Below, in pieces: positions 1 through 64,000 of a stretch of 64,000 nt of DNA. The stretch spans positions 22,151-86,150 of the IMG/VR virus record IMGVR_UViG_3300030376_006484; one strand, written 5' to 3'. The notes under the pieces are model-generated. The model worked only from the letters and a program-made list of their open reading frames with translations, was not told the origin of the DNA and did not search any database. The translations under genes and the position numbers were made by a program. The DNA is from a virus. Its lineage: Duplodnaviria; Caudoviricetes. The stretch's first letter is position 1; each line of letters opens with the position of its first letter.

Positions 1-53
1 AACACAGTGACTACAAACGCCAACCATTTCTTCTTCGTTTTTATCTGTGTCAA

Positions 54-164
54 TCATTCTTCATCACCTCTACACGGACATTGACTAATCCAAGTCCCCT
101 TTACCATAATATAAGCACAGGGCATCTCGCACTCGGAGCATTCTCCACCAAAGAAAGCACTCAT
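54..164 (-). CDS. small Cys-rich protein (36 aa, MSAFFGGECSECEMPC...)
   Basis: Translated by hand; ATGA overlaps with neighbours; GGTGA RBS. Confidence 0.55.
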   Translation of the reverse strand: MSAFFGGECSECEMPCAYIMVKGTWISQCPCRGDEE

Positions 165-277
165 TGTTCATCACCCCGACTACCTGCCCAACCACAAGAA
201 TAACAGGAATAGTAATTCTTATCTTCGTGTTGTTCAGCCATCCCTTGACAACCTTTTCCTTTACATTTTATTTTCAT
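161..277 (-). CDS. small zinc-finger-like protein (38 aa, CxxxxC...CxxC)
   Basis: Translated by hand, MKIKCKGKGC...CYSCG; ATGA coupling. Confidence 0.55.
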   Translation of the reverse strand: MKIKCKGKGCQGMAEQHEDKNYYSCYSCGWAGSRGDEQ

Positions 278-450
278 ATTTTCATTCTCCTTATTGATAT
301 TTGATATGCTTTGTAGGGGCGCATACCTAGACCCGTTAGTTCTTTGTAGATTTCACTACGCTTTTCTTCTTGCTCCGCTTTACGATTCAAAAACACCGAC
401 TTGAATAAGTGCATTGATTCTTTACGAATTATGTCTTTCATATATTTCAT
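274..450 (-). CDS. hypothetical protein (58 aa)
   Basis: Translated by hand; coupled to the downstream ORF by ATGA. Confidence 0.5.
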   Translation of the reverse strand: MKYMKDIIRKESMHLFKSVFLNRKAEQEEKRSEIYKELTGLGMRPYKAYQISIRRMKI

Positions 451-633
451 ATTATCACTTTAAAAATTAAAATTCCCTAAGCCAATTAACCTAGAGGGAT
501 GGGGGAAGAGAAGGAGGAGAACGAATCCCCCTAGTCAAAAGATAGAAACACCAAACATGGAAGTAATGATAGAATTTTTCTCTTATTACGGACAAACCCC
601 AAACTCTTTCGTCGGATAAACCAACTATGAGTG

Positions 634-2067
634 TTACTGTGGACTAGGCCCACAATAAAATAAGTTTCGCTTCGCTCTTGTTATTGCAACATAGCAAATA
701 TTTCGTTCTTCTTGTGGATTAGTTGCTCTCGGATGAGGCATCCTTTCCGTAGCCAAAAGATATACATTATCGGCTTCAAGCCCTTTTGCTTTGTGGACTG
801 TGGACAACATAATGTCACCCTTACCATCGGAAGAAAAGACACGGTTAATCTCGTCAATAATTCCTTGAACACTGTTTGCTTTACCCACAAAAATACTCAA
901 ACAATTATACTTATCTTCTAGTGCAAGTGCTTGGTTCTTTTTCTCTTTCAAGAGTAGTCTTTCTGTCTCTTTACTAAAGTGCTGATTCAACAACAAATTA
1001 AACTCGGTAGAAGACATTCCCATATTCTTACGGGAAACCTTCTTCACATAGTTTGTTAGTCCCTTTGTCATGTCACGGCCTAGAATATAAGCCGACTTTC
1101 CATCAGCCAATAAACTATAGAACGCTGTAGCGAGAGGCGCATTATAGCGACACAAAACAATGTCGCCTTTGATTGGATTAAGGCTAGCGAATTCTTCTAC
1201 GCTACCTTCTTCCGCTTCATCTCGGCAAGTGAAATCCTTTACAAATCTGTTTGCTTCTTTTACAACAGATTTAGGACAACGCCATGTTACGCTAAGTGGG
1301 AATTTACTAACTCCTCTATTCGTCTTCCTTAGCAAGTCTTCAAAGATTTGCATACTAGAAGAATCGGCTCCTCGGAATCCGTAAATTGCTTGATTAGGGT
1401 CGCCTACTACAATACATCGGCCATCCGGCTCAACACTACGATAGATTAATTGTCGCTGTGCTTCATTGAAATCTTGTGCCTCATCAACAAACAATACATC
1501 ATACTTTTCCAACGGAAGATTGTTCACTAGAGGAATCCAAATCATATCATCAAAATCAATAGTTGAAGAATTCATACTCAACTTCATAATTTGAGGTAGA
1601 GCATCAAAAGCCAACACTTCATCATGGTCTGTCTCAAAGTTAATGTTGTAAGAATCAACCAACTTAGCGATTGACTTTCTATCGCTACCTTCAACCATAG
1701 CACCCTTCATCAAAGATACTAGTTTAGCCAAAGGCACTGCGAAATAATCCGCACCAAGAACCTTCTTGATAATGTTATATGTCTTGGACTTATCCATCTT
1801 AGTTCGCCCATTTTGCTTAATTGCTCGGAATCCCATTGAATGAAATGTCGCCGCATAAACATCTTCGGGAAGACGCTTACCAAGTGTTGTTGCAATACTC
1901 TTATTGAATGCTAAGAAAGCCATCTTACCCGACATTCTTTTTGCACCTTCTACAATAGTGAAGGTCTTACCAACACCTGCTCCTGCATCAACTACAACAT
2001 GGTTTTCACCATGTTCCATTTCAGCCCAAATGTCTTCTTGTTGTTGTGTGCCTACAATTACCATCAT
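634..2067 (-). CDS. UvrD/Rep-like superfamily 1 DNA helicase
   Basis: Walker A AGAGVGKT, LAFN, TFHS, DEAQD, VGDPNQAIYGFRGA, TWRCP, STVHKAKGLE, YVAITRAK. Confidence 0.93.
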   Translation of the reverse strand: MMVIVGTQQQEDIWAEMEHGENHVVVDAGAGVGKTFTIVEGAKRMSGKMAFLAFNKSIATTLGKRLPEDVYAATFHSMGFRAIKQNGRTKMDKSKTYNIIKKVLGADYFAVPLAKLVSLMKGAMVEGSDRKSIAKLVDSYNINFETDHDEVLAFDALPQIMKLSMNSSTIDFDDMIWIPLVNNLPLEKYDVLFVDEAQDFNEAQRQLIYRSVEPDGRCIVVGDPNQAIYGFRGADSSSMQIFEDLLRKTNRGVSKFPLSVTWRCPKSVVKEANRFVKDFTCRDEAEEGSVEEFASLNPIKGDIVLCRYNAPLATAFYSLLADGKSAYILGRDMTKGLTNYVKKVSRKNMGMSSTEFNLLLNQHFSKETERLLLKEKKNQALALEDKYNCLSIFVGKANSVQGIIDEINRVFSSDGKGDIMLSTVHKAKGLEADNVYLLATERMPHPRATNPQEERNICYVAITRAKRNLFYCGPSPQ

Positions 2068-2324
2068 TCAACACCCAACCCAATGTCATACATTTCTTTG
2101 TGTTCTAGAACATCAATCCATCCCTTATTTACAGGAGAATATAATTGCTTCTTGATTGAACCATCCTTCAAAATATAAAGGCAAATGAAACCCGACTCAT
2201 CTTGATAATTACATATCAAGGAATTATCCGGCCCCGCATACCACCTATCTTCAAATGTCCACCCTACTCCGCCTACAGCGAAGTGTCGTTCTTGCTTCTC
2301 GTTTATTTCTATTATTATTTGCAT
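2064..2324 (-). CDS. hypothetical protein (likely start ATG 2324)
   Basis: GGAGG RBS before ATG 2324; ATGA overlap with the helicase. Confidence 0.7.
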   Translation of the reverse strand: MQIIIEINEKQERHFAVGGVGWTFEDRWYAGPDNSLICNYQDESGFICLYILKDGSIKKQLYSPVNKGWIDVLEHKEMYDIGLGVE

Positions 2325-2499
2325 GTTTTTACCTCCTATCAAAGGTGAGAGTAGGGCCACACTAAATAAATTAGTGATTATCTTAAAAGGCTCCATAGCC
2401 CTACTCTCTGTCTCTAACGGATAAAACCCGATTGAGACACCTAGACCTCCCCATTTTGTTTATAAGGGGTTCCCCCCCATTTCGGGTTAAGGATATTGG

Positions 2500-2990
2500 A
2501 GAAAAAGTATAGCATTATCAAAATACCATTGAAGTAAATAGTACTAGCATTTTTACTACTTAGGTAAGACTAAACACCAATAGTATTTTTTTATGTAAAA
2601 TATTGTTATCTTAATTATTATCATATTATTCTCTATTCGTAAACGAAGCACTGCTCCATAATTCTCATTATTCTCATTTTTCTCTAGGGGTGTCAATTTC
2701 TCGCACCCCATATGAGAATAATGATAAAGATGAGAATTTGAAAAATGCTCTTTAGATATATGATAATAATGATAATATGATAATAATATATTAAAATATA
2801 CTTATTTTCTTCAAAAAGACACTTTTTGCCCATTTATTATTCTCACTTCGGATGAGAATAACATGAGAAACTCAAAATTCCACACATATATGTTATATAC
2901 ATAAGACCAATTGAAAACCTGTAAAACAATATCAAGAAATAACAAACACAATAAAAAGGAGAGTTATGAAGGAAGGATAGATATGTGATT
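2500..2990. other. AT-rich non-coding region with ATGAGAAT/ATTCTCA repeats; candidate replication origin
   Basis: No ORF; lies between divergent units; several copies of the short repeat in both orientations flanking a very AT-rich tract at about 2755-2810. Confidence 0.45.
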
Positions 2991-3097
2991 TAGGTATTAT
3001 GCGTAAGACGCTTTGTAGATGAGCATTAAATACCCTACCATGAATCTTGGTTGTCTTAGCCCACCACACACGGATAGATAAGGAAAAGGTGACGACC

Positions 3098-3622
3098 ATG
3101 ACAAAAGGAAAGAAAAACGAAACAAAAACAAGCGAAGCGGCTCAAGCCGTGGATTATTCAAAATACACCGCCCGATTGGGTGACATTCAAGGAGTCCTTG
3201 AAAAGGCTCCAAACGCCAAACTTCAAATGGCGGTGGATGACATTAATGGGGCTATTGAAGCGCAACTTGATGAGAAATTGTGCATTCAACTAATTGGTGC
3301 ATTGAAAACCTACATTCAACTTGAAGGTGAAGCGGGAGCAATCTACGCCGACGCTATGCCTCAACGACTACGCTCAAGCGACCCACTCGCTCAAGCACAC
3401 TATACACGAATTGATGACGAATTGAACACATTGATGAACGACAACGCACCACTTCTTGAAGTGATGTTTAGTCTAAAAATCGGTATGCGAGTTAAAGAAG
3501 GAGAAGAACCCACCATTGACGACTACCGTTCAACACTACGAAAGAAGAATAGAGCCGTGAACAAATACAACAAAACCACTTCAACTACTGCTCAACCAAC
3601 GGGGGACTCAAGCGAGGCGTGA
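3098..3622 (+). CDS. putative early protein, distant paralog of 6484-6999
   Basis: AAGGTGA RBS before ATG 3098; shared T.RL..L.K..N..MAV.D..D.KL..L.A..T...L.G pattern. Confidence 0.8.
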   Translation: MTKGKKNETKTSEAAQAVDYSKYTARLGDIQGVLEKAPNAKLQMAVDDINGAIEAQLDEKLCIQLIGALKTYIQLEGEAGAIYADAMPQRLRSSDPLAQAHYTRIDDELNTLMNDNAPLLEVMFSLKIGMRVKEGEEPTIDDYRSTLRKKNRAVNKYNKTTSTTAQPTGDSSEA

Positions 3623-3685
3623 AGCCCCGCTAACCCATGAAAATTAACCCTTAAGCCGTGTGTGGTGGGTTAAGGCTCCATTTAT

Positions 3686-3704
3686 GGCCCCCCTTACGGG
3701 GGGC
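3686..3704 (+). terminator. GC hairpin GCCCCCC-TTAC-GGGGGGC
   Basis: Perfect stem downstream of 3098-3622. Confidence 0.55.
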
Positions 3705-3733
3705 TTAAGTGGGGTTGTGTCTTGTCATTACCC

Positions 3734-3777
3734 CAAAGATTATCATTAAGCGACACAACCATATGGTATGTACTTTG
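3734..3777. repeat. palindromic element copy 1 (CAAAG..ACCATATGGT..ACTTTG)
   Basis: Core ACCATATGGT at 3758-3767. Confidence 0.8.
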
Positions 3778-3814
3778 AACATACCCCACTTGAACCAAAT
3801 GAAAATAATAGGCT

Positions 3815-4123
3815 ATGAGAGTAAATTTCAGCCTAGAAGAATTGAATGCAGAAGAAGTAAGAGTAAACTACCAAACTAATTTAAGCGGTAGAGCGATGAA
3901 CATAAGGACGACTTATGTTTATAGTTCCGAAGAAGATTATTGGGCGGCATACGACCTATTAGCAAAGCATAAACTAACTAGTGGATTCCAATTCCACTTT
4001 GACCAACGAAACGACACGAATGCAATAGTGACCGTAACAGAAGTTTCATTAGAATGGTACAGAAAAGAACAAAAACGAAAACAAGAACAGGGGGATTCAC
4101 TGAGTAGTGAAACCAATGAGTAA
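3815..4123 (+). CDS. hypothetical protein
   Basis: 102-aa ORF; first gene after palindrome copy 1. Confidence 0.7.
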   Translation: MRVNFSLEELNAEEVRVNYQTNLSGRAMNIRTTYVYSSEEDYWAAYDLLAKHKLTSGFQFHFDQRNDTNAIVTVTEVSLEWYRKEQKRKQEQGDSLSSETNE

Positions 4124-4229
4124 AATAAACCCATATCTAGACATATGGGATTTTTTTACTGTTGAATCGTCCACTACCCCCACAACTACAAAGACGATAA
4201 CAATTAAAACAATCAAACAAGAGGAATAA
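4116..4229 (+). CDS. hypothetical protein (37 aa)
   Basis: Translated by hand; fills the operon gap. Confidence 0.45.
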   Translation: MSKINPYLDIWDFFTVESSTTPTTTKTITIKTIKQEE

Positions 4230-4231
4230 AA

Positions 4232-4372
4232 ATGTATAAAATAATTAGATTTAGATTTAACGGGCCAAACCGTACAATACAAAGAGGATTAACGCTAGAA
4301 GAAGCACAAGCCCACTGTCAAAGAGAAGATACTCACGGAGACGGTTGGTTTGACGGATATGCGGAGGAATAA
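4232..4372 (+). CDS. small phage-type protein (46 aa, YKIIRF...GLTLEEAQAHC...WFDGY)
   Basis: Translated by hand; GAGG RBS; resembles a small protein I recall from other phages (not searched). Confidence 0.7.
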   Translation: MYKIIRFRFNGPNRTIQRGLTLEEAQAHCQREDTHGDGWFDGYAEE

Positions 4373-4374
4373 AA

Positions 4375-4536
4375 ATGAACAAAAAAATAGAAGCAACACT
4401 ATACAAACTATTAGATTATGTCACTAGGACACTAAGGTATTACAGTATTAATGATGACCATTGGAAGGTAGCACTTAGCCTAACAAGACATACTGCGAGA
4501 GAACTAATCGCATTAGTGGAGAGTGAAGAAGAATGA
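4375..4536 (+). CDS. hypothetical protein (53 aa)
   Basis: GGAGG RBS; ATGA overlap with the next ORF. Confidence 0.6.
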   Translation: MNKKIEATLYKLLDYVTRTLRYYSINDDHWKVALSLTRHTARELIALVESEEE

Positions 4537-4934
4537 CTAGATTTCTAACACACAAAGAATTTATGGAAATGACTGACCATTGGAGTTACACAGAAAAAAT
4601 AGCATTCCTATTAGAGGATAGCGAGGTTTTAGATTCTATTCTAAAACACATAGAATGCTCATGGAATGGTCGCTACACAATCATTAATCGTGAAACTAAT
4701 GAAGCGGAAAAGGAAGACATTTACCATGTTACAAAGGAAGAGGTTAAGATTCAAGAAGAGATGAACAAAAACAAGGAGGTTATGCTCAATGGATTTAAAC
4801 AACAATTGCATAGTTTATATTCCTGCCTTGAACGAGTTGATGATGATGCGGCATTTGAGTGGGCAACGAAGAATGTAGGCGAAGATGATATGTGGATTGT
4901 TAGAGGGACAGGAAGGAGATGGTTGAATGATTAA
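4533..4934 (+). CDS. hypothetical protein
   Basis: 133-aa ORF, translationally coupled. Confidence 0.7.
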   Translation: MTRFLTHKEFMEMTDHWSYTEKIAFLLEDSEVLDSILKHIECSWNGRYTIINRETNEAEKEDIYHVTKEEVKIQEEMNKNKEVMLNGFKQQLHSLYSCLERVDDDAAFEWATKNVGEDDMWIVRGTGRRWLND

Positions 4935-5166
4935 CACAGACAAATACGAAAAATACAAACCCACACAAGCCAACTACCAAACAAGCGAGAGGTACATCAA
5001 GGAACTGCTAACAGAAGTCATGCGGTTGCGTGGGATATTGGGCGACATTATAGCCATAGATGAATGGGGCGGAGATGGTAAAGATGTTGGTATCACCATC
5101 ACATGGTACGGAGATTATACTTTCAGTGGATGGTTAAACAAAGTTTACGATGGGGTGACTGAATGA
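4927..5166 (+). CDS. hypothetical protein
   Basis: 79-aa ORF with GGAG RBS. Confidence 0.65.
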   Translation: MINTDKYEKYKPTQANYQTSERYIKELLTEVMRLRGILGDIIAIDEWGGDGKDVGITITWYGDYTFSGWLNKVYDGVTE

Positions 5167-5390
5167 TTGACACAAACAACAATAGACACAATTTAAAGAT
5201 TAGAATAGAGACAGAGGAATGTGTCTTTGAAGAGTATTGGGAGGCTTAATCTTGGCTGAAATACAGACTCCACAGGGAACTGCGACCCTGTTATATATCG
5301 CAGAAAGTGACGGAAATATTGAGATAGTCTTCTTAATAGACTAATTAATATCCCCTTTAGTCGGCTTTTTAGCCGATTATCGGGGTATCC

Positions 5391-5424
5391 CAAAGTAATA
5401 CCATATGGTTGTACTGATACTTTG
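5391..5424. repeat. palindromic element copy 2
   Basis: CAAAGT-AAT-ACCATATGGT-...-ACTTTG. Confidence 0.8.
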
Positions 5425-5476
5425 ACAGAAGTAAAAAACCCTAAGAGGGGCCATAAGACCCCCCTTAAGATAATTA

Positions 5477-5566
5477 TTAATCCTCTTTAGGATTACAAAC
5501 CTTACAAGATTTTAAACCTACATGACCTGCTAGGTCACACACTTTTGTAACTGATTCTACTCGCAT
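5477..5566 (-). CDS. 29-aa Cys/His micro-protein MRVESVTKVCDLAGHVGLKSCKVCNPKED
   Basis: Translated by hand; AAGGAG RBS; C-x4-H-x5-C-x2-C; hairpin plus T-run downstream. Confidence 0.55.
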   Translation of the reverse strand: MRVESVTKVCDLAGHVGLKSCKVCNPKED

Positions 5567-5823
5567 TTTAATTTCTCCTTATGATATGTTGAATGGGATA
5601 CCCTCACTGACCGCCTTCTTTCTTTAATTGACCATTTGGTGCGCCTGTATTTACTAAGTGTTCTTGGGCTAACATTGTCTAGAATATTGCTTTCTCTCTT
5701 TTGTTCGTACTTCGGTTCTTTAGGTGCTTTCTTCGTCGCTATTGGGTTCTTTTCGGAAGGTGATTAACTAGTACTCGCCTTCTTACACCCAACTAAACTC
5801 TATTCGTTTAGATAAGGTAGCCA

Positions 5824-5852
5824 CAAAGTTACTACCATATGGTTTGGCTTTG
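5824..5852. repeat. palindromic element copy 3
   Basis: CAAAGTTACTACCATATGGTTTGGCTTTG. Confidence 0.85.
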
Positions 5853-5889
5853 ATGAACCCCGAAGGGGGCTTTCGCCTAATATTTTCTC

Positions 5890-6180
5890 TTATTCAACCT
5901 TGATAAGTGAACCGTTCCACAATTCACCATTTAAGAACCATTCAAAATTTTTCTGCACGATATGAACATTAGGAAGGCCGTTCAAGCGTTCCTTTGTGGT
6001 TGTGGTTGCATGTCCTGCCGAAGTAATCAATAAGCCCTCACCTTCAGCATAAAGAGCAATTGTATTTTCAAAAAGCGTAAGGTAGGTTATACCCGACCGT
6101 GTATATACTTCGGTATTCCCTCGCTTGAATTTTTCTCTATTCCTAAAAGCCCGTATTGCGTCCCTTGTTATTTTTCGCAT
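5890..6180 (-). CDS. phage-type hypothetical protein (MRKIT...TTTKERLNGL)
   Basis: GAGGTGA RBS before ATG 6180; resembles a family I recall from phages. Confidence 0.8.
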   Translation of the reverse strand: MRKITRDAIRAFRNREKFKRGNTEVYTRSGITYLTLFENTIALYAEGEGLLITSAGHATTTTKERLNGLPNVHIVQKNFEWFLNGELWNGSLIKVE

Positions 6181-6363
6181 CTTATTCACCTCTATTACTT
6201 TTGCAAATAGCACAATTCTTTAAATTAAACACATGGTTGAATTGGGTGCAGTTAGTCGTAACTATACCATAATATTTAGCCATTATTTTTATTTCTTCAA
6301 TATTTTTCATTTTTATCTCTCCGATTACCTAAATGAATTAGTATTCCTTAGATAGGGTATGAA

Positions 6364-6392
6364 CAAAGTACCTACCATATGGTTGCACTTTG
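6364..6392. repeat. palindromic element copy 4
   Basis: CAAAGTACCTACCATATGGTTGCACTTTG. Confidence 0.85.
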
Positions 6393-6483
6393 ATGCACAC
6401 CTTATGACTCCCATAAAGGGAGCCATAATGGAGCCTAGCGGGGAAGTTAGACTGACTAATAATTTCTAAGGAGCCTTAGCCCC

Positions 6484-6999
6484 TCAGTTGTCCTCCTGTA
6501 CGGTTTCGTTTGATTCGTTAATGTGTGACTCGTAGTTGGTCGTTAGACTTTCCAACTGTCCGTCCCAAACCTTGTTCTTGAAGTCATCTTCAAGTCGGCG
6601 TGTGGTAGAGTTGTAAAGGAAATCAACAAGGGTTTCCTCTGTGTAGTAAATGATGTTCTCTTTGTTCTTCTTTCGGAAAAGATACACTAGAGCGTCGGGG
6701 TTGTGGGTTAGACCTGCGACAACAAAGGAAGTAATGCTGTCCTTAATTGCAGTAAAGGCAGGACTTAGTGCGTTGTTTGCATCTCGCTGTCCCGACTTAG
6801 GCAAGTAATCTGCGTACCCATGAAGGGTTGCAGTAGTACGACAAGCCGCATACAATGATGCTCGTAGTTTGTCGTCAATTGTGGTTAAAAGACAGTCCTC
6901 AACGGCCATTACGACTCGTTGGTTTGCATCCTTACCTTCTTTCTTCAATTGAGCCGATAGTGGCTCTAGTCTGTTCGTTATTCGTTCTAAATTTGACAT
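6484..6999 (-). CDS. putative early protein, distant paralog of 3098-3622
   Basis: AAGGTGA RBS; similar length (171 vs 174 aa) and N-terminal motif pattern. Confidence 0.8.
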   Translation of the reverse strand: MSNLERITNRLEPLSAQLKKEGKDANQRVVMAVEDCLLTTIDDKLRASLYAACRTTATLHGYADYLPKSGQRDANNALSPAFTAIKDSITSFVVAGLTHNPDALVYLFRKKNKENIIYYTEETLVDFLYNSTTRRLEDDFKNKVWDGQLESLTTNYESHINESNETVQEDN

Positions 7000-7076
7000 G
7001 ATATTTCACCTTCCGTCTGTGCTAACTTCCCCGTTAGACACCCAAGTAATCGTATACTATTCATAGGGTTGTAGCC

Positions 7077-7101
7077 CAAAGTACTACAACCATATGCTTT
7101 G
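7077..7101. repeat. palindromic element copy 5 (degenerate)
   Basis: CAAAGTACTACAACCATATGCTTTG. Confidence 0.7.
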
Positions 7102-7292
7102 CATCCAATTTTTATTTTTATTTATTACTGTTTTACGGTATTAAAAGTACTATTTCCGGTAATAAACGGCCTATTTGCATACTATTAATACTATTTTAGT
7201 AATACTATTACCACTATTCGGGGTAGTTTCGCCCCCGTACAATTTGGGTTAAGGTTATATCTTGATGGCCTCTGCGTCTATTTAGTGACGGC

Positions 7293-7499
7293 ATGACTAA
7301 CACGGCAGAAATGTTACAGTTATTCTTAGAGATTAAAACAGAGTTACAAGAAGTTATTAGTAGACTTAACAATAAGAAAGATACAATAGATAGTGAAATA
7401 CTAGTTAGAATAGTTAAAGATATTAATAAGTTAAAGACAATGATAACACAAATACAAGAAGAACGCAGTCCAAAACAAAAACAATTAGGAGATTATTAG
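7293..7499 (+). CDS. coiled-coil hypothetical protein
   Basis: 68-aa ORF; TATA-like GTTATATC upstream. Confidence 0.6.
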   Translation: MTNTAEMLQLFLEIKTELQEVISRLNNKKDTIDSEILVRIVKDINKLKTMITQIQEERSPKQKQLGDY

Positions 7500-7607
7500 A
7501 ATAAATAGTATTAATTTTATCCTGTAAATACATTAAATAGTAATAAAAAAGGCGGTATAGTGATAAAAAAATTCGGCGTAATTTTTGAAATATTTTTAGG
7601 TGGTATT

Positions 7608-7862
7608 ATGTGGAAAGACGAGATTAAAAAACAGGACTATAATGAAGACGACTTCTTTATGACGGAAGAAGCAGTTGAGGGGAAAGTTGGAGAAAAAATA
7701 CAGGAAATGTATAGTATGGCGGAAGAACTATCTAAAATGCAGAACATTTTGAGTAGCCCTGACTTTCAACGAGGTTTTCCAAAGTATTCATTGAAAGAAA
7801 TTGAGAAGGCTGTAAAGGGGTTAGGTATGGCCGTTAGTGTTATGGAGAGTTTTCCTTCGTGA
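7608..7862 (+). CDS. W-leader protein (MWKDEIKK)
   Basis: AGGTGG RBS before ATG 7608. Confidence 0.7.
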   Translation: MWKDEIKKQDYNEDDFFMTEEAVEGKVGEKIQEMYSMAEELSKMQNILSSPDFQRGFPKYSLKEIEKAVKGLGMAVSVMESFPS

Positions 7863-7892
7863 GCAAAATTATGAGAAATTTTAGGTGATATT

Positions 7893-8156
7893 ATGACATG
7901 GAAAAACAACATTAGAAAAGAAAGTCCTTTGGATGAAAGAGCAGGTTTAGCCGATAACGAAGGTAGAGAAGTTCCTCCAACAGAAGAAGACAAAGAGGTT
8001 CATTCCTACTTAAATGAGATATTAGGAGAATTATCAAGAGAAATGCGTGACATTCCTGTAAGATTTTCAGGAGATAGTGACTTATTAGAAGAGGCTATTA
8101 AACATATTGAAAGGGCTATTTATGCTATTCAAAGAGCCAAAAGAAGGATGAGGTGA
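7893..8156 (+). CDS. W-leader protein (MTWKNNIRK)
   Basis: AGGTGA RBS; leader motif. Confidence 0.75.
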   Translation: MTWKNNIRKESPLDERAGLADNEGREVPPTEEDKEVHSYLNEILGELSREMRDIPVRFSGDSDLLEEAIKHIERAIYAIQRAKRRMR

Positions 8157-8161
8157 TTATT

Positions 8162-8428
8162 ATGACTTGGAAAGATGAAATACAGAAAGAAATGCCTAAA
8201 GGAGAAGGCGGAAAACATAAGCGTATGGGAGAATTATTGGGCGGTATGGGTATGAGAATTACTTTTGATGCTATTACCCAAAAAGAACGACACTACAAAA
8301 GAATAAAAAGTGACGAGGCACAAACTTTGTCTAATTTTTTAAATGAGGCTAAAGATGCCGCATTAGAACTAATAATGAAAATTAATGATGCAAATAAATA
8401 TTATGAAGTAAATAAAGATGCGCTTTGA
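8162..8428 (+). CDS. W-leader protein (MTWKDEIQK)
   Basis: GAGGTGA RBS; leader motif. Confidence 0.75.
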   Translation: MTWKDEIQKEMPKGEGGKHKRMGELLGGMGMRITFDAITQKERHYKRIKSDEAQTLSNFLNEAKDAALELIMKINDANKYYEVNKDAL

Positions 8429-8448
8429 TAGAAAAAAAGGTGATTATT

Positions 8449-8598
8449 ATGACATGGAAAGATAGGATTAAGAAGAAGGAAAGCGAATGTCCCGAATGCG
8501 GTAAGAAAAAAGATTTGGAATTTAGAATTCTTTCAAGAGACAATTACGGTGTAATGTGTAAAGACTGTTATCGTGACAAATCAGTAGCAGGTAAGTGA
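8449..8598 (+). CDS. W-leader zinc-finger protein (49 aa, MTWKDRIKK..CPEC..CKDC)
   Basis: Translated by hand (absent from the ORF track); AGGTGA RBS. Confidence 0.7.
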   Translation: MTWKDRIKKKESECPECGKKKDLEFRILSRDNYGVMCKDCYRDKSVAGK

Positions 8599-8607
8599 GG
8601 TATTCTT

Positions 8608-9564
8608 ATGTTTAGGCTTTTCTTCTCAATAGATGGTGGTAATTTTGCCCCTATTGGAGAAAGTGAAAAGTCACGATTAAGGGCTAGAAATATGGTTGCT
8701 GATATTTCTAGAACGCTTGGTTATTCTTTTAAAGGCGATGAATTCAAAGGTAGTCTTGTTAATGATGAGTCTACAATTTTATATGAAATTAGAGAGAAGG
8801 AATCCGAAGATAAGTGGAAGGATATACTCAAGAGTCGTAAGATAACAGACCCTAGAGCAAGGCGAAAGGATGATGGGAATACTACTAACTTTGGTTGGTC
8901 TACACCTGCTTTTGCAACTAAAGAAGAAATACAGAGGCGAAATGCTCCTTCTGTTTCTAAAGAAGAAATACTAGCCATTGTTGATAGTTACACTGAAGCC
9001 CTTATTTTTCCATTAGTCAAGGAAGCAACTTTGCCTATAATTGAAAAATACAGTGATAGGGATAAGGGCTATGACGACGAGTACGGTGCAGATGGATTGG
9101 AATATTTTGCAATAGCATTAAAGAATTGGTCATACCATCCTGAGAGGGTTTCTAAAGATATTAAATCATTAAATGATAAAGACTATCGTTTATTTTTAAA
9201 TGAGTTACAGAAAGAATTCAAAAATATTCGTAATTTGTCTGTTTATATGGGGCCGGAAGACGGTTATGACATGGAAACCGAAACTTATCTTGGTTCAAAG
9301 GGTAGACGCTCCGAAAGTGCTACTTGGTTTGAAAGGTTTAGAAGTGTATTGAAGGATGATGAGTATTTTATTAACGAATCGTCATACGAGACTGTTGATG
9401 AGTATTGGGAAGATAGAGGAATAACGGCTGATAGAGTTTTGGCTGAATTAAATTCTGCTTTGAATAAGGTTAAATCTTCTTTGCAAGGTAAAGGTTTATT
9501 CAATAATGCTAAGAAAATATTTGGAGATTACAGTAGAAAGATAGTTAGGGGTGAGAAAAAATGA
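8608..9564 (+). CDS. hypothetical protein with internal KWKDILKS motif
   Basis: 318-aa ORF with RBS. Confidence 0.8.
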   Translation: MFRLFFSIDGGNFAPIGESEKSRLRARNMVADISRTLGYSFKGDEFKGSLVNDESTILYEIREKESEDKWKDILKSRKITDPRARRKDDGNTTNFGWSTPAFATKEEIQRRNAPSVSKEEILAIVDSYTEALIFPLVKEATLPIIEKYSDRDKGYDDEYGADGLEYFAIALKNWSYHPERVSKDIKSLNDKDYRLFLNELQKEFKNIRNLSVYMGPEDGYDMETETYLGSKGRRSESATWFERFRSVLKDDEYFINESSYETVDEYWEDRGITADRVLAELNSALNKVKSSLQGKGLFNNAKKIFGDYSRKIVRGEKK

Positions 9565-9797
9565 GTTGGAGAGATGACTTGGCCCGTGATGGTATAACTT
9601 TGGTAATTAAGAGGCAACTTTTTGAAATTTTAGGTAATCAGCCGGAAATTACTGCTAGAGGCATTGAAGAAGCCTTGTATGGTCGTGGTCATAAGAGGGT
9701 AAATATGTCAAAAATTAAAAAATTTGTGGCTAAGACTCCCGAAATACGACTTAACGAAAAATATAGTGAGACTAACACCTATTCATTGGAGAAGTGA
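9561..9797 (+). CDS. small putative winged-HTH protein
   Basis: ITARGIEEAL helix pattern; GGTGA RBS. Confidence 0.6.
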   Translation: MSWRDDLARDGITLVIKRQLFEILGNQPEITARGIEEALYGRGHKRVNMSKIKKFVAKTPEIRLNEKYSETNTYSLEK

Positions 9798-9802
9798 ATA
9801 GA

Positions 9803-10267
9803 ATGTGGTTTGATATTATTAAATCGGTTGAAATTTTGACCGAAAATTCGGCTAGTAAGATGTTAGACGGGTTTAAGACTGCGGTTGAGAAGGGTTATCC
9901 TGCAATTATTACTCCTTTATCGCTTGTTGCTAAGATTCAAGATGGCGAATTGGCCGCTTTTACCTCTTTTAACGATATGGGGAAGTTTTTCTTTGTTGGA
10001 AATAGTTTGACTAATCCAAAATACAAGGGTCGGGGTTATTTTACTCAAATTTTGGCTTCTAGAGATGAATATACTAAGGGAAAACCTAGAATTACTTTGC
10101 TAAATCCTTTGGATGCTAAGTCTAGGGGCATTGTTAGGGCGGTTGTTACCAAAAAAGGTGGTAAGGAAGTGACTTCTTATGCTGATGTTCAAGATATTAT
10201 GGATGAGCAGACCTACAAAGGGATGAAAAGCACTAATTTAGATATGTTTAGGTACAAGGTGATTTGA
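9803..10267 (+). CDS. W-leader GNAT-like acetyltransferase (MWFDIIKS)
   Basis: Acetyl-CoA-binding motif A-like TNPKYKGRGYF. Confidence 0.6.
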   Translation: MWFDIIKSVEILTENSASKMLDGFKTAVEKGYPAIITPLSLVAKIQDGELAAFTSFNDMGKFFFVGNSLTNPKYKGRGYFTQILASRDEYTKGKPRITLLNPLDAKSRGIVRAVVTKKGGKEVTSYADVQDIMDEQTYKGMKSTNLDMFRYKVI

Positions 10268-10458
10268 TGACATGGAAAAACATACTCAAAATTAGTACCG
10301 AAGAGGCAATTCAAGATGCTGAGAGGTATGCAGACCCCGAAGATACTGAAATGGAAAAGGTAGCAGGTGCGGTAACTACATCAAGTGCGGCCCATTCCCT
10401 TCTATTTAGGCCGACCTTTGGCGGTAAGCGAAGGAAGCGCAAAAAGAAGGAGGATTGA
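10267..10458 (+). CDS. W-leader protein with basic C-terminus (MTWKNILK)
   Basis: AGGTGA RBS; ends KRRKRKKKED. Confidence 0.7.
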   Translation: MTWKNILKISTEEAIQDAERYADPEDTEMEKVAGAVTTSSAAHSLLFRPTFGGKRRKRKKKED

Positions 10459-10460
10459 TT

Positions 10461-11531
10461 ATGCCTAAAGATGTAAAAAAGGTCACTGCTACGGTTGGTG
10501 ATGCAATTCTTACTACTAAAGCAGGAATTATTACCTTTCCTAAAAAGTACACTGCTTGGAAGAGACAGTGTAGTAGTTTAGGGCCGGAGAAAGTTGGTGG
10601 TAAGACTTCTCTTTTGGTTGCTTTGAGGCGACATGGTGTTCCTACTAGACCTACTTCTCCTAATGCAGGTGGAGTAAAAGGGATGAAATTCACTTTGATG
10701 GAGATTGAAAAGGTGATAAAGAGTAGACCTAATGGTATTTACTACGATAGTGATGTTGAGACTTTTCAAGAATTACTAGATGATTTAGATATTTACGGGG
10801 ATGGAGGGGATTTAGACCCTGCTTCTATTCCTTTTACTACTTATCCTATGTCTAGAGGAAAGAGAATCCCCGATGCTAAATCTACGAAAATTCATGGTCA
10901 CTATATTGATGAATATTTTGCTTCAAAATTCGCTACATCTGTTAAACTTGACGATGCTAAAGGTTGGAGTAATAAGGAAAAAGGCTTGGCTAATCCTCCA
11001 TTGAAACAGGCTATTTTTGGTGGGCTTCTATTTACTGAAAGTTTAAATGATATTTTGCAGTTGGCTATCAAAGAGATAGAGAATATGGAATACAATATTG
11101 AGATTAAGACAGGGCGTTCTCCTGTTAGATTAGTAAACATTCCTTCTTTTAGGTCAAAGTTAGCAGGTGCGGTAAAATCTTCTTTAGTTGATGGTGCTAT
11201 TAGTATCAAGGGTGTTAGAGGTAAAATGAATGGAATATTTTTCCCTATTAAGACTGAGAAGGAGGAATCATTCGTTGCTGATTATGCTAAGGCTAAAGGT
11301 ATTGGTGGGTCTTTTACTTCTTTCAAGGTGAACATGACTCCTGCGGCAACCAAGAAATTAATTGAAACTTACATGGCTACTTCTAGGGGAGTCAAAGAGC
11401 GAGACATTGTGAAGTCTTGGGTAGATGTAATCAAAAAGAAAACAAAAACTTGTCCTGTTTGTGGGCATGAAAACCATAAGGATGCTAACAAATGTACTAA
11501 TTGTGGTGCTGATATTTCCGATGTAAAGTGA
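10461..11531 (+). CDS. hypothetical protein with C-terminal SWVDVIKK motif and zinc ribbon
   Basis: GGAGG RBS; CPVC...CTNC. Confidence 0.8.
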   Translation: MPKDVKKVTATVGDAILTTKAGIITFPKKYTAWKRQCSSLGPEKVGGKTSLLVALRRHGVPTRPTSPNAGGVKGMKFTLMEIEKVIKSRPNGIYYDSDVETFQELLDDLDIYGDGGDLDPASIPFTTYPMSRGKRIPDAKSTKIHGHYIDEYFASKFATSVKLDDAKGWSNKEKGLANPPLKQAIFGGLLFTESLNDILQLAIKEIENMEYNIEIKTGRSPVRLVNIPSFRSKLAGAVKSSLVDGAISIKGVRGKMNGIFFPIKTEKEESFVADYAKAKGIGGSFTSFKVNMTPAATKKLIETYMATSRGVKERDIVKSWVDVIKKKTKTCPVCGHENHKDANKCTNCGADISDVK

Positions 11532-11536
11532 TTATT

Positions 11537-12190
11537 ATGCGAAGAAAGAGTTGTGCTTTTTGTCAGCATGAGAATGCTAAGGAGTTTGAACAACAGTTGG
11601 AAGACTGTGTTATTTCCTGTGATGATTTAGACCAACAGGAAAATTGGCGTAGTGGTACTGCGGCTCAACATCAAAGAAACCACATGGGGGATTATGTTAC
11701 AAGTAGTAATCCTAAGTGTAATTTCTGTACTGACCCTCTAAGGAAACAATATGAGGTTGGATTAACTGAGGGCAAGTTAGAAGTTTCTATTGTTGCAGAT
11801 ATTTTAGAGACTACTAAGAGTCAAATCCACCGACACATGAAACATCATTTGGCTCCTATTGTTCAAGAGTCTGCGGCTACAATAATTGCTAAGAAGGAAG
11901 TTAATGAAGTTGATATGTTAGCCAATAACTTAGAAGTGTTGGATGGTAAACTTACTGAGATTGCTTCAAGGGATGATTTAGATTCTAAGGAGTTAGATGC
12001 TTTGGTTAAGTTGGCTAGAGAGATTCGTGAGTCATTGAAATACATGATGGAGTTTAAGGGTAAGTTAATACATAAGAGACAGGACACAATAATTATTGCA
12101 CAGATGCAAATTGTCCAAGAAGTTTTGGCTCAAGGACACCCCGAAGTTTGGCTTGATGTAAAGAAGAAGATGCAGGAGAGATTACAATGA
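11537..12190 (+). CDS. putative terminase small subunit (tandem CxxC-HTH repeats plus coiled coil)
   Basis: Two C-x2-C...H-x3-H repeats (QHQRNH, RHMKHH), helical C-terminus, upstream of TerL; function inferred. Confidence 0.5.
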   Translation: MRRKSCAFCQHENAKEFEQQLEDCVISCDDLDQQENWRSGTAAQHQRNHMGDYVTSSNPKCNFCTDPLRKQYEVGLTEGKLEVSIVADILETTKSQIHRHMKHHLAPIVQESAATIIAKKEVNEVDMLANNLEVLDGKLTEIASRDDLDSKELDALVKLAREIRESLKYMMEFKGKLIHKRQDTIIIAQMQIVQEVLAQGHPEVWLDVKKKMQERLQ

Positions 12191-12447
12191 ACTGGAAAGA
12201 AATACTAAAGCAGAATATGAAGAGTTATCCTAAAAATATACTTTATGATGACATAGAATACGAATTAATTCATGTTGATGATAAGGCTATTGAATATGAT
12301 AAAAATGGTGACCCTATGGGAACTTATGTACCAAAGGAAGCCGATGAAAATTTAGACGAACAAGTGGTATATTTGGATTTACCAGATGCAAAACGCCACA
12401 TGATGCTTTTATTAAATAAAGAAGAAATGCAGGAGAGATTACAATGA
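12187..12447 (+). CDS. W-leader protein (MNWKEILKQ)
   Basis: Leader motif; ends MQERLQ like the upstream gene. Confidence 0.75.
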   Translation: MNWKEILKQNMKSYPKNILYDDIEYELIHVDDKAIEYDKNGDPMGTYVPKEADENLDEQVVYLDLPDAKRHMMLLLNKEEMQERLQ

Positions 12448-12689
12448 GTTGGAAAAAAATATTGAAACAAGATGAAATATCCCGAATGAAAGATTCTCTA
12501 AACGCTAATATGGATTTACTTAATGATTATTTTAAAAAAATGGAAGAGTTAATGGGTTCCCTTGAGTCTCAACAAATAGAAAAAGCAGAAAAACTTTGGA
12601 CGGATATGCAAGACATGGTAAAAGATGTTGAGGGCTTAGGCTTACACAAAAATATTCACGCTTACTTAAACAGGATTATTTTAGACTAG
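12444..12689 (+). CDS. W-leader protein (MSWKKILKQ)
   Basis: Leader motif; junction repeat. Confidence 0.75.
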   Translation: MSWKKILKQDEISRMKDSLNANMDLLNDYFKKMEELMGSLESQQIEKAEKLWTDMQDMVKDVEGLGLHKNIHAYLNRIILD

Positions 12690-12700
12690 GAGAGATTACA

Positions 12701-13114
12701 ATGAGTTGGAAAGATATACTGAAATTAAGACCAATAGAGGATATACCCGATGAAATGTATGATGATTCATATTCTTATCAAAATCCTAAAGAAGTTGAGA
12801 GTTTGATGAGAAGAAAACAAAAGAAGGGTGGGCTACTTTGGTATATTGAAAAGGATTTTGCACAAAACGCAAATGTGGCGGATTGGACTACTGATGAAGG
12901 AGTTAAATTTTGGGATATGGTAGTTTCGGATTTGAAAAATATTTACAATACTAATAATTTAACACATAAGAACTATAAAAATGGAACTATTCTAGCGGGT
13001 AGAGAAGGCGTGGACAAATCTGTTTTTGCTATGATAATGAACCTAGACCCGAAGTTTGGTGCGCCTATAAGTGGTAGTCAATTTATGAGAGAAAATAAAT
13101 TCCGAGGCTTTTGA
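12701..13114 (+). CDS. W-leader protein (MSWKDILKL)
   Basis: Leader motif; junction repeat. Confidence 0.75.
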   Translation: MSWKDILKLRPIEDIPDEMYDDSYSYQNPKEVESLMRRKQKKGGLLWYIEKDFAQNANVADWTTDEGVKFWDMVVSDLKNIYNTNNLTHKNYKNGTILAGREGVDKSVFAMIMNLDPKFGAPISGSQFMRENKFRGF

Positions 13115-13130
13115 TACAGGAGAGATTACA

Positions 13131-13346
13131 ATGAAATGGGAAAAACTACTAAAAAATGATTTTGAAAAAATTGATTTATTTATACAAAAGATGAAAAGAA
13201 TCAATATTTCAGCACAAGAAGCGTTTAAAGAATTTGAAACTGAAAAGTCTATAGAGATGCAACAATTAGCGACTACTATTATTGATATGGGAACTGCTAT
13301 AATGGACTTGGAAAAGATGAGAGATAGACAAGAGAAATTACAATGA
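13131..13346 (+). CDS. W-leader protein (MKWEKLLKN)
   Basis: Leader motif; junction repeat. Confidence 0.7.
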   Translation: MKWEKLLKNDFEKIDLFIQKMKRINISAQEAFKEFETEKSIEMQQLATTIIDMGTAIMDLEKMRDRQEKLQ

Positions 13347-13368
13347 GAGTGAACAAGTAGAGATTAGC

Positions 13369-13443
13369 ATGAGTTGGAAAAATATACTAAAAGATGCAAA
13401 GAAAGTCACTATGAAGTTTCACCCAAAAGAGGAATTACAATGA
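13369..13443 (+). CDS. 24-aa W-leader peptide or remnant (MSWKNILKDAKKVTMKFHPKEELQ)
   Basis: Translated by hand; leader with almost no payload. Confidence 0.45.
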   Translation: MSWKNILKDAKKVTMKFHPKEELQ

Positions 13444-13895
13444 GTTGGATGGGTATAGTCAAACAAAAGACTTACGAGGTTTATATTAAAAATCATCGTA
13501 ATGCTAAAAAATACCCTAATTGGACTAAAATTAATTTACAACTAGACGGGTATGACCAATCTACATCTTCTAGAGAATTGGCTAAACATTTTTTTGAAGA
13601 AAAGTCTTTCAATCTTGGAGACAAAAATCCTTTCATTGTTGAAGGAGACAACACATCGGGTTATGTCGTTCCTTATGGTTTTGGAACTGCAAGTCCCATG
13701 ATGGGTTCCGAATACAATAGATTTCAAGGAGAGAATGTTCTTTTTGCAAATGGCCCAACATATTTTTATGAGATTGTTGAGTCGGGAGAACAACCAAAGA
13801 ATGCTAAACCGCCTACTTTTACTATGGCTGAAAAAATTAGTAATTATGTTAGGATTAACAAAGAACAAGGTGTAGATGTTAGCGATTATTTTTAA
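13440..13895 (+). CDS. W-leader protein (MSWMGIVKQ)
   Basis: Start moved to ATG 13440 at the junction repeat. Confidence 0.75.
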   Translation: MSWMGIVKQKTYEVYIKNHRNAKKYPNWTKINLQLDGYDQSTSSRELAKHFFEEKSFNLGDKNPFIVEGDNTSGYVVPYGFGTASPMMGSEYNRFQGENVLFANGPTYFYEIVESGEQPKNAKPPTFTMAEKISNYVRINKEQGVDVSDYF

Positions 13896-13904
13896 GGTGA
13901 TTAA

Positions 13905-15518
13905 ATGGCTACTTCTGTATTAACTATTGACGAGGTTTTCCTCAAGTTGTTTAGGGATTATGAAGATGCTAACTTGAAGGAGTACATTGAAATCCTTTCA
14001 AAGAAGAAGCCTAATCACACAGTCTTGAGGAAGATGATGGTTCCTTTTTTGGACAGGGACTTACAAGATATAAAGGGGCTATTGAGAACCAAATACGCTA
14101 AAGAAGTAGAAGCGATTGCTACGAGTTTTAATATTAAACCTCTTGCTAAAGTGAGGAGAGTTTTGAAGCCCAAGTTGTATGAATTGGCTAGATATGCCGG
14201 TAAGACAGAACAGGAAATGTCTATTGCTGAATTGGTTCAAGGGTTTAGTAAGATTACCGATAAGGCAAAACGGGATGATTACAGAAAAAGGATAACTGCT
14301 ATTATTGAGAGTAGAGATAAATTAACTAGTGATAAATTAGGAGGGGTTTCTAAGCAAAGCCTTTTTGATTTTTTGACAGAAGTAGAAGAAGAAGAGATGG
14401 AAAAAACCCTACAACCCTACTCTAAGGAGGAACAAGCAAAAATGCTTAAGGAAATTGAGGGCAAGTTACTAACTGCCGTCATTGTTGTAACACATTCAAC
14501 AGGCCGATTTATTTCTTATTATCCTGCTAAAGAGATAAATAAAAACATGGATTTAGACCTAGAAGGTAAAATTTATGTTACGCCTTCATATTCTCCTAGA
14601 TGGGAAAAATTGCGAAAAGTCTTAGAATTATCAATTCAAGGCACTTTTTCTATTGGTTCAAGTGTTGGGGTAGAAAAGGAAACTTATACTCTTAATGACA
14701 CAGATGCTTTCTTGGGTAAGTATTTGGATATGTTGCAAAATGTTTCGTCTAGCAAAAAAGATAAAAAAGCAGAAAAAGTGGGTAAACAAAATAAGAGAAA
14801 ATTTCTTCCCGAACTTAAAGGGAGAAAAACATGGAGTCCTAAATCAATTATTTTTAGGGGGAAGGAAGGAGGGAGTGACTCTATTTTGTTTAATCCTCAT
14901 TTGAGAAAGATGATTACAGACCCTACTTATTTTGCTTCTGTATTTAAGACGGGATATACTGATGATAAAATCAACGAGTACTTTCCCAATGCTCAAGGTA
15001 GAAATTTAGGTACTAGATTGTTTCTCTTTGAAGGGGAGAACTACACAAACGCTTTAGAAGAATTAGATGAAGCAGAAATAGATTACCAAGTTAATGAAGG
15101 TAGACAACTTGTATTGCTTGATGAAATGCTTAGTGATAAGGACTTTTTTGAAGAACAAGATGTGAAAACCAAAGAAATTATTTCCGAAGAAGAAACTTTA
15201 GAACTAGACCCCGACTATTCCAAAGACAGTTATTTCTTTGAAGGGCGACCAATAGGGGAAACTAAACAAGATGTTATAGAAAGTTTAGAGGTTGCTATTT
15301 TGGCGGGCGAATTTTATGATGACTATTTTAGCGCAATAATAGGAAAAACAATTAGGGTAACGCCCGAACTTCTTGATAGAATAGAGGCGGCTATGAAGGA
15401 ATTTGAAGAGGATTTCAATACCGCCATACGGAAAAAAATACGCTTCCTTGCAGAGAACGCAGATGAGAGAGTGCTTAAATACCTAGCCGCATACGAATTA
15501 ATCAATAAGAACGAATAG
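13905..15518 (+). CDS. large charged hypothetical protein (possible internal virion protein)
   Basis: 537-aa ORF, AGGTGA RBS; role inferred from position. Confidence 0.75.
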   Translation: MATSVLTIDEVFLKLFRDYEDANLKEYIEILSKKKPNHTVLRKMMVPFLDRDLQDIKGLLRTKYAKEVEAIATSFNIKPLAKVRRVLKPKLYELARYAGKTEQEMSIAELVQGFSKITDKAKRDDYRKRITAIIESRDKLTSDKLGGVSKQSLFDFLTEVEEEEMEKTLQPYSKEEQAKMLKEIEGKLLTAVIVVTHSTGRFISYYPAKEINKNMDLDLEGKIYVTPSYSPRWEKLRKVLELSIQGTFSIGSSVGVEKETYTLNDTDAFLGKYLDMLQNVSSSKKDKKAEKVGKQNKRKFLPELKGRKTWSPKSIIFRGKEGGSDSILFNPHLRKMITDPTYFASVFKTGYTDDKINEYFPNAQGRNLGTRLFLFEGENYTNALEELDEAEIDYQVNEGRQLVLLDEMLSDKDFFEEQDVKTKEIISEEETLELDPDYSKDSYFFEGRPIGETKQDVIESLEVAILAGEFYDDYFSAIIGKTIRVTPELLDRIEAAMKEFEEDFNTAIRKKIRFLAENADERVLKYLAAYELINKNE

Positions 15519-15526
15519 GTGTTACT

Positions 15527-18043
15527 ATGGCTATACAAAAAAAGGTAAGATTAGACCAAGAAGCCTTTGATTCTTTGAATCTAACAGAAGAAGAGGTAAT
15601 GGATGCCTTGTCCGGTGAACCTTTACAAGAGTACGAAAGGACAGGTGATGTTAGAATAGCACGAAAAGGTGTTAGAGATGTACTTTTGCCTATTCTAGAA
15701 AAGAGAATACAGGACATGGGTATTGAATCTAATGAGAAGGGTAAGTCCTTAGTTGCTCTAACAATGTCAAAGGTCACAAGTATTCTAACTAGGGGTAGGT
15801 TAGAGGGTTTGTTAGATAAGGATGAGAATACAAAGGTCAAAGATAGAAGGGTATATCAAAGCCTCATTAATAGATTATACAGTGGGATTCTCTACGAAGA
15901 TAGAAAATTAGAAGTAGAGGACTTTATTACAGGTATTGATTCTACAAAGATTTCAAGGAACCCAAAAAGAGATAGAATTACTTCTACTTACTTAAATAAT
16001 CTAATAAATAGAGAATTGGAAGGTAAAAATAGGGATGCTGCTTCTGTTTGGTTTGATTCCCATTCTTCTAGTCACAAGGCAATAGAAGACGGTTTGATTG
16101 CATTTAACAATCAACAAAGTGCTAAAAGAAGAGAAGGCATTTCTCCCGTAGTAGTAATTAGAGATGACATTCTAACTTTCATGGGTTCTACTTCAAAGAA
16201 GATTTTGGATAGGAAAGATACTATTTACAACACTTGGAAACAAATTGAAGGTAGATTTGACGGTGTTAAAAAACAATCGGAGATAGTGAAGAAACAATTT
16301 GGTTTAGAAGACAATCACCCCTTTGCTAAGGCAACGGCTGATTTAGAAAATTATGTTGTGGAGTATTCTCCTGTTTCAGTAAAAAGAGCAAATCCTAAAT
16401 TGGTTGCTCTTGATTTGTTGGATGCTTTTATGAAAAGGTCGGGAAGAAATGTTTTTGAAACGGACACTACAGTTACTATAGATTCTGTAGGGATGCCGAC
16501 TGTAGAAGAAGGAACCATGAGCATGACTGATAAAACAGATGAGCAGAACCAAATAACTAGGAAGGAAATGGAAGCGGCCAACAAAGGCTTAGGGGTTGCA
16601 GTAGACCCTATTTCTAGATACTACATGAATAAAATGTTGGGGGGTGCTTTTATGGATGAAAGGCACTTTGAAGAAATTACCGAGTTACTCAAAGATTATT
16701 CTAAGAGAATTAGTTTCGGTAAGCGTGATTATGAAAATCTAGATAAATTCATTTCCGATATTCCCAAAATTGCCGGTGCTAATACTGACACAGTGTTTTT
16801 GCCTATTCACTTCTCAAGAGGGTTCTTGGATGCAGGGGATAATAAAATGGATTCTAAGATAGACCCAATAAACAAAATATGGCGAGAGTATTTTATGGCT
16901 TTAGGTGGACTAATTGAGCAGGGCTACAGAATGCCTAAGAAAACAAAACAAACATCAAACATTGGAACAATCGGCGAAGAGGTTAAAGAGACAGGGGCGA
17001 AATTAACTCTAAATACCTATGTGGCTCAATTTCAAGGAAGGCCCATGAATTTTAAAGAAACAAGTAAAGAACAGGCAGATGCACTAAAAGAATTATTTGT
17101 TCGCTTAGAGTTGTATATGTTTAGTCCACTATCAAACCCCTTTATTACGCTAGGGTATAATTTTAAAGACATTAAGAAAACCTCAAGTTACAAAATCATG
17201 TCTGTTTATGCCGATAGAAATAATGTTTTGGAAGGAGAACTAACACAGGATGAAAACAAAAATTGGGTATTTGCAGGACAACCTTTTGAAAGTAAAGCAG
17301 AAGCCGAAACTGCAAGGTCAAAGGGTTCAACTAATTCCACTAAGGCTATCTCTACATTATACCAACTTCTTGATAAAAAAGGGGGTAGCATGATTACCAA
17401 TAAACAAATAAAAATCATTGAAGAATTTTTAGAATCCCTTCGGGTTAATGTTGAGGTTGAAAGTGTCAAAAGACAGACTAACAAACTATACAAATTCGTA
17501 ATAAAAAGGCTATACAAAAAAGCAGGTAAGGGTTTCTTAGACCGAGCAAGAGAAGGTCTAGGGAGACTTGTTGCTTCTGTATTCAATAAAATTAATGAAA
17601 CAGGTAGCGTAACTACACTAGGAGTAGATAGTGCAGACTTCAAAGGCGAAGACTATGACATTGATGATGTAGTGGCGTTATTGGAATTGAAAGATTTCTT
17701 AGCAGAAAACGCAGATAGGCTAAACAATAAAAAGAAAGCAGAAACACTAGTAGGGAAATTCAACCAAATATCTAAGGCTAATCCTATCAAAAACAAAATC
17801 TTGCAAGCACATGATTCCTTTAGAATACTGAAAGGCTTGCCTATCTATTATGGTAAAGGGCAAACGGATTCAGTAGAAGACATTTCTAAAATGATTGATG
17901 TTGTTTATGATAAAATGGGTATTCATATAGTTGGTAATGAGATTGTTAAGATGGTGGAAGAGGTTGATTCATTCACTTCTATTGCTACTAATGTTGGTGT
18001 GACAGAAGAAGTTGTCTACTTTGTCAAGGCTAACTTTAGGTGA
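15527..18043 (+). CDS. large hypothetical protein (possible internal virion protein)
   Basis: 838-aa ORF with AGGTG RBS. Confidence 0.75.
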   Translation: MAIQKKVRLDQEAFDSLNLTEEEVMDALSGEPLQEYERTGDVRIARKGVRDVLLPILEKRIQDMGIESNEKGKSLVALTMSKVTSILTRGRLEGLLDKDENTKVKDRRVYQSLINRLYSGILYEDRKLEVEDFITGIDSTKISRNPKRDRITSTYLNNLINRELEGKNRDAASVWFDSHSSSHKAIEDGLIAFNNQQSAKRREGISPVVVIRDDILTFMGSTSKKILDRKDTIYNTWKQIEGRFDGVKKQSEIVKKQFGLEDNHPFAKATADLENYVVEYSPVSVKRANPKLVALDLLDAFMKRSGRNVFETDTTVTIDSVGMPTVEEGTMSMTDKTDEQNQITRKEMEAANKGLGVAVDPISRYYMNKMLGGAFMDERHFEEITELLKDYSKRISFGKRDYENLDKFISDIPKIAGANTDTVFLPIHFSRGFLDAGDNKMDSKIDPINKIWREYFMALGGLIEQGYRMPKKTKQTSNIGTIGEEVKETGAKLTLNTYVAQFQGRPMNFKETSKEQADALKELFVRLELYMFSPLSNPFITLGYNFKDIKKTSSYKIMSVYADRNNVLEGELTQDENKNWVFAGQPFESKAEAETARSKGSTNSTKAISTLYQLLDKKGGSMITNKQIKIIEEFLESLRVNVEVESVKRQTNKLYKFVIKRLYKKAGKGFLDRAREGLGRLVASVFNKINETGSVTTLGVDSADFKGEDYDIDDVVALLELKDFLAENADRLNNKKKAETLVGKFNQISKANPIKNKILQAHDSFRILKGLPIYYGKGQTDSVEDISKMIDVVYDKMGIHIVGNEIVKMVEEVDSFTSIATNVGVTEEVVYFVKANFR

Positions 18044-18047
18044 TTTT

Positions 18048-19475
18048 GTGGAAATAGGCGCACTTAACTTAGAACATGAAATGGATATTAAATTATCCCA
18101 ACAATCATTTTCTTATTTCTTTGAGCATGTGTTAGGCTTTCAAATGACCAACCATCAACTTGAATGGTTGTCTTTGATGGATGAAAGTAATCGTAATGTC
18201 ATCATTTGTAGTCGGGGTCACGGTAAGTCTGTATTCATGCACAGTTGGGTGGTTTGGAATTTAGTTTTCCAACCTGCTCCATACCAAATAGTGTATATGT
18301 CTTCTAACCAAAAACAGACTAATATGCACATGAAGTCTATTGATAAGTTATTCAACAATCCTGTTCTTTCCAAGTACAAACCTACAGGTTCTAAGGGTTG
18401 GGCTGTTGAAGAAATGAATTTAGTCAATGGTAATTCTATTGTCGCTCGCTCTGTAAATTCGCAGGTTCGTGGTCTTCATCCTCAAGAAATTATCATTGAC
18501 GACCCTTTGAAGGAGTTTAGTTTAGTAGGTATCCAAAAAGTTACAGATTGGTTTTTCGGAGATATGATTCCTGCACTTCATCACACGGCTTCTCTAAGAA
18601 TTATTGGAACTCCGTTTTCTTACACAGATATTTATTCTCAATTAGAAGAAAATACTCAATACCTTGTGCGTAAATATCCATGTTTGAATGCTCTTAATGA
18701 ACCACTTTGGCCTAAGCGATGGGACTATGATTCTTTAATGAATAGGAAGGCTGAAATCGGTTCTTTAAAATTCACAAGAGAATACATGTGCGTTCCTATT
18801 TCAACGGGTACTTCTTTATTCAATCCCGAATACTTAGAGAAAGCCAAGAATAAAAGTTTGGTTTTATCGTCCCGAAGGAGAGAAGGCTACAAATATTATG
18901 TAGGGATTGACCCTGCTATTTCTACTGATGGAGACTACAATGTTATTACTGTTCTAGAAGTAGATGAGCATGACAATAAATCTATTGTTTATGTTGATAG
19001 AGCAAAGAATGTAGAGTTTAGAGATAACATACAGAAGGTTAGATTGATAGGAAAAGTATTCAATCCCGAAGTTGTTTTGTTTGAGACGAATGTTTTCGCT
19101 AAATCTTTTACTCAAGAATTAAGGAATGTGTCGGATATAAATGTTCACGACTTCAACACTACAAGAAAGAAGAAACAAGATATTGTTTTAAATTTACAAA
19201 TGAATTTTGAAAACAGTAAAATACATTTACCCTATGGTAATGAAGAGAGTCGGCGGGTTACTACTGCCCTTATTGAGGAATTATCTATGTTTTCTATTAC
19301 AGATAAGGGTAAGTTTGAGGGTGTTGGGGCGCATGACGATATGGTTATGAGCCTTGCTTTAGCGAATGCCGCCACACAAAAGGCAAGTGAAAATTTCTTA
19401 TTGTTAGACGACTTGGGCTTATTTAGCGAGAGGCCACATAACCCGTATCAAGGCATTATGGGGCTTAATTTTTAA
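18048..19475 (+). CDS. terL: terminase large subunit
   Basis: Walker A SRGHGKS, Walker B IIIDD, IGTP coupling motif, nuclease GIDPA and HDDMVMSLALA; GTG start after AGGTGA. Confidence 0.93.
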   Translation: MEIGALNLEHEMDIKLSQQSFSYFFEHVLGFQMTNHQLEWLSLMDESNRNVIICSRGHGKSVFMHSWVVWNLVFQPAPYQIVYMSSNQKQTNMHMKSIDKLFNNPVLSKYKPTGSKGWAVEEMNLVNGNSIVARSVNSQVRGLHPQEIIIDDPLKEFSLVGIQKVTDWFFGDMIPALHHTASLRIIGTPFSYTDIYSQLEENTQYLVRKYPCLNALNEPLWPKRWDYDSLMNRKAEIGSLKFTREYMCVPISTGTSLFNPEYLEKAKNKSLVLSSRRREGYKYYVGIDPAISTDGDYNVITVLEVDEHDNKSIVYVDRAKNVEFRDNIQKVRLIGKVFNPEVVLFETNVFAKSFTQELRNVSDINVHDFNTTRKKKQDIVLNLQMNFENSKIHLPYGNEESRRVTTALIEELSMFSITDKGKFEGVGAHDDMVMSLALANAATQKASENFLLLDDLGLFSERPHNPYQGIMGLNF

Positions 19476-19484
19476 GGTGATTAA

Positions 19485-21473
19485 ATGGCTATTGCAACTA
19501 CCGAGGAATTACGGGAGGCTAGTGATAAACTAGAAGATGTTGCAGAATCACAAGAGGATGCTGAAAACGATTTGGATAATTTGTTTTCTAGTTTACAGAA
19601 GGGATTGTTTATTGAGTCGGAATATGAAATTGTTAAGCGAGTATGCAAAGAGTACAATATTAATGCTAGCCAAGCCAAAAGAAACATTGAATATTTCCCT
19701 CCTAATTATCAAATGTATGAGCAAGATATACCGGCGGTTATAAAAACTCTTAGAAAAGAAAGAAGGAGTCTCAAAGGCCAATACAGGGATAGTATGACTA
19801 AAAGCATTGATTCTTTAATAGAAGGATACAGTGAGCATATTGATAAGTGCATAGATAGTTTGTATTGGTTGCATCCTTACAAAGCAACATTGAAAAAGAT
19901 GACCTTCAAAGAATCGGATTTGAGAAAACTACATTCTGTGAAAGAGGCGGAAGGCAGAAGGGATATTGTAGATTCTCTTTGTAAGTATTGGGAAGCAGAT
20001 TTGGATAAAAGAGAAGTGAATTATGGTAGGGTTTATGCTTCTTTAGATAAAGACATGAGGCTTGCTAAAAGTGATTTTAGAAAACATTTGAAACAAATCC
20101 CCGATGTTGTTCTTAGAAAAAACATTAAAGAAAAAACCCAAGAGTTTATTTTAAAGCAAGTTTGTGACCATCAAGGAATTAGTGCTAGGCAAATACATGA
20201 TAGAATGCCTTCTCAATTATATGATAGAAACTCTTGGAATACGATTTCTAAAATATCAAAAGGACTAGATATTGTTTCTCTAGAAGGTAAGTACTACAAA
20301 CTTAATGGGGAGATAAAGAAAAATATTTGGGCCTATACTGCGGCTTTTATTGACTCGGATGGATACATTACAATGGATAGGAAATTTAATCCTAGAGTCG
20401 GGCTTGTTGCTACAGGTGATAGAGGTAAAGTTTTCATGCAAGAAATACATAAGGCGATTGGCTTTGGTAAATTACATCTTGACCAAAAATCTCCCCAAGA
20501 TACTAGACCCGTCAATCGTTTAAATTTTTATTCTCAAGATGATGTTTATAATTTGTTAGTTAAGTGTCTTCCTCATTTTAGAATGAAGGGGCCAAACGCA
20601 AAACTTCTTTTGGAGTTAGTTAGAATAAAGAAAGGACACAAGAAGGCTAGTTGGTATAAAGATAGATGCGGTGAAATTTTTAAGTTGATGAAGTGGGAAA
20701 ATCATCGTGACCATGTAGGTTTTGATTTTGAGAAAGAGGGGATTTACAAAGACGATATTCAAAAATACAGAGATAATTGTAAAATGTCTGTTATGGATTC
20801 ATTAGAACAAATTGGTGGTATGGTTCTTAAGCAAAAAGAATATGACCCCGAAGAGAATTTAAAAAAATATGGGACTAAAGATAGGCTACCCAAAAGACCT
20901 CCTTATCAAACACAAACTCCTGATTTTTTAAGAAGTAAAGGATATAATATCACTGAGGTTAAGGAAACTGAAAACGGATATGTCGGAAAAGACGGAAACA
21001 ATTATTCTTATGCCTTAGTTAGAGATATTCGTCGGGTAGGCAATTATTATGAGGGTAGTCCTATATTGTATGATGATGAAGGTAATAGATTAGATAAGAA
21101 CTCATATGAATACGAACAACAAAAAGAAGAAATAAAAGAAGCAACTGAGGATATTTTTAATCACCATCAAGAAGTATTTGAGGCTAGAGAACACTGGGCC
21201 AATGAAGGTTGGGAAACTAACACTAGAAAAGGCCGCAAATACAAAAAAATGATGGACTATTATGATAAAAATTATCGCCCTATTGAAGAACAAAAAGAAA
21301 GGGAATTAGAAGAAAGAGTAGAAGCCGCAAAGGATTTAATGTATAATACTTTCAACATGAATAGGAACCATCCTAAAGCCCTACAACTACAACAATTGAA
21401 AATGTTTATGAGAGATAAACCTAAAGAATATCAACAGATGGTTGATGATTTAAAAGAAGCGGGGGAGTTTTAA
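19485..21473 (+). CDS. multidomain protein with HTH and a single LAGLIDADG endonuclease domain
   Basis: AYTAAFIDSDGYI motif followed by typical ..IGFGKL..LPHF..K; no intein termini. Confidence 0.75.
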   Translation: MAIATTEELREASDKLEDVAESQEDAENDLDNLFSSLQKGLFIESEYEIVKRVCKEYNINASQAKRNIEYFPPNYQMYEQDIPAVIKTLRKERRSLKGQYRDSMTKSIDSLIEGYSEHIDKCIDSLYWLHPYKATLKKMTFKESDLRKLHSVKEAEGRRDIVDSLCKYWEADLDKREVNYGRVYASLDKDMRLAKSDFRKHLKQIPDVVLRKNIKEKTQEFILKQVCDHQGISARQIHDRMPSQLYDRNSWNTISKISKGLDIVSLEGKYYKLNGEIKKNIWAYTAAFIDSDGYITMDRKFNPRVGLVATGDRGKVFMQEIHKAIGFGKLHLDQKSPQDTRPVNRLNFYSQDDVYNLLVKCLPHFRMKGPNAKLLLELVRIKKGHKKASWYKDRCGEIFKLMKWENHRDHVGFDFEKEGIYKDDIQKYRDNCKMSVMDSLEQIGGMVLKQKEYDPEENLKKYGTKDRLPKRPPYQTQTPDFLRSKGYNITEVKETENGYVGKDGNNYSYALVRDIRRVGNYYEGSPILYDDEGNRLDKNSYEYEQQKEEIKEATEDIFNHHQEVFEAREHWANEGWETNTRKGRKYKKMMDYYDKNYRPIEEQKERELEERVEAAKDLMYNTFNMNRNHPKALQLQQLKMFMRDKPKEYQQMVDDLKEAGEF

Positions 21474-22174
21474 TGTGGTTTGATATTCTTAAAGAAAGAG
21501 TTGGTTCTAAGGTTCAGCAGGAAATGTCTGCTTTAGCAGATAAAGTACCTATACCTAATATGGATAAAGATTTTGACTTTAAGAAAGAATATACATATGA
21601 CGAATTAATACCATTATTAGAATTCGGTAGTAGTGTTGAATACGATTTAGACAAGGTTCTCAAAGAGTTTATGTCTGAAAAATATAGATATGAAAATATG
21701 TCTGAATCAGACCGTAAGGCTTTAAGAAGAAGAGGTGAAATGCCTAAACCTTTTACTTTAGAAGAAGTAAAGGATAAGATTCTTTTTAGATTGGATGGTG
21801 GTGATTTTGATATTAAAGAAGAAAACGGTAAAACAATTATTAATGTACCTACATTTAAAGAAGATGTTGATAATCTAAAAACAAATGCCTTAGATGAATT
21901 ATATGCGGGTAAAAAGCAAACTGCTAATCAACCTAAAAAACCTAAATGGTATACTGATTATAGGGCGGAGGATGTTATAGACCCCGATGTATATACCGAG
22001 AGGAAAAAGAAAACCATGGCTGAGAATTTTCTTGGTAGGTTGATGGCCGGTTTAAGGAAGGAAAGAAGGGGGTTCCATACACCATCAAAAAACAAACTAC
22101 ACCCTCAATACGGTAGACTTAGAGAACTTGAAGCCCGTAATAAAAAGGTGCATAGGAGAGAGGATTTAAAATGA
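21473..22174 (+). CDS. W-leader protein (MWFDILKE)
   Basis: 233-aa ORF, TAATG coupling. Confidence 0.75.
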   Translation: MWFDILKERVGSKVQQEMSALADKVPIPNMDKDFDFKKEYTYDELIPLLEFGSSVEYDLDKVLKEFMSEKYRYENMSESDRKALRRRGEMPKPFTLEEVKDKILFRLDGGDFDIKEENGKTIINVPTFKEDVDNLKTNALDELYAGKKQTANQPKKPKWYTDYRAEDVIDPDVYTERKKKTMAENFLGRLMAGLRKERRGFHTPSKNKLHPQYGRLRELEARNKKVHRREDLK

Positions 22175-22196
22175 CTCGTAGTCAAAGGAGAGGTCT

Positions 22197-22574
22197 ATGA
22201 TGTGGTTTGAAGAATTGAAGAAAGAGAAGGATGCCTGTTATCGTAAGGTAAAGTCCCGCTACAAAAAGTGGCCTTCTGCTTATGCTTCGGGTGCTTTGGT
22301 TCAATGCAGAAAAGTTGGTGCAAAGAATTGGGGTAATTCTGTAAAGAAAGGCGGAGATAACTTCGCTAGAGAAAAGAAAGAAGGACTTCACGGTTGGTTT
22401 TCACGAAGAGGTGGAGATGGACAGAAAGGTTGGGTTTCTTGTCAATCATGTGAAGATGATAAAGAAGGGACAAAACCCTGTGGCCGTAAAGATGCTACTA
22501 AAGGAACTAAACAAAGATGTAGGCCGACATGTGCGGCTTGCAAAACCTACAAAAGAAGGAAGGGAACAAAATGA
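22197..22574 (+). CDS. W-leader basic Cys-rich protein (DACYRKVK..WPSAYASGALVQCRK)
   Basis: Modules resemble those I recall from marine phages. Confidence 0.75.
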   Translation: MMWFEELKKEKDACYRKVKSRYKKWPSAYASGALVQCRKVGAKNWGNSVKKGGDNFAREKKEGLHGWFSRRGGDGQKGWVSCQSCEDDKEGTKPCGRKDATKGTKQRCRPTCAACKTYKRRKGTK

Positions 22575-22963
22575 TTTGGAAAAAAATATTGAAAGCGCAC
22601 TGCAATACAGAAAAAGCCGGTTACGGTTCCGATTGTAATTGTAGTGCATGTGAAGAAAAAATGGAAAAGAAACTTGTCGGTGGTCAAAGAAAATTAGACC
22701 GAGACAAAGATGGAAAGATTACAGGTAAGGATTTTTCCATGTTAAGAGATAGTGCTAAGAAGGCTGACCCAACAGAAACAATCGTTTCTACTCTAGAAGA
22801 AGAGGGTGGAGCATCCGGTTTAGAACCTCTAGAAGAGTCCACTAAAATGTCTAAGGATGAATTAAAAGATATGCTAGAGAACATGGAAAATGTTGTTCAG
22901 CACAAAAAGGGAGACTATATTTTGTTAGATGGTTTGCCTTTACCTACAGAAGAAGAGGAATAA
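22571..22963 (+). CDS. W-leader protein with EF-hand-like DRDKDGKITGKDF loop
   Basis: Start ATG 22571 (MIWKKILKA); DxDxDG motif. Confidence 0.75.
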   Translation: MIWKKILKAHCNTEKAGYGSDCNCSACEEKMEKKLVGGQRKLDRDKDGKITGKDFSMLRDSAKKADPTETIVSTLEEEGGASGLEPLEESTKMSKDELKDMLENMENVVQHKKGDYILLDGLPLPTEEEE

Positions 22964-22965
22964 GT

Positions 22966-23367
22966 ATGAGTTGGAAAATTTTAGTCAAGGCATTTTCTTG
23001 TCCTGTTGCTACTCAAGATTTGAAATTGAATACTAAAAATAGAGATAGAGCAGTCAAGGAAAAGTACATTCAGTACGGGCCTTTGAATTTAGAAGATGAA
23101 GACTATTGGGTTAGGTATGCAAAGAAATGGAATACTACTGCTGATGTTGCTAAGAAGTCTAATTGTAGTAATTGCGTAGCGTTTGATATTTCTCCTAGAA
23201 TGGATGAATGTATGCCTCTAAATACAGACGAAGATGGCCGTTTAGGTTATTGTTGGATGCACGATTTCAAATGTCATTCTGCTAGAACTTGCTACACTTG
23301 GGCTAAAGGTGGCCCAATTGATGATGATAAGACCTCAAAAGAAAACCAACAGAGGAGAGAAAAATGA
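22966..23367 (+). CDS. W-leader Cys-rich protein (MSWKILVKA)
   Basis: CPVATQD, CSNC, GYC..HDFKC..RTC..W. Confidence 0.75.
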   Translation: MSWKILVKAFSCPVATQDLKLNTKNRDRAVKEKYIQYGPLNLEDEDYWVRYAKKWNTTADVAKKSNCSNCVAFDISPRMDECMPLNTDEDGRLGYCWMHDFKCHSARTCYTWAKGGPIDDDKTSKENQQRREK

Positions 23368-23651
23368 GTTGGAAAACCATTCTAAAAAAAGACAAAAAAG
23401 ATATGCGGGTTGGGACTGTATATCCTAGTGATAGAAGCGGTAAGAAAATCATGATGCTCACCCATGAAGGAAAGAAAATTCATGCGGGTGCTAAAGGATA
23501 TGGTAACTACAAAGGAAAGGGTAAAAATCGTGGTGGTGGAACCCACAAGAACCCTAAAAGAAGAAAGTCATTCAAAGCAAGGCATAAGTGTCACGAATGC
23601 AAAGGGAGAATAACAACTCCTAGATGTTTAGCCTGTAAGAAATTATGGTGA
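23364..23651 (+). CDS. W-leader basic protein (HKNPKRRKSFKARHKC)
   Basis: Leader MSWKTILKK; highly basic, probably nucleic-acid binding. Confidence 0.75.
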   Translation: MSWKTILKKDKKDMRVGTVYPSDRSGKKIMMLTHEGKKIHAGAKGYGNYKGKGKNRGGGTHKNPKRRKSFKARHKCHECKGRITTPRCLACKKLW

Positions 23652-23703
23652 CAACAAACATCATTAATGATGGCTATTGAACAGTAATTGGGGAGAATAC
23701 ATT

Positions 23704-25344
23704 ATGGCTGATAAAAGACGATTTTCCTTCACAAATCTATTCCGAAGGACTACTCCTAAACCCAATGATAGAAAGGTCTACAATGTAGGAATTCAAGAGA
23801 AAGAGCAATCCTACATGATGACAGGGCCATTGGTCTACAATGTCGTGGGGCAATCGGTAATTGTTAGAACATGTATTACTCAACTTAAGCAAGAAATTTT
23901 TCGCAGAGGCTATGTTTGGGAAAAGGCGTTTGAGTCTCGTTGTCTATCTTGTCAAAAAACACACAAGATGCCTGTACTTGAATGTGCTAGATGTGGTTCT
24001 ACAGACTTAGAAAAACCTAATCCAAAGCAGTTAGAGTACGCTGAAAATTTCATAGAAGGGTATGTAAATAAGTCCGAGCAAAAATTCATTGATGTATTTA
24101 AAGAATTAGAAGATGATTTGAATATCATGGATGATGCGTATATTGTTCTTGTCAAAGAGTATTACTTGGATGGTAACGGCAAAATCCGTATGCACCGAAT
24201 CAAGGAATTGTTTAGAGGCGACCCTGTAACTATGACTATCTATGCTGATGAAGTAGGCATTAGAGGAACAAAAGGTTTCACTTGTATTAACCATAGAAGC
24301 CATCTTGCCCATGAACCACATGAAAGTTGTGAAGAATGCGGTAGTCCTCTTTATCCTGTTCACTATGTAAATCGTGCTAATGGAGAACAGCAATATTTCT
24401 TACAAGGAGAAGTTTTGCACTTTAGCAAATACAGTCCTAGTAGAATGTATGGGCAGTCTCCAATTCTAACTTTATTCAATAATATAATGACTCTTATCGC
24501 TATGGAAAACTATGTCAATTCTTCTTACACCAAGAGTAGAATGCCTAGAGGTTTGTTAGCAGTACAAACTAGAAATATGGATTCAATGGCCGCATTTTGG
24601 AGAGGTGTAAAAGAACGAATGGAACAAGACCCTCACTATATTCCTGTTATGGGAATTGAAGCCGAGAATGGTAAGGGGTCTGTTGAATGGATTAAATTCA
24701 TGGACAGTTTAAAAGAAATGGAATATGTCGCAGTGAAGGATGATTTGCGAGATAGAATTTCTGCATTCTTTGGAGTAAGTAAAGTATTCATGGCTGACAA
24801 CACTACTAGCGGTGGACTTAACAATGAAGGTATGCAAATCTTAGTCACTAACAGAGCAGTACAAATGGCTCAAAATGTTTACAATAATTATGTATTCCCG
24901 TTCTTAACTAAAGAGTTTGGAATTACAGATTGGGTTCTAAAATTACCCCCTAGTGAAGAAGAGGATGAAATAGCAGTACTTCGTAAAAGAGAGATTGAAG
25001 TTAATATTGCGGCTTCTACTAAGAATCTAGGATTTGAAGTAGATATGGATGAAGACGGACAGTTTACTTTTAGTAAGCCGGAACCAAAAGAAACACCTAA
25101 GCAAGAAGGAGAAGAAGATTCTAGCGTTGATATTGACCCTTATGCGGGAACAAATATTGATGCTTCGCAAATGGGACAGATGCAAGAACAGATGATGCAA
25201 GCCGGAAGTAAACCACAAGAGAACCCACCGGCCACAAGAAATAAAGCAAGGATGAGCGTAGGGCCGGATAAGCGCATGACAGGATTACCTAAAGAAGCGG
25301 GTAATCAAAATGTTGATTCAAGAAGTGAAAGGAGAATACCATAA
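23704..25344 (+). CDS. portal protein with zinc-finger insertions
   Basis: DDAYIVL, EVLHF..YGQSP, MPRGLL, ISAFFGV portal-like motifs; position between TerL and the protease. Confidence 0.85.
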   Translation: MADKRRFSFTNLFRRTTPKPNDRKVYNVGIQEKEQSYMMTGPLVYNVVGQSVIVRTCITQLKQEIFRRGYVWEKAFESRCLSCQKTHKMPVLECARCGSTDLEKPNPKQLEYAENFIEGYVNKSEQKFIDVFKELEDDLNIMDDAYIVLVKEYYLDGNGKIRMHRIKELFRGDPVTMTIYADEVGIRGTKGFTCINHRSHLAHEPHESCEECGSPLYPVHYVNRANGEQQYFLQGEVLHFSKYSPSRMYGQSPILTLFNNIMTLIAMENYVNSSYTKSRMPRGLLAVQTRNMDSMAAFWRGVKERMEQDPHYIPVMGIEAENGKGSVEWIKFMDSLKEMEYVAVKDDLRDRISAFFGVSKVFMADNTTSGGLNNEGMQILVTNRAVQMAQNVYNNYVFPFLTKEFGITDWVLKLPPSEEEDEIAVLRKREIEVNIAASTKNLGFEVDMDEDGQFTFSKPEPKETPKQEGEEDSSVDIDPYAGTNIDASQMGQMQEQMMQAGSKPQENPPATRNKARMSVGPDKRMTGLPKEAGNQNVDSRSERRIP

Positions 25345-25565
25345 TGACAGATATAGCAAGAAAGGAAGCAAAGTTAGCAAGAGAGTTAGCAAAGGTTCGC
25401 TCACAAAGAGCCGCCGAAGATAGAGCAGTTAGAAAGAATAGAGATTTTTCTTTGGGTGGTTTGCCTCCCGATACTAGCCATACTCCCAAGAGGGGTTCAG
25501 CAGATACTCCCGATGCGGTTCAACTTCCCGTAAAAAGAAGAAACAGGACAGAAAATAAGTGGTGA
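25344..25565 (+). CDS. hypothetical protein
   Basis: 73-aa ORF, TAATG coupling. Confidence 0.65.
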   Translation: MTDIARKEAKLARELAKVRSQRAAEDRAVRKNRDFSLGGLPPDTSHTPKRGSADTPDAVQLPVKRRNRTENKW

Positions 25566-25570
25566 TTTTA

Positions 25571-27205
25571 ATGTCTTTTATGGATGTTCTAAAGATTCAA
25601 TTTCCTACCGAAGAGGCTAAGGAAGAAGACTTGAATGAAGTAAAAGAAGAGATGGAGGTACTAGAACCTCAAACATTATCGTCATTAAAAACTAATTCCG
25701 AATTGATGGGATATTATAAGACCATAAAGAATTCTTTATCGGAAATAGTAGGTGAACAAATAAAATATAATAAGGATGAAAAAGAGGCTAGGGAAACAAC
25801 TAATAACGGCAGAAAAGAAAAGGGTAGAAAGCCTTTGGTAGTTAGGAATTCTGCTAAACTAGATTTACAAGACCCTCTAAATCCTAAAGAAAGAATGACT
25901 TTTGACATTCCACTAAAAGGAATCACTGAGGCAAAGATAGGAAAAATCGTTTTGGGAGAATTATTAGAATCTATCAAAGCAAAAGTTAAGCGTTACTCCG
26001 AAGGAACAATAATGCAACCTAAAGAAAAAGAAGTTGTGGCGGAAGAACCTAAAATTCCTAGAGTAAAGGAAATAAATGATTTCGTTAATTCGGGAGAAAA
26101 CAGAGAAAATACTTCTTTTGATATTGAAAAACTAAGTGCGGTATTACTAGATATAGAAAAAACAATACAAGAAAATACTCCCCCAACTCAAGATTTATCT
26201 ATGCTTCTAGACTTAGGAAAACTACGCTCACCAATTGTTGTTGCAATAGATTCTGCTAAATCTATTATTGATAAAGTACAAGGTAGAAATGCTGATACTA
26301 TGAATAGGTTGAGAATACTACTGCAAGATATTAGAAAGTCGGATTTAGTAGCGGTTCCCTATAAAAGAAAATTAACCCCTCATATTAAGTCCCTTGAAGA
26401 ATTAAAAAACCTAACTTTTACTATTAAGGGACATACAGTGCAACCTGCAACCATAAACAAAGTAAAAGAACTACGGGATATGTTAGTACAACTGAATAAA
26501 AACAGAAACACAAATTACGATGTTGTGAAGGCAATGGGTAGAGGGGCTACGGCAAAAAATAATTATAGTTTCTTAAAGAATGTTAGTAAAAACACCCAAT
26601 CTATTTTCTATAATTATGTTAAAGCAGGAACAGATTTTTTAAGTCCTCTGCGACAAAAAAATAATAAGATAAGGTATTTTAAAGATGACGCTACTACCGA
26701 TAACGAGAAAAAACGCTATGGTGAATTAGAAAAGGTAGGTAAGGAGATACATAGTTTGTTAAATTTGGAAGACAGTCCGGCAAGCCTAAATCAAAAATAT
26801 TTAGATGATTTAGAATCTGCTAGGAAAGAAGGTAAAAGTAGTTTTACTATTAATGATGGTGTAGAACCTTTAGAAGTGATAATAGACGGATTGGAACCAA
26901 AAGATGTTGAAGACTATATTTTGTTTATTGCTAAGGAAAATGGAAACGATAGTCTCTTAGAAGAGTTGATGCAGACCTACCAATCTTTAACAGGTATAGT
27001 AATAGATGTTGCAGAAAACAAAAAGATGCGAAAAGAACTTGCTAAACTAAGAAAGGAAGTTTTAGCAAGTGTTACACAAAGCGAAGACCAACGCACTGAT
27101 TTGAATAGACTTTTGGATGATGTAAGGGAATCGGGATTAGAGCCTATGGAAATTACCGATAGTCTTGCTAGCGAAAGGAAAAAACAAAAAGAAGAAGAGG
27201 AATAA
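25571..27205 (+). CDS. large helical protein with leader variant MSFMDVLK
   Basis: GGTGA RBS; about 545 aa. Confidence 0.75.
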   Translation: MSFMDVLKIQFPTEEAKEEDLNEVKEEMEVLEPQTLSSLKTNSELMGYYKTIKNSLSEIVGEQIKYNKDEKEARETTNNGRKEKGRKPLVVRNSAKLDLQDPLNPKERMTFDIPLKGITEAKIGKIVLGELLESIKAKVKRYSEGTIMQPKEKEVVAEEPKIPRVKEINDFVNSGENRENTSFDIEKLSAVLLDIEKTIQENTPPTQDLSMLLDLGKLRSPIVVAIDSAKSIIDKVQGRNADTMNRLRILLQDIRKSDLVAVPYKRKLTPHIKSLEELKNLTFTIKGHTVQPATINKVKELRDMLVQLNKNRNTNYDVVKAMGRGATAKNNYSFLKNVSKNTQSIFYNYVKAGTDFLSPLRQKNNKIRYFKDDATTDNEKKRYGELEKVGKEIHSLLNLEDSPASLNQKYLDDLESARKEGKSSFTINDGVEPLEVIIDGLEPKDVEDYILFIAKENGNDSLLEELMQTYQSLTGIVIDVAENKKMRKELAKLRKEVLASVTQSEDQRTDLNRLLDDVRESGLEPMEITDSLASERKKQKEEEE

Positions 27206-27207
27206 TT

Positions 27208-27555
27208 ATGTGGGAACATGTACTAAAAGAAACAATAGAAAAAGAAAACAGTCCGATTTTACAATCGTTAGACGATAAGAAAAGAAAAAGGTTGAAGAAG
27301 ACTCTACAATCAACAGAACCTACGGAGTACTTCGGCCAAGATTTTACTCGCTTAGGTGAATTGATTGATATGCTCAAAGAATTAGAGTTAATCAAATCCG
27401 ATGAAAAAATGACAAAGAAGTTTAAGTCCATAGATGAAAGGAACATTGATATGTTAGCCCTATCTAGCAAACTTCGTAAGGAGTATGAATTACTGTACCG
27501 ACAACTTCGGGAAGTCATTTATCCAAGTAGAAAGGGGGATTTAAGAGATGAGTGA
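27208..27555 (+). CDS. W-leader protein (MWEHVLKE)
   Basis: 115-aa ORF. Confidence 0.75.
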   Translation: MWEHVLKETIEKENSPILQSLDDKKRKRLKKTLQSTEPTEYFGQDFTRLGELIDMLKELELIKSDEKMTKKFKSIDERNIDMLALSSKLRKEYELLYRQLREVIYPSRKGDLRDE

Positions 27556-27772
27556 AACAGACGAAGAAGTTTTAGAAATCCTAAAGGCTCTAGTGGGTAG
27601 AATCAAGACTCTAGAACAAGCAGTCTACAACAAAGACAATATTCTAATGAAGTCGGGATTTGTTGTTGCTCAATCCCCTACTCCTTCAATTACTAACTCA
27701 ACCATGCCGACAGATGATGTAATTCATAAAATGTCTTGGGATGATATAGAGAAATTTGTAGGTGGACGGTGA
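27548..27772 (+). CDS. small coiled-coil protein with C-terminal MSWDDIEK motif
   Basis: 74-aa ORF. Confidence 0.7.
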   Translation: MSETDEEVLEILKALVGRIKTLEQAVYNKDNILMKSGFVVAQSPTPSITNSTMPTDDVIHKMSWDDIEKFVGGR

Positions 27773-27777
27773 AACTT

Positions 27778-28017
27778 ATGCCCGAAAAAATGACTAAAGA
27801 AGAAGTTAAGGTTGCACAAGCAATTGAGCAAGTTAGAATTGTTAAAGAATTAGTACAACAGGCTAGTGCTGAAAGAATTGCTTACGATGATGAATCGGAA
27901 GAAGTTAAAGTAAAGCGACCTAAAAAGACAGGCGAAAAAGACAAGACCAAGATTGAGAACAACAAAGGTACTCATTCGGGATATGGATTAGGCGGCGAGG
28001 AAACTCATTTTAAGTGA
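27778..28017 (+). CDS. hypothetical protein
   Basis: GGTGA RBS. Confidence 0.65.
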   Translation: MPEKMTKEEVKVAQAIEQVRIVKELVQQASAERIAYDDESEEVKVKRPKKTGEKDKTKIENNKGTHSGYGLGGEETHFK

Positions 28018-28026
28018 GGCGAATAA

Positions 28027-30495
28027 ATGCCCTCTACAGGTTTAACTATCGGGAAAGTCAAAGCCCCCGTTTCCGACGAAATACTACATCTGTTTGAGAA
28101 GGTTAGAGTATCTTATCTATCTGCAAAGGAAGATAAGAAAGAATACGGTGGTCGTTGGAGAAACACACTAGAAGAAATAAGCGAAGCATTTGATTCAATT
28201 TCTCCTTTGGGTAAAGAAATTAATGTTTTCTTAGACGAAAGGCATTTAGAAGATAATGATTCTAAAGACCCCGAAAGCACTACTGCTAGAATTATTTACG
28301 AAGCCATTAAAGATATGCGTTTCAAATCGGAAGAAGTAGAAGACCCCTTCGCTGACCGATTCAAAGGTAATGTGTTAGAAGCATTACTATCCGATGTTGG
28401 TACAATGGTCAAATTTATTCATTATGCTATTCGTTCCGATGAGAAAGCCTTACCTGCTGATTTCTACAAATCTAAAGAATTACAAGAAGATGAAATTACT
28501 GATGGATTGGAAGGACTTGATTTAGTAGTTGATGATGTTCCTTTGTTTATCATTGAGCATTATGGTGACGATAAGGATTCTAAGAAGGTGGAAGCACAAT
28601 TCAAAAAAGCAAATAAGATACTAGAAGAAATGATGCTATCAAATTCTTCGGAAGAAGATTTAGAAGAATTAGTAGAGGTTGATTTAGAAAAGGCCGAGAA
28701 AACTGAAAAGGCATCTTCTCAATTTATTGTTCCTAACAAACCCATGTACCGAATCTTTGACATTGATGACATGAATGAATTGAAAGGGTTTAGTGGAGAA
28801 TATGTTGTCCAAGAAAAATATGATGGTATGCGAATACAGATTCATAAAATAGATGACAAAATCAAAATCTACTCCTATAATGAAAAGGACATTACAGACA
28901 AGTGTTCCGAACAGGTCAAGGAATTACAGAAAAAGGCATACGGTGATTGTATCCTTGATGCTGAGTTAATTTTGTTTGATGGAGAGAAAGCCCTCCATAG
29001 GGCAGATACAATAGCCCATGTTTTCAAGAATAAGTACAAAGAGGCTAGACTAAGAGCGCATGTTTTTGATATTATGAGACATGAGGCTCAAAACCTTACA
29101 GAAGAACCCCTAAGAGATAGAATCAACATACTGTTCAACAATTATTCTTCCAAGTCTTCTTCGGATTTGGTTTACCCTTCAAAGAAAGATACTCGCATTG
29201 CTGACTCTCTAAAAGATATAGCAGAATACGCAGAAGAGATTATGGAAATGCCTACTTCGGAAGGAGTAGTCATTAAAGATATTGAATCCACTTACTTTAT
29301 TGGTACTAAGAAAAACCCCAAGTGGGTTAAGTGGAAGAAGTTTGTAGATTTAGATATGGTCGTTCTAGACAAGAAATCTACTAAGTCCGGTCTTTACTCT
29401 TACACTTTAGGAGCAGGGCCAGTTGATGATGAGGACGAAGGTAAGCACATTGTTGAACAGAACGATAGAAAATACATGAATGTTGGTAAGGCACTTAATA
29501 CTAAGATTAATGCAAAGGTCGGCCAAATTATTAGAGTCAAAGTAGATGAGGTAAGAGAGGATAATGGTAGGTTTACTCTTTACTCGGCTAAGGTTATTGA
29601 AATACCCGAAGTTGAATTACCCGACAAAATAGTAACTTTACAAATGCTTTCTCAAGATACTAAACCTAGTATTAAATACAAAACTATGGCTTTGAAAAAA
29701 GGAATAACAATCAGTGATGGAATTCACGGCACTGCAACTTTGATTGCTAAAAGCATGGATGGCTTTACTTTGTACGGATTTAAAGAAACTAATCTTATGG
29801 CTAAGAATGCAATTCATGATTTAGATATGTGGAAAAAGGAAGCAGAAGAAACTATGAAAAGTCTACAATCGGAAATATATGTGGGAGTTATCAATCTAAT
29901 AAAAAGAAAGGGGCCACAACCAATAACAGAGGTACATGACTTCTTGATTAGGAATTATGGTAGCCAATACGAAACAGTATTAGAAAGCGATAAGAAAGAA
30001 CTACCCGATTGGTTGAACCGTAGGGAAGACATATCAATATCCAACGGTAAGGTTTCAATTGACGATTCTAAAATAATTAAAGAGAAGCCTTCTCAATTTA
30101 AAATTTATTTGAGAAAGGACGGCAACCTTAATTTTTCAGTACAGCATAAAGAAGAATTATTGATGTGGACTATTGATTTAGAAACTGATGATGATATATT
30201 CGCATTGTTTGGTAAAGCAGTAAAGTATCCTGCGGAAATATCCGAGCAACAAGATACTCATAAATTAATAGACGAAGGAGATGTAGAGGTAGGTGTTCAA
30301 AGGCATGGATACCATGAGTACATTTTAGACGGTAATAAGTTTGAGACTAAATTACATTTCCGAGTAGTAGATATTAAGGATAAGGAAAGTTGGGTTGCTT
30401 GGACAGGATATGAGCAAAAACCTGTAGATAAAGATACAGACGAAGGCGTTTGGAATATCTATGAAGATAAGTACAAAACTCTAAAATTAGAATAA
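28027..30495 (+). CDS. lig: ATP-dependent DNA ligase with N- and C-terminal extensions
   Basis: Motif I QEKYDGMR, III LDAE, IIIa VFDI, IV EGVVIK, V WVKWKK; OB-like domain. Confidence 0.9.
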   Translation: MPSTGLTIGKVKAPVSDEILHLFEKVRVSYLSAKEDKKEYGGRWRNTLEEISEAFDSISPLGKEINVFLDERHLEDNDSKDPESTTARIIYEAIKDMRFKSEEVEDPFADRFKGNVLEALLSDVGTMVKFIHYAIRSDEKALPADFYKSKELQEDEITDGLEGLDLVVDDVPLFIIEHYGDDKDSKKVEAQFKKANKILEEMMLSNSSEEDLEELVEVDLEKAEKTEKASSQFIVPNKPMYRIFDIDDMNELKGFSGEYVVQEKYDGMRIQIHKIDDKIKIYSYNEKDITDKCSEQVKELQKKAYGDCILDAELILFDGEKALHRADTIAHVFKNKYKEARLRAHVFDIMRHEAQNLTEEPLRDRINILFNNYSSKSSSDLVYPSKKDTRIADSLKDIAEYAEEIMEMPTSEGVVIKDIESTYFIGTKKNPKWVKWKKFVDLDMVVLDKKSTKSGLYSYTLGAGPVDDEDEGKHIVEQNDRKYMNVGKALNTKINAKVGQIIRVKVDEVREDNGRFTLYSAKVIEIPEVELPDKIVTLQMLSQDTKPSIKYKTMALKKGITISDGIHGTATLIAKSMDGFTLYGFKETNLMAKNAIHDLDMWKKEAEETMKSLQSEIYVGVINLIKRKGPQPITEVHDFLIRNYGSQYETVLESDKKELPDWLNRREDISISNGKVSIDDSKIIKEKPSQFKIYLRKDGNLNFSVQHKEELLMWTIDLETDDDIFALFGKAVKYPAEISEQQDTHKLIDEGDVEVGVQRHGYHEYILDGNKFETKLHFRVVDIKDKESWVAWTGYEQKPVDKDTDEGVWNIYEDKYKTLKLE

Positions 30496-30504
30496 AAATC
30501 CGAT

Positions 30505-30520
30505 AAGGCTATATAGTCAA
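30505..30520 (+). promoter_or_regulatory. archaeal TATA-like promoter (AAGGCTATATAG) upstream of the protease/capsid operon
   Basis: About 25 nt upstream of the start codon, consistent with a leaderless transcript. Confidence 0.5.
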
Positions 30521-30535
30521 TTATAGAACGAAGGT

Positions 30536-31714
30536 TTGAGTAATATGTCGCCAATCATTAAGGCGCAACGATTTGATGACTTTCAAATAATCAAAAGCGA
30601 CGAATTAATGATAGGTGGATATGCTTCTATTGAAATGGTAGATAAACAAAATGATTTGATTACCTTAAAATCACTTAAAGAAGCAGTAAACAAATTTATG
30701 GAACAAAAAAACTTCCGAAATGTAATGACAAACCACTCAAATGTCCAAGTAGGAGAAGTAGTAGAAAATTACCGAGACTCAAATGGAAGACTATGGAAAA
30801 CCGAAGTAGATGATGTAGGATTTTTTGTAGTAATTAAATTAAGGGACGACATAGAAAAAGCCAAAGAAATAGGCAGAGGAATTCGCAAGGGAACATTAAG
30901 GTCTTTTAGCATTGGAGGACAAGCATTACAGAAAGTAAAAAAGCGCAGTGAAGAGTTAGGCGAATTTAGTGAAATTAGCAAACTTGAATTGCACGAAGTA
31001 ACAATCTGTGAAAAAGGAATAAATCCCGAAGCGAAATTTGACATACTCAAACAAGAGGTGACTAACATGAATAAATTGGAAAAAGCATTGGCGGAATTGG
31101 ATACACTTCTAGAAGAAGTGAACACTCTCCGTAAAGAAGAAGAAGAAGCCCCCGAAATGGAAAACATGGCGGGAGACGAAGAAGAAATGATGGGCGGAGA
31201 ATATATGGATGATACCCGTAAGGCTCCTACTGCTACGCTTGACGGCGGCTCTGTAGAAACAGGTGAACCTGCTGAAAGAGTTGTTGTAAGCGGTGGAAAA
31301 CCAACAGGTTCTTCACAAGCAGAAGAAGAAGGTATGGTTTCAAAAGCATTCGGTAACGGAGAATTTGATACTCTAAACCTTTCCCCCGAAAACATTGAAA
31401 AGGCTTATGCTCAGTTTAGAGCAGAGCAAATGGAAAAACTTGCATACGATAATTTGCAAGACTCCTTCACTAAGAGATTTGCTAGTGAAGTTACTAACCG
31501 TGAAGAAATGGTTGCAAAGTCCGAGTACGATGCACAATCAGAAATCACTGCTCTCCGTGAGCAATTTAGTGACCTTCGTAAGTCTTTGACAGAAGGAACA
31601 GAAGAAATTCGCAAGGCCAACGAAGCCGCACAAGAAGTTAAGGTGCTTTCCCTAGAGGAAGTTGCTGACATGGATTGGAGCGACATTCACAAGATGGTTA
31701 GCGGAAATATTTGA
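30536..31714 (+). CDS. HK97-type prohead protease fused to a coiled-coil scaffold
   Basis: IGGYAS..VDKQND, HSN..VG, SFSIGG, LHEVTIC..GINPEA; acidic coiled-coil C-terminal half. Confidence 0.88.
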   Translation: MSNMSPIIKAQRFDDFQIIKSDELMIGGYASIEMVDKQNDLITLKSLKEAVNKFMEQKNFRNVMTNHSNVQVGEVVENYRDSNGRLWKTEVDDVGFFVVIKLRDDIEKAKEIGRGIRKGTLRSFSIGGQALQKVKKRSEELGEFSEISKLELHEVTICEKGINPEAKFDILKQEVTNMNKLEKALAELDTLLEEVNTLRKEEEEAPEMENMAGDEEEMMGGEYMDDTRKAPTATLDGGSVETGEPAERVVVSGGKPTGSSQAEEEGMVSKAFGNGEFDTLNLSPENIEKAYAQFRAEQMEKLAYDNLQDSFTKRFASEVTNREEMVAKSEYDAQSEITALREQFSDLRKSLTEGTEEIRKANEAAQEVKVLSLEEVADMDWSDIHKMVSGNI

Positions 31715-31725
31715 GGTGATTAAGC

Positions 31726-33057
31726 ATGACATATATTAACACAATTAGAGATTTAGAGGCGGCAACATACGGAGTACCTGCATTTGGAGGAAATTCCCTC
31801 CTTAAGCAAGCAGGAGTCGTACAAGGATTACACACAGCACACGATATTGCGGGTACTGCGGCGGCAGGAACAACTTCCGTTACTTCTACCGGAATGTATA
31901 ATGTACTATACGGACAGAAAGTTTGGTCAATGCTTAACAGAGAAGTTAATGCTTTGGCTATGCTATCAAAGCGACCTTACACTTCAAGCGGTTGGAGAAT
32001 TCTTAAGAGCCGACCCTTTGGTGGTAGTGCATCAGTTCTTGATTTGCGAAGTGACGGTAGTAGCGGTGGAATTGGTTCCGACCAACCTAATGCAGATGAA
32101 ATCGGTGGTGTTCGTGAAAATGCGGCACTTTCTACTGCGGCTGACGGTCTAGGAAGCATGGCTCCTACCTACGCTCAACTCTTTATGAGTCCTAAGACGA
32201 TTGCTCACCAATTTGATATATCGGAATTGGCTATGGAAATGGCTCAAATTGACGATGGTTTGGGAGATATTCGTGCTATTATCCGTGAAGACATGGGTAA
32301 GGCTCACGCAGAAGCACAAAACAAGATGCTCGTTATGCCTTTTGAATTCTATGGAGAAGTGTCTGCTCTTGCTGATATTGAGAACAATTATACCTCGCTC
32401 CTTAAGATTGTCTCTAACCGAGATGAAATACTTGCTATGGATAATAGCGTTCTTTGTACTGATGTGGCTAGTGCTTCTAACAATCTAGGTAAAATCTACG
32501 GTGATGAGAGACACACTGCCGCTTCTTTCCTAGATGCAGAAGTAGACTTCAACAGCAGTTATGCGGCATCTTCGGTTCGCCCACTAACTTTGACTTTGCT
32601 TAACGCTATGATTAGAAACTTGCGTATTGCCGGTGGTTCACCAAAGGTTATCCTAACAGGATACGATACCATCCAAGCAATTGCTGACTTGCTACAATCC
32701 CAAGAGCGATTCATGGACAGAAAGGAAATTGTTCCTACTGTTAATGGTGTTCGTGGAATTAAGGGAGCAGAAGTTGGATTCCGTGTTGCAACATACTACG
32801 ACATTCCTCTCATCCCTGTTAAGGAAATGAGTGGAACCCGTAACGCTTCCGATAGTGGAATTAGTGACTTGTTGTTCCTTGATACTGACCATTTGTGGCT
32901 TTCTGTTATGAAGCCTACACAATACTTTGAAGATGGTATTTCCAATGGAAACCCATTCGGTGTTGGTCGTCTAGGAAACCAAGCCCTTTACCGTACCATC
33001 GGTGAAACAGGTTGTTCCTTCTTCCGTGGACAAGGTAAAATCACGAATGTGGCTTGA
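31726..33057 (+). CDS. major capsid protein (HK97 fold)
   Basis: 443 aa directly after the protease; GAGGTGA RBS; PKTIAH..ISEL, YYDIPLIP, LFLDT patterns. Confidence 0.85.
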   Translation: MTYINTIRDLEAATYGVPAFGGNSLLKQAGVVQGLHTAHDIAGTAAAGTTSVTSTGMYNVLYGQKVWSMLNREVNALAMLSKRPYTSSGWRILKSRPFGGSASVLDLRSDGSSGGIGSDQPNADEIGGVRENAALSTAADGLGSMAPTYAQLFMSPKTIAHQFDISELAMEMAQIDDGLGDIRAIIREDMGKAHAEAQNKMLVMPFEFYGEVSALADIENNYTSLLKIVSNRDEILAMDNSVLCTDVASASNNLGKIYGDERHTAASFLDAEVDFNSSYAASSVRPLTLTLLNAMIRNLRIAGGSPKVILTGYDTIQAIADLLQSQERFMDRKEIVPTVNGVRGIKGAEVGFRVATYYDIPLIPVKEMSGTRNASDSGISDLLFLDTDHLWLSVMKPTQYFEDGISNGNPFGVGRLGNQALYRTIGETGCSFFRGQGKITNVA

Positions 33058-33067
33058 GGTGTTTTAA

Positions 33068-33433
33068 TTGACAGAAGAAGTTTACACAGTTGCGCTTTTA
33101 GCCGACCATAAAGGGCAGACCCGCCCTAGTGTTATTGGTGATGAATACATGGTAGATGCTATGATTGATGTTTCTACATACGATGCTTCCGGTGTTGTAC
33201 TTAGTGCATCCGATTTTGGATTGGCTAAAATAACTGCAATCTGCAACACAGGAATAGCAAATGTTCTATTCTATCCAACCTTCGTCATGAGTGGTACTAC
33301 AGGAGCCTATACTAGCGACAGTAGCGTTACAATGTTAATTGTGCAAAACCTACAGGCTACACCTGCCGAGGTTGCAGACGGAGGTACACACTCCGGTATG
33401 CAATTTAGAGTCCGAGTTTGGGGAAATATTTGA
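33068..33433 (+). CDS. putative capsid decoration or structural protein
   Basis: Beta-rich, directly after the MCP, same GAGGTG RBS. Confidence 0.55.
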   Translation: MTEEVYTVALLADHKGQTRPSVIGDEYMVDAMIDVSTYDASGVVLSASDFGLAKITAICNTGIANVLFYPTFVMSGTTGAYTSDSSVTMLIVQNLQATPAEVADGGTHSGMQFRVRVWGNI

Positions 33434-33442
33434 GGTGGTCTT

Positions 33443-33793
33443 TTGGCTACTATCCAATTAAGTGAAACTTGTTGGGCAGATTCTCTAAAACTACAAGGAA
33501 GAGAAGGAAAATTTGAAGTGACAAAGGCTGAGTCTACAAAAGTCTCGGCCTTTGTTGCCTCTCATTATTACGGCGGTAGAAATGTCGTAGTGGTTTTTTC
33601 CGAATCGGATAGAGTAGAATTAGAATCTTTGCCGGAAAGAGAATCTACTATGCTTAGTGTTGCATTAAGGTGCGAACCTAATGAAGTAGTAGGTATCTTG
33701 CTTCCTAAAAAGAAATCAAAGCCTAAGAAGGTCACTAAACCAAAGAAAACCACGCCTAAGAAAGACAAAAAGGCACAAGAAGTTACTAAGTGA
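33443..33793 (+). CDS. hypothetical protein with Lys-rich tail
   Basis: GAGGTGG RBS. Confidence 0.65.
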   Translation: MATIQLSETCWADSLKLQGREGKFEVTKAESTKVSAFVASHYYGGRNVVVVFSESDRVELESLPERESTMLSVALRCEPNEVVGILLPKKKSKPKKVTKPKKTTPKKDKKAQEVTK

Positions 33794-33844
33794 AGGCCAA
33801 AACCTTCATTAAGACATTGACTCTAGCAATAGATAAGTGATACT

Positions 33845-34168
33845 ATGCCCGACGCTTCAAGGTCAAGTGGTGTTCTCGCAGGAGACACAATAATTTGTAA
33901 AAACGCATGTAATTTGAAAAGTATTCATATTACTTGTACTGTAGGTGGCTCCGACGAATACATTCTAAAGATTTTTGATTCTAAGGATGCTACTCTAACA
34001 GGTAATACTGAATTAGCAAGATTTGTTTTTAAAGGCCATACAGGGGCCATTAATGTAGAATATGACATGCATGGTGTTTTGGCTAGAGAAGGACTATTTG
34101 CACAATTGACTCAACCTATTCCACCAAATGCCGCATCTCAATGTGCTTTCTCAGTGGAGTTTAATTGA
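33845..34168 (+). CDS. small beta-rich structural protein
   Basis: 107-aa ORF. Confidence 0.65.
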   Translation: MPDASRSSGVLAGDTIICKNACNLKSIHITCTVGGSDEYILKIFDSKDATLTGNTELARFVFKGHTGAINVEYDMHGVLAREGLFAQLTQPIPPNAASQCAFSVEFN

Positions 34169-34177
34169 GGCGGTACA

Positions 34178-34576
34178 ATGGCGGCACTTAACACCGACAC
34201 TAGGCTAATCATGACTATTCTTTTTGTAGGGGTAGTTAGTGGGGCAAATGTTTTCTTTTATGCACAATATGGTACTAACTTTCCATACACGCACTTAGCA
34301 CATGGGGTTCTATTTGGGCTTATTACAGTGGGTGCTATTTTAATTATGAAGGCTCTCAATGATTTATTCTTAAATGATTACATAGAGCAAGGACTTCTAG
34401 ATAGAAGAATTGAGGCTTATTGGAAACTTAAGAACAAGGAAGAACAACAAAGAAAGAGAATGCAAGATTCTCTAAAGACCTTCCAAACAGACTACAATAC
34501 TACTAGAGTACCGGAAATTGCTACTTATAACGCAGAAGACGGCATAGGAAATGAATTTTTAGCCACCTTACAGTGA
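34178..34576 (+). CDS. membrane protein (two predicted TM helices plus coiled coil)
   Basis: Hydrophobic LIMTILFVGVVSGANVFFY and GVLFGLITVGAILIM. Confidence 0.75.
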   Translation: MAALNTDTRLIMTILFVGVVSGANVFFYAQYGTNFPYTHLAHGVLFGLITVGAILIMKALNDLFLNDYIEQGLLDRRIEAYWKLKNKEEQQRKRMQDSLKTFQTDYNTTRVPEIATYNAEDGIGNEFLATLQ

Positions 34577-34585
34577 GGTGGTTAA

Positions 34586-34804
34586 GTGGTCTTGAGCGAC
34601 TTAATGGGTTTTTCCGACTCGGATTATGCGTACAATCAACAGAGAGCGCATTCTGCTGATATGTTCTTTATGAGAATGAGGGCATGGTTTTGGGGTTCTT
34701 GTGTTGGCTTGTCTTGTTTATTAATAGGAAATATCATGGGTGTTTTTGATATAAATATCATGGGTTGGCTAATAGACAAAGTAACAGGTTTATGGAGTCA
34801 TTAA
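34586..34804 (+). CDS. small membrane protein
   Basis: Hydrophobic AWFWGSCVGLSCLLIGNIMGVF; GAGGTGG RBS. Confidence 0.7.
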   Translation: MVLSDLMGFSDSDYAYNQQRAHSADMFFMRMRAWFWGSCVGLSCLLIGNIMGVFDINIMGWLIDKVTGLWSH

Positions 34805-34805
34805 A

Positions 34806-35468
34806 ATGTCAGTAATGACAGGCTTTGCTATTCTTTTAGGAGAAGCAGTGATAGGGTTTTACAAGAAAATACATGCAATTAATTTTGGAGTATACGGAGC
34901 AACAATGGTAGGTAAAACTACTTTACATCATCAGTTAAGGACTAGAGGCGAAGTCCCTCAAATAAAAGAAAGAACAGTAGGAGTCCATAGACCAACAAGA
35001 AAAACAGTAAAAATAGACGGTGATGTTCATACCTTAAAGACTGCTGATATGGGGGGCGAGTCTATTTATTGGCGACAATGGCTTAGAGATATAAAAAAAA
35101 GAAGAGTCAAATACATTATTTTTCTTATTGACCATAGACATTTAGATAGCCAAGCAAATTTAGACCATCAACTAGCATGGAAGTTTTTGGTAGATGGTAT
35201 TTGTTCAACCACTTGGCCTAATGGAAAAAAGAAAAAAACAGAAGAATACCCTTTGGCGATAGGTCTTTGGGCTAATAAGTATGATATGTGGGGAAAAAAA
35301 TACAAACATGATGGTGATATAGAAGACCATCCTATCTTTGAACCATTTCATTATGGTATGCAAAAACTAAATGAACGAGGGATTCCCACATTCAAATACA
35401 TAGTATCGGCTAAGTCGCAACCGGAGATGGTTTATCGTGGCGTTACAACAATGATAAAGGATTATTGA
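34806..35468 (+). CDS. Ras-superfamily (Arf-like) small GTPase
   Basis: G1 GATMVGKT, G2 T, G3 DMGG, G4 NKYD, G5 SAK; IIFLID strand; hydrophobic N-terminal helix. Confidence 0.85.
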   Translation: MSVMTGFAILLGEAVIGFYKKIHAINFGVYGATMVGKTTLHHQLRTRGEVPQIKERTVGVHRPTRKTVKIDGDVHTLKTADMGGESIYWRQWLRDIKKRRVKYIIFLIDHRHLDSQANLDHQLAWKFLVDGICSTTWPNGKKKKTEEYPLAIGLWANKYDMWGKKYKHDGDIEDHPIFEPFHYGMQKLNERGIPTFKYIVSAKSQPEMVYRGVTTMIKDY

Positions 35469-35473
35469 TTAAT

Positions 35474-36106
35474 ATGTACCAACAACCGAATTTGATAGGG
35501 GCGCAATCACCACAAACAGGCAACTTGTTTTTGTCGCCTTTAATGCAAGCAAGAGCAAGTGGCCCTGTAGAAGAATATAAGTTTAAGAATATTAAACCTA
35601 AAAAGAAGTTAAAGGAAATCAAGCAAGTACTAATGGCCGAAAAAAAGAAATTTTTGTTTATTAGATATGGATTTAAATTTAATTTAAAGGAACGGTGTGT
35701 TGTTTGTGGAGCGCATAAAGTATGGGAGTCGGGGGATTATATGCGGCCTCCTATCCCTTTGACCCATGTAGAAAAGGGTCGTCCTATGCGAGGAACATAT
35801 TGCGATAAGCATTCGGCAACACATAAACAAATGGAAATGTTACAACAACAAATACTAGCAGAAGAACACGGTCTTGATTTTAAAGCATTTATTCCTAGAC
35901 CAAGAATGCCCCAAGTTTTATCTAAGGGGCCGCTTACCACACTATCACAGGCAGATGTAGTTTCGCTAACTTCGGCAGGATGGATACTAAAACCCCCTAC
36001 TAATAAAACAGAAGAAACACCCCCCGAAGAAGTAGTTAGACTATCACAAGAAATGCGAACATCATTAGAAAGAATGCAGTTTTTAATAGAAGGAAAGGGT
36101 GAATAA
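35474..36106 (+). CDS. zinc-finger, Pro-rich protein
   Basis: CVVC...CDKH; RPPIP and PRPRMP. Confidence 0.7.
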   Translation: MYQQPNLIGAQSPQTGNLFLSPLMQARASGPVEEYKFKNIKPKKKLKEIKQVLMAEKKKFLFIRYGFKFNLKERCVVCGAHKVWESGDYMRPPIPLTHVEKGRPMRGTYCDKHSATHKQMEMLQQQILAEEHGLDFKAFIPRPRMPQVLSKGPLTTLSQADVVSLTSAGWILKPPTNKTEETPPEEVVRLSQEMRTSLERMQFLIEGKGE

Positions 36107-36779
36107 CATGGTATTTGGAACAAGTAATGGAACAGTATTAAGTGCGGTAAACGCTCAAAACGACCAACAATTCAAGAATGTAAATAATCTACTATCTTTA
36201 CAAGATAACCATGTGGAAGAATTCTTTCAATATCATGGCTCTCAGTTTTTAGGAGCATTAGAAAAACTAATGGAAGATGTTACAGAAAGAGTAGTAAGTC
36301 AAATGTTGGCTAAATTAGAATTTGTTCAAGATTCTACTACAGGTAAAACCACTGTTCACCCCGATTGTTTAAGAGAATATGAAAAGATTACTGCTGAAAA
36401 TATTCAATTAGATATTAATGCAATTCTTCATTCTGCGGTTGATACAGAAGTAATCAACCAAAGAAAGATGGCTAAGAAACAGTATTTAGAATCACAAGGA
36501 TTTGCTTCCCCTCAACAAGGATACCAACAAGCGATGGCTCCATCAGCAGGTGTGGCTATAGCCGGAGTGACAGGACAAACTCAACAATATAACCAAGTGC
36601 AAGGCGCAGTAAATAATGGTAGTGGGTATCCAATACCACCAAGCGGGACAGATGGATACGGTAGGCCGTTTTGGGTAGACCCACAAACAGGGCAAACTAG
36701 TTACGAGCCTCCTAAAAGTGGATTGCATTTAGGCTCTGCTATCCAAAAGGGTGCGGCATGGGCCAAGTGGTTAATGTGA
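36099..36779 (+). CDS. helical protein with C-terminal WW-like segment
   Basis: IPPSGTDGYGRPFWVDPQTGQTSYEPP; ends in amphipathic GAAWAKWLM. Confidence 0.7.
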   Translation: MNNMVFGTSNGTVLSAVNAQNDQQFKNVNNLLSLQDNHVEEFFQYHGSQFLGALEKLMEDVTERVVSQMLAKLEFVQDSTTGKTTVHPDCLREYEKITAENIQLDINAILHSAVDTEVINQRKMAKKQYLESQGFASPQQGYQQAMAPSAGVAIAGVTGQTQQYNQVQGAVNNGSGYPIPPSGTDGYGRPFWVDPQTGQTSYEPPKSGLHLGSAIQKGAAWAKWLM

Positions 36780-36788
36780 GGATTGTAA

Positions 36789-38129
36789 ATGTTCATTCCG
36801 ATTCATTTAAACAATACAGGTCAAGTTTTTGATGTTGTGAAATATGGCGAATTATCGTTATTAAAAAAATTGTTTTATGGTAACACGGAGGTTTCTTCTG
36901 TTTCTTTGGATGAAGAATTGGATGAGAAGATTGAGGATTTGGAAGATTTGAATAGAGGTTCGGAATACGAGTTTAATGTTGATGATGCTAAAAAGGAATT
37001 TAGAGAACAATTAGCAAATTTAAAAACAGAGAGTTTTTCGGACTTGGATAAAATAGTACAGATTGACAAGAAGATACCAATACTTGTTGATAAGATGAAT
37101 TTTACAATTAAAGACATTGCTAATACTGATAAGAGAAATAAATTACTATCTATGGGTGAAGAAACTGTTGCATATGAAAGACTAACAACTCCTAGCGAAA
37201 AAATATCACTAGATGAGTTAGAAGACAAAATTAAGGATACGGGCTTTAACACACAATTTGATGAATTGTATGATACTGTTTTAGATGACATGGAAGTAGA
37301 TGAAGAAAACAATAAAATATCTTTCAGTGATATACCATTTACAAGAAGAGTACTAGAAAGATACAAACCTAGTAAATTATGGATTGATGATTATTTAAAC
37401 CAACATAAGCAATTATCCCCTAATATATTTGAAGAAACAGTGGTTCTTGCTACCTTAAAGGTAGTCAATGGTGAACTTGTAGTTGAAGGTAATCTAGATG
37501 AAGACCAAGTTGAGGAATACTTTGATTACGAAGAAGTAGAAACGGGTGAATTTGCAATTGAAGTATTAGTCGCCACATTAAAAGAAAACCTAAACAGAAA
37601 AGCATGGGCTGATTTATTTTTAAGTGCTATATTTGACAACCAAAAAAATAATTTCATAGATTATCTAACTGATTTTACTAAACTAATGCAGGTTGAATGT
37701 ACTATTAAGCCTAAGTCGGAGGTAAGCCCACGAACAGGCGAAGTACAAATTGTGGCCGATTTAGTATTTACTGAATATGGTAGAATTAGATTTACTAAGC
37801 CACCTTTGCCTAGACTTGCGGGTGCAACTAAGAAAGACAATTTGCTTAAACCTAGAGTATCAACGAATATTCCCTTTCCAGATTTTATAGATAAAGACAG
37901 AATTAATCTAAAACAACCCGATGCTTGGAAAGATGAATTAAGTGCAAGTGCTAGAGCCAAATACCAAGACCTTACTCCCAAAGCAAGACAAACAAGAGAA
38001 GAAGAGTTGAGAGATAAAATATTCAACCAAAACCAACAAAAAATTACAGAAACTAGAGAAAAAGTACTCGCTTTCTTTTATGAAATCATTTCTAATCTTA
38101 GTGATTTAGAAGACGCATTGGAGGTCTAA
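36789..38129 (+). CDS. acidic hypothetical protein
   Basis: 446-aa ORF. Confidence 0.75.
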   Translation: MFIPIHLNNTGQVFDVVKYGELSLLKKLFYGNTEVSSVSLDEELDEKIEDLEDLNRGSEYEFNVDDAKKEFREQLANLKTESFSDLDKIVQIDKKIPILVDKMNFTIKDIANTDKRNKLLSMGEETVAYERLTTPSEKISLDELEDKIKDTGFNTQFDELYDTVLDDMEVDEENNKISFSDIPFTRRVLERYKPSKLWIDDYLNQHKQLSPNIFEETVVLATLKVVNGELVVEGNLDEDQVEEYFDYEEVETGEFAIEVLVATLKENLNRKAWADLFLSAIFDNQKNNFIDYLTDFTKLMQVECTIKPKSEVSPRTGEVQIVADLVFTEYGRIRFTKPPLPRLAGATKKDNLLKPRVSTNIPFPDFIDKDRINLKQPDAWKDELSASARAKYQDLTPKARQTREEELRDKIFNQNQQKITETREKVLAFFYEIISNLSDLEDALEV

Positions 38130-38131
38130 GT

Positions 38132-39250
38132 ATGCCTGTATCATCATCCCCTAGTGACTATACCAACATAAATGTAGATTATTCACAAGGTCGTGGATTT
38201 TATACTGATAAAACATCTATATCGGATTTATTACAAATACCTGCTTTTACTTCTGTTACTAATCCTACGGATGCACAGATAGGTGCTATCATCAAAAGAA
38301 CAGAAGGAATCATTGATGATAAAATAAACCGTTCCTTTAGACCTATTATTTGGAAGGATGAGTTTCGTGATTTTGAATTTACTCATCACCCAATAAATTC
38401 ATATTACAGTGGCTATGTAGGGTTTGTTCAATTAAACCAAATGAAGGTTAGAAAGATTATCAGTCTACAAGTTTGGGAAGGAACCAATTACAGAGAGTTG
38501 GCTTCTGCTCAAGCAAGTATTAGTTTGGACACTTCCAAATATAATAAGATAAGAAAACTAACCTTGACTCTACCTAATTCAGTAGATTCTTGGGATTTAT
38601 TTTATAGTGGGGAAGGCGGTAAGTCGGCCACACAGACATTCAATTTAAATTTTGGAGCAAAGACTACGGCAAAGGAAATTGTTGCTTTGATTAACGAACA
38701 GTTTCCTGCTAGGACTGCACAGTTTACGGGAGCCACTGCTGAAAAAGCAAACACTTCTTTGACTAATGGATATTCTATTTCTGATTTTTTCTATGCTTAC
38801 ACTGATAGCCAAGACGGAACCTTAGTCCATATTTCTAGTCTGTTAGAAGGCGAGGATGGTTCGGATTGTACTCTTACGGTTACAGACCAAGCAGGGCAAA
38901 CTTCCGATAGCGTGGTTACTAATTTCACTGATAAGCAGGAAATGAAAAGACTAGGGGACTTTTGGATGATGGGTAGTGATGGTCGTATTTTCTTCAATAA
39001 GAAGTATCCTTACCACAGAAAAAATTCAGTTATTGTTAGTTTTGTTGCAGGTGATGGAAGAGTACCTTCTGCAATTCATGAAGCCGCTACTAAATTGGTT
39101 GCGGCAGAAATACTACGGCATGATGACCAAACTATTCTTATTGCTGAAACAGGTGCTAATATTTCCACTAAGGAAAAGTACGATATTCTAAGAAAAGAGG
39201 GTATGGAAATCTTAGACGGTAAGAAAGATTTAGTTTATTTGATTGATTGA
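38132..39250 (+). CDS. putative head-tail adaptor (gp6/gp15-like with insertion)
   Basis: IKRTEGIIDDKINRSF N-terminus and VPSAIHEAATKLVA C-terminus; position. Confidence 0.6.
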   Translation: MPVSSSPSDYTNINVDYSQGRGFYTDKTSISDLLQIPAFTSVTNPTDAQIGAIIKRTEGIIDDKINRSFRPIIWKDEFRDFEFTHHPINSYYSGYVGFVQLNQMKVRKIISLQVWEGTNYRELASAQASISLDTSKYNKIRKLTLTLPNSVDSWDLFYSGEGGKSATQTFNLNFGAKTTAKEIVALINEQFPARTAQFTGATAEKANTSLTNGYSISDFFYAYTDSQDGTLVHISSLLEGEDGSDCTLTVTDQAGQTSDSVVTNFTDKQEMKRLGDFWMMGSDGRIFFNKKYPYHRKNSVIVSFVAGDGRVPSAIHEAATKLVAAEILRHDDQTILIAETGANISTKEKYDILRKEGMEILDGKKDLVYLID

Positions 39251-39251
39251 T

Positions 39252-39458
39252 ATGTCATTTAAAAAAGCAACTGAGGTTTTTACTGATTTTCTAGAGAGGG
39301 AAAAACAAAGAAACATACAGATGTTAGAAGTTTCTAGATTATTAGGGGTAGATTTAACTTTTACAAATGACGAACTTATCAAAAATGCAGAAGAAGCATA
39401 TATTCAGTACATGGAAAAACTAATAGTAGAACAAGCGGAGGCAGTAATTAATGGATGA
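39252..39458 (+). CDS. hypothetical neck-region protein
   Basis: Coupled ORF. Confidence 0.6.
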   Translation: MSFKKATEVFTDFLEREKQRNIQMLEVSRLLGVDLTFTNDELIKNAEEAYIQYMEKLIVEQAEAVING

Positions 39459-39960
39459 AGTTAGTTTAGTGATTGATTTATTAGACAATCAATGGTCTAC
39501 TTCTGCAACAACTTTAGTTAGTGCAGGTACAATAAATGTCTCTCATTCGGGAAAACCTAACCTAATTGATGTTCGTTCTATTGAGAAGAATAAGGGTGTT
39601 AGATATGACCTCTCTTCTAAAGATGTAATTATTGTTTTTGAGGATTCTAATACAATGGATTATCCTACGGTGTTTTATGATGTACGAAATGAAACCTATT
39701 CTTTTACTCTACATATTAGAACGGTTCAAGATGAAAGAGCCGGAACAGACGCAGATTTCGGCAAAGATAGGCTAAGGGCTTTATACTTGATAACCCGTCA
39801 CGCAATTGAGAGCAAGCGTAGGGGGTACGAATCTTCGGATAATTCATGTTTTAATCAACTTTTTTTAGGGGCGAGAAGCGAATCTAATGATAGGGCAAAA
39901 CGATTATTCGGATATAAATTGAATTTAGAAGCGAAAAGATTTGCTCAAACAGTCCCTTAG
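39451..39960 (+). CDS. putative tail terminator or neck protein
   Basis: 169 aa immediately upstream of the tail tube. Confidence 0.5.
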   Translation: MDEVSLVIDLLDNQWSTSATTLVSAGTINVSHSGKPNLIDVRSIEKNKGVRYDLSSKDVIIVFEDSNTMDYPTVFYDVRNETYSFTLHIRTVQDERAGTDADFGKDRLRALYLITRHAIESKRRGYESSDNSCFNQLFLGARSESNDRAKRLFGYKLNLEAKRFAQTVP

Positions 39961-39983
39961 TTTGTAAGTAAGGAAGTGGGATT

Positions 39984-41588
39984 ATGACCAACAACAATAT
40001 ATTTTTAGGAAGCGGCACATCGGTAACTTTTGTTCCCGAAGTAGATATTTATTTGAAACCTCACGGAACGGCGGGTACGGCTTTAACCGATACAAACGGC
40101 GTACTTCCTTCGGGACAAGGAAATAAATTAACTCTGCATGGTGATTTTACAGGCAATTTTGATTTGGTCAATGACCTTTATGTTGGTTGTGTTTTGGAGT
40201 TTTATGATGGCGGAGGAACTACCCCCACTTCTTCGCATAGAGTAACATCTAATGACGCTACAACCATTACTTTTCACCCTGCTATAACTGCAACTATTGT
40301 TCCTGCTACTGACTTTTTCCACTTAAAAGGATATGGCGCACCATGTCCTGCGGAAAGCGGTACTTCAAACCTAAAACATCTAAACGCCGACAATTGGTTG
40401 GGTATTGTAGAGTCCCTAACTTTCCCTTCTGTTGATGTAGAATTCAAACAACAGAATTTGTTTGTGGGTGGAAGCAGAAACTTTACCCACCAATACAAAG
40501 GAATAGAAACGGCAGGTAACGCAAGCATTGGTATTGTTGCTAATCATGGTGCTTGGTTGTACTATTTCTTTGGTAAGTGTTCTTCTATTAGTGCTACTCT
40601 AGACTCTGGTACTCACCCCGATAGTGCCTTCGCAGGAGATGTTACCTCCGAAAATAAATATTATTTGCATGGCTCTAGTCTTACTGACACAGGGCCGTTG
40701 TTTTACAGAAGTATAGACAATGTAATGACCCCTCCGCTTTTGGAAGGGCAAGATGCCTTCGCAGATTTAGACCAATTAACAGAATCTACAGTTGGTGCTG
40801 ACGGATTTATTGATAACCCAATTACCTACACCTTTACAGAGCAGGATGGGGATGATTTGCCTTCCTTTGCTATGGAACAAGTCTTTTCTAAATTACCATC
40901 TACAAACACTTACAGTACAAATACTGCTGATGCTGATGAAGATACTAACTTTGTTCTTATTGCTACAGGCAACAGAGTAAACACTCTTACAATGACTGCT
41001 AATGAAAACGAAGAGTTGAAAATGACTATGGATTGTATGCCTCGTAAGGTTCACAGTTTAGGGAAGACGGAGAAGTATGCGGCTAGAAGGTCTGTTACTG
41101 ACGAAACTGCTTTCAAGAATTTCGCTTCCGATGATAAACTATTGGAGCCTTTCTTCTTTTCAAGTGGTTCTATTAGTTTATTCGGACAAGACTTTATGAG
41201 AATTACCCAATTCTCCTTGACAATGAACAATACTCTTACTGATAAAAGATTCATTGGTATTGGTAGTAGGAATGTTAAGGATGCTATTCCTGCACAAAGA
41301 ACCTACGAATTGACTTTTAGTGCTTTAGTTACTGATGATAAATTATTCAATGAGTTGAAAAACAATGACGAAAACCAATCGGGTGATAGTGGAGCAGTGA
41401 TTGATTTAATCTTTGATAAACCAAACCAAGAACAAATCCGTTTGAAGTTTGATAACTATTACTTGACTACAAACTCTTGGCCTATTCCCGAAGACAAAGG
41501 AGCCGTAGTCGTAGATGCTACAATCATTCCTCGTTCCTTAGCGTCTAGTGGATGCACCGTCAAAACCCATTGGGTCTTGCAGGGGTGA
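39984..41588 (+). CDS. major tail tube protein
   Basis: GNRVNTLTMTA, FSLTMNNTL, RTYELTFS tube-like strands; upstream of chaperones and TMP. Confidence 0.7.
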   Translation: MTNNNIFLGSGTSVTFVPEVDIYLKPHGTAGTALTDTNGVLPSGQGNKLTLHGDFTGNFDLVNDLYVGCVLEFYDGGGTTPTSSHRVTSNDATTITFHPAITATIVPATDFFHLKGYGAPCPAESGTSNLKHLNADNWLGIVESLTFPSVDVEFKQQNLFVGGSRNFTHQYKGIETAGNASIGIVANHGAWLYYFFGKCSSISATLDSGTHPDSAFAGDVTSENKYYLHGSSLTDTGPLFYRSIDNVMTPPLLEGQDAFADLDQLTESTVGADGFIDNPITYTFTEQDGDDLPSFAMEQVFSKLPSTNTYSTNTADADEDTNFVLIATGNRVNTLTMTANENEELKMTMDCMPRKVHSLGKTEKYAARRSVTDETAFKNFASDDKLLEPFFFSSGSISLFGQDFMRITQFSLTMNNTLTDKRFIGIGSRNVKDAIPAQRTYELTFSALVTDDKLFNELKNNDENQSGDSGAVIDLIFDKPNQEQIRLKFDNYYLTTNSWPIPEDKGAVVVDATIIPRSLASSGCTVKTHWVLQG

Positions 41589-41592
41589 GCAA

Positions 41593-41772
41593 GTGGTTGA
41601 AGTAAAAGGTGTAGACCGCTACACAAAAAGGAAACAATACCGTGAGCGTCTTCTAGAAGAACAGGAGAAAGCAAAATCAAAACCTGCCCCTAAGAAGAGG
41701 GGTAGGAAGCCAAAGGCAGTGAAGGAAACTCCACCGTCAAAGGAGGAAGTCTCTAAGACAGAAGAAGAATAA
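41593..41772 (+). CDS. small basic protein (KKRGRKPK)
   Basis: GGGGTGA RBS before GTG 41593. Confidence 0.5.
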   Translation: MVEVKGVDRYTKRKQYRERLLEEQEKAKSKPAPKKRGRKPKAVKETPPSKEEVSKTEEE

Positions 41773-41821
41773 ACATTCCACTAACATTATTTGTTTGTTA
41801 GTTTTTATGAAGGTGGATAAA

Positions 41822-42181
41822 ATGAATACAGTAAAAGATAAATCAGTGCTTTTTGCACACACAGAAGAGAAGTGTCACTCATTGAAAGTGTCACCGACAA
41901 GTGAAGAATGCCTCAAGGTTTGGGTTAGAGAACCCACTTGGTTAGAAGTAGAAAAAGCCTTGACTACCCTTATGAAGATAGATGCGAAGAGTCAAGGCGT
42001 AGACATTGACTTGAATGGTATGTACCGATATTTGGTAGAAAAATTTGTAGTTAGAACAGAACCAAGTTTGACCACAATTGAATTAATCCGTTTGAATCCG
42101 TATATCGGAAATCAACTAAAAGAAATACTCCCTAATCCATTGGATGCCTTTTCGGAGGATGGAGAAAAAAACGAAGAATGA
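41822..42181 (+). CDS. tail assembly chaperone (G-like)
   Basis: Between tube and TMP; slippery A-AAA-AAC near its 3' end. Confidence 0.7.
   Translation: MNTVKDKSVLFAHTEEKCHSLKVSPTSEECLKVWVREPTWLEVEKALTTLMKIDAKSQGVDIDLNGMYRYLVEKFVVRTEPSLTTIELIRLNPYIGNQLKEILPNPLDAFSEDGEKNEE
42166..42172 (+). other. -1 programmed ribosomal frameshift site A AAA AAC
   Basis: In-frame X XXY YYZ heptamer; the -1 frame is continuous with ORF 42178-42399. Confidence 0.7.
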
Positions 42182-42399
42182 GAGATGCAATTAGGCAAGG
42201 CCCAAAAGACCTTCCTACTGCCTCTCTCTTAATCACATACACGCTCAGTAAAGCCTTATCAATAAGCCCGCTAGAAATAATGAAGATGCCCGCTAATATG
42301 GTAATGGACTTTTTATACATACATAGAAACTTTGAAGAACTCAAGTCCGATACAATAGAACAAGAAATGAAGAAGGTGAAGAACGGTGGCGGCAAATGA
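42178..42399 (+). CDS. tail assembly chaperone T-like segment (GT fusion)
   Basis: -1 frame of the upstream chaperone; ISPLEIMKMP pattern. Confidence 0.65.
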   Translation: MRDAIRQGPKDLPTASLLITYTLSKALSISPLEIMKMPANMVMDFLYIHRNFEELKSDTIEQEMKKVKNGGGK

Positions 42400-43837
42400 T
42401 ATTAGGCAATTAACTAGGCAAATAGAGAGTTTAGTTAGTGCTTATGACCCTTTAATGCGAGCGCAAGCCCAAGTAGCAGAGGCACAAGAAGAAGTTAATG
42501 ATTCAGTAGAAGAAGCAAAAAGTCGCTTTACTAAATTGGCCGACGCATTAAATGAGCCTAAAAATATAAAAATACCAATAATAGGTGTGCAATTGAAAAC
42601 CTTTCTTAAGTTAGGCTATGCTTTTGTTCCTATGTTTTTCCGTATAAAGAATGGAGTAGAGATTCTTGCGGGGTCTATTGGTAAATTGATGGATTCCGTA
42701 GGCGACCCCAATAAAGGAGGCCCACTACTTAGTTTACTTAGAGGATTAAAAGGAGATTATAAATCTGCTAAGAATCTTATATCGGGCGTAGATAGTGAAG
42801 GAAATAAAGTTAGTAGGAAGGATGCGGCTAAGGATTTCTTCGGAATTACTGCTATGGGAAAACTAGGCAAGGGCTTTCTAAAAATGTTCAAGAGAAACGA
42901 AGAACAGTCCGATAAAATAAAAAAGTTCGGTGTTCTTAAATCTTTGAAAAGCGTTGGAGCAGTAGCATTAATGCTAAGTAAATATTTATTCTTGGGTACT
43001 TTGCTTGTTCCTCTATTGTTAATGTTTTTCAAATCAAAGGCCTTTAAAGAAGGATTAAGTGCTGTTATTAGCACTTTAAAAGTAGCATTTGAAATTGCTT
43101 CAAAGGGATTCTCTCTTATTAAAGATGGAGTTTTACGATTAATTGGTGTTTTTAGAGGTGAGGGTGGTTTCTTTGAGAACATGAAAGAAGTCTTTTTTGC
43201 TATCTTAGAGATTGCCGGAGGTATTTTATCAGTATTGTTTTCTTTACTTCTAGCAACATTAGGTTCTGTTATAGCGGGAGTATTGGGGACTATTAAGGGG
43301 TTTTTGTCGGAAAAACTCGGTACGGTTATAGATAAATTAGAGTCATTGGCTGAAAAAGCAAAAAATAATGCAGTAACTATAGCCCTTTGGACACTTTTTA
43401 TTGGCTCATTTTTGGCTATATTAACTGCCGGACTGCTTGTTTTTGCAGGGACTATTGCCCCCGCTACTGCCTTTATTGCAATAGGTATAGCGGCTTTGGT
43501 AGGGGCTATTTCGGGAATCGCTTTAATGATTGATGATATAAAAGAAACAATAAGTGACATTTGGCCCTTCGCTAGCGGTGGAGTTACAGGTTCCGGTCTT
43601 TCTCTTGTAGGAGAAAGAGGGCCGGAATTGGTGAACTTACCACAAGGCTCTAGAGTATTCTCTAATAGAAACTCAAGAAAGATGCTTTCGGGTGGGGCTA
43701 CTAACAACATTACAGTCAATGTTCAAGGAAGAATAGGAGCCTCCGATACAGAATTAAGACAGATTGCTACTAAGGTTGGTCAAATGATTAACAAAGAAGT
43801 GAATAGAACAACCTCTTCAAGAGGAACATTAGGGTGA
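42386..43837 (+). CDS. tape measure protein
   Basis: Helical with hydrophobic segments; C-terminal FASGG..LVGERGPELV motif. Confidence 0.8.
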   Translation: MAANDIRQLTRQIESLVSAYDPLMRAQAQVAEAQEEVNDSVEEAKSRFTKLADALNEPKNIKIPIIGVQLKTFLKLGYAFVPMFFRIKNGVEILAGSIGKLMDSVGDPNKGGPLLSLLRGLKGDYKSAKNLISGVDSEGNKVSRKDAAKDFFGITAMGKLGKGFLKMFKRNEEQSDKIKKFGVLKSLKSVGAVALMLSKYLFLGTLLVPLLLMFFKSKAFKEGLSAVISTLKVAFEIASKGFSLIKDGVLRLIGVFRGEGGFFENMKEVFFAILEIAGGILSVLFSLLLATLGSVIAGVLGTIKGFLSEKLGTVIDKLESLAEKAKNNAVTIALWTLFIGSFLAILTAGLLVFAGTIAPATAFIAIGIAALVGAISGIALMIDDIKETISDIWPFASGGVTGSGLSLVGERGPELVNLPQGSRVFSNRNSRKMLSGGATNNITVNVQGRIGASDTELRQIATKVGQMINKEVNRTTSSRGTLG

Positions 43838-43841
43838 TTAA

Positions 43842-44525
43842 ATGCCTGACCACTATGTATTTTTAAAATTAGGCGCAGGTAGCGCAAACGGTAACGACTT
43901 GACTACGAACATTATTCCTCTAAAGGCTACTAGTGTAGATATTTCAACAACTAAAACAATCCCTTCAATAGATGTTCCTTTGGGTGGAATATTACAAGGA
44001 GAGTCTGTAACTGCGGCATTAGATTTAGGTATGGCTTCTAAAACAGTAAGCGTTAATGGGTATATTTTAGAAGATACTATAGTGAAAAAGTTTAGTGATG
44101 ATGCAGATGCAATTAGTAGAACCTTTACTGCTATTGAGATTGCTCAATTAATTCATTCTAGTATTGATTCTACGGGGCTTCAACCTTACCAAGCGATTAA
44201 TGAATTAGTATTTCTTTATGATTCAAAGGTTAAAGAGGATTATACTCAAAGAACACCCGCAGGAGCAACGCAATTAATCCCATTCACCTTTGCATCTAGA
44301 GGGGAAGGAGGATTAACTACAGGTACTCTAGACAATCAAGGAGTAGTAAAACCCAATACATTCCCTACCAATGAATATTCTAATGGACTAAAGGGCTTTG
44401 TTCGTAGTTTTAATAGTACCATTGATTCTACTACTATTGATATTGCCTTTTCGTTGTCCTTTGAGGTAGCCACAGTATTCCCTTCGGGTAACATATTAAC
44501 CACAATAGAAGAAGCATTGGAGTGA
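43842..44525 (+). CDS. putative distal tail protein
   Basis: Position after the TMP; beta-rich. Confidence 0.5.
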   Translation: MPDHYVFLKLGAGSANGNDLTTNIIPLKATSVDISTTKTIPSIDVPLGGILQGESVTAALDLGMASKTVSVNGYILEDTIVKKFSDDADAISRTFTAIEIAQLIHSSIDSTGLQPYQAINELVFLYDSKVKEDYTQRTPAGATQLIPFTFASRGEGGLTTGTLDNQGVVKPNTFPTNEYSNGLKGFVRSFNSTIDSTTIDIAFSLSFEVATVFPSGNILTTIEEALE

Positions 44526-44529
44526 TACA

Positions 44530-45663
44530 ATGTACCGTCTTTTAACAGGAAAGCAGAGAAGTTTAGTGTTCCCTGTTATGTGTAATGCCCATGTTAAAAT
44601 AGATTATAGCGATAATATTCCTAAAGGGGTAGATGGTTCAAGAGGTTCTAGTGATGATATTACTTATGGTATTTGGAACCATACAGACTCATTTACTATT
44701 GAATCTACCTTTACACCTTACGATATTAACGGGTATGCTTTGAAGGCTAGTATTCCTTCAACGACTTCTTCGGAAAGGTCAATGGGTGGAATTAGTAAAT
44801 CAATTGCTGATAGTAGTACTACTAGAAATAATTATACTTCTTTCAAATACCTAGCATATAATGATAAAGAAAACTATGAAATGAGAATATTCCATAGTAC
44901 TAAGGCTAAACTTTCTTTACTAAATGTTACAGACCATGCGTTAAACAACCCTTCGCAATACAAAATACGGTTTGCTTTGACTCTAAATAGCACCACTATT
45001 ACTTTAGATAGTCCTATTGTTATTGCTCCTGTTTTTGGTAAGCCTATTGCTTGGGCTTCCTTTGTCGCAAAAAGTGTCTTTGATGCTGATAGTGTAGTGA
45101 CTTATGCACCCGCTACAACAGTCGCTATATCAAGTAACTCCGGCACGACAGTAACCTTTGATTCAACCGTTACAAATGATTTCCATGAAGACCAACTGCT
45201 CTACATTCAAAATGGCTTTGATGTTGCTTTGGTAGGTAAAATAGCGGTGGTAGGTACTACCACCATCACTTTAGATAGCGCATACTCTCCCGATTTGACC
45301 GGCAGTACTCTTGTAGTGCCTACGACCAAGAACCCATTATACGCAAATGAAGTCCATCATGTCGCCGCAACATACAATCAATTCAATAAGAAAATGACAA
45401 TCTACTATGGCGGGGTAGAAGTTGCTAGTACCTTTCACACTCAAAGCACTGACTTTTCTTTTGATAGAGAAGACTTTTATTTAGGGGCTAACGGTTCAGC
45501 AAATACAGGAGCAAATTCGGCCAAACTCAACAATCAATTCATGGGCGAGTTGCATGAATTTGCGTTTGTTAATGGGGCTAGAGAACAGTTTGATGTGACT
45601 TCATTAAACCCAAGATTTACGGATGCCTTACTTTATTTTAGATTTGAGGAAGTGGATGAATGA
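44530..45663 (+). CDS. tail protein with LamG/concanavalin-like domain
   Basis: FTIES..TP, HHVAATYN..MTIYYGG, FYLGA, FMGELHEF. Confidence 0.7.
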   Translation: MYRLLTGKQRSLVFPVMCNAHVKIDYSDNIPKGVDGSRGSSDDITYGIWNHTDSFTIESTFTPYDINGYALKASIPSTTSSERSMGGISKSIADSSTTRNNYTSFKYLAYNDKENYEMRIFHSTKAKLSLLNVTDHALNNPSQYKIRFALTLNSTTITLDSPIVIAPVFGKPIAWASFVAKSVFDADSVVTYAPATTVAISSNSGTTVTFDSTVTNDFHEDQLLYIQNGFDVALVGKIAVVGTTTITLDSAYSPDLTGSTLVVPTTKNPLYANEVHHVAATYNQFNKKMTIYYGGVEVASTFHTQSTDFSFDREDFYLGANGSANTGANSAKLNNQFMGELHEFAFVNGAREQFDVTSLNPRFTDALLYFRFEEVDE

Positions 45664-48600
45664 CTGTTTATGCTATGAGGAAGGGTACATCACCAAACCC
45701 TACCGTAGTTACCACGGTTAATGATGCTACAAACAACATTAATTTCAATTGCCCTACGAACCCGCTTCTTGTGGACTCTGCTACTGTAGCCACTACAAAC
45801 AGACTCTTCGCATACATTTGCACAGAACCTACTACTTCCGTCTCTAGAACTTTCGTCCAAGAATTACAAAGCGGAGATTCCGCAGGGCATCAATATTCTA
45901 ATTTGAGCAATACAGAAGGATACAAAATTCATTGTTATGACAATAATTCCGAAACGGGACTAAGACTCAATGGTATATCCCCCCTATCTAGCGAAGCAAA
46001 GGAATGGTTTGTTTTAATTTATTCCGACGATGCACTAACCCATCATTTTGCTAGAATAACTGAGATAAATACTGATGATGTTTTGGGAGATAGTTTTGAT
46101 TTTGAACCGAGACTTGGTACTAAAATTCCTAGAGATACTAAGTTTATGGTTTTTGAGGGGCCGGCTAAAACTGATACATCGGTTATTGCAGTTTCAGCAG
46201 GTATTTTGAATAGTGAAATAACAGGCGGATATAGGTACAATAAAGCCTACATTACGGCAAGACCTATCTTTTATTTCTTTAACGATAGGCTAGATAAGAA
46301 AAATGAATTAGACCACAATAAAAAATATTATCTTAAATACGATGATAGTAATATGGGTTCTGCTAGTGTTACACCTTCTCAAACAAACTGTTTTGTTACT
46401 GTAGAGGACTTTAGTACTAGAATATTAGATTATAGTAAATACACAATGAAGGCTAGCGTTATAGATAATTTAAGGAATTTAGATGACCCGACTGAAAACG
46501 CAGTTACTTCCAACGAAGGTAATACTTTACCCACAAATGATTTTACAGATTACGATGAATGTTTCTTTAACTCTAGAAGAGATACCGATAATTATTTTTC
46601 ATCTAGTGCCGCTACCTTAGAATTAAGAGGCCCATACAGATATATTCATTATAATTATTCTCCCGAAAAAGCAAATACTAATTTTTCTTTAGTGGACTTT
46701 ACAGTTTTGGAATCAATAGGAGATAAAGGAGGCTACGCAGATGCTAAGTTATACGATACTCAAAGAATCCTACCAACTAAAATTAAAGAATTTGACTTAA
46801 TGAGACTAAGACACCGAGTACACACTGCTAACATACACGAATTGTTTGCATTAAAGGCTAAGGTTAATTCTTTAACTTCGGGTCAAACTTATGTTTTTGA
46901 CACGGAGTATGATTTATCTTTGTTACTTTCTGTTGGGAATGAAGTGAAAGTAGGTAACAGAATGGTGATTGTGAAAACAATTGCTTTGTTTTCTGCTCAA
47001 CAACAAACAATAACCTTTGAAACAAGTAGTAGATTAGAGACAGAATCTTCCTTTAGTACTTCTTCTTACACTTTGACTGCGGGAGATAGATTATACCGTA
47101 GGGCTTGGAGTCAATCAAAAGGTAATCTTTTGACAACTTTCAAGATAATAGACAATAGAAGCAGTAACCTAAAGGTAGTTTTCAATAATCTATTAGAGGC
47201 AACAGTAACGGCTTCAAATGCTGAAACTAAAACACTTACAGTTTCTTATGATAATTCATTGTATGAAGCATCTTCCTCTGTAGGTTTCTTTAAGGGAGCC
47301 TACACTATTGAGATAGAGAGATTTGAAGGAGATATTGAACAGATAGATTCTGTTAGAGAGAATGGACAAAACTTCACTAAAATATCGGGTCGTAGTAATT
47401 ATTCAAAATTAATTTCTCCTTTAGTAAATAAAAACTATTCTTTCAGTAAGGATATTATCTATTCTAGTAATAGCCCTTACAATTCTATGGAGAAGGTCGG
47501 TACTGCTCCTGTTTTGTTTAGTAGTACTGCGTTTACTTTAGCATCTGTCACTGTAGAACCTGTAGCGAATGACCACTTATTTGTTAAATACGGAAATAAG
47601 AATATGTCCTACATAGGCCAAGTACAGGAATTCAAAGACGCAAGCCACGGTACTAACCCTTTGGAAGTCACATTGACTTCCGCTTCCTTTGCTTCTACTA
47701 TTGATTCGGGAGGAGTGCAAGCAGAAGAGATTTGGAAAATCTCAAACAAGAATTATATATTATCCAAAGCATTATCGTCGGACAATAGGAATTCTATCTT
47801 CCCTACTTCTCTAACAGGTGCAACTGAAAAAGGACTATTCTTTGAAAGTGGTGTAGATACTTCCAATAGTAATTCGGATTTAGTAGGTACTTCTGCTTCT
47901 ACGGACACTAAAGCGATTGGATACCACCTTAACAATCCTACAAACATAAGAAAAGACGAAGCGTTCCAAGCGGTATTATCCGATGGCGGGACTACTTATT
48001 CATCAGTTGAGCCTGTAAATACCTTGATGGATTTCACAGTTGTTTCTTCTAATACTAAAGACGGAAAAACTATACTTGAGTTAGCACCTTATGTTCCTTT
48101 GACATTAGGAAGATTGGAATACAATGATGCTGATGTGTTAGACACTACCTTTGTTACAGTAGGGAATACTGTAGGGGTTGTTCTTCATAGTGCTAATCGT
48201 AGATACATAGAGGTTGATGGTCTAGCAAATAGTCCTTCGGAAAAAGACCCCGTTTACATAGCAGGTGTTTTTGCAGGATATATTACTCAGTTAGTAAAAC
48301 CTAGTACAAGTACTAATTGGAGAATATTCACAGACAGAGGGGTAGGGCATACTGCAAGTCAAGTGGTTAGTATATTGAATACTGCTTCTAGTGTAGAGCA
48401 AAAATATACTAGTGATTTGTACTTTGTTAATGGTGGGCATTTACATGGAGGTAAATTTGTTAGCCTATTGCACCCGTTTTTCGGTAATAATAAGCCGATG
48501 ACTTTCAACATAGCGGCTACTTACACAGATGGAGTTAAAAGCACTACTTCGGAAAAGTTTGGGCAACCACTGTATAGAATTTCCCACATAGAAAAAGGTA

Positions 48601-51600
48601 CTTTTGATTTCGTTTCTCCTGCGGTAGTTTCTACTTCTAATAAAGACGATTCTAATTTTTACTTAGGCGGTAGTAAATTAGGGTATTATGCTTCGGGCTA
48701 CAAGATAGGGGGCGGTTCTTATATTGATTCTAGTACTTATTATGATAGCGTTATTGGTAGAAAGGTGGGTTCCCCACATTTACCAATTGAAATGAGAGGG
48801 AACTTTCCTGCTAGTGGTTCCTTATTTTTTGATTATGATGTATATGAAAGTGGACATACTAAGCCCACAATTTTTGTTAGTAGTGACCCAACGGATGATT
48901 CAGCCGCAATATCGGGTGGTAGTAGGTATCGTGTTAAAGACATTCTAGAACAATTTGATTCTAAAGCAAGTAGACTATTTTTGTTTAGCAACAGTGATTT
49001 ATTTCCATACACAAGTAATAGAAGTGACAGTTTGATGAATAGTTCAGTTGTTACTGCTAAGGACGATTTAAAGAAATTCAAATTGATGCTAATGTCTTCA
49101 CCGACCTCAACTGCCGGTAGTGTAAAACAATCTAAAATGGCTACTGAAGGTTCATCATTAGCATTAACGGACGAAAGTTATGAAGATGCCGCTATCATTG
49201 ATGTTGATAAAAACATTACAGAATTGAAGAGAGCAGGAATAATGAGATTGACTGAGGTAGTATTTGATGTAGCGTTCAATCAATTCAACCCCGAAAAACC
49301 TCCTGCCGAAAATAGAACCATACCCGAAGTAGGTTACTTTTATCATTCCTTTGCTTCTTTAGGTTGTGAGGTGGCTTCTTATGGTAGTTCACAGATAACA
49401 GTACAGGCCATCGGAGGCGGAGCAATAAGCATTTCAGTAAGTGATGACGATATTTTAGTAGATTCTAACAGTAATTATATTGGTACTGTTAATGGTAATC
49501 AAAGTTCCGTGACAACTATTTCTTTAGATGCTAACCCTGTGCCTACTAACGGTGGTTCCGCTTATACGGGTACTTTATTCAAAGTTAATAAAATGTATCG
49601 GACTGTTATTAAGGGTCACGGTGGAGAAAGCAGTTTCTTAAACTTTGAAAAGGAAATTAATTTCTTGAAAGGAGTTGTGCATAATGATACTTATGCTCCT
49701 ACTTCTAGTGACTTTATTTCTATTTTTGGTGCAAGTAATACTTTAATTACACCACAAAATACTGCTATTCATTCTAATCAATTTTCCAATCTAATTCTAC
49801 CTTTAAGTTTTAATGATGGAGTAGATGTTGCTTCTTCTGTTGATGGGGGGATTGGAAATTCAACAGGTCTAGGTATTCCTCCCGCACATCACCCTAGTAC
49901 TTGGCTGAGTAAGGTAGACGCTTTACCAAATTCCGATAGTAGTACTGTTGATACCATATTTCAAAATCAATTGCATGGTGTTTTCTTGGGTAGATTTTCT
50001 GTAGAGGATGGTATTACTGATGCTGATGAAATGATGACTAAAGGAACTACTTTCCCTGCTAATAATAATACTCACTTAAGAAAATATTCTTTGCATATTA
50101 CTACTATGAATATGGGATTAAGTAGTGCTAGCAATTTTATGTCATTCAAAAATAGTGTTGCTACAGAAAGAACGCCTCGGTCTAATGACGCTGATGGAGT
50201 ATTTATTGGGTTTAAGTTTAGACTTAATTTAGATAGTACTCTAGGCACAGTTACTAAAACAACAATAATCATGCCTAATGGTGATAGTGCCTACCAATAC
50301 AAAATAACAGGTACAGAAATTCTAGATTTAGTAAAGGACTTAACAGGGTGCTATTTAGCCTCCGAGCATGTTAATGAATATTCTACAGGTAGTGCAAACA
50401 ACGCTAGTTATCCTGCAAATCCCGAAGGAATAAATAACTCAATGCCGGTAGAGTTAGCATATGTTTTGAGCCATGCAATAGATAAAGACAATTCAACTTT
50501 AACCCATGTTATAACAGTAGATAAGAATTTAGCAGGAAAATATTATAGAGTTATGCAACCTAACGAAACCACATTTTACAACTTTACCCCCAACAGAATT
50601 AAACTAAATACTCTATCTAGTGAATATACTAAAATTCCATTTGAAGACAAAACTTATCAAAACACAAAAGATTACTTACTTCTCAAAGGTTCGGGTAGTG
50701 GAGGTAATCTTGTAGGGCCGTCTTATACATATAACAACGAAGGACACAACGAAGCGGTACTATCTATGTATGTTCTAGTAGACCCCGATATGCAAGCATT
50801 AGGTGTAGGTAGAGATGAAATAGTACCGAGAACCCATACCTCTTCTTATTATGTATTTGCTGATGCGGCTAATTTCTATGAAAAGAATTATTCTTTTTGC
50901 TTATCCGATGGAGATACAACCTACAAAACCTCGGCTGAATTTCAATACTTAGGTGTTAGTAACGGTTCATATGTAGAGTTTGGTGAAATGAAAACTATGA
51001 AAGGCATAGTTTCCATGTCCGAAACTTTCTCCGTAACCACATCAAAGAATGTTAAGATACGACCAAAGAGAGCCATGATTGGTTCCGTGGTCAATGTTTG
51101 CAGTGAGGCAGAAACTATCCTAAACGATTTATTAGAAACTAATGACATAGAATATTCTTTTTCGGATACTAATGATTATCCTCTTTTCTTAGCACCTAAT
51201 TACAAAAGCACCGATTTGTTTTCTTCATTGAATTATGTCTTGGAGAGAAAGGATAAGGCTTTAATTTACGAGAATGATGTATTTTCAATTAGAAATAAAA
51301 CTAATTCTACTCTCAATCCAAAGGTATTCATAACAGATAGAAACGACAAGTTCCAAATCGGTGACTTTGGTAAGTCCGATGTGTTGTTTGATTTCTTCAA
51401 TGAAATAATTGTTTATGGGAATTCACATGTTTCTACTAAAAGAAACTTAAGAAGTATTAAGTCTAGAGGTAAGAAAACTTTAGAAATAGACGAGCCTACT
51501 ATTTTTACACAACAAGATGCAGATAAAAGAGCAACTGAGTTACTAAGATTACATTCAAGATTGAATCAAAAGGTAACTATAGAAATAGGGCAGAAGGCAA

Positions 51601-52013
51601 TTTCTCACCTAAGAGCAGGAGACATTATTTCTTTAGAGTTGGTTAGAGAAAACATAGAGAAAAACCAATACATAATTTTGGAGATGGAGCATGGATTTAG
51701 CGGCTTCGTTAAATTGCAATTAGGAAGATTCTCTAAAGGGCTAGAAGATAGATTCGCTGAATTGTTAATTAGTACTAGAAAGAATAAGACTTTGCTTAGA
51801 CCTAAAGAATTAGCAGAAGCAAATGAAAATGCTTCCTTCTTGGATAGTATCAAAATCAATGAACGCCGTTTGGTAATACAGACAAGAGTTTCTTCGGGCG
51901 GAAGTTCTTTTAGTATAGGGTTCTTGGAAGAAATTGGGTTCGGAGTAGAAATGGGATTCGGCACATCGGGTAGCACAATAACAACCACAACAGTAAGGGA
52001 GGTAGAGTATTGA
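45660..52013 (+). CDS. very large tail tip/baseplate protein (2117 aa)
   Basis: Ser/Thr-rich beta protein in the tail module; hub-like C-terminus (NEIIVYG, LRAGDIISL). Confidence 0.7.
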   Translation: MTVYAMRKGTSPNPTVVTTVNDATNNINFNCPTNPLLVDSATVATTNRLFAYICTEPTTSVSRTFVQELQSGDSAGHQYSNLSNTEGYKIHCYDNNSETGLRLNGISPLSSEAKEWFVLIYSDDALTHHFARITEINTDDVLGDSFDFEPRLGTKIPRDTKFMVFEGPAKTDTSVIAVSAGILNSEITGGYRYNKAYITARPIFYFFNDRLDKKNELDHNKKYYLKYDDSNMGSASVTPSQTNCFVTVEDFSTRILDYSKYTMKASVIDNLRNLDDPTENAVTSNEGNTLPTNDFTDYDECFFNSRRDTDNYFSSSAATLELRGPYRYIHYNYSPEKANTNFSLVDFTVLESIGDKGGYADAKLYDTQRILPTKIKEFDLMRLRHRVHTANIHELFALKAKVNSLTSGQTYVFDTEYDLSLLLSVGNEVKVGNRMVIVKTIALFSAQQQTITFETSSRLETESSFSTSSYTLTAGDRLYRRAWSQSKGNLLTTFKIIDNRSSNLKVVFNNLLEATVTASNAETKTLTVSYDNSLYEASSSVGFFKGAYTIEIERFEGDIEQIDSVRENGQNFTKISGRSNYSKLISPLVNKNYSFSKDIIYSSNSPYNSMEKVGTAPVLFSSTAFTLASVTVEPVANDHLFVKYGNKNMSYIGQVQEFKDASHGTNPLEVTLTSASFASTIDSGGVQAEEIWKISNKNYILSKALSSDNRNSIFPTSLTGATEKGLFFESGVDTSNSNSDLVGTSASTDTKAIGYHLNNPTNIRKDEAFQAVLSDGGTTYSSVEPVNTLMDFTVVSSNTKDGKTILELAPYVPLTLGRLEYNDADVLDTTFVTVGNTVGVVLHSANRRYIEVDGLANSPSEKDPVYIAGVFAGYITQLVKPSTSTNWRIFTDRGVGHTASQVVSILNTASSVEQKYTSDLYFVNGGHLHGGKFVSLLHPFFGNNKPMTFNIAATYTDGVKSTTSEKFGQPLYRISHIEKGTFDFVSPAVVSTSNKDDSNFYLGGSKLGYYASGYKIGGGSYIDSSTYYDSVIGRKVGSPHLPIEMRGNFPASGSLFFDYDVYESGHTKPTIFVSSDPTDDSAAISGGSRYRVKDILEQFDSKASRLFLFSNSDLFPYTSNRSDSLMNSSVVTAKDDLKKFKLMLMSSPTSTAGSVKQSKMATEGSSLALTDESYEDAAIIDVDKNITELKRAGIMRLTEVVFDVAFNQFNPEKPPAENRTIPEVGYFYHSFASLGCEVASYGSSQITVQAIGGGAISISVSDDDILVDSNSNYIGTVNGNQSSVTTISLDANPVPTNGGSAYTGTLFKVNKMYRTVIKGHGGESSFLNFEKEINFLKGVVHNDTYAPTSSDFISIFGASNTLITPQNTAIHSNQFSNLILPLSFNDGVDVASSVDGGIGNSTGLGIPPAHHPSTWLSKVDALPNSDSSTVDTIFQNQLHGVFLGRFSVEDGITDADEMMTKGTTFPANNNTHLRKYSLHITTMNMGLSSASNFMSFKNSVATERTPRSNDADGVFIGFKFRLNLDSTLGTVTKTTIIMPNGDSAYQYKITGTEILDLVKDLTGCYLASEHVNEYSTGSANNASYPANPEGINNSMPVELAYVLSHAIDKDNSTLTHVITVDKNLAGKYYRVMQPNETTFYNFTPNRIKLNTLSSEYTKIPFEDKTYQNTKDYLLLKGSGSGGNLVGPSYTYNNEGHNEAVLSMYVLVDPDMQALGVGRDEIVPRTHTSSYYVFADAANFYEKNYSFCLSDGDTTYKTSAEFQYLGVSNGSYVEFGEMKTMKGIVSMSETFSVTTSKNVKIRPKRAMIGSVVNVCSEAETILNDLLETNDIEYSFSDTNDYPLFLAPNYKSTDLFSSLNYVLERKDKALIYENDVFSIRNKTNSTLNPKVFITDRNDKFQIGDFGKSDVLFDFFNEIIVYGNSHVSTKRNLRSIKSRGKKTLEIDEPTIFTQQDADKRATELLRLHSRLNQKVTIEIGQKAISHLRAGDIISLELVRENIEKNQYIILEMEHGFSGFVKLQLGRFSKGLEDRFAELLISTRKNKTLLRPKELAEANENASFLDSIKINERRLVIQTRVSSGGSSFSIGFLEEIGFGVEMGFGTSGSTITTTTVREVEY

Positions 52014-52348
52014 TTACAGATTCAACAAGACAGGCTATCGCCACGCACCTAGAAGATACCTACGATAAGGCTAGAATAGGCTTAGGAGGCAATTCTACAA
52101 GTCCTGTTGCTACAAACTTAGATGTACCCTTGTCAAATGTTATTGCTACAGTTAATTCTCTGTCCGATGAAAATGTTGTTGATTTCAAATTTACTGTAGC
52201 GGGGTCTTCAATTTCGGGTCTAACAATTAGAGAAATTGGTATTTTCAATTCGGACTATACCAAAATGCTAACAAGAATAAACTTTGAAGGCATTGGGCCT
52301 TTCTCTTCGGGAGATGTAGACTTTTTCGTAACTATTGAGGTGGAATAA
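52010..52348 (+). CDS. small tail fibre attachment-like protein
   Basis: IGLGGN..P and TIREIGIFN motifs typical of fibre N-terminal domains. Confidence 0.55.
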   Translation: MITDSTRQAIATHLEDTYDKARIGLGGNSTSPVATNLDVPLSNVIATVNSLSDENVVDFKFTVAGSSISGLTIREIGIFNSDYTKMLTRINFEGIGPFSSGDVDFFVTIEVE

Positions 52349-52349
52349 C

Positions 52350-54560
52350 ATGGCGGCAAGTAATAACAACGGCGGATTTTCAAGAATGGGAACAGACCCT
52401 ACAGTTAGTGGTCTAAGAGATGGAACAGATTTTCCTCATAGTGGGATTTATCATGCTTTGAATTCTGCTACTCAAGGAAATTATGCAATCATTGATGGTA
52501 ATAATTTCAACATTACCCAAACAGATGTTGCTTCTAACAGTAGATTTGTTGTAGCGGCAGGTAGGGTTTTTAGAGATGGGGCATTAGTGGCGGCAGTCTC
52601 TACGGCTACTTTCAATCAAGGCACACCTTCTACATTTGATGAACCCACTAGCGGGAATGCTTACTTTTTACTAGTAGTTAATTCTTCAAATGCTTTAGCG
52701 ATTTTGGGAGATAAAGCAACTACAAATTTAGTACCTAATTTAACAAATAGAGATGAGATACCTATTGCAGTTATTAGATTGACTAGTGGGGAAAACTATG
52801 ACGCTAGACATATTCAATTTTTAACTACTTCTAAGGATGAAAATTCATTAAGCATCGGACATAATGCTAGCGGTTATACTGAATCGGGAAATATTACAGG
52901 TGATGCTAATAGCATAGATATTGTTTCAACCCCCACTAATGCAGATATTAACTTAGTACCAAATGGTACAGGGAAGGTAGGGGTTGGTACTGCTTCTCCT
53001 GCTACTAAATTACATGTGGTAGGAGGGGCAACTCCTATTGTTAGAGTAGATGGAGGCACTAATAATGGTACTACAACAGTAGATAATAATATTGAAGGGG
53101 TTGAAATAAGTAAATATGGAATGAACACAACTAATAAGTATAACGGCGGATATAAATTTACTTCTACCGACCAACACTTTACTACCCATAATCCTAAGAT
53201 GTTAGCGGCTATGGTGCATAGAGCATTACAGACTTACAGTGGGGATAATACAGGTAATTCAGCAATTGACTTCTTTATCCATGATGGTACTACTACTGAC
53301 GGAACCGGCCCTGCATCTGTTAAACACACAATGACTTCTACTGCTTTGGGTATAAACACCGATACTCCCATGAATGCCCTTCAAGTTAGCCATACGGGTA
53401 CTGATGGTAATAACGGTATCATGATAGTGAGAAAAGATACCTCTACTGCCGATGATGATTTATTAGGGGGAATTGGTTTTGATTCTACGGATGGGAATGT
53501 TCCTTCATCGGTCTTAGAAGCATCTGCTTATATTGCGGCATTGGCGGCAGAAGACCACTCATCGGACGATAAAGGAGCCGATTTAACCTTTGGTACTGCC
53601 GCCATTGACGAAAACGACGATACAGTTTCAACTGAACATATGAGAATACTTTCCGATGGAAAGATAGGTGTTGGAACTGATGCTCCCGCCGCAGAAGTGC
53701 ATATAATGGGAGCATCTTCCCCCGAATTAAGGCTACAAGAAGACGGTAATGATGGATATACTGCTCTTATTGCTTACTCGGATAATTTCGGAGCATTGAA
53801 AGTAAAAGACAATGCAGGTAGCGACTCTACTATTTTAGACATAGATGTAGAATCGGCGGGTACGGGCGCACAAACAATTCGGCTATTTAGGTCTAGTAAT
53901 GGTAGTGCTACTTCTTCTAAATTACAAATTTTAGAACCGAATACTGTTAATGAGACTTTCCGAGTGTCGGCTGATGATGGAGATACTACTATTGCTCAGT
54001 CTTTGAAATTATCAGTGGCTAGTCAAGATGGTTATATTGATAACATAATTGACGATAAAGATTTAATTTTTAGAGCAAGTACTTCTAGTGCAACAAATGA
54101 AATTATGCGTATTGATAGTACCCAACAAGCAGTCTCTATTGGAACTGCTACCTCTAATGATGCTAAATTAACTGTTGAAGGGACAATATCAAGAAAGGGA
54201 TTGATTAGAAATGTAACTCTTGCTACGGGGTCGGGTGGCCCTCCTGTACCTTTGGCGGCTTATGCAGTGTTAGAGACTGATGACTTAATTATTGCATCTG
54301 CTCCTGCGGGTGGTGTTCCTGCTAATGCCTTAGATGTTATGTTGCCCGATGCTACTCAATCAGTACCCATAGGTAAAACATACCGTATTGTTGCTAAAGA
54401 GGTAGCGGGCGGTTTGACTTTAAACAGAACAGGTTCGGATGATGTTTTCGTTGATGAACAATTTGCGGGGATTTCACTACCCTTTTCTTTGTCATTAGGT
54501 AAAATCTATGACATTACTTGTATTGATGCTAACAAGTGGATGGTAATGACACTAAACTGA
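52350..54560 (+). CDS. tail fibre or receptor-binding protein
   Basis: Repeats GKVGVGTASPATKLHV, LGINTDTP..LQV, GKIGVGTDAP..VHI, VSIGT..AKLTV. Confidence 0.8.
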   Translation: MAASNNNGGFSRMGTDPTVSGLRDGTDFPHSGIYHALNSATQGNYAIIDGNNFNITQTDVASNSRFVVAAGRVFRDGALVAAVSTATFNQGTPSTFDEPTSGNAYFLLVVNSSNALAILGDKATTNLVPNLTNRDEIPIAVIRLTSGENYDARHIQFLTTSKDENSLSIGHNASGYTESGNITGDANSIDIVSTPTNADINLVPNGTGKVGVGTASPATKLHVVGGATPIVRVDGGTNNGTTTVDNNIEGVEISKYGMNTTNKYNGGYKFTSTDQHFTTHNPKMLAAMVHRALQTYSGDNTGNSAIDFFIHDGTTTDGTGPASVKHTMTSTALGINTDTPMNALQVSHTGTDGNNGIMIVRKDTSTADDDLLGGIGFDSTDGNVPSSVLEASAYIAALAAEDHSSDDKGADLTFGTAAIDENDDTVSTEHMRILSDGKIGVGTDAPAAEVHIMGASSPELRLQEDGNDGYTALIAYSDNFGALKVKDNAGSDSTILDIDVESAGTGAQTIRLFRSSNGSATSSKLQILEPNTVNETFRVSADDGDTTIAQSLKLSVASQDGYIDNIIDDKDLIFRASTSSATNEIMRIDSTQQAVSIGTATSNDAKLTVEGTISRKGLIRNVTLATGSGGPPVPLAAYAVLETDDLIIASAPAGGVPANALDVMLPDATQSVPIGKTYRIVAKEVAGGLTLNRTGSDDVFVDEQFAGISLPFSLSLGKIYDITCIDANKWMVMTLN

Positions 54561-54597
54561 TAGTAAAGTTTATTTTCTACACCACCCTCCTTTGCTT

Positions 54598-54753
54598 GTG
54601 AGCCTATTAGTTTATTTTTTTGCCGCCTTTATTTTGGGATTTGTTACTGTTTGGTTGGCTACTCCGCCATCAACTGATACTTTCATAATTTTTGAAAGTG
54701 GGGAAGAATTAGATGAAATGTGTTGGGGCGGTCTAAGGAGAGGCCAACCATGA
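54598..54753 (+). CDS. small membrane protein (about 51 aa)
   Basis: Translated by hand; hydrophobic N-terminus; ATGA overlap with the lyase. Confidence 0.45.
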   Translation: MSLLVYFFAAFILGFVTVWLATPPSTDTFIIFESGEELDEMCWGGLRRGQP

Positions 54754-55598
54754 AAATTAGAATTGTAGAAGTTTCTCCTAGAGATGGTCTACAATCGCTA
54801 GAAACATTTGTTCCTACAGAAGTCAAAAGAAATTTGATTAACTCTCTTTATAGTGCGGGTTTCTCTCATGTAGAAGAAACAAGTTTTGCTCATCCTAAAT
54901 TCGTACCACAAATGGCTGACGCAGAGCAAGTGTACCAGAAAGGTTCTGTTTTAGTTATGAATAATAGAGGTTTTATTAGGGCTAAAAAAATAGGAGTAGA
55001 GAAAATTAATATTGTTTTCTCTCCTTGTGAAACATTTAACATAAATAATATGGGTAAAACTAGAAACGAAATAGTATTGATGTATAAAACATTCATGGAT
55101 AAAGTACCAAAAGAAAATGTTAGGGTCTATTTATCTATGGCTTTTGGTAGTCCTTACAGTGGTTCCTTTTCCCCGACTACAATTCGTTCTTGTATTAGAG
55201 ATGCTAAGATGTTTGGAAACACTGTAGTATTTTCCGACACTGTGGGTATAGGAACAAGAAATGAAGTCGCTTTATTTGCTGAAATGGCTTTAGAAGAAGG
55301 GGTGATTCCCGCCCTACATTTACACCATAAAGGAGAAGAAGAAATGGCTATATCTTTAGTTAGAGCAGGATTATTTGCAGGAATAAAAGAATTTGATAGT
55401 AGTATAGGGGGCTTAGGTGGTTGTCCTTTCGTTGAAGGTAGTGGCGGGAATTTATCTACCGAAACCCTTGTAGGTCATTTAGAAGCATGGGGGTTTGATT
55501 GTGGAGTAAAAATAGAGCAATTAGACCCTGCTAAAAAAATCGCCCAATCCATAAAAAATGCCCAAAATGAAAAAAAGGGCCGCATGACTCACCCCTAA
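54750..55598 (+). CDS. hmgL: hydroxymethylglutaryl-CoA lyase (DRE-TIM family)
   Basis: EVSPRDGLQ, VPQMADA, SDTVG, HLHH, FDSSIGGLGGCPF..GNLSTE. Confidence 0.88.
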   Translation: MKIRIVEVSPRDGLQSLETFVPTEVKRNLINSLYSAGFSHVEETSFAHPKFVPQMADAEQVYQKGSVLVMNNRGFIRAKKIGVEKINIVFSPCETFNINNMGKTRNEIVLMYKTFMDKVPKENVRVYLSMAFGSPYSGSFSPTTIRSCIRDAKMFGNTVVFSDTVGIGTRNEVALFAEMALEEGVIPALHLHHKGEEEMAISLVRAGLFAGIKEFDSSIGGLGGCPFVEGSGGNLSTETLVGHLEAWGFDCGVKIEQLDPAKKIAQSIKNAQNEKKGRMTHP

Positions 55599-55620
55599 AG
55601 GTAAGCCATACGACCCTAAT

Positions 55621-55752
55621 TTATTTCCATATACCGCCGCAACTGCGGCATTCCCAAAGTTTAACCTTCTTATCCGAACCAATGTAAAACCCTTGAATCC
55701 TTATTGCAATTGTTTTTGCTCCGCAATAAGAACAAGTTTGTTTTAAACTCAT
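55621..55752 (-). CDS. 43-aa zinc ribbon protein (CSYC...CRSC)
   Basis: Translated by hand; ATGA coupling. Confidence 0.6.
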   Translation of the reverse strand: MSLKQTCSYCGAKTIAIRIQGFYIGSDKKVKLWECRSCGGIWK

Positions 55753-55901
55753 TTCTTATCGGGTTGGTTTTCTTTCATTAGTCTTCTCATGTAGTCTTCT
55801 ACTGACTGTTCCGTTAAATTAGAACCACCAAATGCCGCAAAAAACAACAAAATAGTAGTCAAACAAAACAATAAGGTTCCAAACCATTCCCAAGTACTCA
55901 T
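55749..55901 (-). CDS. 50-aa membrane protein
   Basis: Translated by hand; TAATG coupling; TM helix. Confidence 0.55.
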   Translation of the reverse strand: MSTWEWFGTLLFCLTTILLFFAAFGGSNLTEQSVEDYMRRLMKENQPDKK

Positions 55902-56494
55902 TACCAATCAACCTCCAAATTTACAAATTCTTCTTTTTCTATTGAGAAGGCTTTGACAAAACCATTCTCTTGACCATACTTCCAAATATCATATACGATT
56001 TTAGTATCCTTCATACAATATTCTACTACTCTATCATACTCTCCTTGTTTCCAAAGTTTAGGAGCATCTGCACTTTCCATTAACTTACTTTCATTAAGAG
56101 TATTAACTCCTAAGTTTTGCAGTTGAAATCTTTCTCCGTGACTCTTAGTTAGGATTCTGCTTGTATCAATGTACTTCTTATCTTTTAGATACTTGTTAAT
56201 GCAGTAAATATCCATTGAATCTTTAAGGATAGCCAAGTCAAAAGAAGCAATATTATGTCCTAGTAGTACTCCACCTTTCTGTAGGTGTTCATCTAAGTCG
56301 TATTTTAAATCTCTTAGAGACTTTACAATATGTCCCGATTTAGCGAAGGTGTCTACTGCTTCATCAACATATACAGTGCCTACTGAACCATCCCAAGTAG
56401 CAACGGTAGAAACTTGAAACATGTGAGTATTACCGAACCCACCAATTTCATGAGACATATTTTTTGTCTCTATGTCTAGTGCTAGAACTGACAT
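55901..56494 (-). CDS. RNase H-fold DEDD 3'-5' exonuclease (YprB/RNase_H_2-like)
   Basis: ALDIET, GHNIASFD, YCMKDT; start ATG 56494. Confidence 0.8.
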   Translation of the reverse strand: MSVLALDIETKNMSHEIGGFGNTHMFQVSTVATWDGSVGTVYVDEAVDTFAKSGHIVKSLRDLKYDLDEHLQKGGVLLGHNIASFDLAILKDSMDIYCINKYLKDKKYIDTSRILTKSHGERFQLQNLGVNTLNESKLMESADAPKLWKQGEYDRVVEYCMKDTKIVYDIWKYGQENGFVKAFSIEKEEFVNLEVDW

Positions 56495-56498
56495 ATTA

Positions 56499-56738
56499 TC
56501 ACTTCTTGGAATTGCCCGACCACGCCTGTTTAATCTTCTGTTGAGTTTCATCAACTGCTTCAACCGGCTCATCTGTTCTTCGCTTTAAGAAAGCAACAAT
56601 GTTAGTGTTGGCTACAGTTAGCATGGAACAACATTCCCATCCTTCTTCACCATAGGTATTCAAAGATTCAATAATTACTTTCGGCCCTTTTGTTACATCA
56701 AAAACAATAAATGTATTTTCCCAATTCATCTTATTCAC
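56499..56738 (-). CDS. DUF4177-like small protein
   Basis: LNTYGEEGWECCS...FLKR pattern. Confidence 0.6.
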   Translation of the reverse strand: MNKMNWENTFIVFDVTKGPKVIIESLNTYGEEGWECCSMLTVANTNIVAFLKRRTDEPVEAVDETQQKIKQAWSGNSKK

Positions 56739-58236
56739 CCTTTAATTTTATGAAAGTCTGTCTTCCTTTTTTCTTCATTGAGAAGTTATTTTTTATTTTG
56801 TCAAAGTCACGGTACACTTGGGGTTGGCTTTTTCCTGTCCGCTTCTGTATTTCCTTCAATAAGTCCGACTTAGAAATGAATCCTTCTTCGTCTTTCTCCA
56901 TTTCTTGATATTGTTTTAGAAACGCTCCATTTGCCCTGTGTTTCAACTCGTCCTTGTTAGCCGACTTGAGGCTCATTTCTAACCACTCTATCAATGATTT
57001 ATAGCAGTTTCGTACAATAAACGCCGCTTGATTAACATTTCTTCCATTAACAATGAACCGTTTTTCCTCATCACGGATTGAATTAGCCTCCGCTACACAA
57101 CATAAAATTGCAATTTTACCTAGTAAACCTAGCCATCTAGTTTGGAAATTTTTCACAATGTCCCGAATATCGCCCACTACAGAATCGCTCCAAGAGTCCA
57201 TATCTGTTAATCTCATGAGAAGAGTATCATTGAATTCCGGTGCAAATCGTATTGTCAAATTAGCATCGGGGTTTCCCGTTTTGTTATTAGGATGATTTAC
57301 AGTACCTTCGTATTGTTTCTTAGTCAATTCATAGACCTTAAACAGAGCATTAGCGAATCTTTCTACAGGCATATTACTCTCTTCAATAACACCAAAATTG
57401 GCTACAATTGTTTCACGAATGCTTCTTTGTATGTCTTCCGGTACATGCTTTACTAATACCAAAGCCCTTTGAAATAAACCTGTTTCAACAATCGCTCTAT
57501 CAAGATTTGATGGAGGGAAGGTAGTTGCTAGAATAGAACGCTGAGAACGACATTCAACTTTTGGCCCTTCCTTCAATTTCTTAGTAATAACCCAAGAAGA
57601 ACCACAAAGACTGTTACATAGAGTATTCAAGTAAGTGACAATTCCTTCTTTGTGCTGTGTTTGCTTGAAGATACCGGAGTTGGAAAATTCGTCCCAACGG
57701 GCTAATCCATGTCCGTCTAATTCTCCTTTGATGTGGTTCCATCTGTTATTACCGTCATCGTCAATGTACTGCTCTTGGTATCCAATCAAAGCGGCATCAG
57801 TATATTCTACAATGTCAAAATTATCGTATTGTTCTAGAGGTTTACTTGTAGGTTCTTCGTAATCATCCAATCCTTGATTTTCTGCTCTTTGTTCGCTAGC
57901 GATAACTTCTCTAGGTCTTAGATTTTGTGACTTGTTAATCTTAGCCCAAAGTATATTGGATACAGGCAATACGAAATCCATAATTGCCGTCTTACCTGTG
58001 CCGGAGTTTTGAATCCAAACAAAGTGTAGGCGGGAATCGTCGCTACCCTTTCCTCTAGGGATATGCACAAAATCCTTTACTGCTTGTCCTAACAAAACCA
58101 AACAAGTTAGTGCGGCGGGAACATCGTTGTATTTAGAATACTTCAACGCTTCTTTCATCCATTCACTAACCAATGATGGGAGTTTTTCTCCTACAACTTC
58201 GGTATCTTCTTCTTCATATATTTCATCTTCATTCAT
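56731..58236 (-). CDS. MCM-like AAA+ replicative helicase
   Basis: SGTGKT, WDEF, ILATT sensor, GLFQR Arg finger, C-terminal wHTH. Confidence 0.75.
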   Translation of the reverse strand: MNEDEIYEEEDTEVVGEKLPSLVSEWMKEALKYSKYNDVPAALTCLVLLGQAVKDFVHIPRGKGSDDSRLHFVWIQNSGTGKTAIMDFVLPVSNILWAKINKSQNLRPREVIASEQRAENQGLDDYEEPTSKPLEQYDNFDIVEYTDAALIGYQEQYIDDDGNNRWNHIKGELDGHGLARWDEFSNSGIFKQTQHKEGIVTYLNTLCNSLCGSSWVITKKLKEGPKVECRSQRSILATTFPPSNLDRAIVETGLFQRALVLVKHVPEDIQRSIRETIVANFGVIEESNMPVERFANALFKVYELTKKQYEGTVNHPNNKTGNPDANLTIRFAPEFNDTLLMRLTDMDSWSDSVVGDIRDIVKNFQTRWLGLLGKIAILCCVAEANSIRDEEKRFIVNGRNVNQAAFIVRNCYKSLIEWLEMSLKSANKDELKHRANGAFLKQYQEMEKDEEGFISKSDLLKEIQKRTGKSQPQVYRDFDKIKNNFSMKKKGRQTFIKLKGE

Positions 58237-58928
58237 ATTTTCACCTTCTTTTCACTAAATAATACATCTAATATTCTAGATGCGGTTTTTTCTCCTATGC
58301 CGTCAAGTTTAGTGAGGTCTTGTACGGTGTGGAGTCCTATTTCTTGTATGGAACCAAACTGCTTTAATAGCATTTTGGCTTTTTTTACTGATACTCCCTT
58401 AATTGTAGAGAGTACATCAATACGCAAATCTTCTGTTGTAACTCTTTTGATTACTTCGGGTCGTATAGTTTCCCTGTTTAAGGGTTTAACTTTACAGAAA
58501 GCGGTAATTAAAAGAGCCGCTTCCTTCTCGCTTTCCACCCAAAGAGGTTTGGTATCAGTATCTAAAGCAATTCTAGAAATACCTCCTAAGAATTTATTCT
58601 TGAGCATTAATGCTCTTGTGCCGTGGGGCATTTTACTTTTAGAATTACTAATTACTGACTCTACGGCTTCATTTAAGGAACCATAAATTACGACAAAGTT
58701 ATGTTTGTAGTGCCTATCCATGTTATCTATTTGATTCCACATTCTTTTATTCATCAAAGAACCTAAGAAATCTACAGTAGATTTTGCTTCAAAACACATA
58801 TCATCAAAGACATAATCTCCAACTTCTATCCATTTCTTCTCCATCTCAATTGACAAGTACTTGGCGTGATACTCAACCAATTCAACCAATTTTGAACCGG
58901 CTCTTTCTCTGCTATCAATAACCAACAT
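58233..58928 (-). CDS. ERCC4/XPF-family nuclease with HhH2
   Basis: VIDSRE, GDY, EAKS..DF; HhH IKGVSVKKA and LDGIGEKTA. Confidence 0.88.
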   Translation of the reverse strand: MLVIDSRERAGSKLVELVEYHAKYLSIEMEKKWIEVGDYVFDDMCFEAKSTVDFLGSLMNKRMWNQIDNMDRHYKHNFVVIYGSLNEAVESVISNSKSKMPHGTRALMLKNKFLGGISRIALDTDTKPLWVESEKEAALLITAFCKVKPLNRETIRPEVIKRVTTEDLRIDVLSTIKGVSVKKAKMLLKQFGSIQEIGLHTVQDLTKLDGIGEKTASRILDVLFSEKKVKI

Positions 58929-58929
58929 G

Positions 58930-59268
58930 TCAATCAGTCCATTGTAAAAGTGTCCGGTATTTAAGCGAAGTGAGGATTTTGGGTTGGTCTTTTCTGTAGC
59001 CCCGCATTGTTTCTAAGAAAAGGAACACTAGCCATTCATCCCATTCTTCGGGAAACTCGCTCCCTTCATTAGAGAACGACTTTGCTTGATAATAGAAATC
59101 GCCCATGTGTAATGGGTGCTTCCAAAAGACTCTATCTCCTTCCATGTAAACTTCCCAACCATCTTTACGAATTATCAATTCGGGTTGAGGATATTCTCCA
59201 TCGGGGTCATCGTCAAAATATGTTGGTGACTTGGTTAGTTTCATCCATTTCTTTAAGTTAAATTTCAA
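58930..59268 (-). CDS. hypothetical protein
   Basis: 112-aa ORF in the operon. Confidence 0.65.
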   Translation of the reverse strand: MKFNLKKWMKLTKSPTYFDDDPDGEYPQPELIIRKDGWEVYMEGDRVFWKHPLHMGDFYYQAKSFSNEGSEFPEEWDEWLVFLFLETMRGYRKDQPKILTSLKYRTLLQWTD

Positions 59269-59561
59269 TTTAATTCCTCCATTACATTTCTTACTTTTTT
59301 ATTACACTCATCACAAATACCTCCTGCATCAAAACAAGCAACGCAACCGTGTTTGTCTTCTACAGATTTGCTAATTTGGTTTAGCGATGATTTTTTGTTT
59401 TGTGGTTCTACAATTTCTGCTAGTAGTTTTAGTGTTATTCCGTTTATGTAAACTATCTTGCCCATATTTTCTTGGATAGCATCATGTATTGCTACATTAC
59501 CTCCTAGTATTAACAAGAACAGTCCTACTAACAATACTCCTACAATTATTTCAATTATCAT
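59265..59561 (-). CDS. membrane-anchored protein with CxxC-x4-CxxC
   Basis: N-terminal TM helix. Confidence 0.65.
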   Translation of the reverse strand: MIIEIIVGVLLVGLFLLILGGNVAIHDAIQENMGKIVYINGITLKLLAEIVEPQNKKSSLNQISKSVEDKHGCVACFDAGGICDECNKKVRNVMEELN

Positions 59562-60598
59562 TTCTTCACCTCATCTAAGTAATTTGGATACCTCCAACAT
59601 CTTCCGACGCAGTATCCTTCGGGGATTAATTTAGTTTTACAGTTAGGTGTTTTATAATTACCATGTACTGTAAACTTAGCGTGTCTTTTTGTGGTTGATT
59701 TATCCCAATCCAACCACACACCATCTATGGATGCAATCTTTTCTATTTCATCAATGATTAAATCCAAGACTTCATTTTTCTGTTCTGTAGAAATTAACTT
59801 TGTTCTTTGAGTTAGCAAATCCCGATACCAAGCAACTAGATATGCTCTAGCCATATGACTAGGATTTTCCACCATGATAGCATTATGCAAACAAGGAAGT
59901 AGGGGCAAATTGCCCTCAATCTTGCTAACTTTGACTTCTCCTTCTACCATTTCAATAGGAGGCAAATCGGGCCAAATTACAAGTGAATTATTCGTCACTT
60001 TTCTTGCGATTAGTCTAGGCTCGGAGGCCAATTTTCGCAATTCTTTAATCCCCGTTTTTAGGTCATTTTCAAAGATTGGGATACAATAGTAAGGAACGCC
60101 GTTTTCATCGGAAGAAGACAAGTTTACCGTATTGGGGATTCTCCTAAGCCGAGTAGTTTGCCCTACTCTATCATCCAAAGTAGAGTCCGAACCAAGCAAA
60201 GATTTCACTTCTCTGTAAAATGCTTGAATGTTCCTAATGTCATCAGTAACTTCACCATACACAAACAGGTGAAATCCCTTGCCGGAAAAAAACATAGTGT
60301 GTTGGTAGTCGTGTTTATTGATGTAGTCTAAAACAATAATCAAATCATCAAGTGCTTCCTGTAAATTATCGTCGTGAGCATCAAAGTCCAAAAAGACTCT
60401 ATCCAAAATAACGGAAGATTCTACCTTCGCTGTTTCAGCGAAGATACCAAAATCATAAACGCTAGTGTAAACATTTGTCCTATTGTTAAACTCTTTAACA
60501 AAACTTGTGTATTCACTTTTTGTTCTTACTATTTTTCTTTTCATCTGTGGTGCGTTCTTGATGTGACTCCCCGCCCACACTTCCCTCGGAAATTTCAT
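59558..60598 (-). CDS. archaeo-eukaryotic primase with fused Cys-containing C-terminal domain
   Basis: FLDFD, FSGKGFH, RLRRIPNTVN; C-terminal PCLH..PNC..CVGRC. Confidence 0.85.
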   Translation of the reverse strand: MKFPREVWAGSHIKNAPQMKRKIVRTKSEYTSFVKEFNNRTNVYTSVYDFGIFAETAKVESSVILDRVFLDFDAHDDNLQEALDDLIIVLDYINKHDYQHTMFFSGKGFHLFVYGEVTDDIRNIQAFYREVKSLLGSDSTLDDRVGQTTRLRRIPNTVNLSSSDENGVPYYCIPIFENDLKTGIKELRKLASEPRLIARKVTNNSLVIWPDLPPIEMVEGEVKVSKIEGNLPLLPCLHNAIMVENPSHMARAYLVAWYRDLLTQRTKLISTEQKNEVLDLIIDEIEKIASIDGVWLDWDKSTTKRHAKFTVHGNYKTPNCKTKLIPEGYCVGRCWRYPNYLDEVKK

Positions 60599-60890
60599 TT
60601 TTATTGCCTCCTTCAAAACTGATTGTTGCTTGTCCTAGCATCTCGCTAATTACTTCTGCTATTTCGCCTCTTAATTGTATTTTAACTGCTTCCCTAAAAG
60701 CGTCTTCAAAAGAATACCCAACAAGCCCTTCGTTTAATTTTAATTCTCTTACTAATTCAAATCTTTCAATTAATTTAGATTCGTTATAGATTTCTTCACA
60801 TAGTATTTCTATTGTATCTTTTAGATTAGAAATTTCTGTAAATGTCCAAGACCTAGATAGTACTTTTAGTTTAATATTATTTTTGTTCAT
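60513..60890 (-). CDS. hypothetical protein
   Basis: 125-aa ORF in the operon. Confidence 0.6.
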   Translation of the reverse strand: MNKNNIKLKVLSRSWTFTEISNLKDTIEILCEEIYNESKLIERFELVRELKLNEGLVGYSFEDAFREAVKIQLRGEIAEVISEMLGQATISFEGGNKNEISEGSVGGESHQERTTDEKKNSKNKK

Positions 60891-61012
60891 TATCCCACCC
60901 CATAATAGTATTTATTCGTTCCAATAAAATATTAGAAACATCTTCTCTACCCATTACTTTAATGATATTGATTGCATCTGTGGCTACCGCCATTATACTG
61001 TCCTGCATAATA

Positions 61013-61912
61013 TCACATCAACCAAGTATCTTCATCGCACAATGGGAAATAACTACAATGAGCGCAAGTCTTGTAAAAGAATTTAGTAGGGAAGTTTTTA
61101 TTCTCATATGCGTGTATTAGTCTAGCAATAGATTTCATAGCAGAACTCTTAGATTGCTTCTTTACTTTCTCGCAGTACATATGATTGGAAATAGGATAAT
61201 ACCAAGACCAATGAGTAACAGGTACTCCTTCTTCTAATCCTGCATTTTGCAAAACCGCAGGACTACTGTTCTCAATTAGTATTTGATAGAAAGCCATTTC
61301 CTTTCTCATAGGAGAAGTTTTTGTGTCTTTCCACGGCCCTGTTTTAAATTCCATAGGTATGTACCCTTCTCCTTCTTGGAAGATTCTGTCAATGATTCCC
61401 TGTAAGTGTACCTTGTATGAGCGAGTCAATGGATACTTAGGGTCAGTATTAGCATCAATAACAATTTCACAATCAAACTTTCCTTCGTTACAAACAGGTA
61501 AGAATTCGTGAATCTTGCCTTCTTTCTTAGCATCTATAAATCGCTGTGCCTCAAAAATTGCGATACTTGCATAGTCATCAAAGTACTCATCTAAAGGAAA
61601 AAGAGAAGAACAATAGTCAATAACTTCGGTACTGTTCATAGTTTCTGCTTTTTTAATATCAAAGGTGTTAAAGAAATCCTCTCTTGCATTGTGCATGATT
61701 GTTCCTTTACGCATGGCTTCGCTTTGGTCTTGAGGTCTTCGCTCAATATAGCCAAACTGATACTTTCTAGGACACCAAATATGAGAACCCAAAGAAGACT
61801 TTGTAATCTTCAAAATGGGTTCGCTTGGGTCATCATAATTTTCCGGCAACCACTGGTATGTGTAGTCATCCATTGCTTCTATTTCTGCATTATATTTTTC
61901 TTCATTATTCAT
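61013..61912 (-). CDS. Cas4-like PD-(D/E)XK exonuclease
   Basis: CPRKY, GTIMH, GIIDRI, EFKTG, C-terminal CAHCSYFPLC. Confidence 0.85.
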   Translation of the reverse strand: MNNEEKYNAEIEAMDDYTYQWLPENYDDPSEPILKITKSSLGSHIWCPRKYQFGYIERRPQDQSEAMRKGTIMHNAREDFFNTFDIKKAETMNSTEVIDYCSSLFPLDEYFDDYASIAIFEAQRFIDAKKEGKIHEFLPVCNEGKFDCEIVIDANTDPKYPLTRSYKVHLQGIIDRIFQEGEGYIPMEFKTGPWKDTKTSPMRKEMAFYQILIENSSPAVLQNAGLEEGVPVTHWSWYYPISNHMYCEKVKKQSKSSAMKSIARLIHAYENKNFPTKFFYKTCAHCSYFPLCDEDTWLM

Positions 61913-61913
61913 A

Positions 61914-62819
61914 TTACCACCAATCCGATAGTTTCTTTTCTTTAGTTTTTATGCTCGCAGTGTCCCATTCCATCGCTTTGTAGACGGGTTCTGCTTTCTT
62001 AATTACTTGGTCTGCATAATGTGACCAATCGGGAGAATATTCTCTTATTTCGTCAAAGGTTCTCCCTGCAACATAGGTCGCCTCTACTTGTTTTCCTGTT
62101 AGCGGGTTAGTATAATGTCCTGCCGGTTTGCACTTAATGAAAACATAAGAATCAATATTAGTGGGTAGATTTAGTTTTTCTACTCCGAATAATATTGCCG
62201 AATTACCTGCTCCGAATACCGGCTTCTTACCCTCTTTAGTGGTGAAGGTTGTAAACTCAGCCGCACACTTAGAACAGAAATTTGTTCTCTTACCTTCTGT
62301 AAATTTGTGCTTCTTCTGTAAATCAAAAACCGAATATCCCTTACCGCAAGAACATTTTACCTTAAAGCGTTCTTCCTTAAACCGACTTCTTTTGACAATA
62401 GATTCAAAATCTATTTCCCCTTTCAGTACAGTAGAATACTTTTGATGTAGGTATTCGTTTATTTCTTCAAAGGAACATTGGTCTACCCACATTCTAAGAA
62501 CAGTGCTTTGAATATCTCTAGCAAAACCTGTTTCGGAAATTTTCTTAGCAGTAAATCCTGTCATTACAAACTTAGGTTCGTCCAACCAAACACCATCTAG
62601 CCAAGATACAAGCCCTACATTTCGGTTCTTAGTAGTCCCTACTCCTAAACTAGAATAGAATTTCTCAAACTCCAATACTACAGGGTGTTGTTCTAGACCA
62701 AGTACATTAGGAAAAGATTCTCTAACATGGTCGTTAATTTCTTCTATTGCTACCTTTGCTTTTTCTACTGAATCGCATTTGATATAAATAGAATCTGTGT
62801 GTCCATAAACTACTTTCAC
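61914..62819 (-). CDS. polB: family B DNA polymerase, C-terminal part (motif C and thumb)
   Basis: VVYGHTDSIY, LEFEK, KNRNVG, DWSHY..QV; GTG start after AAGGTGA. Confidence 0.88.
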   Translation of the reverse strand: MKVVYGHTDSIYIKCDSVEKAKVAIEEINDHVRESFPNVLGLEQHPVVLEFEKFYSSLGVGTTKNRNVGLVSWLDGVWLDEPKFVMTGFTAKKISETGFARDIQSTVLRMWVDQCSFEEINEYLHQKYSTVLKGEIDFESIVKRSRFKEERFKVKCSCGKGYSVFDLQKKHKFTEGKRTNFCSKCAAEFTTFTTKEGKKPVFGAGNSAILFGVEKLNLPTNIDSYVFIKCKPAGHYTNPLTGKQVEATYVAGRTFDEIREYSPDWSHYADQVIKKAEPVYKAMEWDTASIKTKEKKLSDWW

Positions 62820-63238
62820 TTAATCACCTTCTGTAAAACACCTAATGATAATATATAATTAATGAACTCATTAGAGCGTTCATTAATGCCTATTGTTGAA
62901 ATGTAGTTTGCGTTTGTTTGTGCTATTGCAGTCGTGGCGAATCTTTTTTCTCTTTCACTTTCACGAATCCATACATGTTCTAGCACACGAATTTTTTCGC
63001 TTAGATATTCTACGGTAAGGAAGCCTATGGTTTCCAATACACCTTCATGACCGGAATCATAATGCTCTTGATTCTCCCAAGTTTCTTTATAGATGAAATA
63101 GAAATCGTCTTCGCAGAAATGTTGTATTACTTGTTCCTTGAGAAAATACTCTTTCCATTCTTCGTATAGGTCAATAAATGCTATTAGGTGGTGACCATCC
63201 TCACAGTTTGCTTTTCTAATAAAAACTTCTTCAATCAT
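62816..63238 (-). CDS. GNAT-like protein inserted within polB
   Basis: IGFL, LEHVWIRESEREKRFATT motif A-like. Confidence 0.55.
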   Translation of the reverse strand: MIEEVFIRKANCEDGHHLIAFIDLYEEWKEYFLKEQVIQHFCEDDFYFIYKETWENQEHYDSGHEGVLETIGFLTVEYLSEKIRVLEHVWIRESEREKRFATTAIAQTNANYISTIGINERSNEFINYILSLGVLQKVIK

Positions 63239-63741
63239 ACTTCCACCATCCTTTTATGCAAGTCACCGTTTAATAAATTCCAAAAATCAAAGCAGGAAAT
63301 ACGACTTAAGGCATCTTCTTCGGGTAATTTACCATTTTCTTTAAAGATAGTTGTTACGAATCCCTTCCTATTGGGTTTCGCTGAACGAATTAATCTATCT
63401 AAAATTAGGAACCGATTATAGGCATCTAATCCATATGTTGAAGAGTATGCTCCTTTAGTATAAAACTCTCTTTTTAACTCCATCCACAAATTATATTCCC
63501 CTCCTTCTAAGTATTCACTTTCTACATGACATACCTTACACAATAAATGTAAATTCTCCATCTCATTAGAACCATCATTTTGTAGTGCGATAATATGTGC
63601 GGCATCTACTATAACATCTTCAATTCCACAAGCCATGCAGGTGTACCTATCTACATTGTGAAATTTAGCGATTTTAACTTTAGAGGGTTTTCTTAACCCC
63701 CTTGAGCAGGTTTTTTTGGTTGGGTTATTATTCATAGTCAT
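63235..63741 (-). CDS. HNH endonuclease inserted within polB
   Basis: CMACG, AHIIAL..DGSNEMENLHLLCKVCH. Confidence 0.85.
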   Translation of the reverse strand: MTMNNNPTKKTCSRGLRKPSKVKIAKFHNVDRYTCMACGIEDVIVDAAHIIALQNDGSNEMENLHLLCKVCHVESEYLEGGEYNLWMELKREFYTKGAYSSTYGLDAYNRFLILDRLIRSAKPNRKGFVTTIFKENGKLPEEDALSRISCFDFWNLLNGDLHKRMVEV

Positions 63742-64000
63742 ACTTCCATCTCCCTTGCCTTAAATGCGGCTAATCTAATTGCTTCTCTTGCGCTCGCAGT
63801 AATGCTAGCGGCTAGGTCTTTGTTACTCCAACCGAACCCTCTAAAAGCAAGGATTCCGTAGAATGAAGCCATCAATCTCTTGACGGCCATTTGGTTGTTA
63901 TTCCACTTGACATATTCTTCTTTATCGTCACCGTCTCTAGCAACCTTCATCTTCTTCTTGTAGTCGTTTCTCAAGTCCTTGAGAGCCAACAAAGAGCGAG
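63738..64000 (-). CDS. polB: family B DNA polymerase, N-terminal part (partial, ends after motif B)
   Basis: QMAVKRLMASFYG (motif B), LAASITASARE; frame open to the window edge. Confidence 0.85.
   Translation of the reverse strand, partial: RSLLALKDLRNDYKKKMKVARDGDDKEEYVKWNNNQMAVKRLMASFYGILAFRGFGWSNKDLAASITASAREAIRLAAFKAREMEV

Follow-up and report, generated by a model that had tools for sequence, protein, structure and literature searches.

Why is a small viral gene enclosed by two arms that can pair with each other across its whole length, and why is its paralog on the opposite strand enclosed in the same manner by arms of an unrelated sequence? The question is raised by two genes, here designated A and B, in the window that was analyzed, a stretch of 64,000 nucleotides that spans bases 22151-86150 in a virus record of 86,150 bp.

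For locus B, the preliminary description had proposed that on the minus strand positions 7039-7022 (GTCTAACGGGGAAGTTAG) pair with positions 6450-6433 (CTAACTTCCCCGCTAGGC), and this was borne out by reading of the sequence. The helix has 18 positions, of which 16 are Watson-Crick pairs, with a U.G pair at position 2 and an A.C mismatch at position 6. The same pair of arms was also listed by an independent repeat search (I21, 21 nt, 86%). The parts of locus B, in the order of the coding strand, were as follows.

7067..7096, minus strand: upstream element composed of the half palindrome CATATGG and then hairpin P0 (sequence, motif count)
7091-7084 / 7074-7067, minus strand: stem of P0, GGTTGTAG/CTACAACC, with loop TACTTTGGG (sequence)
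7061..7068, minus strand: TATA-like box CCCTATGA, a putative promoter element located 29 nt ahead of the first paired G of the helix (hand count)
7022..7044, minus strand: 5' arm of the panhandle, with the core at 7039-7022 and an optional outer UGGG at 7044-7041 (repeat search, folding, covariation)
7006..7014, minus strand: Shine-Dalgarno-like sequence GGAAGGTGA, 6 nt 5' of the ATG and outside the main helix (sequence, full-length fold)
6484..6999, minus strand: ORF B, 171 aa, encoding a largely helical protein from a small family specific to viruses (profile searches, model pLDDT 80)
6466..6487, minus strand: stop-codon hairpin CUGAGGGGC-UAAG-GCUCCUUAG (MFE and centroid of the full-length fold)
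6429..6450, minus strand: 3' arm of the panhandle, with the core at 6450-6433 and an optional UCCA at 6432-6429 (repeat search, folding, covariation)
6400..6432, minus strand: hairpin P2, directly 3' of the 3' arm, UUAUGGCUCCC / GGGAGUCAUAA, with a CC..GG base (sequence, fold, homolog comparison)
6374..6401, minus strand: hairpin P3 (loop CAAAG) and then the palindrome ACCATATGGT at 6383-6374 (covariation, palindrome count)

The 3' strand of the stop-codon hairpin is C/U-rich and resembles an anti-Shine-Dalgarno sequence; homologs were found to carry analogous hairpins at the stop codon with different sequences. P2 begins one nucleotide past the 3' arm, and among homologs its base, CCYUUA..UUAAGG, was conserved while the sequence of its stem was variable. 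P3 has 8 pairs, 3 of which were changed on both sides, and its G.U pairs lie on the sense strand. It was the only structure recovered by RNAalifold from a MAFFT alignment of 18 3' UTRs, the P2 stems being too unlike to align. At the other end, P0 of the homologs is preceded by (AC)CATATGG, has the loop ACTTTGG and is followed by CCCTAT(A/G/T)N; its stems differ between copies yet stay complementary, with U.G on the sense strand. The motif CATATGG..CTTTG occurred 5 times against 0.10 expected by chance, and the 86 kb contained no more than 4 copies of the palindrome ACCATATGGT, which were confined to 3758-6383 of the window, with a half-site at 7096.

The paralogous locus A has the following parts.

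3053..3073, plus strand: 5' arm, 21 nt (sequence, repeat search I19, fold)
3098..3622, plus strand: ORF A, 174 aa, the paralog of B (profile searches)
3656..3712, plus strand: 3' arm at 3656-3676 and hairpin P2 extending to about 3712 (sequence, repeat search, fold)
3758-3767, plus strand: position of ACCATATGGT, which follows a long hairpin 3' of the locus A P2 (sequence, palindrome count)

The two arms of locus A (3053-3073 / 3656-3676) form a helix of 21 bp that includes two G.U pairs, and they were likewise listed by the independent repeat search (I19, 19 nt, 95%). The two loci had been described as sharing their outer motifs and their layout while having unrelated inner stems. Both points were upheld by the sequence: the motifs CTTGG[G/T]TGTCT at the 5' end and AGGCTCCAT(T)TATGGC plus a hairpin at the 3' end were present at both loci, and the inner stems were indeed unrelated. 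A tRNA-like 3' end was considered and rejected, as GGC-U-CCA is confined to the two loci of the window and is absent in other groups, and no tRNA was detected by ARAGORN.

The pairing of the flanks stood out within the genome. The 86-kb genome contains 132 ORFs of 80 aa or more. When duplex energies were calculated for their flanks, the two loci ranked first and second, with -46.1 and -41.2 kcal/mol, against a median of -21.5 and a next best value of -37.0 kcal/mol. The helix was retained in both the MFE and the centroid structure when the full-length units (652 and 668 nt) were folded, with z-scores of -5.75 and -5.29 for the full units (20 shuffles each). Within a genome, each arm sequence was found a single time, with its partner. 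Eight further pairs of ORF flanks, among them those of neighboring cassette genes, gave patchy duplexes only, and in the cassette at 5410-5840 on the minus strand, which has a similar 5' motif, TTGGGTGT, no complementary 3' arm was seen by eye. The panhandle therefore appears not to be common to all cassettes.

Recurrence of the helix was examined among homologs. Scans with family alignments yielded 5 viral and 40 metagenomic B-type loci and 4 A-type loci. A total of 43 B-type loci were compiled, which together with the two loci of the window gave 30 distinct flank pairs with enough sequence and, from these, 23 distinct arm pairs. The architecture recurred around every homolog with enough flank, namely, in 23/23 distinct arm pairs and in 4/4 A-type loci (L053 to L055 at 35 to 43% identity and L052 at 93%). 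In all 23 arm pairs the core helix was at least 15 bp long (15 to 22 bp across loci), for a total of 504 Watson-Crick and 56 G.U pairs. The stems fell into at least nine unrelated sequence groups, and the foot of the helix, G-C, U.G, C-G, was kept. The interruptions in these helices were single mismatches and 1x0, 0x1, 0x2, 2x0, 2x1, 1x2, and 2x2 loops; a 95% relative (L004) had two unpaired helix positions.

Covariation was assessed in an alignment of 12 in-register rows, in which L027, although shifted by one column, was left. Of its 216 cells, 94.9% were paired, compared with 83.3 ± 1.7% after shuffling, a level that 0/500 shuffles reached. Changes on both sides were found in 7/18 pairs, amounting to 27 cells against 9.9 expected, and sliding the partner by 1 to 3 columns lowered the pairing to 31 to 47%. 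Among 18 representatives, cognate 5' and 3' flanks had a mean duplex energy of -43.8 kcal/mol, versus -27.0 (SD, 8.1) kcal/mol for noncognate flanks. The cognate 3' flank was the single best partner in only 8/18 rows, and in the others the flank of a close relative was equal or better, because close relatives share stems.

The search of the 64 kb against Rfam gave 0 matches at the gathering score, and a single chance-level miRNA match (E value of 0.98) was obtained in 2900-7200. The proposed unit, conserved and made up of a protein and a structured RNA that lie outside known families, was thus supported by homology, by recurrence and by compensatory changes, with no match in Rfam, Pfam, PHROG, or NCBIfam.

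In addition, the type of pair bore on whether the helix acts in RNA or in DNA. The U.G at helix position 2 was kept in 11/12 rows, and the 56 G.U pairs compared with only 5 single mismatches of the A.C or C.A type, a count biased by the fact that the helices were called on the coding strand. Together, the kept U.G and the excess of G.U over A.C point to RNA of the coding strand. A symmetric test of the strands was supportive: the sense strand formed the better duplex in 18/27 loci, with a mean of -43.3 against -38.8 kcal/mol for the antisense strand, a modest advantage, with 9/27 loci not favoring the sense strand. The position of the arms was also constant, with the promoter-like box and the ribosome-binding site always flanking one arm and the stop codon lying just ahead of the other. 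The main helix ends 8 to 25 nt before the ribosome-binding site, and in no locus did it take in the Shine-Dalgarno sequence or the start codon.

The weak similarity that had been claimed between the two proteins proved to be real. By BLASTP alone it was not significant (E value of 3.4), whereas comparison of profiles with hhalign was significant, with a probability of 86.9% and an E value of 4.1e-6 over 100 columns. The relatives of A and those of B form separate sets, and a joint A+B profile retrieved 19 clusters at an E value of ≤0.001 among 1.84 billion representatives, including intermediates between A and B. No family for either protein was found in Pfam, PHROG, or NCBIfam, a tblastn search against 50,697 phage records gave no match, and Foldseek returned no match at an E value of ≤0.001 from PDB and BFVD. 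The best VIA-align hits (Z score of 6.7) were generic helical bundles that covered residues 1 to 67 only, and the best ESM Atlas score, 0.90 with 127 shared features, was below the level that indicates kinship. The AlphaFold model of B (pLDDT, 80.1; pTM, 0.47; 15-row alignment) consisted mainly of helices, to which a small strand hairpin and an acidic tail are added. From these searches, the A/B proteins appear to be a tiny family of unknown fold.

Genes A and B converge, 2 to 4 kb apart, in four other viral contigs, of which one is a 95%-identical relative and three have 35 to 60% protein identity, and the pair is therefore old. Prediction of an A+B complex gave a score of 0.60, while the best of 3 controls gave 0.00; at least 94% of contacts agreed between runs, and the partner pLDDT was ≥73. 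The mark used for such predictions was reached by 58/80 solved complexes and by 2/110 mismatched pairs; scores at or below 0.60 were obtained by only 7 of the 80 solved complexes, plus both passing mismatches. Binding of A and B to each other is accordingly a weak lead from modeling rather than a finding.

Judged by its genes, the source is a magrovirus-like archaeal tailed virus with an 86-kb genome, the features of which match the published description of magroviruses. Profile scans of the viral ORFs identified a terminase, a portal protein, a prohead protease, and a capsid protein of the HK97 type, for which the phage database contained no relatives other than tailed viruses of Haloarcula and viruses that had been assigned to archaea related to methanogens. 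The gene for a family B DNA polymerase is split around an HNH endonuclease; a split polymerase has been described for magrovirus group B (PMC5434244). Also encoded are an RFC-like clamp loader, an ERCC4 nuclease, two ATP-dependent ligase-like proteins, and a TFIIB-like protein that matched NCBIfam PRK00423 with an E value of 6.6e-14, below the curated cutoff. The second of the ligase-like proteins is a nucleotidyltransferase of 822 aa whose best matches are DNA ligases. The relatives of the viral chaperonin were named GroEL by their sources, and the protein, being of the GroEL type, cannot single out a host. Magroviruses are reported to be viruses of marine group II archaea, with GroEL carried by groups B, B1, and C (PMC5434244), and all loci related to those studied here came from marine metagenomes. 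Among the 102 viral ORFs scanned (26 + 76), no Pfam match to RNase III was found. A virion RNA polymerase acting behind hairpin promoters was rejected as a candidate, since the 2,117-aa protein matched a tail protein family only. An AT-rich repeat zone, which may be a replication origin, adjoins the region of the A/B cassettes, and in two converging gene strings the AT-rich region is followed first by A and by B, respectively.

The probable ends of the transcripts were considered from the spacing of signals upstream of the helix. The archaeal TATA box is centered near -26. By hand count, CCCTAT and the first paired G were separated by 29 to 31 nt in 17/17 distinct B-type loci, with a spacer that is not conserved, and in 16/17 a pyrimidine at -1 was followed by G at +1. 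Since such spacing is what an archaeal TATA box with its initiator would show, we infer that transcripts begin at the helix foot, which for locus B would place the start at about 7039-7044. CCCTAT differs from the classical AT-rich archaeal TATA box and was not enriched genome-wide (36 occurrences against 34 expected). In A-type loci its spacing was 20 to 26 nt rather than 29 to 31, and these loci have an AT-rich box (TTAAATAC in the window) about 27 nt upstream. P0, which lies upstream of the putative start, covaries and has U.G on the sense strand; at least some transcripts may therefore begin farther upstream or read through, in which case the helix could lie within a longer precursor.

Contigs from RNA libraries covered parts of gene B (6520-7013, 6800-7026, and 6587-6902) and of gene A (3352-3595), and a further 35-nt piece of a contig, with unlike flanks, matched 4916-4950. 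They came from small shares of four runs, two of which were only guessed to be RNA. Because these data are assembled contigs, starts, ends, and abundance are not readable from them, nor does lack of cover elsewhere carry meaning; no joints were seen, assembled contigs being a poor test of joints.

The reading that we tentatively prefer, while rating it somewhat short of probable, is that each of A and B is expressed as an end-paired, closed-loop mRNA that is resistant to nucleases yet translatable. Each paralog would be made as a self-contained message whose 5' UTR and 3' UTR pair over 16 to 22 bp and close it into a panhandle loop. Transcription would start at the foot of the helix, 29 to 31 nt past the TATA-like CCCTAT box, so that the 5' terminus would be buried in duplex RNA, and the 3' arm would run into the stable hairpin P2 and then P3, which together would cap the other end. 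The buried 5' end would escape 5'-3' exonucleases, and the 3' end would escape the exosome. The ribosome-binding site, the start codon, and the stop codon would lie just inside the loop and be free, and the stop and start sites, held near each other, could favor reinitiation. The likeliest purpose of such an arrangement would be to give two small helical proteins, needed in quantity, an mRNA that lasts long and is translated well. The helix, its covariation and its recurrence in all homologs found, together with the free Shine-Dalgarno sequence, are direct observations, from which we infer the transcript ends, the stabilizing effect, and the high expression. Pairing between the two UTRs of the same mRNA, with covariation, places both loci with the 5'/3'-UTR-paired mRNAs.

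A processing or excision stem is a possible, if rather unlikely, alternative to the closed loop. Here the gene would be the first cistron of a longer precursor, from which an endonuclease specific for double-stranded RNA or for structure would free it, and a ligase might then circularize the product. Stems flanking ribosomal RNAs are sites of endonuclease processing, and the helix resembles them in its length and in its position around a whole functional unit; the flanks of the unit provide about two turns of double-stranded RNA, as in an RNase III processing stem. The arrangement P3-ACCAUAUGGU-P0 between neighboring genes looks intercistronic, with sense-strand G.U in both hairpins, and the placement of A and B as the first gene after the AT-rich region in each of the converging strings would suit a first cistron. 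With P2 only one nucleotide past the 3' arm, its 3' end would adjoin the 5' end of the helix in a nick-like geometry, and the 822-aa ligase-like nucleotidyltransferase is encoded by the virus itself, although its best matches are to DNA ligases. Archaeal ligases have been reported to circularize RNAs with paired ends (PMC9014305). The bulge-helix-bulge motif (two 3-nt bulges around a 4-bp helix), however, was absent from all 23 helices, in agreement with the full-length folds; the loops of these helices had at most 2 nt per side and never 3-nt bulges. Nor were back-joined or skipping contigs seen, for which the contigs are a poor test.

Alternatively, the pairing of the ends might keep the mRNA inactive, or delay its use, until the 3' end is trimmed or the molecule refolds, in the manner of hok or icaR. 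We consider such a translational switch doubtful. It would draw on the C/U-rich CUCC-like motif located just past the stop codon in most B-type loci; in duplex predictions for many, although not all, loci this motif is able to extend the panhandle inward by pairing with the GGAG of the ribosome-binding site. Its other option is a hairpin with the region of the stop codon, and two mutually exclusive structures are therefore available. In the full-length fold of B, however, it was the stop-codon region and not the ribosome-binding site with which the motif paired; the motif was missing in some groups (L029 to L031), and in every locus both the ribosome-binding site and the start codon lay clear of the main conserved helix. 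Moreover, the product is a soluble helical protein of 171 aa and not a small membrane toxin.

It is improbable that the panhandle is a self-templating device for making a circular, translatable mRNA. Transcription would again start at the foot of the helix, the 3' end would be trimmed to the end of P2, and P2 would stack on the helix with its 3'-OH facing the 5' end, leaving a nick that a ligase could seal. Candidates for such a ligase would be the host RtcB or Rnl or the viral 822-aa ligase-like enzyme. If the ends were indeed ligated, this circular protein-coding mRNA would be the first to be found in nature for a prokaryotic virus.

Finally, a purely DNA-level inverted repeat with no role in RNA, whether as the terminal repeats of a mobile cassette, as an invertible segment, or as single-stranded DNA hairpins used in replication or recombination, is hardly credible: a gene bracketed by inverted repeats, ACCATATGGT palindromes found only in the cassette region, paralogs in opposite orientation, and an adjoining AT-rich zone that might be an origin would all suit it, but the position-2 U.G is kept, coding-strand G.U pairs exceed A.C mismatches, the arms are always placed with respect to the promoter-like box, the ribosome-binding site, and the stop codon, and no transposase or recombinase family was found in the cassette by Pfam and other family scans. 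The arm sequences differ wholly between paralogs and lineages, while their position and the converging order of A and B are kept in the 4 other viral contigs, which argues against recent mobility. With no transposase in or beside the cassette and no near-identical copies having the same repeats, the loci do not fit among the DNA transposons or MITEs.

Among systems already described, the closed-loop reading has its nearest parallel in the hbs mRNA of Bacillus subtilis, in which a 14-bp pairing of the 5' UTR with the 3' UTR modulates cleavage by RNase Y (Braun, Durand and Condon 2017, PMC5737220). As in the viral loci, long-range pairing of the UTRs occurs there within a single monocistronic mRNA for a small protein, and it is reported to control access of the ribonuclease while translation goes on (PMC5737220). 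The hbs pairing is, however, bacterial, is limited to 14 bp, and overlaps the RNase Y site in a structured leader (PMC5737220), whereas the helices studied here have 16 to 22 bp, would be located at the 5' terminus itself, are followed by a stacked 3' hairpin, covary across a family, and belong to an archaeal virus. In the icaR mRNA of Staphylococcus aureus, the 3' UTR pairs with the Shine-Dalgarno sequence and masks the ribosome-binding site (Ruiz de los Mozos et al. 2013, PMC3868564); that pairing is reported to block initiation and to create a substrate for RNase III (PMC3868564). In contrast, the main helix described here has its place upstream of the ribosome-binding site, which it does not cover.

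Parallels outside this group were more distant. As in archaeal rRNA processing stems and bulge-helix-bulge introns (PMC7714728), the flanks of the unit pair across hundreds of nucleotides, and the host is archaeal. Unlike the introns, the viral helices have neither the two 3-nt bulges nor the 4-bp helix between them, and the unit they enclose is an ORF with its own ribosome-binding site. In haloarchaea, both UTRs are jointly needed for translational control (Brenneis and Soppa 2009, PMC2636863), a further archaeal likeness; no defined covarying helix is known from that work, while in the present virus, whose host would be of the Poseidoniales type, the pairing is read directly from the sequence.

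The remaining comparison is with a type I toxin-antitoxin system. The 3' end of the hok mRNA folds back on its 5' end and inhibits translation, and as in the viral loci the 5' end of the full-length mRNA pairs with its 3' end to give a compact, stable molecule. The hok system, however, consists of a membrane toxin of about 50 aa and an antisense RNA, as opposed to a helical soluble protein of 171 to 174 aa with no antisense RNA evident.

The principle of 5'/3' UTR pairing is known from a handful of single bacterial genes. In the first magrovirus paper (PMC5434244), the words promoter, repeat, and palindrome are absent, and a full-text search on long-range UTR pairing gave no paper with the term "archaeal virus" among the matches listed. 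What is judged to be new is the combination of a covarying, family-wide helix, its place at the putative terminus of a gene pair of an archaeal virus, and its association with promoter-like and 3' hairpin modules.

Magroviruses, whose hosts are marine group II archaea, are abundant and uncultured, and pairing of the ends emerges as a defining and deeply conserved trait of a whole gene family in them. The A and B proteins are probably important, strongly expressed early products. The ACCATATGGT and hairpin modules, together with the TFIIB-like gene of the virus, give a first point of entry to the transcription signals of magroviruses. The paired ends themselves would provide a sequence-defined and easily mutated model for the protection, processing, or translational control of mRNA in archaea, for which there are few worked examples.

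Copies of a short palindrome were found around genes A and B, the paralogs that are each enclosed by a helix of their 5' and 3' untranslated regions.

3758-3767, 5400-5409, 5834-5843 and 6374-6383: the palindrome ACCATATGGT
7090-7096: a half-site of the palindrome
5410-5840, minus strand: a cassette bounded by two palindromes

Across the 86-kb genome, ACCATATGGT was restricted to these sites, which split the region into cassettes. Every copy was flanked on either side by hairpins whose loops, CAAAG and CTTTG, are mirror images and whose stems covary. The sites with their hairpins resemble bidirectional promoters, terminators or processing modules. The minus-strand cassette at 5410-5840 was found to start with the TTGGGTGT motif, common to genes A and B; at its other end, a GC hairpin preceded a run of six T. 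No ORF of at least 50 aa was present within it, the sole ORF, read by eye, being one of about 29 aa with a GGAG site, and the product of the cassette may be a small protein or a non-coding RNA. In three homologous loci carrying relatives of gene B (L005, L006 and L007), ACCATATGG and then TCATAGGGTTGG were observed downstream of the B homolog. TCATAGGGTTGG is the reverse complement of CAACCCTATGA, which comes after the upstream hairpin P0 and before the gene, and the two therefore form a second, outer inverted-motif pair around the whole cassette.

Two further features were observed near the cassettes.

2580-2900: nested repeats, both inverted and direct, in an AT-rich zone (units like ATGAGAATAATGATAA; repeats I1, I7 and I17)
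7560-10458, plus strand: at least six small ORFs in succession with a common N-terminal motif

The AT-rich zone, a candidate replication origin, is situated between the cassette region and the leftward replication genes. In the small ORFs, M(T/S)W(K/R)(D/N) was located at or near the start of at least six (MWKDEIKK, MTWKNNIRKE, MTWKDEIQKE, MTWKDRIKKKE, MSWRDDLARD and MMTWKNILK), with a short run of basic or acidic residues after the motif; KWKDILK was found internally in the 318-aa ORF (8608-9564). These ORFs may constitute a paralog array or share a common N-terminal signal.

Several enzymes and a putative transcription factor were also identified, two of them outside the window numbering.

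28027-30495, plus strand: a ligase-like protein of 822 aa, within the structural gene block
54720-55598, plus strand: an HMGL-like aldolase/lyase TIM barrel protein (E 3.8e-20 in Pfam)
61914-63992, minus strand: a split family B DNA polymerase
L050:8756-10285: a canonical DNA ligase of 509 aa, distinct from the 822-aa protein
15600-16424 of the whole record (L051:4600-5424), minus strand: a TFIIB-like protein of 274 aa (NCBIfam PRK00423 and Pfam)

The 822-aa protein contained a ligase-type nucleotidyltransferase domain at residues ∼210 to 450 (DNA_ligase_A_M, E 8e-30), with DNA ligase 1 as its top PDB matches; no OB domain was detected in it, and its long N- and C-terminal parts were without matches. 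Between the polymerase segments (61914-62819 and 63738-63992) lay an ORF of 140 aa and one for an HNH endonuclease (63235-63741). The HMGL-like gene, which closes the tail gene block, may be an auxiliary metabolic gene.

The 274-aa protein matched transcription initiation factor IIB below the curated cut-off (E 6.6e-14, 51.7 bits), together with a TFIIB repeat (E 3e-4). Host RNA polymerase could be redirected by a viral TFB to the virus's own promoter modules.

Follow-up and report, generated by a model that had tools for sequence, protein, structure and literature searches.

The internal proteins of T-even phages are diverse, and the capsid-targeting sequence (CTS) is described as the sole feature that they share (PMC3012670). 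In the giant phages phiKZ and SPN3US, many head-internal proteins are reported to be processed at a shared motif by the prohead protease (PMC5694885, PMC7411985, PMC10052503); the propeptides are long and mutually dissimilar, with the cut site alone in common and no 8-residue leader. Short terminal peptides are also described as sending unrelated cargo enzymes into the HK97-fold shells of encapsulins. As a rule these peptides are at the C-terminus and stay on the cargo, and their consensus is another one; encapsulins are cellular compartments in which a protease plays no part. In head assembly, the capsid protein is usually bound through a short helical peptide close to the scaffold or protease terminus, as in the P22 scaffolding protein and the HK97 protease tail, and there this handle is not copied onto many unrelated proteins.

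Here, a window of 64,000 nucleotides (the whole stretch of DNA analysed, IMGVR_UViG_3300030376_006484:22151-86150) was studied, in which a short N-terminal peptide is common to about 19 otherwise unrelated genes around the head-assembly genes. No earlier description of this leader tag was found in the literature searched. It resembles the T4 CTS, carried by IPI-III and Alt and removed by gp21, in being a short N-terminal leader on otherwise unrelated proteins, in ending with a motif that the head protease would be predicted to cut, and in heading a changeable collection of small proteins, many of them basic. However, the two leaders have no sequence likeness, the protease here is of the S78/HK97 type and would cut after Lys, whereas gp21 cuts after Glu, the host of magroviruses is an archaeon, and C-terminal copies of the tag exist. 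The candidate repertoire is also far larger, with about 19 genes per genome and at least 214 clusters; the 19 found here are far above the few internal proteins of T4. In view of the S78 protease and the dissimilar leader, the system would therefore be an analogue of that of T4 and not a member of it.

Another likeness concerns the polyprotein of T4-like cyanophages (gp114 / T4-GC119), which is labelled 'structural protein' in some GenBank records and is called hypothetical in the main text of Sullivan 2010. The same modules as in protein 22197 and others (proteins are named here by the first position of their ORFs) occur in it at 71-88% identity over ~45 residues, and each module is preceded by a short junction resembling the head-protease site of that phage. 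In the cyanophages the modules are beads of a ~530-aa protein and their junctions end in Glu, several of them as I/L-x-E, whereas in the magrovirus they are separate genes with W-x-x-I-L-K leaders of their own and start right after the leader K.

Judging from its sequence, which encodes an S78 protease-scaffold and a capsid protein of the HK97 type, the virus is a magrovirus-like head-tailed virus of archaea. Magrovirales have been described as ~90-kb marine genomes with replication genes of their own and a capsid protein nearest to those of haloarchaeal tailed viruses (Philosof 2017, PMC5434244). The present genome has 86 kb, an ATP-dependent ligase, a PolB fragment and a UvrD-type helicase, and its capsid protein has the same affinity: in a tblastn search of a phage collection, its nearest cultured matches (~25% identity from residue 59) were haloarchaeal tailed viruses, and the 11 matches comprised eight haloviruses and three viruses of methanogen-related archaea. 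Relatives were collected with the terminase as the anchor, ORF 13905 having given only one locus; at least 598 marine relatives are present in IMG/VR, several of them complete (90-96 kb). A separate search of genome contigs with an HMGL-like gene gave bacterial genomes only.

Each of the 19 starts proposed in the earlier note is an ATG, and the ORFs, 24 to 544 aa in length, have the N-termini given there. The general form W-x-x-[ILV]-[ILV]-K held strictly, as M-(x)-W-x-x-[ILV]-[ILV]-K, for 13 of them, but the remaining six are looser: the leaders of 7608, 7893, 8162 and 8449 follow a variant longer by one residue, W-K-[DN]-x-I-x-K, that of 22197 reads W-F-E-E-L-K, and that of 25571 is F-M-D-V-L-K, without W. 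Both internal copies (W at 8815 in ORF 8608-9564 and at 11418 in ORF 10461-11531) are real, and ORF 9561-9797, which has a degenerate leader and is missing from the note, was added to the list (Table 1).

Table 1. Tagged ORFs, head genes and tag-like peptides; positions are counted from the first nucleotide of the window
Feature	Position	Strand	Remarks
84-aa ORF, variant leader MWKDEIKK (W-K-D-x-I-x-K)	7608..7862	+	no Pfam family
87-aa ORF, variant leader MTWKNNIRK	7893..8156	+	no Pfam family
88-aa ORF, variant leader MTWKDEIQK	8162..8428	+	ATG ORF
49-aa ORF, variant leader MTWKDRIKK, then four-Cys zinc-ribbon-like segment	8449..8598	+	zinc-ribbon Pfam match sub-threshold only
WKDILK, internal copy, residue 70 of ORF 8608-9564 (318 aa)	8815..8832	+	matrix 21.8 bits
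78-aa ORF, degenerate leader MSWRDDLAR	9561..9797	+	
154-aa GNAT-fold protein, leader MWFDIIK	9803..10267	+	AF2 model and PDB structure matches
63-aa ORF, leader MTWKNILK	10267..10458	+	ATG ORF
WVDVIK, internal copy, residue 320 of ORF 10461-11531, directly before zinc ribbon	11418..11435	+	
86-aa ORF, leader MNWKEILK	12187..12447	+	strict pattern
81-aa ORF, leader MSWKKILK	12444..12689	+	strict pattern
137-aa ORF, leader MSWKDILK (consensus form)	12701..13114	+	strict pattern
71-aa ORF, leader MKWEKLLK	13131..13346	+	strict pattern
24-aa mini-ORF, leader MSWKNILK, hardly longer than tag	13369..13443	+	strict pattern
151-aa ORF, leader MSWMGIVK	13440..13895	+	strict pattern
Terminase large subunit	18012..19475	+	PHROG 38, E 1.1e-54
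233-aa ORF, leader MWFDILK	21473..22174	+	strict pattern
125-aa basic 8-Cys protein, DUF5872 and second module, leader MMWFEELK	22197..22574	+	Pfam match below cut-off
130-aa ORF, leader MIWKKILK, weak EF-hand-like segment	22571..22963	+	EF-hand matches below cut-off
133-aa 7-Cys protein, leader MSWKILVK	22966..23367	+	resembles phage HiPIP-annotated proteins
95-aa very basic protein (pI 10.6), leader MSWKTILK	23364..23651	+	Pfam DUF5754
Portal protein	23704..25344	+	Pfam Phage_portal, E 7.9e-12; PHROG 18178, E 1.8e-65
544-aa ORF 3' of portal gene, leader-like MSFMDVLK, no W	25571..27205	+	no family
115-aa conserved head-module gene, leader MWEHVLK	27208..27555	+	98 ORF matches, 73 distinct
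74-aa conserved head-module protein	27548..27772	+	69 distinct homologues
LEILK, conserved, near N-terminus of 27548	27572-27586	+	
WDDIEK, scaffold-type peptide near C-terminus of 27548	27737-27754	+	
Prohead protease (Peptidase_S78) fused to scaffold domain	30545..31714	+	Pfam S78, E 2.1e-10
FDILK, residues 165-169, candidate self-cleavage site	31037..31051	+	between protease domain and indel-rich linker
WSDIHK, residues 378-383, candidate capsid-docking peptide near scaffold C-terminus	31676..31693	+	
Major capsid protein, HK97 type	31726..33057	+	PHROG major head protein, E 8.7e-23
SLLK, capsid residues 24-27 (GGNSLLK/QAG), candidate maturation cleavage site	31795..31806	+	

When the whole genome of 86,150 bp was translated in six frames, the strict pattern was found 15 times on the + strand versus twice on the - strand. 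All 15 + strand matches lie within real ORFs between 8.8 and 27.2 kb of the window, none occurring elsewhere on this strand of the genome, and 13 of them directly follow the start Met. With a position matrix derived from the relatives, 16 matches of at least 9 bits were obtained in the proteins of the window, against a mean of 1.1 and a maximum of 6 in 200 shuffles. Among 214 cluster representatives, conservation stops exactly at the leader K and is followed by background sequence. In 561 distinct DNA contexts, all six Leu codons are in use at the Leu position, Ile is encoded by ATA (212), ATT (202) and ATC (34), and Lys by AAA (379) and AAG (173); synonymous codons are thus free to vary, and selection therefore acts on the peptide. 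Conservation at the DNA level only, which the earlier note had named as an observation that would refute its reading, is not what was found at the Leu, Ile and Lys positions.

The distribution of the tag in the relatives is similarly restricted. In 2.43 Mb of their sequences it was found on 567 distinct proteins belonging to 214 blastp clusters after trimming of the leader, with 673 N-terminal matches on the structural strand versus 6 on the other; for five complete relatives, the corresponding numbers of pattern matches are 10 to 13 versus 0 to 2. In this genome and in these five, tagged genes occur only in the vicinity of the head genes, around those from terminase to capsid, and the claim that tail and replication genes lack the leader was borne out for this genome by the whole-genome pattern search. 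The block from 7608 to 33057 consists of 34 + strand genes with gaps of no more than 52 nt and 11 overlaps, and the terminase, portal, protease-scaffold and capsid genes are co-directional with the tagged ones in it. Gene contents vary greatly among relatives, and in some of these the start of the capsid gene is followed, after 3-5 kb and 8-9 kb, by insertions of tagged accessory genes. The head module of halovirus HVTV-1, the nearest cultured relative examined, has no such leader. Throughout the lineage of magrovirus-like archaeal head-tailed viruses, the consensus M-(S/T)-W-(K/E/Q)-(D/N)-I-L-K is a portable protein tag, N-terminal and rarely C-terminal, on soluble proteins of the head-assembly gene block. 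As for Sec/Tat signal peptides or membrane anchors, 15 consecutive residues of hydrophobic or small type were found in none of the 19 tagged proteins.

The proteins bearing the tag are quite different from each other. The AF2 model of protein 9803 (mean pLDDT 87.7) has residues 1-6 below 50 and unstructured, and the PDB matches listed for it are GNAT-type acetyltransferases (best E 1.2e-5, TM 0.46-0.55). DUF5754 was recognised in residues 18-49 of 23364 (E 3e-7) and DUF5872, under the Pfam cut-off, in residues 14-82 of 22197. Phage proteins annotated as high-potential iron-sulfur proteins align with 22966 from query residues 11-22, past the leader; phage homologues of 22197 and 23364 align from residues 4-10 and residue 6, respectively, so these matches overlap the last tag residues. 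The tag does not belong to the region of these proteins that is folded or has homologues. The 356-aa protein 10461 matches Zn_ribbon_3 slightly below the cut-off (E 8.1e-6), and the Atlas search, PHROGs and Pfam gave nothing on its function past the zinc ribbon. Ten tagged proteins compared with PHROGs matched families of unknown function only. Of the payloads suggested previously, the EF-hand and zinc-ribbon matches are weak and below Pfam cut-offs. In eight loci of the relatives, separate ORFs encode the two modules of gene 22197, each half having a leader-like N-terminus; the pattern is matched by both halves in five of these loci, with near-matches in the remaining three. The sequence comparisons support the view of the leader as a portable peptide on unrelated folds.

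Similar peptides are present in the head proteins themselves. The protease-scaffold matches the S78 profile PF04586 in residues 20-177 with 41.4 bits against a cut-off of 21, and PHROG assigns it to head maturation proteases. Its AF2 model, of low confidence (mean pLDDT 45.7, protease domain unmodelled), contains helices 176-200 and 281-363; this profile match and the helical C-terminal domain of the low-confidence model identify it as an S78 prohead protease with a fused scaffold. A short helix (378-385) is predicted in the same low-confidence model at WSDIHK, after the long predicted helix. The earlier note had stated that the leader echoes the scaffold C-terminus, and the likeness of its W-x-D-I to the scaffold peptide holds: the leaders copy this part of the W-S-D-I-H-K near the scaffold end, where the P22/HK97 type of handle is also placed. 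W-x-D-[IL] is present in 66/66 complete homologues of the scaffold, the last two positions being variable. The peptides in the scaffold and in ORF 27548 were thought to end these proteins; the motifs are real, but they stand 6 and 5 residues before the stop, the ends being ...MDWSDIHKMVSGNI and ...MSWDDIEKFVGGR. The 27548 protein, read as helical from its heptad-like sequence, has many homologues with a scaffold-like end, MDWSDIHKMV...

The I-L-K end of the leader is met again where protease and scaffold join and in the capsid N-terminus. All 68 distinct homologues, and all four further ones, have FDILK after the protease domain; [LIVM]-L-K-Q is found in the N-terminal part of all 67 distinct capsid proteins, and L26, K27 and Q28 are invariant in an alignment of 40 sequences. 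The capsid protein of HK97, the archetypal S78-type system, is reported to be cut at K103/S104 (PMC10275583), in agreement with the cleavage after Lys invoked in the earlier note. A prediction of the complex between the capsid protein (alignment of 40 rows) and residues 1-35 of 23364 gave no verdict (score 0.00, no controls) and counts neither way.

In our opinion, a two-part docking and cleavage tag, similar in principle to the T4 CTS, is the most likely explanation of these sequence patterns, although only slightly more probable than not. The W-x-D-I half would copy the scaffold near-C-terminal peptide and would attach its bearer to the capsid protein or the scaffold core of the procapsid during assembly, while the [DN]-I-L-K half would copy probable after-Lys cut sites of the S78 prohead protease. 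Removal of the tag by this protease would leave free cargo inside the head, to be delivered with the DNA. There are arguments to the contrary. At both the junction and the capsid N-terminus, conservation extends over the whole neighbourhood, so that by this alone the I-L-K sites do not stand out; [ILV]-L-K is not a rare motif in Lys-rich proteins, with ~0.6 occurrences expected per 400 aa by our own estimate. The junction and capsid sites are without W and the scaffold peptide is without L-K in many relatives, so the two-part reading is a reconstruction. The number of tagged genes, well above that of T4 internal proteins, and the missing leader in HVTV-1 also count against it. Part of the earlier interpretation has stood, namely the portable leader, its confinement to the head block and its likeness to the scaffold; docking in the prohead and removal after K are predictions, and the swappable set of injected effectors that the tagged genes might form is drawn by analogy with T4.

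Other explanations should be weighed against this one. It is rather unlikely that the tag is a linear motif recruiting proteins to a hub outside the capsid, such as a viral or host chaperone, a replication factor or a proteolytic machine, which head proteins would use too. The tagged proteins are indeed soluble and diverse, and W-x-x-[ILV] at amphipathic-helix spacing belongs to a common class of peptide-in-groove motifs, but the tag occurs neither on replication genes nor elsewhere in the genome, its specific counterparts are in the scaffold tail, at the protease junction and in the capsid N-terminus, and no candidate hub gene was found. If the leader were a propeptide only, with no part in targeting, and its cleavage by the prohead protease or one of the host served to activate or time proteins that act in the infected cell and are not packaged, the recurrence of the I-L-K end at likely protease sites and the halt of conservation at K would be accounted for, although not the invariant W or the likeness to a non-cleavable scaffold peptide. 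S78-family prohead proteases are, moreover, generally thought to be active inside the procapsid, so their substrates would be needed there, and we consider this possibility unlikely.

Explanations at the level of nucleic acids or common descent are less convincing. Four consecutive genes (12187-13131) share ~15 identical upstream bases along with the leader, so that the preceding genes have similar ends (...QE(R/K)LQ before the stop), and tagged genes lie at insertion hot spots in relatives of greatly differing gene content, as would be expected if 24 conserved nt with the ribosome-binding site were a recombination linker for gene cassettes and the peptide its by-product. This is improbable, since all six Leu, three Ile and both Lys codons are used, upstream DNA is weakly conserved overall (no more than 0.75 bit per position), just 46 of 566 contexts contain 'GAGATTACA', and C-terminal and internal copies exist; a linker role may be a secondary effect and not the function. 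A DNA-level repeat as the whole explanation is ruled out by the codon diversity together with the weak upstream conservation. An effect on translation initiation or mRNA, for instance an A-rich start region raising expression, would agree with the dominance of AAA, GAT and ATA codons and with the Shine-Dalgarno-like G-rich block 5' of the starts, but TGG is invariant, the amino-acid conservation is position-specific with synonymous change, and copies are found within and at the ends of proteins, which makes such an effect very improbable. Equally hard to believe is one fast-diverging paralogue family with the N-terminus alone still recognisable: 7608, 7893 and 8162, neighbours of similar length with the same leader variant, do look paralogous, but the folds and families differ (GNAT, DUF5872, DUF5754, Cys-rich HiPIP-like, zinc ribbon) and the leader-trimmed proteins fall into 214 clusters.

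If the leader is a loading and cleavage signal, about one-fifth of the genes in an abundant ocean virus group encode virion cargo and not cytoplasmic early functions, and the 'hypothetical' genes of these viruses are to be reinterpreted. Leader-directed cargo loading, known from T4, would then have arisen independently in archaeal viruses with an HK97-type protease, and an 8-residue handle would allow injected effectors, and likely anti-defence proteins, to be found in uncultured viruses by sequence. Such a tag for HK97-fold shells would be of interest to protein-encapsulation engineers. A broader proposal, possible but tentative, is that magroviruses, which rank with the most abundant viruses of ocean archaea, pre-load their capsids with a large, rapidly exchangeable arsenal of enzymes and DNA-binding proteins, ~19 per genome and from hundreds of families across the lineage, by means of a two-part address code, and bring it into the host together with their DNA. 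If so, any protein gaining these 8 residues would become cargo, and no natural capsid-cargo system of this size, nor any in an archaeal virus, would have been known before. Should the tag act otherwise, its presence on more than 200 unrelated protein families would still point to a hub in the biology of these viruses that has yet to be recognised.

Some tagged genes are arranged differently in the relatives. In several of them the internal motif of the 10461 homologue is the end of the protein (...KSWVDIVRV before the stop), and in two the C-terminal part of the 10267 homologue is fused to the GNAT gene, with the leader absent. In some clades, homologues of 27208 have an insert between W and ILK (MTWDYYGEGEDFILK).

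All 19 ORF starts (ORFs are named by their start) listed in the earlier note are ATG codons of ORFs of 24–544 aa with the N-termini it gave, and a shared leader is present on all of them; the strict form W-x-x-[ILV]-[ILV]-K claimed for the set does not hold throughout, 6 of the 19 being looser (table). One further degenerate leader, MSWRDDLAR, was absent from that list. In a six-frame translation of the whole genome, the strict pattern has 15 matches on the + strand and 2 on the - strand; each of the 15 lies within a real ORF at window 8.8–27.2 kb, and 13 of them come immediately after the start Met. Using a position matrix derived from relatives, 16 sites of at least 9 bits were found in the window proteins, against a shuffled mean of 1.1 and a maximum of 6 (200 shuffles).

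Coordinates of the features considered (window positions, except for the T4-like cyanophage loci L295–L298)
Feature	Position	Strand
Terminase large subunit	18012-19475	+
Portal	23704-25344	+
Peptidase_S78 prohead protease fused to scaffold domain	30545-31714	+
Major capsid protein, HK97-type	31726-33057	+
Looser leader W-K-[DN]-x-I-x-K, one residue longer	ORFs 7608, 7893, 8162, 8449	+
Looser leader W-F-E-E-L-K	ORF 22197	+
Looser leader F-M-D-V-L-K, without W	ORF 25571	+
Further degenerate leader MSWRDDLAR	ORF 9561	+
Repeated junction bases	12172-13130	+
Tagged 7-Cys protein 22966	22966-23367	+
Two large ORFs (537 and 838 aa)	13905-18043	+
662-aa ORF	19485-21473	+
822-aa ligase-domain protein	28027-30495	+
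HMGL-like gene	54750-55598	+
Family B DNA polymerase, apparently split or partial (ORFs 61013-61912 and 61914-62819)	61013-62819	-
Cyanophage module-chain protein, about 480–640 aa, beside small terminase gene	L295:2050-3639, L296:1924-3495, L297:214-2124, L298:562-2007	

In this genome, tagged genes occur only at window 7.6–27.6 kb, and along the + strand from ORF 7608 to the capsid gene, 34 genes follow one another with gaps of at most 52 nt and 11 overlaps. Searching five complete relatives with a DNA pattern that encodes W-x-x-I-L-K gave 10–13 matches on the structural strand, versus 0–2 on the other and 0–1 for a reversed control pattern; the structural-strand matches are nearly all grouped near the terminase and capsid genes. 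Tagged ORFs concentrate 10 to 5 kb before the capsid gene start, and none was found between -4 and +1 kb of it; in some relatives, very different tagged genes are inserted at hot spots +3 to +5 and +8 to +9 kb from that start.

The leader is an add-on to diverse proteins. Pfam matches begin past it, at residue 14 for DUF5872 (two-module protein 22197) and residue 18 for DUF5754, and alignments of 22966 with its phage homologues start at residues 11–22. The AF2 model of the GNAT-fold protein 9803 (mean pLDDT 87.7, pTM 0.82) is confident except for residues 1–6, and its listed PDB matches are GNAT-type acetyltransferases (best E 1.2e-5, TM 0.46–0.55). Eight related loci have gene 22197 divided between two ORFs; both halves match the leader pattern in 5 of them, and the remaining 3 have halves that begin MTELWFDIIK, (V)SWKEVLK and MSLWFEELK. 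The fused gene of this window keeps a decayed leader copy, NWGNSVKK, at the module junction. The C-terminal part of 10267 is joined without a leader to the GNAT gene in two relatives. The phage proteins to which 22966 is 34–41% identical are annotated as high-potential iron-sulfur protein, an odd cargo if packaged.

Echoes of the leader occur in head proteins. Every homologue compared, 68 distinct and 4 more divergent, has FDILK directly after the protease domain (...GINPEA[KR]FDILK), with an indel-rich linker immediately behind it. The capsid N-terminus reads GGN-[SDAT]-[LIVM]-L-K-Q in 67 of 67 distinct sequences, and an alignment of 40 rows shows no variation at L26, K27 or Q28. The peptides said to end the scaffold and the small head-module protein 27548 are indeed present, although not terminal, standing 6 and 5 residues before the stop codons. 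The scaffold form is M-[DS]-W-x-D-[IL]-[HN]-[KR], with T, N, S or L at the last position in the four divergent relatives, and in a low-confidence model it appears as a short helix after a long one. In 27548 (74 aa; 69 distinct homologues, many ending MDWSDIHKMV...) this scaffold-type peptide is accompanied by a conserved ...ILK near the N-terminus, and several homologues of the 356-aa protein 10461 terminate in ...KSWVDIVRV. As read from the sequences, the scaffold-type peptide has W-x-D-I without L-K, the junction and capsid sites have [DS]-[IL]-L-K without W, and the leader combines both. Some clades of the conserved gene 27208 have up to nine residues between W and ILK, e.g. MTWDYYGEGEDFILK, and this spacing is consistent with two separable elements.

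The relatives were surveyed with a slightly looser pattern (162 sources, 2.43 Mb), which gave 673 N-terminal matches on the structural strand versus 6 on the other; 649 of the 673 open ORFs of at least 30 aa, yielding 567 distinct proteins, which after leader trimming form 214 single-linkage blastp clusters, the biggest with 87 members. The consensus from one representative per cluster is M (86%) - S/T (62%) - W - K/E/Q (79%) - D/N (62%) - I (83%) - L (71%) - K (98%), where W and the residue classes of the last three positions are imposed by the search pattern. The leader was also sought with a degenerate DNA pattern, which matched at least 119 IMG/VR stretches; of 80 such loci, 66 have proteins in common with this genome. 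The leader was not found in the head module of halovirus HVTV-1.

Conservation of DNA alone without synonymous variation, which the earlier note had set against its own reading, was not seen. Leaders lined up by their W codon vary at synonymous sites. In this genome and 161 related loci, which together give 561 distinct DNA contexts, the Leu position is encoded by all six codons (CTA 133, TTA 99, TTG 88, CTT 67, CTC 46, CTG 9), Ile by ATA 212, ATT 202 and ATC 34, and Lys by AAA 379 and AAG 173. The DNA 5' of the leaders has only a Shine-Dalgarno-like G-rich block of at most 0.75 bit per position (GGAG or GGTG at -12 to -9 in 566 leader ORFs of the window and loci). This codon diversity and weak upstream conservation indicate that selection acts on the peptide, and a role of the leader as a translation signal is very improbable. 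There is one local exception: about 15 upstream bases, ...caggagagattaca followed by ATG, are identical at the junctions of four consecutive genes, 12187–13131, so that the upstream genes end alike (...MQERLQ or ...QEKLQ, i.e., QE(R/K)LQ, then stop), overlapping the next start. Such a repeat could drive cassette duplication or exchange; that the tag DNA in general is a recombination linker, possibly as a side effect, seems quite improbable.

In our opinion, it is moderately probable that the leader is a portable tag for head loading and clipping after Lys. The tag would bring soluble proteins into the assembling head, dock them there and then be cut off after Lys, the cargo being packaged and delivered; docking, cutting, packaging and delivery are steps that we infer. 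No hydrophobic stretches were found in any of the 19 tagged proteins. According to passages of PMC3012670, the diverse internal proteins of T-even phages have the capsid-targeting sequence as their sole common feature, and HK97, the archetype of the S78-type protease family, has its capsid protein cut at K103/S104 (passages of PMC10275583). The tag could instead be a motif for a non-capsid hub, an unlikely reading to be set beside the grouping near terminase and capsid genes, or a propeptide without a targeting role, which is slightly less likely still; the column right after the leader K is already at background composition in the cluster representatives. That all tagged genes are a single paralogue family, in view of the 214 clusters, is scarcely credible.

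The principle is already known from T4; new here are the different protease family, the archaeal host and the much larger repertoire. The leader is not mentioned in the searched portions of the magrovirus papers PMC5434244, PMC10160649 and PMC11706807, nor did broader literature searches outside subscription journals find it.

The DUF5872 module of 22197 shares 71–88% identity with a module inside a T4-like cyanophage protein of about 530 aa, which occurs in hundreds of records (370 and 483). Small conserved modules follow one another along this protein, forming a chain that has modules in common with magrovirus single genes; the two halves of 22197 both have their counterparts among them. A Glu-ending junction stands before each cyanophage module (e.g., TINE|R, TIRE|A, TILE|R, QFDE|A, EVTNE|S), whereas the magrovirus module has the leader Lys immediately before it (K|KEKDACY, compared with cyanophage E|GKKDACY); in a roseophage, this module is encoded alone, with no leader. 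The chain resembles a polyprotein that the T4-type head protease would process. Several GenBank records carry the label 'structural protein' for it; in the main text of Sullivan et al. 2010 (PMC3037559) it is, as T4-GC119, a hypothetical protein.

The virus is a single contig of 86,150 bp, the window being its bases 22,151–86,150, with a tail tube gene downstream of the capsid gene. Among the capsid protein's nearest cultured relatives in a phage collection, 8 of 11 matches are haloarchaeal tailed viruses (about 25% identity, alignment from residue 59). This affinity, the sizes of the IMG/VR relatives (at least 598, several being complete genomes of 90–96 kb) and the presence of an ATP-dependent ligase, a PolB fragment and a UvrD-type helicase fit the magrovirus description in passages of Philosof et al. 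2017 (PMC5434244).

Other genes may be mentioned. The 822-aa protein, which contains an ATP-dependent DNA ligase domain (residues 252–437), is encoded within the head module, after the small scaffold-like genes and before the protease, roughly where HVTV-1 has very large head-module proteins, and might itself be a packaged enzyme. Immediately 3' of the terminase, the 662-aa ORF has a sole, weak PHROG match, to HNH endonuclease (E 1.1e-4); HNH endonuclease genes likewise flank the HVTV-1 terminase. The two large ORFs just upstream of the terminase matched no Pfam or PHROG family, and the 537-aa one has one relative in the IMG/VR scan. In window 1–64000, ARAGORN detected no tRNA gene. ORF 61914-62819, which abuts ORF 61013-61912, matches only positions 222–366 of the family B DNA polymerase profile. 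The HMGL-like gene (pyruvate carboxyltransferase / HMG-CoA lyase-type) at the end of the tail block, with closest genome matches that are bacterial (32–36% identity), may be an auxiliary metabolic gene.
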